A DNA stretch of 32,469 nucleotides from a virus (lineage: Duplodnaviria; Caudoviricetes), in the IMG/VR virus record IMGVR_UViG_3300044988_000216, positions 1 to 32,469 of that record. One strand, 5' to 3'. This document shows, in pieces, positions 1-32,469 of the stretch. A model generated the notes under the pieces. That model was given only the letters and a program-made list of their open reading frames with translations, was not told the DNA's origin and searched no databases. Positions within the stretch are counted from its first letter, which is position 1. Every line of letters begins with the position of its first letter. Position numbers and translations under genes: made by a program.

Positions 1-127
1 GTGATTTCACTCACTTTGCCGGTTTTAACATTTTGAATTCGGATTTTTTCCATGATTCGTTTTTTTGTGTTATTTGTTTGGAATCCCAAAATTATGAATT
101 TTTTTGAATGGCCTCAATTTGTTGGGC
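1..127. repeat. Terminal direct repeat, left copy (circular assembly overlap)
   Basis: nt 1-127 are identical to 32343-32469; 127 nt is a common assembler k-mer; genes read through the junction. Confidence 0.95.
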
Positions 128-292
128 CGTTAACAATGAAATGAACCATTCATCACCCTCCGGGTTTGGTTCATCGGTTGTTAATGCATCATCCTCAATG
201 ATTTTTTTGATTTTGGTTAATGAATCAATATCATTTGATGATGCCGCCGTTTCGGTTAATTCGGCCAATTCTTGCAATTGTTCAATTGTCAT
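92..292 (-). CDS. Small acidic hypothetical protein (66 aa), possible partner or immunity protein of the MuF C-terminal domain
   Basis: ATGA overlap with the upstream MuF stop; acidic composition; function inferred from position only. Confidence 0.7.
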   Translation of the reverse strand: MTIEQLQELAELTETAASSNDIDSLTKIKKIIEDDALTTDEPNPEGDEWFISLLTAQQIEAIQKNS

Positions 293-2061
293 TCGGCAAT
301 TTTTATTGTTTTTTTATCCACTCCGATTTTTTCCAAATATTCCTCAACAAAATCAAATATTTTGGGATAATCTTTTTTCAATCCCGGATTATCAAAAACA
401 TAATATGTTAATGATTCGGCCCAAAATTCCGATAAATTAGTTTTGCCATATTCGGTTGGTGCATCATTCAAATCAAATTTTTTTCGGTTGAATAATAATT
501 TGAATTCCGTTTTGTTTGGATCCTTTGCGTTTTGAATTAAATGATTTGATTCGTGAACAATTGTTGGTGCAATGTTTTGGTTTTTGTTTAATGTGTTTGA
601 TGCCATTCGAACACTCCAAAATTTAAACCCGTTTCCATTTGGGTTTTCGTATGCAACAACCTCCAAATAACCCTTGCGTGATGATGGCCTTGCAATAACG
701 TTTCGACCGGATTCCGTTACCTTTTGTGTGTAACCATTTTTTAATAATGAATCAACATCAACATTCATTGGAACCTTTTTGAATTCAATGAAATCACCGG
801 GTTTTATTTTTACATTCAAATATGAATTATCCTTTGCACAATTCCCGTTTGCCGTTTCACTTATTGTTCCAAAGGATGCAAATGGTTGGTTAAATTTTCT
901 TCTTAATTGTTTTCCGCCATTTTCGGTTGATTCCGATGGATTTCTCAATAATGTATAAACACCTTTTTTGTTTATTATTTCAACCGAACCATCATTCCCG
1001 GATAAAACATTTGTCATTTCATCAACCATTTTTTGTGATTGACTTGTTACAAACAAACGTTTTTGAATTGTTGAATTTCCAATGTTTCGTTCAATAACAA
1101 TTTGATTTTTTAAAACATCCTTTTTAACCTCATTGATTTGTGTTTGGGTTTTTTTCGTTTCCTCGGTTGCCTCGGTTGTTTGTTCCTTTTGCAATCGTTC
1201 ACGTTGGGATTTTGTCAATTTGAACGGAATGGCCCGGTGCCGACAATTATATCCACCACGAAACACCAAAAAATTATCCGGGTTGGTTCCGGGAATCATT
1301 CCGGTTCCATTATTGTTTGCCCATGCAATTTCGGATTGCATTTCCGATTTTTCCAAAATTCGTTTCCCAACCCATCGAACACATTGTGCCCGGGAATCAT
1401 CGATGATTGATCCAACATAACGGAATGCATCCAATCCAAATTCATCGGCAATGATTGCATTAATTTGCCCATCAAATTGGCCCAATGCATCCCGGGAAAT
1501 TTGTTTCACATATCGTGAATATAAACCATTCAATTCCGGTGTTCCAACAACGTATGCCGTTAAAAAATTTTCCAAATCGGAACGGGTTGCACCACCAACG
1601 ATGTTTCGGTAAATTCCTTGTTTAACCGGTTCGATGAAATTGGCATCAACACCGGCACCGGTTAAACCATCCAATGTTTGTTGCACAACACCACGTTGGA
1701 TGGGATTAATTAAATCCTCCAATTCCTTTTTTGATAATCCATTCAATTTGGAATGAACATCAACATTGAATTCCTTTATGGTATCGAAATCACGCAAAAA
1801 TTCCCGGATGGTTGCCGGCATTTTTGATTTTTGGATTGCATCAACGATTGTTTGGTTTATGGTGTTCACCAATTCAATGTTTGAATCATTGAATTCAATT
1901 TTGCCGCCGGAAACGTTGAATTTGTCGATCAATTTTTTGATATCGGCAAAAATCAATTTTTCGGTTGGCCCTAATTGATCCAACAATTTGGATTCGGCCG
2001 TTGAAATTGTCGAATCCTTTTTTTCAATGATATCAATTATTTGTTCGGTGAATTCGGCCAT
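289..2061 (-). CDS. MuF/SPP1 gp7-like minor head protein with C-terminal HExxH metallopeptidase-like extension
   Basis: Directly after portal; 'YVGSIIDDSRAQC...GGYNCRH' MuF-type motif; C-terminal 'IVHESNH...YGKTNLSEFWAE'. Confidence 0.8.
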   Translation of the reverse strand: MAEFTEQIIDIIEKKDSTISTAESKLLDQLGPTEKLIFADIKKLIDKFNVSGGKIEFNDSNIELVNTINQTIVDAIQKSKMPATIREFLRDFDTIKEFNVDVHSKLNGLSKKELEDLINPIQRGVVQQTLDGLTGAGVDANFIEPVKQGIYRNIVGGATRSDLENFLTAYVVGTPELNGLYSRYVKQISRDALGQFDGQINAIIADEFGLDAFRYVGSIIDDSRAQCVRWVGKRILEKSEMQSEIAWANNNGTGMIPGTNPDNFLVFRGGYNCRHRAIPFKLTKSQRERLQKEQTTEATEETKKTQTQINEVKKDVLKNQIVIERNIGNSTIQKRLFVTSQSQKMVDEMTNVLSGNDGSVEIINKKGVYTLLRNPSESTENGGKQLRRKFNQPFASFGTISETANGNCAKDNSYLNVKIKPGDFIEFKKVPMNVDVDSLLKNGYTQKVTESGRNVIARPSSRKGYLEVVAYENPNGNGFKFWSVRMASNTLNKNQNIAPTIVHESNHLIQNAKDPNKTEFKLLFNRKKFDLNDAPTEYGKTNLSEFWAESLTYYVFDNPGLKKDYPKIFDFVEEYLEKIGVDKKTIKIAE

Positions 2062-2064
2062 TTA

Positions 2065-3978
2065 TCAAACGTTTGTTCCCGGTTCAATCGGTTTTGGTGT
2101 TCCCAAAATTTTCCGGGCCGTTTCCACATCAATCCCATAAATCACATTCAACAATTCAATTGCCGCCGCAAAATCGGTTATTCCATTGGCAACCGATTGT
2201 TGAATTTGCAAAATACCTTGCACACCACCAACCGATCCTTTCAAATTGGCTTGGGCCTCGGCTTGGGTACGTTGGAATTCGGGATCAACCGTTGGTGCAT
2301 CGATGTTGATGATGGTTTTGGGCACATATTTTTCAATGATCGGTGCCATTGCATCATCCAATGCCAAAAACAATTCCGGCAATGGTTTTTCCAAAAACTC
2401 CGTTCCGTTCAATGCCACCAAATTTGTTAATGTTCTGTATGCATACAATGAACGGATTAAATCGGCCTTTTGAATTGTTCCGGATGCCAACAACATTTGT
2501 TTATCGGTTGTTTTGATGTTGAACAATGGATCATAGGAAACCAATGTTTCAACCATTCGTGTAACCGATTTGTTGCCGGAAAAACGTTTCCGGGCCAAAT
2601 CCTTGGTTGATTCAACCAAAAATGCAACCGGTGCATTTTTATCACTCAACGTTGTGATTTCGGCAATCAAATCCGATTCCGTTTTCATCGAAAATGAAAT
2701 TGGTTTCACAATCACCGGTGCAACCGGTTCGATCACGTTTCGATATGCCTCAATGAACAACAATGATTTGTAGATTATTTCATCAAATATGTTGTTCGAA
2801 ATTTTGGTTAATTGGGAAAACGAATCCTCACGATCAATTTGTTTTGCAACCCCGGATTGTGATTCATCGATCACGTTTAAATGCAATGATTGTTCGGCCT
2901 TTTTTAATAATGTTTCCCATGCATTGCCCGAATATTCGATGATATCCACGGCCGGTGATATGAACCTCAACATTGGTTCGGATGAATTATCACCACCCAT
3001 TGCATTGTTTCCCTTTTCACGCATGAAAACACCGAATGGTGAACGTGAAATCACTTTGCCGGTGCCCTTGCAATTGCCACAACGTTCATGTTCATCGTTT
3101 TCCGAATTGTAAACAACACCATCCCGGCAACCCTTTGCCGAACATGTTTCGGCCATTTCCTCACGATATGGGAACGCCGATGTTGTCATTACCGCCGTCC
3201 AATCGGAATATTGCCGGATTGCCTCATTGGCAAATGGAATGAATGCCGAAAAATACGAATCGAAAAAATTTTCATCGGTGTAATCACCACCCAAAATCAC
3301 GGCCGGAACGGAACCAATGTTGTGTTCATAAATCAACACGGTTTCAAATTTCCGATCATGTTTTTGCCCGAATTGAATGTGTTTGTAATATCCGGAATCG
3401 GTTAATGTGTAATAAATTGAACCGGATTGATCCAATTTGCCATTCACCCGAACCATTGATTTTTCATCCTCCGATTCCCATGTTATGATGCCATGATCCA
3501 AAATTTTAATTTCATCACTCATAATCAACACCGGTTGCACATCAACTTTGATTGCCGGGTTGATTAAACCATCACCAACGGGAATCCAAACCAAATAACC
3601 GTTCGGATCTTCGATCATCCTCCGAACAACATATTTTTGGATGTATGAATAAAAATATTGCCCATCGAATTTTTGTTCACTCAAATATGTGTTCAATTCA
3701 TCCGAAACGGAAATTGAAAAATTGGCACCTTGGAAAATCCGGAACAATTTATCAATGGCACGATTCATCGAACCTTTTGTGATTGGTTCATAAATCGATA
3801 ATCGATATTTTTTCACATCCTCATCCTCATTTGGCCGCCGCCGGGTTAAAATTTCCCCGGGATTTTTTCCACGTGTATGGATGAACATGTTATCCCGAAC
3901 CCGGTTCCAATGCTCATAATTTTTGGGCCGATATTGTTCATTGGCCAACAATGATGGTATTTCCTCAATCGATATCAT
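2065..3978 (-). CDS. Portal protein with inserted four-Cys zinc-finger-like segment
   Basis: 637 aa, upstream of MuF, scaffold and capsid; 'QSGVAKQID' resembles the SPP1-type portal SGxA motif; 'CSAKGC...CGNCKGTG' insert. Confidence 0.75.
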   Translation of the reverse strand: MISIEEIPSLLANEQYRPKNYEHWNRVRDNMFIHTRGKNPGEILTRRRPNEDEDVKKYRLSIYEPITKGSMNRAIDKLFRIFQGANFSISVSDELNTYLSEQKFDGQYFYSYIQKYVVRRMIEDPNGYLVWIPVGDGLINPAIKVDVQPVLIMSDEIKILDHGIITWESEDEKSMVRVNGKLDQSGSIYYTLTDSGYYKHIQFGQKHDRKFETVLIYEHNIGSVPAVILGGDYTDENFFDSYFSAFIPFANEAIRQYSDWTAVMTTSAFPYREEMAETCSAKGCRDGVVYNSENDEHERCGNCKGTGKVISRSPFGVFMREKGNNAMGGDNSSEPMLRFISPAVDIIEYSGNAWETLLKKAEQSLHLNVIDESQSGVAKQIDREDSFSQLTKISNNIFDEIIYKSLLFIEAYRNVIEPVAPVIVKPISFSMKTESDLIAEITTLSDKNAPVAFLVESTKDLARKRFSGNKSVTRMVETLVSYDPLFNIKTTDKQMLLASGTIQKADLIRSLYAYRTLTNLVALNGTEFLEKPLPELFLALDDAMAPIIEKYVPKTIINIDAPTVDPEFQRTQAEAQANLKGSVGGVQGILQIQQSVANGITDFAAAIELLNVIYGIDVETARKILGTPKPIEPGTNV

Positions 3979-3979
3979 T

Positions 3980-5065
3980 TCAACATGTTAAATTTTTGGA
4001 ACAATCACAATATTCAAATTGCAAATCGGCACACCACAATGAACCGGTTTCGTTGTTTTTGGGGAATTCACCTTGGAATTGATATTCACGGCCATTGATG
4101 TAAACATCGGCACCGGCAATGATGGTTGCCAATAAACGGGCAAACCTCAACGGCATTGGCATCGTTCGCAACAACCATGTTTCACACAATTCCATTCCGG
4201 TTGTTTTCCGGGATGATTCAATCACGTTTTTGGTGATGGTGAAATTGGTTGGTTCAAAATATCCGGGAACCCGGATTTGATTTGAAAATTGGAATGGTGT
4301 TCCGGCTTGAATATCGTTCCAATCCGATCCGAAATATTGGCCAAAACAATCCGTTGATGAATAACGTGAATCGATCAACACCGATTTTGGTTTTTCCAAA
4401 CATGTTTCCAACCGGAAATTTTCGGTGCAAAAACAATCAACGTTGTTGAAATTGATTGGATATGGGATTGGCAATTGGTTTTTTGAAAAACAAAATTTGA
4501 AATAAAAACATGGATCATCACCCAATGAAATCATGTGTTCGGCAATTGCACCCAAATCGAATTGGATTTGTTGGATTTGGTTTTCCGATAATGTGCCGGC
4601 ATAATTGGCCAAATTGAATGTGCCCACAAACGATCCAACAACAAAATCATTGAACAATGCCGAATCAACAAAAACCAATGAATCATCACAACATTTTCGG
4701 ATTTCGAAATATGCAAACGGATCGGTTGTGATCAATGTTCCATTTGATGCCCAACCCGTGTTTGATGATGTTGCATTCGGTTGTTGGAATTGGAATGTGT
4801 ACAAATCACCGGATTGAAATTGATAACAAAACGGCAAATCATTCCCACACAAATCATTGTTCCATGTATCGGAACATTCACACAAAACCAATCCATTGTT
4901 TACAATTGTTCGTGAACAATCTTCATTGGTTCCACAAAACACGTTTATTTCATTGCAAAACAAACGAACCAATGGATCGGGTTTTGGGCTGCAATCAACC
5001 GATAAATCACAAAATGTTTGTGCCGGGTTGGTTGGGTTGATGTACGAATCGAATAAATATCCCAT
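3980..5065 (-). CDS. Cys-rich putative tail/structural protein (361 aa)
   Basis: Tightly packed after the tail-tip genes; about 22 Cys by hand count. Confidence 0.6.
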   Translation of the reverse strand: MGYLFDSYINPTNPAQTFCDLSVDCSPKPDPLVRLFCNEINVFCGTNEDCSRTIVNNGLVLCECSDTWNNDLCGNDLPFCYQFQSGDLYTFQFQQPNATSSNTGWASNGTLITTDPFAYFEIRKCCDDSLVFVDSALFNDFVVGSFVGTFNLANYAGTLSENQIQQIQFDLGAIAEHMISLGDDPCFYFKFCFSKNQLPIPYPINFNNVDCFCTENFRLETCLEKPKSVLIDSRYSSTDCFGQYFGSDWNDIQAGTPFQFSNQIRVPGYFEPTNFTITKNVIESSRKTTGMELCETWLLRTMPMPLRFARLLATIIAGADVYINGREYQFQGEFPKNNETGSLWCADLQFEYCDCSKNLTC

Positions 5066-5067
5066 GT

Positions 5068-7899
5068 TTACAAAATGGATTCACTCCAATATCCACATAA
5101 CAAATATAAACCATTTGCCAACGAATTTGAATCCAAAATTGCCGTTGCACAATATGAACCACCACCAACGGCACTGAATGATGAATCCAACGAAACAACA
5201 TTCAACAATTGAGGAAATCCATTTGGTGATGGTTGGTTTTCCGATTCCCGGATTGTGATTTGGTTTCCATCCGGTGATGGTTCGGCAAAAAATATGAATT
5301 CACCGGATTGGTTGGCACAATATGTTACACGCAACGATTGAAAATCGGATGGGCAAAACGGGCCGGTTATGTTCACCCATGATGTTCCGTTGAACCCTTG
5401 GAAAACCATTGATTCAATAATTGGTGGAAATCCCGAATTATCCGGTTCATTTTGGATTGCCAACACCTTGAATGATTTAACCAAATTGATTTGATATGGT
5501 GATCCAAACAAGGATGTGAAATCAAACGTTAAAATGTATTCATAATAAATTTCATCATCACGCCAATCGTTGGTTGCACCCAATGTTGCAATGTAACCGG
5601 CCGCCAATGCCCCAACCGGTGTTCGGTTCATGTAGGTTGCATTATTGGCAATGAAAACATCGGATGGATTGAATGCCGTTTGTTCCCATCCAACACGCCG
5701 AATGAATGATGTTTCAATTTCGGATGCCGGGCCGGTATCGGAAACAATCAAATTTGTGGTGTTGTTCCAATTTCCCGGGAAACCAACAACACGTGATGAT
5801 TGCAATTGATTGATCATCAAAAATGTTGTTTGGCCAACAACCGGGAAATCCAATGCACGTTTGTAAACGTTCAACCTCATTGTGGTAACATAATCCAACC
5901 AATCATTTGAATTTGGCCATTCGGAAATGCATGTTTTCAAATCCCCAACATTCCATGTTGTTTGATGCATTAATCGTTCCTTTGCCACGGGCCGGATGCA
6001 ATCACCGGTTGAATCCAAATAATATTGTTTCCATGTTGAATCAACATCCGGTTGGCATTCCTCACAACTAAATGTTGGTGTATTGGTAACCAACAAAGGA
6101 TCGGAAATGAATGTGTTAACCATGTTCACCGTTGAATAAACAATGGCCATGATTCGATATTGATGCCCCATCACAACATTGGTTCCAATGTATGCCGTGA
6201 TTTCGTAATTACCACCACCCAATGAAACAATTGATGATGGTGATTGCAAATTGTTGTTCAAAACTGAAATCCCCGGGATGGTTGTAATTATTGCCCGTGA
6301 TGAATCATAATTCGATAAAAAATCAACGGTGTTATCGGTTGTGGTTTCATCAAACAATTGAAAAATTGTTTTGTTATGAAAACCAACCGGAATGTTTATT
6401 GAAAATTTTACCTCCGTTTTTTGGATGGTTGACAAATTCAAAACCGGAACACCGGAACGTTCAAAAACGAATGCCGGGTTGATGAATTCGGATGGGCCAT
6501 TATACAACCCTTTGTTGTACCAACGGGCCGTGTATCGAACCGAAACGATATTCCAACAACGTGTTGGTTGTGTTGGAACCGTGTTTGGTGGAACAACAAC
6601 CAATGTGTTTGGATCGATTAAATAAAGCAACCCACACAACCGTTTGTTGATTTTGTAAACCGATGGAAATGTGTTTTGATAAACGGCATTCAATGCCGGA
6701 ATCACGGCATTTACATCCGTTCGCCTCCATTTCGGTGAATTGGAATGCAACAAATTGGTGATCCAATTATCAAAATCGTTGATCATGAAAAATGAAAAAC
6801 GAATTTTGAATGCATCCGGGCCAACATATTCAAATTCACATTCCCAATTCAATTGATTCAAAACATTCACGCCGGCCCCAACCAATGGCATCGATTGCGG
6901 CCCGGAATCCAATGAATTGTATTGATAATAAAATGCAACCGGTGGTGGATTATTAATGGAACCGGTTGGATATAATGAACCGAAATCACAATTGTTTGAA
7001 AACAACCACGGATTGAAATAAAATTCCATGTTATCCGATAACCCGGTTGGATAATTGAATTGATATTCAACAATCTTTTTTTCACCAACGGCCGCCAAAT
7101 CAAAAATGGTTGCATCATTACAATTTAATACAACATCATCCATTGCCTTGGCATCCTCCGATTCGGTTATTATGGTAATGCTTTCACAACACAAACATTC
7201 ATCACATGGCCCGGCACATGGTGAACCATCACGATTTGTTGATTGGCCCGTTACGGTGATTGGAATAATGATTCCATCACAAATTTCAATGTTTATTGTG
7301 CAATTCAATTGTTGGCATTCAAATTCCGGTTCCCACGTGATGAATGTGCAATCCGTATCCAATCCACCCGGATCAACATTCAAAACACTTGGTGATGGTT
7401 TAACGCCAATTCCACAATCGGAAACATCAATTGTGAATTTTGTTTGGCACAATGTCGCATTTGATGTGATGCAAATTGTTTGTGGTGATGATGTTGTGCC
7501 AATTGGAACGATTCCAAAATCAATTGCCGAAACATCAACCGTTCCGGCCGGTGCCGGGCCAAAATCAAATTGGTGATTTTCCAATCCATGTTCGGCCGAT
7601 GTGATCCCAATTATTAAAACATCAAAATCCTCCCCCGGATCGGCACAAATTGTTAATGTAAATTGAAAACCATCACCCGGATTTAATGATTGCGGCAATG
7701 GTGGAATTGAATTTAACACAACCGTGAATTCACCGGCCGCAAATGATGCCGTGATCCCGGTTAAACTCATTTTTTGATTGTTGATGTTCGTGATTATGCA
7801 CGTGATTTCGCAACAACATCCCGGATAAATCAAATTTGTAATTGCACCCGGTGTTCCGGTTTCACTTATGCAATTGTTAAATTCCCAACGGTTTGGCAT
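5068..7899 (-). CDS. Large Cys-rich tail protein or adhesin with N-terminal Ig-like beta-sandwich segments (943 aa)
   Basis: Downstream of tape measure; beta-rich; 'VDVSAIDFGIVPIGTTSSPQTICITS' resembles ASH/choice-of-anchor-D Ig-like domains; about 31 Cys. Confidence 0.6.
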   Translation of the reverse strand: MPNRWEFNNCISETGTPGAITNLIYPGCCCEITCIITNINNQKMSLTGITASFAAGEFTVVLNSIPPLPQSLNPGDGFQFTLTICADPGEDFDVLIIGITSAEHGLENHQFDFGPAPAGTVDVSAIDFGIVPIGTTSSPQTICITSNATLCQTKFTIDVSDCGIGVKPSPSVLNVDPGGLDTDCTFITWEPEFECQQLNCTINIEICDGIIIPITVTGQSTNRDGSPCAGPCDECLCCESITIITESEDAKAMDDVVLNCNDATIFDLAAVGEKKIVEYQFNYPTGLSDNMEFYFNPWLFSNNCDFGSLYPTGSINNPPPVAFYYQYNSLDSGPQSMPLVGAGVNVLNQLNWECEFEYVGPDAFKIRFSFFMINDFDNWITNLLHSNSPKWRRTDVNAVIPALNAVYQNTFPSVYKINKRLCGLLYLIDPNTLVVVPPNTVPTQPTRCWNIVSVRYTARWYNKGLYNGPSEFINPAFVFERSGVPVLNLSTIQKTEVKFSINIPVGFHNKTIFQLFDETTTDNTVDFLSNYDSSRAIITTIPGISVLNNNLQSPSSIVSLGGGNYEITAYIGTNVVMGHQYRIMAIVYSTVNMVNTFISDPLLVTNTPTFSCEECQPDVDSTWKQYYLDSTGDCIRPVAKERLMHQTTWNVGDLKTCISEWPNSNDWLDYVTTMRLNVYKRALDFPVVGQTTFLMINQLQSSRVVGFPGNWNNTTNLIVSDTGPASEIETSFIRRVGWEQTAFNPSDVFIANNATYMNRTPVGALAAGYIATLGATNDWRDDEIYYEYILTFDFTSLFGSPYQINLVKSFKVLAIQNEPDNSGFPPIIESMVFQGFNGTSWVNITGPFCPSDFQSLRVTYCANQSGEFIFFAEPSPDGNQITIRESENQPSPNGFPQLLNVVSLDSSFSAVGGGSYCATAILDSNSLANGLYLLCGYWSESIL

Positions 7900-7910
7900 A
7901 TTTTACAAAA

Positions 7911-9677
7911 TTATACAATCCCGGAAACGGCAATTGTTCGGTTAATGAAATTGATTTTTACCTCCTTAACACGGCCATAAACGATTGAACCGTTTTTCGG
8001 CAACCTTACAACCTTATTGAAATCGAAATCGGCCAATTGTTGGCACGAAAACGGAAATGAAAAATTGAAATTGAATTGTGTTGATCCCGGCAAACGTGGA
8101 TCATCGATGTAATGAAACAATGAATATAAATTGTTTGTGTTTCCCTCTTTAAACCAAAACGGATAATTGAACAAATCATCCGGATCGATGGTATTTCCAT
8201 CAACGATCACCGGGCCACCGGTGAATGATTCATCGAATTGATGAACGATTTTCCCGGAATCCATGTTTTGCCCATCCCAAATCAACAATTTGTAGTTAAA
8301 ACCACAATGGTTGTTCAACATCATTTGGTTTTCATCATTGGAAAAAATCCCATAGAAAAAAACATTGATCAAACCACCTTGGTAAAATGATAAAATATCA
8401 AAAATGGTTCCCTCACCATCAACATCATCACCCCGGAAACGGGCCATTGATAACGGCAAAATGTTTTGATATTGGCCGGATTGCGTGATGTTAAACGGGA
8501 TGTTCCATTCAACAATATCGTTGTATCTTAATTTGGCCTCATTTCCAATGATATCCAATGCATCCATCGAATATTCAAATCGGCCGAATGCCCATCGTTC
8601 ACGATCAATCCATGAATAACATATTTGGTTATCAATGATGTTGCCATTGTTCAACATTTGTTCGGCATCAATCCATGTTGTTGTGGATTGGAAAAAATCA
8701 CGCCGTTCAAAAATCAATGTGTTTCCAACAATTTGATAATCACCATTAAATGTTGGTTTCAAAACATTATCCAACAACGTTTGCAATGTTTCGATTGGTT
8801 TGTTTTGCTCAATCAAACCACCGGATGGAATCGAATTCAAAATCCCCTTTTCAACCGGTGAACTCCACAACAACGTGTTGAAATAAAGTGATGCCGGATC
8901 ATTCAAAATTGAGGATTGAAAATTCAAACCACACAAACCACATGTTGTTGAAATGTACGAACGCAACAACCCGGATGGATGTTTCCGGTTGCATGTATCA
9001 AAAAAACCAATCACATCATTCACCGAATCTTGCAACGAATCCAAAATGTTGGTTGGTGATAATTGGGCATCATCACAATCGGATTGTGTGCAATCGGTTA
9101 ATGGCAAAAAACAAACGATTGAACACAAAACAAAAAACAATCCGGATAACAACAAAATCAAAACCAAAAACGGCAATAAAACAAACGAAATGATGTTCCC
9201 AATCAATGCCAACAAAATCGAAATCACGATTTGAACGAATTTTGGCCGATGTTCAATGCAATATGGCACATCAACATAATCACGATCATTGATAAATGGT
9301 GAATTTTTTAATCGAACCACAATTGATTCAAGGCATGAATATGCATCATCGATTTCAACCACGTTTGCCGTAACCGAACACGCCGGTTCACACCAATCGA
9401 TTGCATCACCCCGAATATATCCCTCAAAAACCGGAACGGAACAACAATCATCATAAATTTTCACATCAACTTTTTTCCCGAATCCATTAACATCATCAAT
9501 CAATTGTGTTTTGATGATATTATATCCATCATCATAAAACGTTAATTCGGATGTAAATGAACGGGCCGTTTTGCCGGCATCATCCTCACGCCGCAATGTT
9601 ATTTCGAAATTGGAAACACCATCAACACGGCCGGTGATCAACGTGTTGTTGATTTTGATTTTCATTGATGAATTCAT
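7911..9677 (-). CDS. Putative tail tip/hub protein with internal hydrophobic hairpin (588 aa)
   Basis: Immediately after tape measure; about 45-aa uncharged hydrophobic stretch; about 16 Cys. Confidence 0.6.
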   Translation of the reverse strand: MNSSMKIKINNTLITGRVDGVSNFEITLRREDDAGKTARSFTSELTFYDDGYNIIKTQLIDDVNGFGKKVDVKIYDDCCSVPVFEGYIRGDAIDWCEPACSVTANVVEIDDAYSCLESIVVRLKNSPFINDRDYVDVPYCIEHRPKFVQIVISILLALIGNIISFVLLPFLVLILLLSGLFFVLCSIVCFLPLTDCTQSDCDDAQLSPTNILDSLQDSVNDVIGFFDTCNRKHPSGLLRSYISTTCGLCGLNFQSSILNDPASLYFNTLLWSSPVEKGILNSIPSGGLIEQNKPIETLQTLLDNVLKPTFNGDYQIVGNTLIFERRDFFQSTTTWIDAEQMLNNGNIIDNQICYSWIDRERWAFGRFEYSMDALDIIGNEAKLRYNDIVEWNIPFNITQSGQYQNILPLSMARFRGDDVDGEGTIFDILSFYQGGLINVFFYGIFSNDENQMMLNNHCGFNYKLLIWDGQNMDSGKIVHQFDESFTGGPVIVDGNTIDPDDLFNYPFWFKEGNTNNLYSLFHYIDDPRLPGSTQFNFNFSFPFSCQQLADFDFNKVVRLPKNGSIVYGRVKEVKINFINRTIAVSGIV

Positions 9678-9680
9678 GTT

Positions 9681-12600
9681 TTATGCCTTGTTTCGAATTC
9701 GTTGGTTTTTGTATTGAATCCGGGAAACGATCCCATTGATTCCACGTTCATCAATTGATAAACTCAATCCCTTTTGTTCACGAACGGCACGTTCAATCCC
9801 CTCCAATCGTTTTTCCATTGTTGATGTGTTGAATCGGTTTGATTCCGAAATTGAATTCACCAAAAATGGATTTCGGCCCATGTGGATTTGTTCCAACAAT
9901 GGCCGGAAACGTTTTGTTTTTTCTTTGGTGATAACGAATTCACCACGGTGAACAACACCGGCCGGTTCATATTTCCCACCATCACCCGTGTAACCACCGG
10001 ATGCAAATGAACCGGCCGCCGATTGGGCTTGGGCTTTGGCCGCAACCAAACCGGCCGCCAATGCAATCAATGTTGCCGCAATGGTGAATGGTGCCGCCGC
10101 CCCACCCTCGGCCGCCGCTTTGGATATTGCCACGGCCGAATTGGCAACCAATTCAATGGCCGCCAATGCTTGTTGGGCACGAACGAATTTTGCCCGTTTC
10201 TCATTCAATTTGGTTAAACGATCCTCCTCAATTTGTAACAATTCGGCATTCCCCTTTTCGGCAATCTTTGCGGCATCATTGATCCGTTTTTGTTGCCCGG
10301 TGATTTGGGCATCGGTTTGTGCAATTTGGGCATCGATCACGGCATTGGCCAATTGCAATGTTGCTTTGGCAACATCCTCAATTCCTTTGATGATTGCATC
10401 ACGCCGTTTTTTGGAATCCTCAATTGATGATTGGGTTAATTCATCATCCAATTGGGCCAATTGATCGTTGAAACCTTGTCGAATCTTTAAAATTTCCAAA
10501 TCGGTTTCCTTTTCAAGTAAAACACGGCCCTCCGATGTTAATTCACCGGTTGCCAATTCGGCATCACGCCGTGATTCAATTGCCGAAATTTCCAATGATT
10601 CACGTTCACCCAATGATGCCCGAACATCGGCCAAATTGGAATCCAATGCATCACGCAAATTTTGTTTTTCGGTTTGGTTTTTGGCATTTTCAAATTGTTC
10701 GAACAACAATGCACGTTGGTTCAATAATTCATTGGTGAATTGTGTTTCGTTTTCAATTTGGGTTTCGATATCGATTTGATCGATTTCGGCCAACAATTGT
10801 TGCCGTTTTTTTGCGGCATCGGTTTCGATGGTTGTGATTTCGTTGTTTGTATCATTGGCCAATTTGATTTTTTCCAATTTCCGGATTTGCTCAAATTGTT
10901 TTTCGATTTCGCCGGTTAATGTTCCGGCATCCCGGGCCTTTTGAATTCGATCGGTGATCGTGTTATCAATTGCCTCCGATTGTATTTTGGCCAATTCCAA
11001 AACACGTTTTTTTTCATCCTCCGTTGATTGTGGTTTTGATAACTCAATCGGTTGTTGCCTAACCTCCAACGACAAATCCCGGATTTCATTTTTCAAATCG
11101 ATCAACAAATCACGCCGTTGTTCGGCCAATTTTGCGGCCGCTTTGCCGGCCTTTTCATCCACATCCGATGTGATCCGGGTTGATTTTGCGGCATTGGATG
11201 CCAATTCATCGATTGCATTTTGTGTTTCAATGATGGATTGTTCGTTTTGGGCAATTTGTTCATCGATTTGATTTCGCCGGGCACGATTCCCGGATGCCAA
11301 TGCCGCCGTTTGTTCGATGAAATCCGATGATGATAATTGCCCGGCCTTACGTTGTTGCTCCAATCGTTGGGTTTCCCGGGCAACATTTGCATCACGTTGG
11401 TTTTGCAATGTTTTTTCGGCCGCCAATTGTTTTTGGGTTTGTTCCAATCCCAATTTTTGTTCACTTAATCGAACAATTGCATTCCGGGATGCCTCCGATT
11501 CGGCCGCCGATTTGATGGATGTTGCCAATTTGATATACTCGGCATCCAATGCCGCAATGAATTTGGTTTCATCCTTTATGTTTTTGATGGTTGTGCCATA
11601 TTTGGAATTCAATTCATCAACCAATTTTTTCCGTTCGGTTGATCCGGTGTTTGCCTTTTTAATTTCACCAACCAATTCATCCAATGCGGAAATTTCCTTT
11701 GCCGTTTCGGCATTGGTTATTTTTTGGGATTCGGCCAATGCCGATTGGGCATTCAACAATTGTTCGGTTGATTGTGCCGATTCATCAACGGCATCACCAA
11801 AATCGAGAAAAAATGCCGCCGCCGTTGCAACAACCGATAAAATCAAACCCAATGGGTTGGCACGAATCACGGCATTGAATGTTTTTTGTGCCGTGGTTGC
11901 AATCCCGGTTGCAACGGATTGTGCCCTCAATTGGCCCGTTAACAATCCCGTGGTGGTTGCTGCAATCCGGGTTGCACCGGTTGAAACACCCCGGGCAATT
12001 GCCAATGCACGTTCCCGGGCAACCGAAATCAATTTTTGGGCATTGGATATCAATTCAACTTGCAATGCCGTTTTTTGTTGCCCAACATAAAATGCAACGG
12101 CACCACCCAACAACAACAATGATGTTTTGTTTTCCTCAATGAATTCCGGGATTTGTCGAAATCCATCAATCAATTTGAACGCCGAATCCACGGCCGTTTC
12201 GAAAACGGGCAACAACCCGGTTCCAATATCACGTTTCAATTGTTCGAAATTTCCGGTTAATGTGGAAATCCGGCCGGCCGTTGAACCGGCCAATTTTTCG
12301 GTTAACCCAAAAAACCGGCCACCCTCCGATGTTAACGATTGGAATGCACGTTCCAAATTGGCAAATGTGATTTTTCCCTCCGATCCCAATTTTTTCACGG
12401 CCGATTCCGAAACCCCAAATTGTTTTGCAAATTCGGTGATCACGGGCACACCGGCCTCCGTTAATTGGTTGATATCCTCGGCAAACAATGTTCCTTGCAC
12501 CCGGGCTTTGCCATAAATAACGGCCAATTCATTGAAATCTTTGCCGGTTGCCGATGATACATCACCGATTCGTTGCAATGATGTTGTTAATTGATCCACC

Positions 12601-12995
12601 GGTTCACCGAATGCCAACAATGCTTTGCCGGCTTGGTTAACTTGTTCCGGTGTGAATGGTGTTTTGATCGAAAATTCCTCCAATTCGGCAAACACCTCCT
12701 TTGCCTTTTCGGCCGAACCCAAAAACGTTTCCAACGATATTTGCACCGATTCATAATCGGCAACCGCTTTGATTGCACCACGGCCAAAATCAATTGCCGA
12801 TGATGCAACCGATATTCCACCGAACGCCGCCGCCGCCCCGGTTAATGCCCGTTTCAAACCGCCCAATTGATTTTCGGCACCTTTTGTTACACCACCCAAA
12901 TCACGCAATTGTGATTTTACGGCATCCAATTCCCTTTTCAAACCGGTTGTATCGGCTTGTAAACGGAACAACACATTTTTCACACCATCGGCCAT
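9681..12995 (-). CDS. Tape measure protein (1104 aa)
   Basis: Ala-rich helical/coiled-coil sequence; N-terminal 'KTPF...' tape-measure region; C-terminal 'FASGGYTGDGGKYEPAGVVHRGEFV'; follows the frameshifted chaperone. Confidence 0.93.
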   Translation of the reverse strand: MADGVKNVLFRLQADTTGLKRELDAVKSQLRDLGGVTKGAENQLGGLKRALTGAAAAFGGISVASSAIDFGRGAIKAVADYESVQISLETFLGSAEKAKEVFAELEEFSIKTPFTPEQVNQAGKALLAFGEPVDQLTTSLQRIGDVSSATGKDFNELAVIYGKARVQGTLFAEDINQLTEAGVPVITEFAKQFGVSESAVKKLGSEGKITFANLERAFQSLTSEGGRFFGLTEKLAGSTAGRISTLTGNFEQLKRDIGTGLLPVFETAVDSAFKLIDGFRQIPEFIEENKTSLLLLGGAVAFYVGQQKTALQVELISNAQKLISVARERALAIARGVSTGATRIAATTTGLLTGQLRAQSVATGIATTAQKTFNAVIRANPLGLILSVVATAAAFFLDFGDAVDESAQSTEQLLNAQSALAESQKITNAETAKEISALDELVGEIKKANTGSTERKKLVDELNSKYGTTIKNIKDETKFIAALDAEYIKLATSIKSAAESEASRNAIVRLSEQKLGLEQTQKQLAAEKTLQNQRDANVARETQRLEQQRKAGQLSSSDFIEQTAALASGNRARRNQIDEQIAQNEQSIIETQNAIDELASNAAKSTRITSDVDEKAGKAAAKLAEQRRDLLIDLKNEIRDLSLEVRQQPIELSKPQSTEDEKKRVLELAKIQSEAIDNTITDRIQKARDAGTLTGEIEKQFEQIRKLEKIKLANDTNNEITTIETDAAKKRQQLLAEIDQIDIETQIENETQFTNELLNQRALLFEQFENAKNQTEKQNLRDALDSNLADVRASLGERESLEISAIESRRDAELATGELTSEGRVLLEKETDLEILKIRQGFNDQLAQLDDELTQSSIEDSKKRRDAIIKGIEDVAKATLQLANAVIDAQIAQTDAQITGQQKRINDAAKIAEKGNAELLQIEEDRLTKLNEKRAKFVRAQQALAAIELVANSAVAISKAAAEGGAAAPFTIAATLIALAAGLVAAKAQAQSAAGSFASGGYTGDGGKYEPAGVVHRGEFVITKEKTKRFRPLLEQIHMGRNPFLVNSISESNRFNTSTMEKRLEGIERAVREQKGLSLSIDERGINGIVSRIQYKNQRIRNKA

Positions 12996-13006
12996 GATTT
13001 CAATTT

Positions 13007-13162
13007 TTATTTTGATTCGTTTCGTTCATCCATGATCCGGAAAAACGTTGAAATGGTTTGGTAATATTCATCGGTGGATAACGATTCCAATGCTTTCATT
13101 TCGGAAACCTTGTTATCACAAATGATTTGGTTGATGTAATTTATTTGATCAATGTATTTCCC
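13007..13162 (-). CDS. Tail assembly chaperone -1 frameshift extension (gpT-like segment)
   Basis: The -1 frame relative to 13141..13734 is open from slippery G GGA AAT to a stop 12 nt before the tape measure start. Confidence 0.75.
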   Translation of the reverse strand, partial: GKYIDQINYINQIICDNKVSEMKALESLSTDEYYQTISTFFRIMDERNESK

Positions 13163-13734
13163 AATTTCAATTTGTGCAAAACCCGTTTGAATCTTTCGTT
13201 TGCCGGGCCGTTCGTTTTCAAATAATCGTGGATATCGGTTTCGGATAATTCCGAATATTTGGTTGTGATAACGAATGCCCGTTGCAAAAAAAAATCCTTT
13301 AAATCCCCATCGTTTTCCATCATTTCGGTTTTCCGGGATTTCCAAACATCATTGAAATCGTTTTCGTTTTCACCATCAATGATGAAATAACATGATGCCA
13401 ATTCCAACAATGTTTTTTCCTCCCCAATGTATTCCATCCGGAATTCCATTTCGGCCAAAATATTGAACAACTCAACGATGTTCCCATTGTTTGCATGTTT
13501 TTTCATGCCCTCAATCAATGTTTTCAATTGATCTTTGTTCATGTTCATTTCGGCAAACCGGGTTGCAACCTCGGCCGATATGGCACGCCGGGCCGGGATC
13601 GTTAATGGGTTTTTGTATTCAAACCATTTGGTTCCATCCTTTGCCGTATAAACGTGATTCAATGGAATAATTGAACCGGTTATGTGGTTGGATGCAATGG
13701 TTGGTGTTTTGGGTTTTCGTTTAAACCAATTCAT
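13141..13734 (-). CDS. Tail assembly chaperone (gpG-like, 197 aa)
   Basis: Upstream of tape measure; in-frame slippery heptamer near the 3' end. Confidence 0.75.
   Translation of the reverse strand: MNWFKRKPKTPTIASNHITGSIIPLNHVYTAKDGTKWFEYKNPLTIPARRAISAEVATRFAEMNMNKDQLKTLIEGMKKHANNGNIVELFNILAEMEFRMEYIGEEKTLLELASCYFIIDGENENDFNDVWKSRKTEMMENDGDLKDFFLQRAFVITTKYSELSETDIHDYLKTNGPANERFKRVLHKLKLGNTLIK
13156..13162 (-). other. Programmed -1 ribosomal frameshift site GGGAAAT
   Basis: TTG GGA AAT gives X XXY YYZ in the correct frame; the -1 product continues GKYIDQINY... Confidence 0.75.
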
Positions 13735-13763
13735 TTTTTGCGTTTAAATTTCACCAAAAATAA

Positions 13764-15032
13764 TCATTTCAATCGAATGAAATCATTGTGAAACGTCCAA
13801 AGATAATAACGGAAACAATCCAACAAATGGGTTGATTTTGAATCACTTGTTTTATCAATATCACCGGATGATGTTGTTTCAACCGATTGCAAATCGTGAA
13901 TCAAAAATTGGCACGATGAATCAATTTTGCAATCCGGATGTTTTTGCAAAATCGAATTGAGCAAAACCCGGGAATTTTTGATTGATGGGTTAACCGATGG
14001 AACCCGGAACGCCGATTTTGGCAAATCCAATTCATCCCGGATGATCATGTAATAATTCAATGTGCCCTTTGTCATTGCCGAACGATTGGCACCGGATGCA
14101 TCACCCGTTACCAAATAAAACACATCCCCAAATTCGGCCCGGATGGTTTGGCACAATTGGTAAATGTCCGAATTCCTCAATCGGAATTCCCGGATGATTT
14201 GGATTGAATCACCGAACGATTGGCCGGCAATGCATGTGATTGGATCAACATTGAAATCGAATGATAAAATGATCGGTTCGTTTTTTTTGATTTCCAATCC
14301 CGGTTTCACGGTTTTGAACTTATTGAACCCGTATGCAAACGGCCGTTCCACATCCACAACATCCCAATCACCATTCACGAAAACGGCCCGTGTTACATCA
14401 TCCAAATTTTCCATTGCCGCCAAATATTCGGCCGGCAATGTTGGATTGTCGATCATCAATGCACGTTTGTAGAAATACGATGGGTTTAATTTCCCATCCA
14501 TTGCAGGTTCATGGAATTCCGTTTTGGGCCATTGTTGTGATGGGTTGCACGTTAACAAAATCAAACGTGGTGGTTGATTGGGGATGATATGCCGGCCAAC
14601 CCTCAATTTGCATTTTTCAAACGTTTTTTTTTGGATTTCTTGGCATTCCTCAATCAAAAAAAAATTGGTTTCCAATCCATCGAACCGGGTTAAATTTTTA
14701 TCCATGTTGAAATTTTCCGGGAAAAATTCCAATGTTGATCCATTGGTGAACGTAACAATGTGATCGGTTTGATGATATGATCGAATAAACGATTTCGGGC
14801 ACAACTTGAAAAACGTTGGAATGGTTGTTCGTTTCAACGATGGTAACGATTCACGAATCACGTGTGATTTTGAATTCGGAAATATTTTTGCCAATGATAT
14901 CAATGTTGCCAACGAAACGAATGTTTTGCCACCGCCGGCCGCCCCACCAAACATCAAACATTCGTGTTTGAATGAAAACACGGCATCCATGAATTCCAAT
15001 TGTTTTTGATGTGGTTGAAATGCAATTTTCAT
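13764..15032 (-). CDS. terL: Terminase large subunit
   Basis: 'PHQKQ' Q-motif, Walker A GGAAGGGKT, Walker B-like FLIEECQE, 'LTCNP' motif III, nuclease 'SFDFN' and 'HLLDCFRY'. Confidence 0.95.
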   Translation of the reverse strand: MKIAFQPHQKQLEFMDAVFSFKHECLMFGGAAGGGKTFVSLATLISLAKIFPNSKSHVIRESLPSLKRTTIPTFFKLCPKSFIRSYHQTDHIVTFTNGSTLEFFPENFNMDKNLTRFDGLETNFFLIEECQEIQKKTFEKCKLRVGRHIIPNQPPRLILLTCNPSQQWPKTEFHEPAMDGKLNPSYFYKRALMIDNPTLPAEYLAAMENLDDVTRAVFVNGDWDVVDVERPFAYGFNKFKTVKPGLEIKKNEPIILSFDFNVDPITCIAGQSFGDSIQIIREFRLRNSDIYQLCQTIRAEFGDVFYLVTGDASGANRSAMTKGTLNYYMIIRDELDLPKSAFRVPSVNPSIKNSRVLLNSILQKHPDCKIDSSCQFLIHDLQSVETTSSGDIDKTSDSKSTHLLDCFRYYLWTFHNDFIRLK

Positions 15033-15280
15033 GATCCCATCATCATTTTATCGATCACATCGATGGATGCAATGATCCAAAACGAACGGCCATTTGCCAA
15101 ATGAACAATGGTTGTGTTTTCACCATTGAAATCATCACATTCGATCCACGTGATGATTTGATCCAAAACAATCCTCATTGGGATGATTTCATGATCATTG
15201 GAAACATCGATCCCCAATTTTTCGAATTGTTCCCGGTTCATGGAATCAAAAATCCCCCGGCAAATCAAAACATCCCTCAT
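15029..15280 (-). CDS. Hypothetical protein (83 aa)
   Basis: ATGA overlaps on both sides. Confidence 0.7.
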   Translation of the reverse strand: MRDVLICRGIFDSMNREQFEKLGIDVSNDHEIIPMRIVLDQIITWIECDDFNGENTTIVHLANGRSFWIIASIDVIDKMMMGS

Positions 15281-15513
15281 ATTTCCAAACTCAATCGATC
15301 CATCAAAACGTTGTGAACATCAACCCAAAATTGGATTGATCCATTATCCATTGATTGATGGTTTTTGTAGGTGATGCCGGAATCGATGCATTCATCAATT
15401 TTCAATTCCACGTGTTTGATTGCATTGGAAACACCGTGGTGTTTATCAATCATTTTATCGGCCGTTTCAATCACGGCATTGGAAACATCAATCATTGGAT
15501 TTTGGTTTTTCAA
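15277..15513 (-). CDS. Hypothetical protein (78 aa)
   Basis: Packed in the operon with overlapping neighbours. Confidence 0.65.
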   Translation of the reverse strand: MKNQNPMIDVSNAVIETADKMIDKHHGVSNAIKHVELKIDECIDSGITYKNHQSMDNGSIQFWVDVHNVLMDRLSLEI

Positions 15514-15709
15514 ATTTAACCAAATGGTTCAAAATTGCATCCTCCGATTTGGTTTTTGGATTCGATTGGCCCAATTCAAAAACCCGGATGATCATATCAT
15601 GTTCAACCTCCAATAAATTTTCGATTTTGAAATAAAGTTGAACCGGGATGGTTCCATCATCAATCATGGAAATGTAATCCAACAATTGGTTCAATGGTGT
15701 TTTTGCCAT
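15488..15709 (-). CDS. Hypothetical protein (73 aa)
   Basis: TAATG overlap with the terS stop. Confidence 0.65.
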   Translation of the reverse strand: MAKTPLNQLLDYISMIDDGTIPVQLYFKIENLLEVEHDMIIRVFELGQSNPKTKSEDAILNHLVKFEKPKSND

Positions 15710-16200
15710 TAATTGAATTCGATGATTTGATCCCCAATTTTGAACACTTGTTTTTCGCCGGAAACATCAACATTGATTTGATCACCCCAATTTGCCGGAT
15801 CGGTGTTTTTCAATGCAAAAATCACGGCCGTTGGATTCGGCCCAACATAACGCCGTTTTTTCATCACACGTTTCCCATTCAATTGGCCGGTTTTGCCATA
15901 AATTTCCATCGTTTCGGTTTCATCAACCCAATATCCGGTGATCAACCGGGTTAAACCATCAATTGATTTTTCCCGGATTGATTCTTTGCCAATTTTGTTG
16001 TGTTGTTCCTTTGCCTTTTTATAACGTTCGGAAATTTCGGAATGCAAACCACACCATTGTGTGAACGTTCGAACGGAAATCCCATATTCACCACAACATG
16101 ATTCAATCGTTACATTGCCGTTTTCGTATGCCTCACAAATCAATTTCGTTTTTGATAAACGATATTTCAATGATGTGCCCGGCTTTGCCTTTTTTTTCAT
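15709..16200 (-). CDS. terS: Terminase small subunit
   Basis: N-terminal HTH-like 'TIESCCGEYGISVRTFTQW'; 'PNPTAVIFALKN...W' typical of TerS; upstream of terL. Confidence 0.8.
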   Translation of the reverse strand: MKKKAKPGTSLKYRLSKTKLICEAYENGNVTIESCCGEYGISVRTFTQWCGLHSEISERYKKAKEQHNKIGKESIREKSIDGLTRLITGYWVDETETMEIYGKTGQLNGKRVMKKRRYVGPNPTAVIFALKNTDPANWGDQINVDVSGEKQVFKIGDQIIEFN

Positions 16201-16256
16201 GTTTCCAATTTTTCGGCCGATGGATTGGCCCGGTGATGTTTACGGATTTGATCCCG

Positions 16257-16538
16257 TTATTGTTTGCAATATGCATCAAAAAATGCATGTGCATTCACTT
16301 TTGTTGCATGCCGTTCATTTTGATTCCAATGTTTTGAAAACTCAATCCAAATCCAATTGAAATGGTTAAAAATTGGAATGGATTTCAATTCCTCCGATGA
16401 ATCCCAATCATAACCAAACAATGTTTCGGTGAAATGATATTCAATGTTATTCCATTCATTAATCACCTTTTCACGTTCACGTTTTAATTGTGATTTCGGA
16501 ATTTTCCGCAAATATTGTTTTTGAAAAATTGAACTCAT
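16257..16538 (-). CDS. Hypothetical protein (93 aa)
   Basis: ATGA overlap with the upstream gene. Confidence 0.65.
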   Translation of the reverse strand: MSSIFQKQYLRKIPKSQLKREREKVINEWNNIEYHFTETLFGYDWDSSEELKSIPIFNHFNWIWIEFSKHWNQNERHATKVNAHAFFDAYCKQ

Positions 16539-16927
16539 GAAAATAATTGTGTTTGTTGGAATCGGTTTTGCATTTCAAAAATTTGCCGTTCGGCCTTTTC
16601 CCGGATTTCCCGGATTGCGTTTTCCCGGGATTTCAATGAATCAACCCATTGTTGGATTTCATCGATTGTTTCCGCAACATAATAACCACGTGATGTTGCA
16701 ACCAAACCCATCACCAAATTGTTCAATCGGATGTATTGAATCATTTTTCGGATTCGTGATTCCTTGAAATCAATTTTCAAATGGTTGTTGATCCCAATTC
16801 GGATTTGTTCACCGGTTACAATGTTGCGTTTTCCCTTTAAAACATTGAAACGTTTAACAATTGTTTCAACCACAAATTTTTCCTCATTGGTTAATTCGAA
16901 TGTGAAATCCTCAAAATTATTGATCAT
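16535..16927 (-). CDS. Putative winged-helix DNA-binding protein (130 aa)
   Basis: 'ESRIRKMIQYIR...LVATSRGYY' resembles a wHTH recognition helix plus wing. Confidence 0.6.
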   Translation of the reverse strand: MINNFEDFTFELTNEEKFVVETIVKRFNVLKGKRNIVTGEQIRIGINNHLKIDFKESRIRKMIQYIRLNNLVMGLVATSRGYYVAETIDEIQQWVDSLKSRENAIREIREKAERQIFEMQNRFQQTQLFS

Positions 16928-17084
16928 GATTTGGGTTTTTTTGATTCATCAATTTCAATTTCCGATCCTCCCAACGTTTGATTTGATTATCAATTGCATT
17001 CCGTTGTTTCAACAAAAATTGAATGTTCCGTTCGGCAATTTCAATTCCACCATCGATTGAATTTTGTGTTTTAAAAAATTTCAT
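16917..17084 (-). CDS. Small coiled-coil hypothetical protein (55 aa), absent from the ORF track
   Basis: Hand translation MKFFKTQNSIDGGIEIAERNIQFLLKQRNAIDNQIKRWEDRKLKLMNQKNPNHDQ*; ATGA overlap with the upstream stop; fills the gap. Confidence 0.7.
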   Translation of the reverse strand: MKFFKTQNSIDGGIEIAERNIQFLLKQRNAIDNQIKRWEDRKLKLMNQKNPNHDQ

Positions 17085-17308
17085 GATTGTGATTGTTTAA
17101 CATCATCGTGTTTCAATTCCCTCCATGTGTAATCAATCAAATATAACCTCAACCGGGCAAATAAAAATGCCAATGCATCGGCCGTTCCGGATTTAACAAA
17201 AACAACTTTGCAAACGTAAACGATGGATGTTTTAATTGCAATTGATGCAATAATGATCATGAAAATTGGGAATGCCCAAATCATTGCAATTTTTGAAATT
17301 ATGTTCAT
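17081..17308 (-). CDS. Small membrane protein (75 aa)
   Basis: Hydrophobic N-terminal half; ATGA overlaps. Confidence 0.6.
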   Translation of the reverse strand: MNIISKIAMIWAFPIFMIIIASIAIKTSIVYVCKVVFVKSGTADALAFLFARLRLYLIDYTWRELKHDDVKQSQS

Positions 17309-17634
17309 TGGTTTTGGTTTTTCGGTGTTAACATGATGAAATTTTCGGCAATGATATTTGTTGCACGTTGTTTTGATCCATCATTTGCAATATATTCCCG
17401 GATTTCAATTTCACCCTCAATGTGAACTTTGTGCCCTTTTTTGATGTACTTATTGGCCAATTCGGCCAATTTGCCAAATGTTGCAATCCGGAACCATGTT
17501 GTTTGTTCAACCGGTTCATCATTTTTTTTGATTCGTTTTGTAACGGCAATGTTGAAATTGCACACGGTTGTTGTGTTGATTTGTTTGAATTCAACATCGG
17601 AACCAACGTTCCCAATTAAAAATACTTTGTTCAT
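17305..17634 (-). CDS. ssb: Single-stranded DNA-binding protein
   Basis: 'MNKVFLIGNVG', 'TTWFRI', 'KKGHKVHIEGEI' OB-fold motifs; start moved to the ATG overlapping the upstream stop. Confidence 0.93.
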   Translation of the reverse strand: MNKVFLIGNVGSDVEFKQINTTTVCNFNIAVTKRIKKNDEPVEQTTWFRIATFGKLAELANKYIKKGHKVHIEGEIEIREYIANDGSKQRATNIIAENFIMLTPKNQNQ

Positions 17635-17876
17635 TTTACGATTTTGATTGGTGATTGAATGATTGGGGATTTTTCGATTATGATTTTGTGATGTTTCATC
17701 CACATTTCAAAATTAAAATTCATCGGATGGATTGCACGATCGATTGGGTTTCCGTTTTCATCGGTTTTTGGGTTTCCGTTTTCATCCATTGCCGGTTCAA
17801 TTTTGCATTCCCGGATGAACTCACGTTGCAACATCATGATGATTGCATTGCCGAAATTGATTTGTTCGTTTTTCAT
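17631..17876 (-). CDS. Hypothetical protein (81 aa) with DENGNP x2 repeat
   Basis: Overlapping start and stop with neighbours. Confidence 0.65.
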   Translation of the reverse strand: MKNEQINFGNAIIMMLQREFIRECKIEPAMDENGNPKTDENGNPIDRAIHPMNFNFEMWMKHHKIIIEKSPIIQSPIKIVK

Positions 17877-18754
17877 TTATATTGAATTGTGGGTTTAATT
17901 GCGGCAACCATTTCACGCAAACATCCATTTGAATCTTTAATCTTATTGAAAAACTCACGAATGGCAATTTCACGTGATTTGTTCACAACCATATCATGGT
18001 GCCCAATGTGATGTTGCCCGGATTCAATTGCCGATTTCATGGAATTGAAAACCCGTAATTTTTCCAATGTATCACATTGAGGATTTTCGATTTGAACATT
18101 GATCACCTTTTGTGCATGTTCGAAAATTTCACGTTTTTTTTCGGCCGTTAAAACCAAAATGCACAATTGGTTTTCCAAAACATCGAACATTTGCCGGATC
18201 GAATAATGTTTGAAATTGATTTTTCCGGTAACGGCATAATAATCCCAAACATCGAACAAACATTTTTCGATGTATTCCCAAAACATTCGTTGTTTATCAT
18301 CCACGGTTAATTCATCCGATTGGTTCATTTCGTTCAATTTGATTAATTGTTGGTTGTATTCATTCAATGCCGATTGTTGGGCCTTTTTAAATGCATGCAT
18401 CACATCGGCCAAATAAACGGCCGAAAAATTTTGGTAATGGGTAATATCAACATCGATTTTTTTGGTTGCGGCCAATCGAAATGATAATGCCAATTCCTCC
18501 GATGAAAAATTTTTCAATTCGGTTTTGATGAAATCGATTAAAACGATTTTTTGGATTTCGGATGGGAAATGTTCGGGTTTCAAACCAATCAATGTGAAAA
18601 TATATCGTAAAGATTGCCGGATCGGTTCATCATCGGTTAAATCCCGGATCGGTTTTGAATTCAATTTTGTTTCAACGATTTCACGGCCGTTAAAAGTTAC
18701 GAACCGCATCATCGAAATTTGGTTTTGATTTTGGGTTGTTAATGTTGTTTCCAT
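17873..18754 (-). CDS. Hypothetical replication-associated protein (possible helicase loader)
   Basis: 293-aa ORF directly after the initiator, the lambda P position; function from context only. Confidence 0.5.
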   Translation of the reverse strand: METTLTTQNQNQISMMRFVTFNGREIVETKLNSKPIRDLTDDEPIRQSLRYIFTLIGLKPEHFPSEIQKIVLIDFIKTELKNFSSEELALSFRLAATKKIDVDITHYQNFSAVYLADVMHAFKKAQQSALNEYNQQLIKLNEMNQSDELTVDDKQRMFWEYIEKCLFDVWDYYAVTGKINFKHYSIRQMFDVLENQLCILVLTAEKKREIFEHAQKVINVQIENPQCDTLEKLRVFNSMKSAIESGQHHIGHHDMVVNKSREIAIREFFNKIKDSNGCLREMVAAIKPTIQYK

Positions 18755-19484
18755 TTGGTTTTGCGTTTTTGTTTGATAACCATTTTTTGCACGTTAAAAA
18801 TACGGATGAATATTTTGAAATCAATGGTTTGTAATTTTCCATCGAATCCAATGTTTCAATCACGTTTTTGAACCCGAATGTTTCATCCAATTTTTCGGCA
18901 TCGGAAATTTTCAATTGGGTTTTCAATTTTTTGATGTTTGGGCAATTTTTGGTGATGTGATCAATGATTGGATGAAAAACATTTTCATCAACAATAATAT
19001 CATTATTGTTATTTAATGAAGATGAAAATGAAAATGAAGATGAAAGGGTTGGTTTTTGGTTGGAATTTTGGTTAACCAAATGTTCAACCTTTTTTGAACC
19101 TTTTTTCACCAATTTTGGGTTTCCTCCCAATTTGCCGGATTCCCTCCGAACCTTACGCAACCGTTCATCCCCAACCATTCGTTTTGAATAAAATTGCCCG
19201 GATTCGTTTTCCTTTATGATTCCAAAATGTTTCAATTCATGGAACACCTTTTGGAATTTTTTTGGATTCAAATTGGATAACTTTTGGATTCCTTTTGCAT
19301 CCAAAAACACATCCGAAACCATCAAAAAACCACGTTCATTTGCCATGTGCATGTGGCACAATAAATCAATCCAAACACCACGGGTTTCCGGTGAACACAT
19401 CCGCAATGATGTATCGGTTAACCAATCACCGGGATAAAATTGAAACGATGGTAAACGTTCCGATGAATTTTTTGGTGTTTTCAT
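18690..19484 (-). CDS. Phage replication initiator-like protein (DUF1376/YdaU-like N-terminus)
   Basis: 'PSFQFYPGDWL...RGVWIDLLCHM', 'SKRM...GKLGGNP', Ser-rich linker 'LSSSFSFSSS'. Confidence 0.75.
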   Translation of the reverse strand: MKTPKNSSERLPSFQFYPGDWLTDTSLRMCSPETRGVWIDLLCHMHMANERGFLMVSDVFLDAKGIQKLSNLNPKKFQKVFHELKHFGIIKENESGQFYSKRMVGDERLRKVRRESGKLGGNPKLVKKGSKKVEHLVNQNSNQKPTLSSSFSFSSSLNNNNDIIVDENVFHPIIDHITKNCPNIKKLKTQLKISDAEKLDETFGFKNVIETLDSMENYKPLISKYSSVFLTCKKWLSNKNAKPNGNNINNPKSKPNFDDAVRNF

Positions 19485-19954
19485 TTCACAACATCGTTGA
19501 ACAATTTGATGAAACGGGCATCGGCCAATTTGCGTTTTCCGGAAATCACATTGTGAACAAATGGATATGTGTGATGTGGGTTTTGCTCAACAAATGATTT
19601 GATGTTCCGGAATTTTGTGGCAATGCCAATCCGGATTGATTCACGTTCAAAATATGTGATGCAATTGGAACATTCCATTTTGAATTCGGTTTCCAAAATG
19701 TTGGCAATGCATCGAAAAACATCATTGGTTGATTCCGGTGATAACCTTAAATTCAAACCATTGGTGATGGTGTAATAATTCAATTGGTTAACCCGGCAAA
19801 AATGCCGGGTTGAACCATATTGTTTTTTCAATTCACGTTGAACGTTTGATGCAAATTTTGCAAACGTTAAATTTTTGGATTGGGGAAATTTTTTGGATTG
19901 GATCAAACCAAATTTTTCGGCCTCAATTTGGATATCTTTAAACGTTTTCATCAA
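19481..19954 (-). CDS. Putative DNA-binding protein with two HTH-like halves (157 aa)
   Basis: 'STRHFCRVNQLNYYTITNGLN' and 'NIKSFVEQNPHHTYPFVHNVISGKR' resemble Cro/Ner-type HTHs. Confidence 0.5.
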   Translation of the reverse strand: MMKTFKDIQIEAEKFGLIQSKKFPQSKNLTFAKFASNVQRELKKQYGSTRHFCRVNQLNYYTITNGLNLRLSPESTNDVFRCIANILETEFKMECSNCITYFERESIRIGIATKFRNIKSFVEQNPHHTYPFVHNVISGKRKLADARFIKLFNDVVK

Positions 19955-20996
19955 ACAATGTTGTTTGGGTTAATGAATTGATTTTGTTTTGGGCAACCTC
20001 CAAAATTTCCGGCCGGGTTTCCTCCATTGTTAAATCCATGATTTGTTCAACGGATTCGGATTGTTCGATTTTAGACAATGCAACAATATCAACCCGTGAT
20101 CCAATCATCATTTCAATTTGGCCCTTTAAATCATCGTTGTTTGAATATATTTTCATCAATTCGGAAACATCATCGGTTTTATCGATTTGCGTTTTAATAT
20201 CCTCAATCCTTTGTTTGTGTTTACGTTCGGCATCCAATTTTGCCAATTCCGTTTTCCGGGTTGTTAAACCATTTTTGAACATTGGCAAATTGTGCAAATC
20301 CGGGTTTGCATTCCAAACGGCAACCAATTCATCCAAATCACTTATTTCCCGGATGCCGTCCAACAATGTTCGAATCCGGATCGTATCATCCACATTTGGT
20401 TGTTGATTCACCGATTTTGGTTTTCGAACTTTTGTTTCAACAACAACGGCATCAACATCCATTGCCGCCAATTCCTCCGATGTGTATGGCATGCCTCCCA
20501 ATTCATCCGAAAAACATAATCGGAACCCTTGGGCCATTGCAACCTTTTTAATCATCGTGATGGGCTTGTTTCGCCAAAATTCGGTGATTGATCCATCACG
20601 TTTCCGGCCAACATATTCAATGTAATATACATCATGAACAAATGGATGTTCAAAATCACGCCGGTGGATGATAATTTCGGCCCTCAAATCCGAATGCATC
20701 ACGTTTTGTTGATTGATCGATCCATGAATTCGAACATGCCAACCGTTTAACAAACCGGAACGTTCGGCCCGTTTGATGTACGTTTCAAATCCAACGATAA
20801 CCGAAAATTTATCACCGTATTTATTGGCATAAATTTCACGTTTGAATGGATTTAATTGAAACCCTTGGGCAATTTCAATGAATTGTTCAACCTCCGATTT
20901 GGTTAGATTGTTGGCCAACCCCATCGTTTCCAAATATTTTGTGATTTTTTCCACATCGGCACCATAATCCGGTGCCGTTTTCTCAATGTTTTTCAT
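19938..20996 (-). CDS. bet: Bet/RecT-family single-strand annealing recombinase
   Basis: 'LNPFKREIY' and 'WRNKPITMIKKVAMAQGFRLCF...GMPYTSEEL'; start placed at MKNIEK after the promoter and A-rich leader. Confidence 0.85.
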   Translation of the reverse strand: MKNIEKTAPDYGADVEKITKYLETMGLANNLTKSEVEQFIEIAQGFQLNPFKREIYANKYGDKFSVIVGFETYIKRAERSGLLNGWHVRIHGSINQQNVMHSDLRAEIIIHRRDFEHPFVHDVYYIEYVGRKRDGSITEFWRNKPITMIKKVAMAQGFRLCFSDELGGMPYTSEELAAMDVDAVVVETKVRKPKSVNQQPNVDDTIRIRTLLDGIREISDLDELVAVWNANPDLHNLPMFKNGLTTRKTELAKLDAERKHKQRIEDIKTQIDKTDDVSELMKIYSNNDDLKGQIEMMIGSRVDIVALSKIEQSESVEQIMDLTMEETRPEILEVAQNKINSLTQTTLFDENV

Positions 20997-21018
20997 GGTT
21001 TTGTTTTTTGCGTTTTTG

Positions 21019-21026
21019 CAAATATA
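21019..21026 (-). promoter_or_regulatory. Bacteroidota -7 promoter element TATATTTG upstream of bet
   Basis: Matches TAnnTTTG; no TTG at 19-nt spacing. Confidence 0.55.
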
Positions 21027-21043
21027 CAACAAATGTTGTTTGA

Positions 21044-21523
21044 TTATTTGGGCAATGAAATTTCGATGGATGTTTTTGATGTTTTGATTGGTGGTTTGGC
21101 ATCAATCCATTCCCCGGATTCCGGATCGGCAATCACCATTGGTTGTTTCAACGTTTTCAATGTTGATTCCAACGATTTGCGTTTTTCGGCTTGGGCATCC
21201 TCAAATGATTTCAAATTTTGCCATGCATCGGTGTTTGAATAATCGTATTTCACACCGGTTTCCTTTTGTTTGAACGAAACACCCAACACCTTAACACCGG
21301 TTTTCGCCTCCGGGCCGTATGCATCCAATTCATCAACGGCATATTCACGCAATTTGGTTTTTGCCGTTTCAATGATTTGGGAAATGAATTCCATTTTGGC
21401 CAACATTGTGAGAATATCAAAATCACCGGAATCGGCAATTTGAATGATTTGGTTTGCCATTGATTCGGCACGTGATTTTGATAATTCGGTTTCACGGTTA
21501 ACGATTTCAAATAAATTTTCCAT
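21044..21523 (-). CDS. Hypothetical protein (159 aa) next to the recombinase
   Basis: Clean ORF with A-rich leader; helical and charged. Confidence 0.75.
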   Translation of the reverse strand: MENLFEIVNRETELSKSRAESMANQIIQIADSGDFDILTMLAKMEFISQIIETAKTKLREYAVDELDAYGPEAKTGVKVLGVSFKQKETGVKYDYSNTDAWQNLKSFEDAQAEKRKSLESTLKTLKQPMVIADPESGEWIDAKPPIKTSKTSIEISLPK

Positions 21524-21552
21524 TGTTTTGGTTTTTGGTTTTTGGTTTTTGA

Positions 21553-21798
21553 TTAAACGGCCATTCGATTATTTAATGATTGAACGATGATTTGGCCGAT
21601 TGTACCAACGTTCAATTCGTTCACAAATGATTTGATGAACTTTGCATCCAATGTTGCCACATGGGCACGTGATGTTTCGAATCCTAATTTTTTTGATCGG
21701 TTCAAATGTGTGATCACAAAATCAATTTCCAATTCGGATAATTGGGAAAAAAAATCCCCAAACAAAACGGTTGTTGTTTCAATTTTTTCCATGATCAT
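21553..21798 (-). CDS. Hypothetical protein (81 aa)
   Basis: ATGA overlap with the upstream gene. Confidence 0.65.
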   Translation of the reverse strand: MIMEKIETTTVLFGDFFSQLSELEIDFVITHLNRSKKLGFETSRAHVATLDAKFIKSFVNELNVGTIGQIIVQSLNNRMAV

Positions 21799-22106
21799 TC
21801 ATTTAAAAATTTCATCAAATCGTTTTCCATTGAATCGTTTATCGATTTCAAAAATTTGGAACCACATTCATTCCCGGTTGCCGTTTTGGTTAATGTTAAA
21901 TCCATCCATTCGTTTTCGGCATGAAACATCAATCCAAATCCAATGGTTTCGATATCACAATCCAATGGGATTCCGAATGAACTAAATCGTTCGATGCAAT
22001 GAATATTCATCAATTCAATGAATTCATCGAATGCATCAACGAATTTTAAATTGGTTGTTACGGTTGTTGATGAACCGTTTTTTGATTCCCGTGTTACTTT
22101 GTACAT
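21795..22106 (-). CDS. Hypothetical protein (103 aa)
   Basis: A-rich leader; packed operon. Confidence 0.7.
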   Translation of the reverse strand: MYKVTRESKNGSSTTVTTNLKFVDAFDEFIELMNIHCIERFSSFGIPLDCDIETIGFGLMFHAENEWMDLTLTKTATGNECGSKFLKSINDSMENDLMKFLNE

Positions 22107-22126
22107 GGTTTTTTCGGTTTTGGGTT

Positions 22127-22426
22127 TTATTGATTGATTATTGATTTGAAATTTTTTGATTCATCCGAATTCATCACCCGGGCAAACATCCCGGAAAAAT
22201 GCAAACCATTGTGGTAAATGTTTTCGGAAACGGTTTCGGCCGGTTCGTTCCAATATAATTCCCGGGCCAATTGATTCAAATGATTTTGGGCATCATGTTT
22301 TGAATCAAATTCCATCCAAAACACCATTTCACCATTGATGAATTTTTGATTGAGTAACCGGAACATCCGGGCCAAATCAAATTGTTCGGGATTTCGAACG
22401 GATAATTTGATTATTGATTTGTTCAT
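22127..22426 (-). CDS. Hypothetical early protein (99 aa)
   Basis: Preceded by hairpin and AAACGCAAA leader. Confidence 0.7.
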   Translation of the reverse strand: MNKSIIKLSVRNPEQFDLARMFRLLNQKFINGEMVFWMEFDSKHDAQNHLNQLARELYWNEPAETVSENIYHNGLHFSGMFARVMNSDESKNFKSIINQ

Positions 22427-22446
22427 GATTTTGGTTTTTGCGTTTT

Positions 22447-22475
22447 GAAAAATGGCCCGGCCGAAACCGGGCCGG
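22447..22475 (-). terminator. GC-rich hairpin with U-tract, repeat copy 1
   Basis: Minus strand GGCCCGGT-TTCG-GCCGGGCC then ATTTTT, right after a stop codon. Confidence 0.65.
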
Positions 22476-22479
22476 ATGA

Positions 22480-22731
22480 TTATTTTTGGATTTGAACAAA
22501 TTGGATTGAATCAACAACCAAATTTGAACCGGCATTTTTCACCCAAAAATTCAAATCCGATTGATTTGTTTTCGATGAAAATTTCAAAACCGTCCATTCG
22601 GGATGTTGTGAATATTTGCAAACCAATGCAAATGAATAATCCTTTTTTGAATTCCCAATGGCCAACAAATCGTTGATGTTGTAGGTGAATCGGCCATTTT
22701 CATTTTGTGTTTGAACAACTTTACATTCCAT
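22480..22731 (-). CDS. Hypothetical early protein (83 aa)
   Basis: Start reassigned to MECKV, downstream of the promoter and leader motif. Confidence 0.7.
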   Translation of the reverse strand: MECKVVQTQNENGRFTYNINDLLAIGNSKKDYSFALVCKYSQHPEWTVLKFSSKTNQSDLNFWVKNAGSNLVVDSIQFVQIQK

Positions 22732-22761
22732 GATTTCGGTTTTTTGCGTTTTTGGTATGAG

Positions 22762-22791
22762 CAAATGTAAACATATTTTAATATCAAACAA
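22762..22791 (-). promoter_or_regulatory. Bacteroidota-type promoter TTG-N19-TACATTTG
   Basis: -33 and -7 elements with 19-nt spacer, about 30 nt above an ATG. Confidence 0.75.
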
Positions 22792-22996
22792 CATTTGTTT
22801 GATTTTTTCCAATCTTTTTTTGTGCCGTGTACCAAATCCCCATCACATTCATCAAATCAAAAAAATCCTCAATTTCAATTTCATTCATGGGCCGGGTTTC
22901 AATGGTTTGTTCACCGGTGCCAACATCAAACGTGATGATGTAAACATCAACCGGTTTGGATTCGGATTCATTAAACATGGATAATTGTTCGGCCAT
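22784..22996 (-). CDS. Hypothetical early protein (70 aa)
   Basis: Start reassigned to MAEQL, after the hairpin. Confidence 0.6.
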   Translation of the reverse strand: MAEQLSMFNESESKPVDVYIITFDVGTGEQTIETRPMNEIEIEDFFDLMNVMGIWYTAQKKIGKNQTNVV

Positions 22997-23008
22997 TATC
23001 AAAATTAT

Positions 23009-23032
23009 ATGGCCCGGCCGAAACCGGGCCGG
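23009..23032 (-). repeat. Identical 24-bp hairpin, copy 2
   Basis: ATGGCCCGGCCGAAACCGGGCCGG equals 22452-22475; weak U-tract. Confidence 0.85.
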
Positions 23033-23037
23033 TTTGA

Positions 23038-23307
23038 TCACCCAATTATTGATTTCAATTCACCAACAAATTGTTCGGCAATCCGGCAATCCCACCCGGA
23101 TGAATATTTCAATGCCGAAAAAATTTTGAAACCCTCAACATCGGTGATCAATTTATGGTTCGGCCGATCAATTTCAATGATTGCACCGTTTTTTTTACAA
23201 TGGTTGATGAATTTTCGGATCGTTTTTCCATTCAATACGGCAATCCGGAAATTGTTTGCATGTGTGATCAAAAATTGGGATTGGGTTTGTGGTGATGAAT
23301 TTTCCAT
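23038..23307 (-). CDS. Hypothetical early protein (89 aa)
   Basis: Flanked by repeated hairpins; leader motif. Confidence 0.65.
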   Translation of the reverse strand: MENSSPQTQSQFLITHANNFRIAVLNGKTIRKFINHCKKNGAIIEIDRPNHKLITDVEGFKIFSALKYSSGWDCRIAEQFVGELKSIIG

Positions 23308-23339
23308 GATGATTTGGTTTTGCGTTTAACTTATAAGTG

Positions 23340-23365
23340 AAAAATGGCCCGGTTTCCCGGGCCGG
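23340..23365 (-). terminator. Related hairpin with U-tract, copy 3
   Basis: Minus strand GGCCCGG-GAAA-CCGGGCC then ATTTTT after a stop codon. Confidence 0.65.
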
Positions 23366-23370
23366 GATGA

Positions 23371-23943
23371 TTATGCAAAAATGAAATTGTGTTTGGTGCA
23401 CAATTCACGCAATTGTGAACGGAATTGTGAATCCTTTTTATAAAATGCATTCGTTGAAAAATCGAATGATGAATAAACATTGTTTTTGATGTTTGATGCC
23501 CATTCGGCCATGATTTCCGGTGAATTGTTTTCAAGGTTGTTCAAATCCAATCCGGCCGGCAATGCAATGTTCAACATAACACGTTGCAATGGTGCCGATG
23601 TTAATGATGCCGAACCAATGTTCAATTGTTTCATGAAATTGATTCCATCAACCGTGTAATGAATCCAAATATTGAAATCCAAACCATAATTGAAAACCGG
23701 ATTTGCCGATGTAACAAAAACATCGTGGATTTGAACATTGGCCCAATTTTTCAATGAACGATCAACCAAATGTTCATATCCAAAATTTGATGCATATTTT
23801 GCAACGTAACCGGCCGAAACCAATTCATCAATTGTTTTGAATTGGGCAACAATTTTTTGTTCATCACCCCATTGAATCCAAATGGTTGAATTGTTGTTGG
23901 TTGTTGTTGATTGTGAATCGATTGTTGAATTTTGCGTTTTCAT
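23371..23943 (-). CDS. Hypothetical early protein (190 aa), first gene after the main early promoter
   Basis: Start reassigned to MKTQNS; the ORF-track extension runs through the promoter and terminator. Confidence 0.7.
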   Translation of the reverse strand: MKTQNSTIDSQSTTTNNNSTIWIQWGDEQKIVAQFKTIDELVSAGYVAKYASNFGYEHLVDRSLKNWANVQIHDVFVTSANPVFNYGLDFNIWIHYTVDGINFMKQLNIGSASLTSAPLQRVMLNIALPAGLDLNNLENNSPEIMAEWASNIKNNVYSSFDFSTNAFYKKDSQFRSQLRELCTKHNFIFA

Positions 23944-23971
23944 GGTGTTTTTTTGTTTGCGTTTTGTTTGA

Positions 23972-24001
23972 CAAACATACAAACGTTTTTCACACCAACA
24001 A
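23972..24001 (-). promoter_or_regulatory. Bacteroidota-type promoter TTG-N19-TATGTTTG
   Basis: -33 and -7 elements with 19-nt spacer in the largest intergenic region. Confidence 0.75.
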
Positions 24002-24065
24002 CATTCGATTGATTTTTTTTGTTGTTTTATTTGTTGAGGTGATGCAATTGATTGAAAATCAACGC

Positions 24066-24096
24066 AAAAAAAAACACCGGAACCACCCGGTGTTTT
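24066..24096 (-). terminator. Rho-independent terminator ending the late operon
   Basis: AAAACACCGG-6 nt-CCGGTGTTTT stem ending in a 9-nt T run on the minus strand. Confidence 0.75.
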
Positions 24097-24201
24097 AAAC
24101 GCAAATCCAAAACGGAAAATCCATTGTGAAACAACAAAAATAATCAAAACCCATTTCCAAACAACAACAAACGTGTGCCCACAATGGATTTCCCTTTTTA
24201 T

Positions 24202-24615
24202 TTATGCATTAACGTTTCGTTCGGTTATGGCCAACGTAACGTGTGAAATCGATGCAACCAATATGAACCACCACCAACCGATTCCGGTTTCACCACGGGT
24301 TGCCAAAAACATGAAAAACGTAACCCAAACGTTCATGCAGTACATGCAACCACCCAATGGTTTGGCCATGAATTTGAATGGGTTTGGATTTAATGATTTG
24401 AACCATTCCAAACCACGGCCCCAAAAACCGAAAATTTGTTCCGGTTGAATGAGGAAATCAATGAAAATTGAAATGAATGCCGATGAAACACCAACCATCA
24501 ACATCATGGTTGGTTTGTCGAATCCACCACCAACCATTTTTCCAATGGTGAAACCAAACATGGCCCCAATCGTGATGAATAAAAATTGATTGAATGATTG
24601 TTTTATATTTTTCAT
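24202..24615 (-). CDS. Multi-pass membrane protein with CxxC motif (DUF1360-like)
   Basis: About four hydrophobic segments; 'KPLGGCMYCMNVW' at the start of a TM helix. Confidence 0.65.
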   Translation of the reverse strand: MKNIKQSFNQFLFITIGAMFGFTIGKMVGGGFDKPTMMLMVGVSSAFISIFIDFLIQPEQIFGFWGRGLEWFKSLNPNPFKFMAKPLGGCMYCMNVWVTFFMFLATRGETGIGWWWFILVASISHVTLAITERNVNA

Positions 24616-24617
24616 GA

Positions 24618-24923
24618 TCAACATTGTGGGATTATTCCGGAAACCTCAAATGAACATGCCCCATCCTTTGATGTTGCATAATACATCCCATATTGGGAAA
24701 AATTGATATCAAATTTGATTTTGATGATGGTTGTTGAATTCTCATTGAATGTGAACGGCAACAACAACGGTGTTCCAAAATCGGCCTCAAATGATATTGT
24801 TGTGAAACCGGAATTGGAAAAAATTTCGGCCGTGTAAAATCCATCATAAGGTGCCAAAATCCCGAAATCAATATTTTGCCCGGGAATAAAACATCCTAAA
24901 TTTTTGGTGCATCCACAATTCAT
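24618..24923 (-). CDS. Small Cys-rich putative virion protein (101 aa)
   Basis: 'MNCGCTKNLGC' start; beta-rich; 5 Cys; late operon. Confidence 0.6.
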   Translation of the reverse strand: MNCGCTKNLGCFIPGQNIDFGILAPYDGFYTAEIFSNSGFTTISFEADFGTPLLLPFTFNENSTTIIKIKFDINFSQYGMYYATSKDGACSFEVSGIIPQC

Positions 24924-24952
24924 GGTTTTATGTTTTTGGTAAAATTAAAAAA

Positions 24953-25516
24953 TTAACACGATCCGGAACATGGATGCAAACAATATGCATCCAATGCCAT
25001 ATCACGATCCCCAACCAAATCAAAATCGAATGCAACCATTGTTAAATGTTTGGAAAATGGTTTGGGTTTCTTGGATGGTGATTCGGCCGTTGCAACCGAA
25101 ATTGGATCAACGATCGATTCAACCGGGATGATTGAAACATTGGCAAATGATGCCGTTGATTGCAATGGTGCATTCATCACCCCAAAACGTATTGATTCCT
25201 CCAAACAAAATGGATCAACATTTTTCAAACATGCAACAATCCTCAATTCATAACGAACCCGGAAAAACGATTGCATTGATGCAAATTTTTTGTTTGTGGA
25301 TGCATCCGAAAAATTGATCCTCCCATCATCACGTGTTCGAACGTACATCCAACCATCATCCAAATCATTGATGCCGGCGAAAACATATTCATTTGATGTT
25401 TTATCACGAATCAAAACACGGTTTTCATCATCGATTTTGGCCAATGCAACCGATTTTTTTATTTCCGGAATCGATCGTTTAACCGATTCAATGATGGTGT
25501 TGATGTATTCAATCAT
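24953..25516 (-). CDS. Putative tail terminator/completion protein (187 aa)
   Basis: Size and position after the neck gene; C-terminal Cys cluster. Confidence 0.5.
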   Translation of the reverse strand: MIEYINTIIESVKRSIPEIKKSVALAKIDDENRVLIRDKTSNEYVFAGINDLDDGWMYVRTRDDGRINFSDASTNKKFASMQSFFRVRYELRIVACLKNVDPFCLEESIRFGVMNAPLQSTASFANVSIIPVESIVDPISVATAESPSKKPKPFSKHLTMVAFDFDLVGDRDMALDAYCLHPCSGSC

Positions 25517-25962
25517 AATTTGTTGAATGCCTTTAAAAATTCATCCTCAAATAAATCGTTGATGTATTTTTCGGTGTTATCACGTTCGTTTTCGGTTGGC
25601 AAAAAAATCGTTTTGTTTCGCCGTTTTTCTTGGCCAATGGCCTTTTGGTAATCATCATCATTGATGATTGCAATGAACACATCGTTTCCACGTTTCACAA
25701 CTTGGATTGAATTGAACAAATCCCCGGTAAATTGCAAATCAACAAACCCGGTTTGCCTCCCATTCAATGAACGGGTTTTGATCCACGATTTGGATTTGTA
25801 TTTCCCAATTGATTTATCATTCGAATCCTTACCATCATTGAAAATTCGGCCCAACATTTCACCCAACAAATCCAATCCACCCAAATAAAGAACATCACCA
25901 CGGGTTGATGCAACGGCCGTTGATAATGTGGAAATCCGATTCAATAAAACATCCAATTCCAT
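25513..25962 (-). CDS. Putative neck/tail-completion (virion morphogenesis) protein (149 aa)
   Basis: 'VDLQFTGDLFNSI' matches LxxTGxLxxSI; TAATG overlap defines the start MELDV. Confidence 0.6.
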   Translation of the reverse strand: MELDVLLNRISTLSTAVASTRGDVLYLGGLDLLGEMLGRIFNDGKDSNDKSIGKYKSKSWIKTRSLNGRQTGFVDLQFTGDLFNSIQVVKRGNDVFIAIINDDDYQKAIGQEKRRNKTIFLPTENERDNTEKYINDLFEDEFLKAFNKL

Positions 25963-26360
25963 TATCGTTTGATTTGCAAAATGATGGATAAAACCAAAAC
26001 CAAAAACGTGATTCCAACCAACCACCACGGGATGTTTTTTTCATCAACACGTTCGTGTTTCACGATGTTTTGGATAACCTTTTCAATCCGGATTGTATCA
26101 CCCGGGCAAATCGTTTTCACGAAAACCGAATCATTCACCCGAACCAATTGTGTTTCAATTTTGGTTTTCCAATCCCGGATGAATATTGTATCACGGGATT
26201 GAAATGATACCAATGTATCAAATGATTTTGAATTGGTTATGATGGTTGTATCACGAATAATTGTTTCAACCGATGCCGGGAATTTTTCCATGCATCGTTT
26301 TTCGGTAACGCAACCGGAAAACAACATCCACAAAACGATCAATCCAAATGTAAATTTCAC
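25962..26360 (-). CDS. Lipoprotein with C-terminal TM helix, unimolecular-spanin-like
   Basis: Signal peptide with lipobox 'LFSGC'; beta-rich middle; C-terminal 'WWLVGITFLVLVLSIIL'. Confidence 0.65.
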   Translation of the reverse strand: MKFTFGLIVLWMLFSGCVTEKRCMEKFPASVETIIRDTTIITNSKSFDTLVSFQSRDTIFIRDWKTKIETQLVRVNDSVFVKTICPGDTIRIEKVIQNIVKHERVDEKNIPWWLVGITFLVLVLSIILQIKR

Positions 26361-26369
26361 ACCATAAAT

Positions 26370-26855
26370 TTATGAATTCCATTCGGTTTTCAAATCGGAA
26401 ATAAAATCACTCCAATATCCATTGGCATAACAATCGGCAACATATTTTGCCGCCAAATATGCCATGAAACCACAAACCATTGAAAACGCAACATGATCAC
26501 CAATTGGATCACGTTTGATTGGCAATTGTTCGGATGGGAATTCGATGAACTCCGATGTTGAACGTGTATCACCCGGAATCAAAAATTGTGAATCACACGG
26601 TTTGATTGTATCGAACGCCGTTAATTCATGAACCAAAACCGGTTGTTCGATTTCCTTTTCAACCTCAACAAACACGTTTGATGATGCCGAATCGGTTTTT
26701 GCCTCCGTTTGAATCAATGAATCGGTGTTGATTTCACGATGAACCCAAACAAATTTGTTTGGATGGTTTTTGCAATCACCCTTGGATTGGCAAACTTGGA
26801 TTTTTTCATGTTGCATAACGATCAACGTATCACGCAAATCAATTTGATGTTTCAT
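26370..26855 (-). CDS. Hypothetical protein with C-terminal TM segment (161 aa)
   Basis: Between holin-like and spanin-like genes; hydrophobic 'VAFSMVCGFMAYLAA'. Confidence 0.6.
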   Translation of the reverse strand: MKHQIDLRDTLIVMQHEKIQVCQSKGDCKNHPNKFVWVHREINTDSLIQTEAKTDSASSNVFVEVEKEIEQPVLVHELTAFDTIKPCDSQFLIPGDTRSTSEFIEFPSEQLPIKRDPIGDHVAFSMVCGFMAYLAAKYVADCYANGYWSDFISDLKTEWNS

Positions 26856-27048
26856 TGTTGTTTGATTTTGGAATGTAACCGGCCGCAATCAATGCCGCAA
26901 TAATGGCCGCCAATGTTTCGGTTGAAATGATTTTGAAAATCAATAAAACAACACAAATCAAAACAACCACCGATCCAATGGTTTTCCTCCAATGTTTAAC
27001 AAAAACATCGAAAATTCGTTTTGGCCTTTTTTGTCGAACATTGCCCAT
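26839..27048 (-). CDS. Putative holin (69 aa)
   Basis: Basic N-terminus, 'HWRKT', two short TM helices; near amidase and spanin. Confidence 0.65.
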   Translation of the reverse strand: MGNVRQKRPKRIFDVFVKHWRKTIGSVVVLICVVLLIFKIISTETLAAIIAALIAAGYIPKSNNNETSN

Positions 27049-27115
27049 GTTTCAATATACGAACAACATGAAAAATGGATTTCACATGTTTGATGCAAAA
27101 ATTACACGTGTTGGT

Positions 27116-27208
27116 TTATTTCCCACGTGTAGGTTTGGCAATTGGCCGTTGAACGGGCCGGCCGGCCGGCCTTGGTTTTGGTGTGTTTGAACCACAATTG
27201 CATCCCAT
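27116..27208 (-). CDS. 30-aa basic micro-protein with N-terminal CxC, absent from the ORF track
   Basis: Hand translation MGCNCGSNTPKPRPAGRPVQRPIAKPTRGK*; A-rich leader 24 nt after the upstream stop. Confidence 0.6.
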   Translation of the reverse strand: MGCNCGSNTPKPRPAGRPVQRPIAKPTRGK

Positions 27209-27231
27209 ATTTATTTGGTTTTATTGGTTGT

Positions 27232-28176
27232 TTATGGCAATCCTTGAATGTAACGTGATTGATTGCACGTGATACAAATATCATCCATCCGGGCAAATAA
27301 TCCCGGCAATTGTTGCACGGCCGTTTCGAAATGTGAATTGTATTGTTTTTCAAATTCACCCAACATGAATTCACATTTTTCACCATCCAACAACGTAACC
27401 GAATTCAAACGATCGGTTGTTTTTGCCTCCTTTACAATTTCAATTCCGGCCCGGTACAAAATCGGAAATCGAATTTTTTGGGCCAAAACACATGCAATTT
27501 CATCCAATGAACATTCGGCCGCCACGTTAACCGATAAACCAAATGATGATGATGATGTGCCCAATCCATTCCATCCGTTTCCGGTTAAAAAACGGGATTT
27601 GGCCGTTGTGCAATTGCATGATGATTTCACCTTTGTGTTATTCACGTTGATTGCCGAATTATCCGTTGTGATGTATATTTCGGCACCATCGGATAAGTAA
27701 TCCGGGAATATTTCGGCAAATCCACTCAAATCCGTTGTGAATGGATATTGGGTTGTGAAAATTCCATCGGTGATGGTTATGTTTCCCGAATAAACGGCCT
27801 CAACGATTCGAATTTGAACCGATTGAACACGAATCCGAACCATCCGGGATTCCCGGGTTGTGATTCGAAAACCACGTTCATTGGGATTGGGGATCAAAAA
27901 TGTTGGTTGCCAATCACCGGTTTTCAATTCATCAATCAACGAATTCATCCGGAAATAAGGCATTGCAAATTTTGCAATTTCATCCAAAACCAATTGGGTT
28001 GCAAAATTTATTTTGGATTCAATCAATGAAATCCCGGATTGGTAACCGGAATCGGCAACATCGGCCGCAAATCGTAAATTGATCCCCTCCAAATCATCAA
28101 TCCACAAACCGGATTTCGGTTGTGTTTGTGAAACACATTTGATTCCAATAAAATTATCAAAACAATTTGTTGCCAT
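27232..28176 (-). CDS. Putative head-tail adaptor/structural protein (314 aa)
   Basis: Helical N and C termini with beta-rich centre; 9 Cys; late-operon position. Confidence 0.5.
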   Translation of the reverse strand: MATNCFDNFIGIKCVSQTQPKSGLWIDDLEGINLRFAADVADSGYQSGISLIESKINFATQLVLDEIAKFAMPYFRMNSLIDELKTGDWQPTFLIPNPNERGFRITTRESRMVRIRVQSVQIRIVEAVYSGNITITDGIFTTQYPFTTDLSGFAEIFPDYLSDGAEIYITTDNSAINVNNTKVKSSCNCTTAKSRFLTGNGWNGLGTSSSSFGLSVNVAAECSLDEIACVLAQKIRFPILYRAGIEIVKEAKTTDRLNSVTLLDGEKCEFMLGEFEKQYNSHFETAVQQLPGLFARMDDICITCNQSRYIQGLP

Positions 28177-28669
28177 AACCGAATGGATCGTTTTTGTAAA
28201 TGTTACGTTCCGGAACGCCGATTGATTTTAGGAAATCCGGAACCCAAAATGATGGGCATGCCTTGTTATCAAATTGATTGTGCCCACCAATCAAAACATT
28301 TGGTGCATAATCCAAAACCATTTTGATGATTTCGGTTAACGTTTTGGTTTGGGAAACGTTCAATGTGTTTTTGGGTTTGTTTTGGGCATCCAATCCACCA
28401 ACATAAACAACATGTCGGGAAACCGAATTGATGCCCTTTACACCGTTGGTGATTTCGGAATTTTGAATCCACAAATCACCATTGTGTTCCACGAATCGGT
28501 GCCGTGAACCATTTATCAAAATCATATCGGAATAACCAACCTTATTCCAACCCCTCCCATGTGGTGCCGGTGATGTATGCCAACGGATTATTTGTTCCGG
28601 TGATACATGTACATCCTCACGGGTTGCGGTGCAATGAATAACAAAATATTTAAACGGTTTGATTTGCAT
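28157..28669 (-). CDS. Endolysin, N-acetylmuramoyl-L-alanine amidase (T7 lysozyme-like)
   Basis: 'VIHCTAT', 'RGWNKVGY', 'YVGG', 'GHNQFDNKACPSF' with His/His/Cys zinc ligands; exact start uncertain. Confidence 0.92.
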   Translation of the reverse strand: MQIKPFKYFVIHCTATREDVHVSPEQIIRWHTSPAPHGRGWNKVGYSDMILINGSRHRFVEHNGDLWIQNSEITNGVKGINSVSRHVVYVGGLDAQNKPKNTLNVSQTKTLTEIIKMVLDYAPNVLIGGHNQFDNKACPSFWVPDFLKSIGVPERNIYKNDPFGYGNKLF

Positions 28670-29063
28670 TTTCGTTTTCGGATTTGTTTTCAATTGGTTT
28701 TTTTAAGCCAATGAAAAATACATCAAATTTTTCGTACTTATCAAAACGATCAATTGCCAATGTTGATTCATATTTCAATTTCAATTCATCAATGGCCCAT
28801 TCAACATTCCTCATTGTTTTGAAACGTTTTGATCCATGTTGAATGAAAAAAACAACACCGGATTTTGTTTTCAAATCACGAATCCAATTTGGTTTGGTTA
28901 ATTTGTGATTGATCCGGGTTTCGAATTTTTTGATTTCATCCAATTGTGATTCGGATGTTGCAAAAACAAATGAATCGTAAATGAACAATCGGTTGTTCAA
29001 ATAACGGAATGCCGATTGCACATCCTTTGGTGCATCGTTCAATAATTTTTCACGATAAATCAT
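28650..29063 (-). CDS. Hypothetical protein (137 aa)
   Basis: ATGA overlap with the upstream gene. Confidence 0.65.
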   Translation of the reverse strand: MIYREKLLNDAPKDVQSAFRYLNNRLFIYDSFVFATSESQLDEIKKFETRINHKLTKPNWIRDLKTKSGVVFFIQHGSKRFKTMRNVEWAIDELKLKYESTLAIDRFDKYEKFDVFFIGLKKPIENKSENENANQTV

Positions 29064-29422
29064 TTTTTCCCGAATTTAACGCCGGTTCCCATTCCTTTGG
29101 GCAATTGATATGATTTGCCAATTTTTGCCATCACGGCCGTGTTTATTTCGCCGGTTCGTTTTGGTGTTACATCCGAACCCGAATTTGCCGCCGATATTTG
29201 GGCAACCCGTGATTTCATTTCGGCCGATTTTGAATCACCAAAAACGGATTTTGATGGTGTTGTTTCACCCTTGGTTGGTGTTCCCGGTTTAACCCCATCG
29301 GTTGGTTTGGTTCCATCCGTTGGTTTTGTTCCATCGGTTGGTTTTGTTCCAATCGTTGTTGAATCCTTTACGCCACCGGTTGTTGAATCCTTTGTTCCTC
29401 CCGTGTTAATTATTCCGGCCAT
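29060..29422 (-). CDS. Low-complexity Thr/Gly/Lys-rich protein (120 aa)
   Basis: KDSTT x2 and TKPTDG x3; start MAGIIN after an A-rich leader. Confidence 0.65.
   Translation of the reverse strand: MAGIINTGGTKDSTTGGVKDSTTIGTKPTDGTKPTDGTKPTDGVKPGTPTKGETTPSKSVFGDSKSAEMKSRVAQISAANSGSDVTPKRTGEINTAVMAKIGKSYQLPKGMGTGVKFGKK
29295..29352. repeat. 18-bp tandem repeat x3 encoding TKPTDG
   Basis: Near-identical units of ccatcggttggttttgtt. Confidence 0.85.
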
Positions 29423-29465
29423 GATGTTTGTGTTTTGGTTTGAAAATTTCAATCAAAAATAAAAC

Positions 29466-29501
29466 AAAAAATCCCCAAATGGAATTCCAAATGGGGATTT
29501 T
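29466..29501 (-). terminator. Terminator after the capsid and tail-tube genes
   Basis: AAATCCCCA...TGGGGATTT stem followed by T runs on the minus strand. Confidence 0.65.
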
Positions 29502-29522
29502 CGTAATCAAACGATTGTGGAT

Positions 29523-30065
29523 TTAGATTCCATCTAAATTCACCGCAACGCCACATGGCATTGTTACGGCATTCCACGTGATTGTTCCATCAAAAAAGAT
29601 TGAACCGGTGTTGTTATCTTCGATAACTTGATCAACCTCAATTTGGAACGATGCAATTGGGCCATAAAAATAACCATCACATGTGTAGTAACCAACTTGA
29701 TAATTGGTTGCACCGGCTTGAATGGTGTTCCAAAACGTTACATCGGCACATGAATCCGGATCACTGTTGTAATCTTGGAATGTGATTGATTTTTCGCCTC
29801 CGATAACACCCTCCGGGCCACATGATGAAAAACGTTTTTTGGTGAATGATCCTTTGGGTTTTTGGCCCAAAATCAAACCCGTTAAAACTACATCCCCGGA
29901 TGCAATTGCCGCAATCCATTCCTCACGTGATTCAATATCGGTGAACTCATAATCACATTTAATGAACGCCAATTTGGAAATCCCACCATTCCGGGTTGTA
30001 ACGCCGCAACCTTGGGAATAAGACACCGGTAATGCCGGCGCACATGCACTTGTACATAATGCCAT
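29523..30065 (-). CDS. Probable major tail tube protein (180 aa)
   Basis: Beta-rich; adjacent to the capsid gene before a terminator, suggesting high copy number; no other tube candidate; a decoration protein is the alternative. Confidence 0.55.
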   Translation of the reverse strand: MALCTSACAPALPVSYSQGCGVTTRNGGISKLAFIKCDYEFTDIESREEWIAAIASGDVVLTGLILGQKPKGSFTKKRFSSCGPEGVIGGEKSITFQDYNSDPDSCADVTFWNTIQAGATNYQVGYYTCDGYFYGPIASFQIEVDQVIEDNNTGSIFFDGTITWNAVTMPCGVAVNLDGI

Positions 30066-30102
30066 TTTTTTCGAATTTTAAAGGTTTAACAAAAAATGAA
30101 TA

Positions 30103-31128
30103 TTAATCACAACCAACGATTGTTGAACAATCTTCGAAATCGAATGTGTAATTAACGCCAACGTTATCATCACCGGCACCGAACGCATTGGCCGGAATGA
30201 AAAACAATCCCCAATTCAAAAACATTTTGATGCTCCATTCATCGGCACAATCATCATAATGAACTTTCAAATCGTATGTTAACCCGGTGAATGGATCGGT
30301 GATTGTTCCATGTTCAAACACATCATTGCGTTTTGCATAATCACCAACATATTTGTTCCATGTTACCAATTGAACGGCACCCGGTGCCAACACGATGAAA
30401 TGGTTTGCACCAATTTCCGATTCAACAAAACGATCATTGAAATACATGTAATCCGTCCAACGGGCCATATCGGTGCCGGTTGTTGAATTGCAACATGCAA
30501 TTTGTTGTGTTTTTGCATACAAATCGAAATTGCCCGAACCAATGATCATTGGTGCCCCGGAACCACCAACCAAATCATATTCGTGGCGAATTTGTGCCGC
30601 CGCAATTGAACGTGGTGAATTGGTTGTTGCTTCAAACAATTTCACTTGTTTCAATTGTGTTCCATCGGAAAAATTCCCAAAATTGGTTGATTGTAATGCC
30701 AACAATTGTTTGTTCAAACCAACATTCAATGCATTCATTTGTGCCATGATCACATTTGAAACATAAACCGAATCGGCCTCACACAATTTTCGCATTTCAT
30801 CCTCAACAAATTTCATTCCCTTGGTTTCCAAACAGTTTTCAACCTCGAAAATGGTTTGTTTTGGTGCCGGTTCACGGGTTGTATCACACGAATTGGTGCA
30901 TGTGAAATTCACATCGGCCACCGTTCCACGTTGGATGTAATCGATTTGCACGGCACGATATTTCCCGTTTGATGGAACCGGGATTGCCTCAAATCCGGCA
31001 CGATTTTCCTCACTCATTAATGCATCAACGTAACCAACACGATCACGTTTTAATGCCGGTGCATTCGAACCGGCAACCGCATTCAAACTTGTTTGCAATT
31101 TTTGGCATAAGCCCTCTGTAAACGCCAT
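30103..31128 (-). CDS. Major capsid protein (341 aa)
   Basis: Follows the scaffold; size typical of HK97-fold capsids; strong A-rich leader before MAFTEG. Confidence 0.75.
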   Translation of the reverse strand: MAFTEGLCQKLQTSLNAVAGSNAPALKRDRVGYVDALMSEENRAGFEAIPVPSNGKYRAVQIDYIQRGTVADVNFTCTNSCDTTREPAPKQTIFEVENCLETKGMKFVEDEMRKLCEADSVYVSNVIMAQMNALNVGLNKQLLALQSTNFGNFSDGTQLKQVKLFEATTNSPRSIAAAQIRHEYDLVGGSGAPMIIGSGNFDLYAKTQQIACCNSTTGTDMARWTDYMYFNDRFVESEIGANHFIVLAPGAVQLVTWNKYVGDYAKRNDVFEHGTITDPFTGLTYDLKVHYDDCADEWSIKMFLNWGLFFIPANAFGAGDDNVGVNYTFDFEDCSTIVGCD

Positions 31129-31304
31129 TTTTTTTTGTTTTTGATTGTTAAAAAATTGATTGATTGATTGGGGATTAAACACAAAATCCCATCACAAACC
31201 GATTCAATAAATGAATCAATCCGAAATGGGATCGGTTCCCCGTTTGATGCCTTATTGGTTAGGCAAACCCGGAAAAATGCATTTAGGGTTGCCACCCCGT
31301 TTTT

Positions 31305-32126
31305 TTATTCCTTTCCAAACACTTTCATCGATTTCAATGATTCGGCATTTTGTTCGGCACGTTTTAAGCCAACCAAATTGAATTTTGAATTCGGTTCCGG
31401 TGTTGGATTCGGATTTGGTTTTGGATTTGCACCCGGTGTTGGATTTGGTGATCCGTTTGATTGTTTCACCACTCCCAATGTTGCCAAATGTGAATCCAAA
31501 ATTTCATCAAATGTAACAATTTTCGTTCCATCGGAATTCAATGGATTCAAATTGTTTTTTGTTTTCACCACCAATTGCCCGGCATCATCAACATCCAAAT
31601 TGTAATTTGTATTTAAAAAATTGTTCACGGCCGGTAAAACAACATCCGGTGAAACAATCAATGATTTTTTGGCAATGATGCCATTGATGATTGATTCACG
31701 TTTGAATGATTTGATTGCATTTTTTGCCTCCGATTCCTTTGCCGGGATGATTTCATCAACCAATCGTTTGTTTTCATTGGTTAAATCAATCAACTTTTTT
31801 TGCATTTCATCGGCACCATCAACGGATGATTTTGTTGCCTTATCATGGGCAATGGAAATGATTTCATCGAACTTTTTATCACGAACATCCTCAACGGATA
31901 ATCCGAAAACTTTTTTCATTTTGTGTTCGATTTTCGATAATTCCGAACCACGTATTTCATCCTTTATTGGTTGGATGAATTCCGGATCGTTTTTCAAAAC
32001 ATCACGTTGGGTTGATTTAAAACCGGAAACGATTTCATCAATTGATGTTGTTTCATCCGATGTTAATTTGGAAATTGAATCGGCCGGAACACCGATTTGT
32101 TTTAAAAATGATTCAACGTTTTTCAT
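31305..32126 (-). CDS. Capsid scaffolding protein (273 aa)
   Basis: Charged helical protein with Pro/Asn/Gly-rich C-terminal linker, directly upstream of the capsid gene. Confidence 0.7.
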   Translation of the reverse strand: MKNVESFLKQIGVPADSISKLTSDETTSIDEIVSGFKSTQRDVLKNDPEFIQPIKDEIRGSELSKIEHKMKKVFGLSVEDVRDKKFDEIISIAHDKATKSSVDGADEMQKKLIDLTNENKRLVDEIIPAKESEAKNAIKSFKRESIINGIIAKKSLIVSPDVVLPAVNNFLNTNYNLDVDDAGQLVVKTKNNLNPLNSDGTKIVTFDEILDSHLATLGVVKQSNGSPNPTPGANPKPNPNPTPEPNSKFNLVGLKRAEQNAESLKSMKVFGKE

Positions 32127-32395
32127 TGTTCGTTTGATTTTGTCGATTTGCGTTTTGGTTTTTCAATTTCCGTTTGTTCCGTTGATTCCTTTGATTCGGT
32201 TGTTTCGGTTTGTTCCTTGGATTCCTTTGGTTCCTTTGGTTCCTTGGATTCAACATTGAATGAAACAACCTTTTTTTCCGTTGGTATCACATCAAAATTT
32301 TTTGAATGCCCACCACGTTTCAATTGATCCCATGCCGATTTTGTGATTTCACTCACTTTGCCGGTTTTAACATTTTGAATTCGGATTTTTTCCAT
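32123..32395 (-). CDS. Hypothetical protein with Glu/Lys/Thr low-complexity tail (90 aa)
   Basis: Start MEKIRIQ; ATGA overlap with the scaffold start; SKE/PKE repeats. Confidence 0.65.
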   Translation of the reverse strand: MEKIRIQNVKTGKVSEITKSAWDQLKRGGHSKNFDVIPTEKKVVSFNVESKEPKEPKESKEQTETTESKESTEQTEIEKPKRKSTKSNEQ

Positions 32396-32469
32396 GATTC
32401 GTTTTTTTGTGTTATTTGTTTGGAATCCCAAAATTATGAATTTTTTTGAATGGCCTCAATTTGTTGGGC
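32343..32469. repeat. Terminal direct repeat, right copy
   Basis: Identical to nt 1-127. Confidence 0.95.

Follow-up and report, generated by a model that had tools for sequence, protein, structure and literature searches.

Genome organization

The stretch of DNA analyzed here (32,469 nt, hereafter the window) contains the complete circular genome of a tailed phage of lake origin, 32.3 kb in length (Table 1). The repeat at its end is likely the assembly overlap of a circular contig. The sequence is real, given that contigs from other lake runs match long stretches of it at 97–100% identity. A strain variant in two of these other runs (X11 and X12) carries the substitutions 14472 G>A and 14505 A>C, which remove a TAG (14470) and a CAG (14504), respectively. 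The putative major capsid protein served as the marker for gathering relatives.

About half of the ORFs belong to no family, and the window contains no phage tRNAs. An earlier note on this DNA, made from the letters alone, had recognized no methylase or anti-restriction gene; in line with this, searches of 48 ORFs against PHROGs and Pfam and of 24 against NCBIfam returned no match to a methyltransferase (MTase), nuclease, deaminase or anti-restriction gene. Among relatives, PF01555 was present in 2 of 25 and ArdA in 0 of 16. The ORF at 23371, considered as a DNA-mimic candidate, gave no match.

Table 1. Positions of features in the window
Feature	Position (nt)	Strand	Basis or remark
Whole purged genome	1..32342	.	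AG/CT purged on both strands over the full length; GAC/GTC, GCG/CGC and TA also low; two-part A...T words at 7–10 nt depleted
Terminal repeat	32343..32469	.	127-nt direct repeat of nt 1–127
All recognizable genes, one-directional layout	92..32431	-	
Minor head (MuF-like) protein with C-terminal HExxH zinc-peptidase domain	289..2061	-	PF06152, E 8e-6, below cut-off; HESNH motif; alignment with relatives
Portal protein	2065..3978	-	phrog_7376, E 4e-10
Tape measure protein	9681..12995	-	PF20155, phrog_9959
Terminase large subunit (TerL; family-tree marker)	13764..15032	-	phrog_979, PF04466
Two residual sites, TAG 14470 and CAG 14504	14470..14506	+	Missing from the strain variant of two other lake runs
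Terminase small subunit	15709..16200	-	phrog_309
Replication/recombination module (SSB, replisome organizer, RecT/Bet)	17305..21032	-	Profile matches
Amidase endolysin	28157..28693	-	phrog_822
Putative major capsid protein	30103..31128	-	No family match; assigned from size, position and conservation

Extent of the AG/CT depletion

The plus strand contains 56 AG against 1662 expected (observed/expected, O/E, 0.034) and 371 CT against 2215 expected (O/E 0.168), with 0–4 AG in every 1-kb bin. The earlier note had described a near-elimination of AG/CT throughout the genome, including intergenic DNA. The effect is larger than it claimed, and in the 1304 nt of non-coding DNA there are 7 AG versus 72 expected and 6 CT versus 74. 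Its counts by eye were also accurate: nt 1–480 contain one AG (439) and nine CT, and CAG and CTG together occur exactly 10 times, within 1 nt of the positions it gave (CTG at 2435, 4989, 5174, 6264, 11960, 29764 and 31116; CAG at 14504, 24338 and 30833). Surviving sites are mostly AGG/CCT (258 of 427), and codon usage is as it had reported: across 47 ORFs, Leu is encoded by TTG/TTA in 774 of 791 cases, Arg by CGN in 408 of 441 and Gln by CAA in 469 of 469, and the stop codons are TAA (25) and TGA (22), with no TAG.

The depletion is graded by context (O/E 0.013 for CAG, 0.021 for TAG and 0.34 for AGG), and GAG|G is preferred to GAA|G in 85 of 90 cases. Each of the 15 NAGN contexts that could be evaluated shows depletion, which is strong in 14. 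Codon junctions contain 94 AG and 22 CT, compared with 734 and 442 in a shuffle that keeps codon usage. The earlier note overlooked the depletion of GAC/GTC (29 versus 749 expected), GCG/CGC (O/E 0.30) and TA (O/E 0.30), as well as the forced coding-strand AGs and the two-part A...T signature described below. The strongest purging in the window is that of GAC and CAG. TT and AA are enriched, and CT is rarer than AG on the coding strand.

Selection against AG/CT in coding sequence

An AG is forced wherever Lys, Glu or Gln stands ahead of a codon starting with G, and this constraint of the genetic code accounts for most of the strand asymmetry between AG and CT. Of the 306 AGs on the coding strand of 26 core gene clusters, the code imposes 215; the 91 free AG compare with 979–1294 in six two-armed relatives, and 44 free CT with 1112–1463. 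The purge altered the phage proteins: the AG-forcing dipeptides [KEQ][ADEGV] are halved (215 versus 451 expected, 0.48), while the six two-armed relatives have ratios of 0.92–0.98. Measured against control use, optional AG is retained in 45 of 1008 cases on the coding strand and in 18 of 953 on the template strand. With about 97% of the avoidable AG/CT sites lost (95–98% on either strand) and only half of the forcing dipeptides left, the purge reflects selection. The base that is changed depends on which change is silent (CTR to TTR, NCT to NCC or NCA, CAG to CAA, AGR to CGN), and the fact that either base of the dinucleotide may change argues for selection and against mutation. Optional CTs do not last long: the sister genome shares 4 of 25, versus about 55–75% for other dinucleotides at these positions.

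As in restriction-site avoidance, the depletion survives correction for codon and amino acid use and is found on both strands and outside genes; the ratios near 1 that the earlier note had named as a refutation did not appear. The lost words (AG, CAG, GAC) are non-palindromic 2–3-mers, and not the 4–6 bp palindromes of classical Type IIP sites. A similar bias in host chromosomes, also raised in the note, was not seen in 80 Bacteroidota chromosome loci, none of them known to come from the host (AG O/E 0.71–1.13).

Dependence of AG survival on a distant T

AG followed by T is depleted at offsets +7 to +10 (O/E 0.79, 0.64, 0.52 and 0.75, respectively), with values of about 1 at other offsets and in the control relative G002. 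Depletion of A...T pairs at offset 4–5 was disregarded, as it is seen in controls too. Among surviving AGs, 205 of 383 have no T at +7..+10 (121 expected), compared with 121 of 383 at +12..+15 (118 expected) and 134 of 383 upstream (121 expected). The excess without a downstream T holds on both strands (33 of 56 versus 14; 195 of 367 versus 117), and the effect is flat in unpurged relatives. Optional AG use falls from 3.0% to 1.5%, 0.1% and 0% with 0, 1, 2 and 3 or more Ts at +7..+10, the controls remaining flat at 46–50%. Stratified odds of AG are 0.20 for T at +8 and 0.23 for T at +9, and each of the 8 AG-poor genomes shows independent effects of several spacings, which neither of the 2 controls does.

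Whole two-part words are missing at four spacings and in both orientations, including GA-N6-TCC (2 versus 51.6 expected), GAT-N4-ATC (0 versus 21), GAA-N4-TTC (0 versus 17.8), AC-N5-TGCC (0 versus 16), CGA-N7-TGA (0 versus 15.7) and GA-N9-TCCA (2 versus 21); the control G002 lacks no such two-part words. The dependence of the half-site on T 7–10 nt downstream, and neither upstream nor at other offsets, points to two-part sites of the Type I/IIB kind, and a pure 2–3 nt target is therefore insufficient. Of the earlier note's proposal of a host defence targeting DNA, selection is supported and the very short target as sole cause is not.

The half-site is not neutral when its partner is missing. 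Optional AG use without T at +7..+10 is 3.0% versus 47%, and it is 4.1% even without T at +6..+12. Two-part sites hence explain the gradient but not the 94% loss without a partner T, and contiguous AG targets are also needed. For this context-independent part, the note's alternative of many AG-containing motifs fits; two-part Type I/IIB-type sites were absent from its list. An upstream G at -5, -4 and -3 lowers AG survival to 0.75, 0.59 and 0.71 (pool of 7 genomes), as contiguous 5–7 bp sites ending in AG would. In the subset without T, a partner G (m6A/m4C Type I) had no significant effect.

Purged words and gene layout in relatives

Sister lineages purge other words, namely GAG, CG and CA, the dinucleotides reaching O/E 0.03–0.17 (CG in G024, G434, L165 and L417; CA in G433). 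There is no partner-base signal around CG in the CG-purged lineages and little in the CA-purged lineage (x1.12 versus x1.09), and dinucleotide purges in this phage family therefore did not all arise by the two-part route. In relative G018, CGA-N6-TGC is absent (14.8 expected).

All 22 of 22 one-directional genomes show both the purge and the two-part signal, and the 8 records of the two-armed clade show neither. A fragment (L052) with 0 pairs over 10.6 kb and 4 pairs over 17 kb was excluded from this count. In the unpurged two-armed relatives, the replication/recombination module has the opposite orientation to the structural genes. Two-armed genomes arose twice on the TerL tree, a single clade being rejected (AU p 6e-5). 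These relatives have no GATC, CTAG, CCGG, GGACC or several 6-bp palindromes, which is classical Type IIP avoidance. The distant relative L403 looks one-directional over 19 kb, yet is unpurged.

All 22 of the purged records examined encode a virion protein whose C-terminal effector domain varies; none of the unpurged records does. In 21 of these 22 the effector is an HExxH peptidase, of a different subtype in the window and in sister G003, though both purge the same words. A candidate DNA mimic, the acidic cluster 36 protein of the two-armed clade, had no Atlas match; it is present in purged G018 and was not seen in unpurged G432.

Search for the host

The host is probably a member of the Bacteroidota, and the nearest chromosomal relatives of the amidase endolysin are almost all from this phylum. 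A capsid-pattern and profile search in GTDB gave 48 candidates, among which no prophage was confirmed, and TerL was not found in 5 amidase-bearing MAGs. Compared with 4 x 401 Bacteroidota genomes, drawn as partly overlapping samples, window DNA produced no spacer-like match and nothing beyond chance-level matches or matches to amidase/SSB genes; no repeat array lay beside the 6 best matches examined. A capsid protein search of 50,697 phage records yielded no cultured relative; for TerL, the matches listed had only <30% identity. The RecT search gave no host names. HsdS was counted in 31 of 45 genomes of one MAG's family, which has no bearing on the real host.

Origin of the depletion

The explanation we favor, and consider probable, is that AG was removed to escape many host restriction sites with an AG core, part of them two-part sites of the Type I/IIB kind. 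AG would be the core common to these sites, adjoining the methylated adenine, and the two-part sites would have a partner T 7–10 bases downstream. The hosts would be Bacteroidota populations with many adenine-methylating systems and shuffled target-recognition domains. Type I/IIB systems would produce the two-part signal, and contiguous sites of Type IIG/III/BREX-like systems the T-independent part. Because the partner half-site is always changing, deletion of the common half-site would be the only stable escape, for a phage with no recognizable methylase or anti-restriction gene as alternative protection. Escape would thus be pre-emptive, from many shuffled specificities that have AG in common, and forced AGs would be kept in the least-hit context (RAGG with no downstream T). 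Sites of 5–7 bp cover all depleted NAGN contexts only if very diverse.

Considerably less likely, a single host defence with a true 2–3 nt target (a nickase specific for AG or CAG, a phosphorothioate-linked nuclease or a base-modifying toxin) drives the bulk of the purge, with ordinary Type I/IIB systems adding the T-dependent gradient. The 94% loss without a partner T, the involvement of all contexts and both strands, and the purging of other dinucleotides in sister lineages, CG without a partner signal, are consistent with it. Targets this short are known from the RAG nickase of chloroviruses and the 3-nt Ssp phosphorothioate motifs. Such an enzyme alone would affect contexts equally and without long-range dependence, which was not observed, but it could act as one component. 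Against it stand the strong context grading, from CAG to AGG and in GAG|G, the persistence of at least 215 forced AGs that a dinucleotide cutter would destroy, and the purging of GAC, TA and GA-N6-TC, which contain no AG.

A broader scenario, to which we give slightly less credence still, is that freshwater Bacteroidota have an undescribed, switchable DNA defence with an effective target as short as a dinucleotide (AG; CG, CA and GAG against sister lineages). Phages would survive by recoding the genome and part of the proteome, with all genes on one strand so that unavoidable sites face one way, and inversion of a replication arm would become possible only after leaving such hosts.

It is improbable that orientation-dependent enzymes (Type III, Type ISP or MANTIS-like) are the main driver, with one-way forced AGs tolerated like EcoP15I sites in T7. 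We first favored Type III polarity on counts such as GGAG 59/CTCC 0, and it was weakened by the finding that coding-strand AGs, and with them the apparent polarity, are mostly forced by the code. The association of layout with purge and the repeated origin of two-armed genomes speak for it, as do polarized 5-mers above a codon shuffle in most lineages and a context-matched coding/template AG retention ratio of 2.1 in the window and 8.4 in G013 (0.98 in the control). However, only two independent inversions are involved, L403 breaks the association, and both strands lose >95% of optional AG. Retention ratios span 0.77–8.4 across 8 genomes, with 1.15–1.3 or 0.77 in four besides the window and G013, and the window has 18 polarized 5-mers versus 12.6 in the shuffle. 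Opposite polarities between lineages occur at chance level, in 12 of 163 words, as expected from a uniform draw (10–21 versus 11–27 at three other thresholds). The strand bias of T7 and MANTIS (bioRxiv 10.64898/2026.09.23.753747) offers a precedent for a one-directional genome whose residual sites fall mainly on one strand; unlike these cases, the phage is purged on both strands, its asymmetry is mostly code-forced and the residual polarity is about twofold.

Very improbable is self-protection, in which the phage would direct a frequent cutter or DNA-modifying toxin of its own at host DNA while its genome lacked the target. The many ORFs without a family and the effector-bearing virion protein of the purged records leave room for such an enzyme, but there is no nuclease, deaminase or MTase match, many different two-part words are missing at several spacings, and the MuF effector was rejected as a self-toxin, its peptidase subtype not following the purged word. 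Less plausible again, and largely refuted, is an origin in mutation bias, mimicry of the host, tRNA supply or a toxin that cleaves mRNA, which the TT and AA enrichment and the rarity of coding-strand CT might suggest: the base that changes varies with the codon, the purge reaches junctions, non-coding DNA and the template strand, T 7–10 nt away matters on either strand, proteins are altered, AG O/E is at least 0.71 in 80 of 80 Bacteroidota loci, and there are no phage tRNAs.

Relation to known restriction systems

The A...T spacing in the phage agrees with the distance separating the methylated adenines of Type I sites (7–9 bp, PMC5399793) and of BcgI (6 bp, PMC3874165, PMC4027205). Like the sites of shuffled-HsdS Type I systems, the depleted words have A on one strand and T 8–10 nt downstream (PMC7641763; S. 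aureus Sau1, PMC5399793). Of 3528 Bacteroidetes genomes, 686 contain shuffled Type I loci, and in the shufflon of B. fragilis NCTC 9343 a fixed GAC half-site is combined with a changing partner (CTG, TCC, TGC or GRTY) (PMC7641763); GAC is, with CAG, among the words most purged here. Unlike these systems, the enzymes proposed here are deduced from the phage alone, and several missing words specify 4–5 bases versus 6–8. BcgI (CGA-N6-TGC) shares the A-to-T offset of 7 seen in GA-N6-TCC and has half-sites of 2–4 bp, but offsets 9–10, in the Type I range, are also depleted in the phage, and no gene was seen.

A survey that covered about 4000 viruses reported that Type I and IIG sites are not avoided, known avoidance being of orthodox Type II sites (Rusinov et al. 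2018, PMC6286503). The phage resembles those cases in losing target words on both strands, and its two-armed relatives display the textbook form; it differs in losing 2–3 nt and two-part words and in altered protein. Site avoidance here extends down to dinucleotides and into the proteins, and two-part Type I/IIB-type sites, whose avoidance the survey reports as absent, are clearly avoided. A dinucleotide-level purge in phages was not described in the literature searched, which covered few subscription papers. As the missing words form a readable record of host restriction specificities, hosts should be findable in lake methylomes by motif (e.g. GGA-N6-TC). With purgers of AG, GAG, CG and CA and two unpurged, rearranged lineages, the family also supplies natural controls, so that the connection of defence load with word purging and gene orientation can be tested.

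Extent and selection of the purge

The window spans the entire circular genome of a tailed phage, 32,342 bp long, together with a 127-nt terminal repeat; its GC content is 39%, and it occurs in freshwater and lake metagenomes. All recognisable genes lie on the minus strand (portal, tape measure, terminase subunits, SSB, replisome organiser, RecT/Bet, amidase), and no tRNA genes were found in the window. Contigs from other runs cover it at 97–100% identity, so its composition is not an assembly artefact. No cultured relative was found.

The earlier note had claimed near-elimination of AG and CT genome-wide, intergenic DNA included, and about ten CAG/CTG in total. Counting bore this out: the whole window contains 56 plus-strand AG (1662 expected) and 371 CT (2215 expected), the depletion is even along its length, and CAG plus CTG number exactly 10 (749 expected). 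Also purged, and overlooked in that note, are GAC/GTC (29 vs. 749) and GCG/CGC and TA, each at 0.30. Ratios near 1 after codon correction, which the note named as evidence against its claim, were not obtained. The depletion survived every correction, both at codon junctions under a null preserving codon usage (AG 94 vs. 734, CT 22 vs. 442) and in non-coding DNA (AG 7 vs. 72, CT 6 vs. 74).

The loss of AG/CT is strongly selected. The base altered is whichever one of the dinucleotide permits a silent change. AG is unavoidable where Lys, Glu or Gln precedes a codon starting with G, and the coding-strand excess of AG over CT arises mostly because the genetic code forces AG but never CT. In 26 core clusters, 215 of the window's 306 coding-strand AGs are forced; the remaining 91 AGs are free and CT numbers 44, compared with 979–1294 and 1112–1463 in the same clusters of six unpurged relatives. 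The AG-forcing dipeptides themselves are halved (215 vs. 451 expected; ratio 0.92–0.98 in the six relatives), with Gln-Glu at 2 vs. 23 and Gln-Asp at 2 vs. 22. Optional AGs, those avoidable by silent change, are retained at 45/1008 on the coding strand and 18/953 on the template strand (63/1961 combined) when compared with their use by controls in matching contexts. Of 25 optional CTs, just 4 occur in both the window and a sister genome purging the same words, and two of the window's residual sites are missing from a strain variant seen in two runs.

Mimicry of a host with the same bias, a refutation that the earlier note had allowed for, is unlikely, since AG O/E is 0.71–1.13 at 80 Bacteroidota chromosome loci, although the true host is not known to be among these. 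The host is probably a Bacteroidota, as suggested by the only evidence on it, the amidase sequence, whose best 80 chromosomal relatives are nearly all from this phylum.

A two-part signature

T is the only base depleted 7–10 nt downstream of surviving AGs (O/E 0.79, 0.64, 0.52 and 0.75 at +7 to +10 from the A), and the shortage is present on both strands. There are 205 of 383 surviving AGs without T at these positions (121 expected), with comparison positions near expectation (+12 to +15, 121 vs. 118; upstream, 134 vs. 121). Optional AG use falls from 3.0% to 1.5%, 0.1% and 0% with 0, 1, 2 and 3 or more downstream Ts; in two control genomes it is flat at 46–50%. TA shows the same shortage at +8 and +9 (0.67, 0.69), and GAC is likewise short of downstream T (37/67 vs. 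21). Several two-part words are nearly absent (GA-N6-TCC, 2 vs. 51.6; GA-N9-TCCA, 2 vs. 21) or do not occur (GAT-N4-ATC vs. 21, GAA-N4-TTC vs. 17.8, AC-N5-TGCC vs. 16, CGA-N7-TGA vs. 15.7, CCA-N7-TTA vs. 13). The same gapped-word scan retained no missing two-part word in the unpurged relative G002. Genome-wide, gaps of 3, 6 and 9 show a deficit of GA...TC (49, 22 and 43 vs. about 86); the loss at gap 3 falls outside Type I/IIB spacing.

The best overall explanation, which we consider fairly likely, is pre-emptive escape from many adenine-methylating restriction specificities sharing AG. The data speak more for a multitude of specificities than for a single one. The A-to-T offsets of 8–10 equal the 7–9 bp between methylated adenines described for S. 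aureus Type I sites in PMC5399793, and offset 7 is that of BcgI, CGA-N6-TGC (PMC3874165, PMC4027205). In B. fragilis, PMC7641763 describes an invertible hsdS locus with GAC fixed and TCC, CTG, TGC or GRTY as partner, and such putative loci in 686 of 3528 Bacteroidetes genomes. Against a shuffled repertoire of this kind, the sole lasting escape would be removal of the shared half-site. The purge acts like restriction-site avoidance, yet not in its classical palindromic form. PMC6286503 reports no avoidance of Type I and IIG sites, and PMC12455610 shows Type I pressure confined to an early-injected region, whereas this phage is purged genome-wide. No paper on a dinucleotide-level purge in phages was found in the literature searched.

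The T-independent share

Even where +7 to +10 contain no T, optional AG use is 3.0%, against 47% in controls; where +6 to +12 contain none, it is 4.1%. A defence with a truly short target may lie behind this larger share of the loss. This share is not explained by a partner G. Upstream G at −5 to −3 lowers AG survival (0.75, 0.59, 0.71; seven AG-poor genomes pooled), as expected of contiguous 5–7 bp sites ending in AG; Type IIG, III and BREX systems have contiguous sites. Lineages purged of CG show no partner signal around it, and the CA-purged lineage shows little.

Purged words and gene layout among relatives

Relatives were collected by capsid and terminase scans (62 capsid loci, several hundred terminase matches). 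AG/CT is below 0.3 in 34 of 63 capsid loci, many of them redundant. The purged word differs among lineages: AG/CT, GAG/CTC, AGA+GAC+ATC, CG (0.03–0.07) or CA/TG (0.17). CG is reduced in all contexts in the sister lineages G024 (L078, L079), G434 (L441, L442), L165, L417 and L358. The CA/TG-purged genome G433 (L439:405-2616; GC 51%) encodes a TET-associated glycosyltransferase adjoining a methyltransferase-like gene; the glycosyltransferase also occurs in G004 (L075:420-1499).

In 32 further records of full or nearly full length, layout was compared with the purge. A one-directional layout is found in the window and 21 others; each of these 22 has depleted A...T half-site pairs at offsets 7–11 (6–78 per genome with p<1e-4, each symmetric pair entering the count twice), with few or none at offsets of at least 12. 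Eight records of two-armed clades, seven of them with both arms visible, have 0–1 such pairs and normal AG, as do two sister fragments. The replication module is inverted relative to the structural genes in G002, G015, G019, G021, G001 and G442 and, independently, in G432; both lineages are unpurged. According to the TerL tree, one-directional lineages gave rise to the two-armed state on two occasions, and a single origin is rejected (AU p 6e-5).

An orientation-dependent component, with precedents in T7/EcoP15I and MANTIS (bioRxiv 10.64898/2026.09.23.753747), would fit this association, which rests on two inversion events only; the distant relative L403 looks one-directional, yet is unpurged. 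Context-matched coding/template AG retention is 2.1 in the window and 8.4 in its relative G013, but 0.77–1.3 in four other genomes, and a reciprocal-polarity test was at chance level.

Classical palindromes are avoided in the six two-armed relatives checked (CTAG absent from all six, GATC and CCGG from four). Gly-Pro occurs once vs. 65 expected in core genes of G002, G015, G019 and G021, likely GGNCC avoidance at the protein level.

Variable genes

The minor head protein carries an HExxH peptidase of three subtypes as C-terminal effector in 21 of 22 purged records; in the unpurged two-armed genomes the protein either lacks an effector or is itself missing. Peptidase subtype did not track the purged word. 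In L052/G443 the effector is an Alt-like ADP-ribosyltransferase. The relative G435 (L443:4801-17312) has its tail block (tape measure and neighbours) twice, possibly an assembly artefact. L277 (G431) has a record number in genome-project form, and its IMG/VR entry may hold host information.

Coordinates of variable features of the window and related contigs
Feature	Window	Strand	Other records	Observation
MuF-like minor head protein with swappable C-terminal effector	289-2061	minus	L073:7102-8784; L453:2831-5593	
Variable early region	22484-24025			In the strain of lake run X11, 22484-22775 replaced and 22803-24025 missing
ORF	23371-24147			Homologue in the sister genome only, among genomes compared

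Follow-up and report, generated by a model that had tools for sequence, protein, structure and literature searches.

The phage genome and its late gene block

The window analyzed here, a stretch of 32,469 nucleotides taken as a whole, is the record of a complete 32.5-kb phage with direct terminal repeats, and its minus strand holds nearly all of the genes. Searches against PHROG and Pfam named the terminases, tape measure protein, portal, MuF-like protein, amidase, holin candidate, Bet/RecT, and SSB; the capsid, tail tube, and adaptor roles were assigned from size and position only, as were, in part, the other virion labels. Given the terminal repeats, the late block is taken to read from the terminase through the tail and portal genes and over the record ends to the capsid and tail tube genes. 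Its last gene, on the minus strand at 24202–24615, encodes a membrane CxxC protein, and 106 bp beyond the stop codon (24096–24071) there is a hairpin with a T run that resembles a terminator; since four such sites occur in the region where 1.8 are expected, the terminator call rests on position. The features considered below are as follows.

24202..24615, minus strand: membrane CxxC protein, 137 aa; distant DUF1360/phrog_781 relative (phrog_781 E 8e-4) and candidate thiol oxidase
24071..24096, minus strand: intrinsic-terminator-like hairpin closing the late block; 11 pairs, T run
24618..24923, minus strand: 101-aa Cys-rich ORF with 5 Cys and no family match; possible virion protein or relay
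24953..25516, minus strand: probable tail-completion protein (inferred); 5 Cys
27232..28176, minus strand: probable head–tail adaptor; 9 Cys
29523..30065, minus strand: probable tail tube protein, its 8 Cys found in 27/27 close homologs
30103..31128, minus strand: probable major capsid protein, following a scaffold-like ORF and named from size and position; 10 Cys, with co-varying pairs
3980..9677, minus strand: three probable tail-tip ORFs after the tape measure gene; 588, 943, and 361 aa, with 16, 31, and 22 Cys
9681..12995, minus strand: tape measure protein; 0 Cys in 1104 aa, an internal contrast

The major capsid candidate had no PHROG or Pfam match. The preliminary description of this locus had placed the CxxC gene at the end of the late operon, beside cysteine-rich virion genes, and this arrangement was borne out both by the hairpin and by the cysteine content, which is 2.61% in twelve virion-type ORFs versus 0.66% in 14 others. 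Furthermore, the CxxC gene closes the same block in all 34 related IMG/VR loci, with the 101-aa Cys-rich ORF immediately upstream of it in 33 of them. The host may belong to the Bacteroidota, a guess based on a capsid homolog (P0272) in a Flavobacteriaceae bin; scanning of GTDB genomes with family sequence patterns found no close homologs of the CxxC protein.

Other genes of the window also carry distinctive features. The product of 25962–26360 (minus strand), kept in related loci, has a lipoprotein signal, a lipobox Cys, two extra Cys, and a C-terminal hydrophobic helix, a layout which we take to be that of a unimolecular spanin. The MuF-like minor capsid protein (289–2061, minus strand) has a variable C-terminal zincin-type (HExxH) domain with a sub-threshold Pfam ATLF match; among relatives it ranges from 293 to 596 aa, and some have no MuF-like protein beside the portal. 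The portal itself (2065–3978, minus strand) contains a short Cys cluster (CxxxxC...CxxC) resembling a zinc-finger insertion.

Structure, conservation, and topology of the CxxC protein

The 137-aa product contains the motif GGCMYCMNVW, and C90 and C93 are its sole cysteines. An alternative upstream ATG at 24624 would give a 140-aa form; a 70%-identical homolog (P0002) begins at the Met of the 137-aa form. Hydropathy maxima lie at residues 19, 46, 97, and 121 (1.49, 2.06, 1.33, and 1.67), and an AlphaFold2 (AF2) model built from 114 sequences (pLDDT 87.5, pTM 0.72) has helices at 2–30, 34–56, 63–74, 79–89, 91–110, and 114–136. From these helix limits, the CxxC caps the N-terminus of the membrane helix 91–110, past two short loop helices, in agreement with the earlier count of about four transmembrane segments and a CxxC at a helix start.

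Both cysteines are kept in 113 of 114 homologs found through a word index, the lone exception being a truncated sequence. An index-free profile search yielded 1260 clusters at E ≤ 1e-3, and the CxxC was present in 128/128 new matches among the 150 listed; in the 150-sequence alignment, C90 and C93 are the only invariant columns, a conservation that is partly a matter of selection because the search profiles weight those two columns. The CxxC is thus conserved, as an oxidase would lead one to expect. A third Cys occurs at the end of helix 2 in 42 of the 114 homologs, and no other Cys column is higher. C93 is followed by M in 88 and by F in 11 of the 114, and a c-type cytochrome or heme-c motif was ruled out by the absence of CxxCH. 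A Trp or other aromatic residue four positions past C93 is nearly invariant; this position presumably corresponds to the site of quinone contact in DsbB and VKOR.

Mean Lys/Arg counts are 1.1 at the N-terminus, 0.15 in loop A, 5.4 in the CxxC loop, 0.5 in loop C, and 1.25 at the C-terminus, and in 114/114 homologs Lys/Arg are more numerous on the CxxC side, which also has the longest loop, than in the short outer one. This charge bias predicts an N-in topology with four helices and a cytoplasmic CxxC.

Family assignment

The sequence comparisons indicate that the protein is a distant relative of DUF1360/phrog_781. The window protein itself did not match DUF1360 (PF07098) at the gathering cut-off of 21 bits, and PF07098 weakly matches 16 of the 114 homologs (best E 0.0013). 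The named members of DUF1360 considered here are mycobacteriophage PG1 gp7, Gordonia phage Bizzy gp12, crAss001 gp97, and a protein of a Bacillus sporulation locus. The family profile matches PG1 gp7 (E 1.3e-5 per genome), Bizzy gp12 (9.6e-8), and crAss001 gp97 (8e-17), and the profile matches with DUF1360/phrog_781 members are reciprocal; PG1 gp7 and Bizzy gp12 pass the PF07098 cut-off, and crAss001 gp97 is annotated as DUF1360. The profile–profile alignment with bacterial DUF1360 (hhalign 39%, E 3e-4) covers the CxxC and both following helices, and the relation to DUF1360, initially put forward as a check, is thereby supported. Moreover, the atlas similarity is 0.93 to a cluster that is 42% DUF1360, and among predicted viral structures a crAss001 membrane protein comes nearest (TM 0.63).

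The AF2 models of the window protein and of DUF1360 have an identical order of elements, namely a helix, an amphipathic loop, a CxxCxxxW opening a membrane helix, and a further helix. The window protein differs in having an extra N-terminal helix and KPLGG and IFG motifs, whereas DUF1360 has RxTxL and DxI. In literature searches covering DUF1360, phage VKOR or sulfhydryl oxidases, and inverted VKOR/DsbB, with most subscription papers outside the search, the DUF1360 family had no assigned function and was not described as an oxidase.

A CxxC at the start of a membrane helix is the arrangement of the oxidases DsbB and VKOR. The window protein resembles these in being a small membrane protein with a CxxC at a helix N-terminus, and a similar chemistry is proposed for it by analogy, but its CxxC is predicted on the cytoplasmic side, in the opposite orientation, and no DsbA-like partner was found in the genome; nor did PHROG and Pfam searches find a thioredoxin-fold partner among the 40 window ORFs. 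Relatives of VKOR or DsbB were sought with Pfam, Foldseek, and VIA without a match, and the VKOR and DsbB Pfam families matched 0 of 114 members at E ≤ 0.1. VKOR is described as combining a CXXC motif with a second CXnC pair serving the disulfide carrier (PMC13486548); the CXXC is present in the window protein and the second pair is absent.

Paired cysteines in virion proteins

The capsid set comprised 116 full-length homologs kept of 120, with four fragments dropped. The number of cysteines is even in 105 of the 116, whereas the numbers of W, H, M, Y, F, and P are even in 47–57%; after thinning by identity, an even Cys count is found in 38/45 sequences (<70%) and in 16/21 (<60%, p 0.013). C77 and C99 are both present in 70 sequences, no sequence having just one of them, and C69 and C317 co-vary with a phi of 0.95. 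Because cysteines are gained and lost pairwise, disulfides fit better than four-Cys metal sites. Virion disulfides in this lineage are thus inferred from paired cysteines only, unlike the bonds of Jabs, Milano, crAss001, and NBD2, which were seen by cryo-EM; the likeness to those phages lies in cysteine-rich outer proteins and a Cys-free tape measure protein.

Phages with published virion disulfides

The Jabs virion is reported to contain ~1,700 disulfides, the bonded cysteines being C271, C281, C347, and C563 of MCPh, C97 of MCPp, and C19, C60, C79, and C131 of the tail tube protein (10.64898/2026.07.24.740622). Two proviruses that served as proxies for Jabs, L431 and L458, have the same protein lengths with cysteines at exactly the Jabs positions, and both carry a DUF1360 gene 28 bp before the portal gene. 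Mycobacteriophage PG1 likewise keeps all nine Jabs-type cysteines. In crAss001, disulfides are described in the tail barrel, fibre hubs, and gp57 (PMC10172136), and the family member gp97 is encoded outside the structural block. Conversely, nine virion proteins of Bxb1 contain 2 Cys in all and those of TM4 have 0–3 Cys each, and the gene was not found in either phage with the family profile and phrog_781. A weak phrog_781 match in TM4 (E 0.018) was rejected, as it lies inside a 458-aa frame and has no family-profile match.

Virion disulfides are also reported for Milano (PMC10491603), NBD2 (PMC13576161), and, as cited in the Jabs preprint, Pam3 (10.64898/2026.07.24.740622), and none of these three phages gave a match to the family profile or phrog_781. 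NBD2 and Pam3 are Cys-poor except for single proteins, and by these sequence searches Milano is a real counter-example to the necessity of the gene. Milano gp4 (L036:3913–4158), of 81 aa, has a CPCC before a C-terminal hydrophobic helix and is encoded immediately upstream of the terminase. Proteins of this type were found only in Milano, 7-7-1, and OLIVR4, all three with Cys-rich virions. Membership of gp4 in the present family was rejected, as hhalign and profiles gave it no support; it is a possible analog.

Distribution of the gene and of cysteine-rich virions

In a sample picked by capsid similarity, with a query drawn from gene-positive phages, 41 of 80 records were searched (most already-seen and short ones were left out), and the CxxC gene was found in 24 of the 41, six of which were previously known positives, including 14/14 at ≥90% completeness. 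In the control, 34 records picked by terminase (the longer among 80 loci, only four being ≥90% complete), the family profile and phrog_781 found the gene in none. In the terminase-downstream modules of the control sample (n=44), the Cys content is 0.60% at the median and reaches 1.52 at most, versus 2.19 in this phage. The gene hence tracks Cys-rich rather than Cys-poor virions, as the oxidase proposal implied, with the near-complete relatives (14/14) and the controls (0/34) at the two extremes. A motif scan, in which 26 of 51 loci were examined (the rest having already been seen), gave three false matches and five loci where the capsid is 22–25% identical with 6–9 Cys, the adaptors have 9–11 Cys, and the CxxC gene is kept. 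Because the gene and the Cys-rich capsid never occur apart within this lineage, their co-occurrence there counts as one event.

DUF1360 phages in bulk have ~1% Cys, and the capsid protein of Gordonia phage Bizzy has two. At 56 of 79 phage loci, the gene that follows DUF1360 is portal-like, and the position of the CxxC/DUF1360 gene differs among phage lineages. In the large low-GC viral contigs L472, L476, L483, and L495, DUF1360 comes after a run of 200–360-aa ORFs and is followed by small Cys-rich ORFs, a layout unlike the portal-adjacent one.

Cellular members and spore-coat loci

A pattern scan of cellular genomes, biased to the Bacillus spacing, gave 120 loci, 80 of them with flanks. In 42 of these 80 DUF1360 loci, the 42 belonging to Bacillaceae, the opposite strand carries a CotZ/CotY gene (PF10612, 8% Cys), at ≤360 bp in 37. 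Among 81 Bacilli genomes, DUF1360 occurs in 8 of 12 with cotZ versus 12 of 69 without it, so that 4 of 12 cotZ genomes have no DUF1360 and 12 of 20 DUF1360 genomes have no cotZ; the two genes lie within ~2 kb of each other in 7 of the 8 genomes having both, one of the 8 being the centre genome, chosen for both. Bacillus subtilis carries a PF07098 match, which we take to be yjcA. The yjcA gene is reported to be under sigma-E control (PMC517825), and CotY is reported to make disulfide-linked arrays in Escherichia coli with no such gene added (PMC4950064).

At loci without cotZ (L047, L076, and L098; Geobacillus, Paenibacillus, and others), DUF1360 is often near other Cys-rich ORFs, including a 235-aa family that is present in 17 loci, has 5.3% Cys, and is unmatched in Pfam, and a 173-aa ORF with 11 Cys. 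In CPR bacteria, which are not known to synthesize quinones, no Cys-rich neighbor was seen at the DUF1360 loci. The DUF1360 proteins of CPR loci L045, L050, L063, L090, and L112 have an extra N-terminal helix, and in three of these five loci ribonucleotide-reductase-like genes, so labeled from N-terminal sequence and size, lie nearby.

Proposed function and alternatives

Four settings link the CxxC family to cytoplasm-built, disulfide-bonded shells, namely this lineage, crAss001, cluster B-type actinophages, and spore crust loci, and the simplest role common to them would be an inward-facing oxidase recharged in the membrane. With confidence a little above even, we favor the reading that the protein is a membrane thiol oxidase which faces the cytoplasm, acts on virion cysteines, and probably hands the electrons on to quinone, on the grounds of the invariant CxxC at a helix start, the position at the end of the late block, the paired virion cysteines, and the co-occurrence across lineages. 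Late in infection, the oxidase would put disulfides into the paired cysteines of shell and tail proteins. The C90–C93 disulfide would be handed to virion thiols, directly or via the small Cys-rich neighbor, and would be re-oxidized by membrane quinone as in DsbB and VKOR, but by a member of a different family facing inwards; quinone is suggested as acceptor from the chemistry of those two enzymes. The original proposal of a phage-encoded disulfide-forming oxidase acting on virion cysteines therefore stands in part: paired cysteines, conservation, and co-occurrence speak for it, and the bonded virions of Milano, NBD2, and Pam3, which have no detectable homolog, speak against it. Also on the contrary side are the CotY arrays formed unaided in E. 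coli, the incomplete overlap of cotZ and DUF1360 among genomes, the low bulk Cys content of DUF1360 phages, the location of crAss001 gp97, the CPR loci, and the distance of the DUF1360 link. The oxidase would probably speed bond formation rather than uniquely permit it.

Since sequence cannot give the direction of electron flow, roles as a reductase/isomerase and as a non-catalytic anchor have to be weighed as well. A reductase or isomerase would keep virion cysteines free or reshuffle wrong bonds, with the final bonds forming in air after lysis, and would account for the same co-occurrence of the gene with Cys-rich virions. We consider it unlikely, as the host cytoplasm already holds thioredoxin-type reductants, PHROG and Pfam showed no thioredoxin-fold partner among the 40 window ORFs, and the placement of the CxxC is that of the DsbB/VKOR oxidases, even though disulfides do arise in phages without the gene (Milano, NBD2, and Pam3) and the Jabs preprint proposes bond formation during or after lysis (10.64898/2026.07.24.740622). 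A membrane anchor or metal-binding assembly factor, for example with Zn held between two CxxC motifs in a dimer, would place head or portal assembly at the membrane; two cysteines per chain would be enough, a third Cys occurs in 42/114 homologs, and the frequent location just before a portal-like gene fits. Such a factor appears about as improbable as the reductase, because it leaves unexplained the paired virion cysteines, the absence of the gene from Cys-poor phages, and the cotZ/cotY neighborhood, and because the gene does not keep one position across lineages.

A role in lysis, as a holin or as an accessory that might, for instance, oxidize the spanin-like lipoprotein on the periplasmic side, would suit the small size, membrane location, and late position of the protein, whose gene has those of an amidase, the holin candidate, and the lipoprotein with its extra cysteines nearby. 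The window protein matched no holin family, although one of the 114 homologs did so weakly (E 0.02), and a separate holin candidate (phrog_565) exists alongside the amidase; the charge bias predicts the CxxC inside, and family members are encoded in spore loci and ahead of portal genes rather than with lysis genes. The holin named at the outset as a competing explanation is accordingly not favored, and a lysis role is very unlikely. Extremely unlikely is true membership, in reduced form, of the VKOR or DsbB family. The CxxC that opens a membrane helix just behind an amphipathic one and the near-invariant aromatic residue at the presumed quinone-contact position recall these enzymes, but the lack of the second cysteine pair, the opposite predicted orientation, the lack of a match in the Pfam, Foldseek, and VIA searches (0/114 by Pfam), and the profile link to DUF1360 instead mean that the label "minimal VKOR-like" is not supported as family membership.

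Viral precedents and significance

The inward-facing thiol oxidase favored here would have a precedent in the poxvirus/NCLDV pathway (E10/A2.5/G4, Erv family), by which viruses likewise form virion disulfides in a reducing cytoplasm with enzymes of their own; that pathway uses FAD-dependent Erv oxidases and a thioredoxin-fold carrier, unlike the small CxxC membrane protein of this phage. The view that such a pathway had not been described for tailed phages agrees with two 2026 reports: disulfide machinery is stated to be undescribed in phages (PMC13576161), and the Jabs preprint calls the catalysis of virion disulfides an open question (10.64898/2026.07.24.740622). Disulfide-stapled virions themselves are known.

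More broadly, and with confidence slightly short of even, the DUF1360-like superfamily may represent a third class of disulfide-generating membrane enzymes, one that faces the cytoplasm and has no relation to DsbB or VKOR. It would be shared by tailed phages (this lineage, crAss-like phages, and cluster B-type actinophages) and sporulating Bacilli and would cross-link large shells before release. The cross-linking of spore-crust proteins in the mother cell is described as unsettled (PMC4950064), and one named gene family makes this question and that of phage-virion cross-linking testable by single knockouts. If the proposal is true, such a small oxidase, facing inwards, would also be a useful tool for producing disulfide-bonded proteins in the bacterial cytoplasm.
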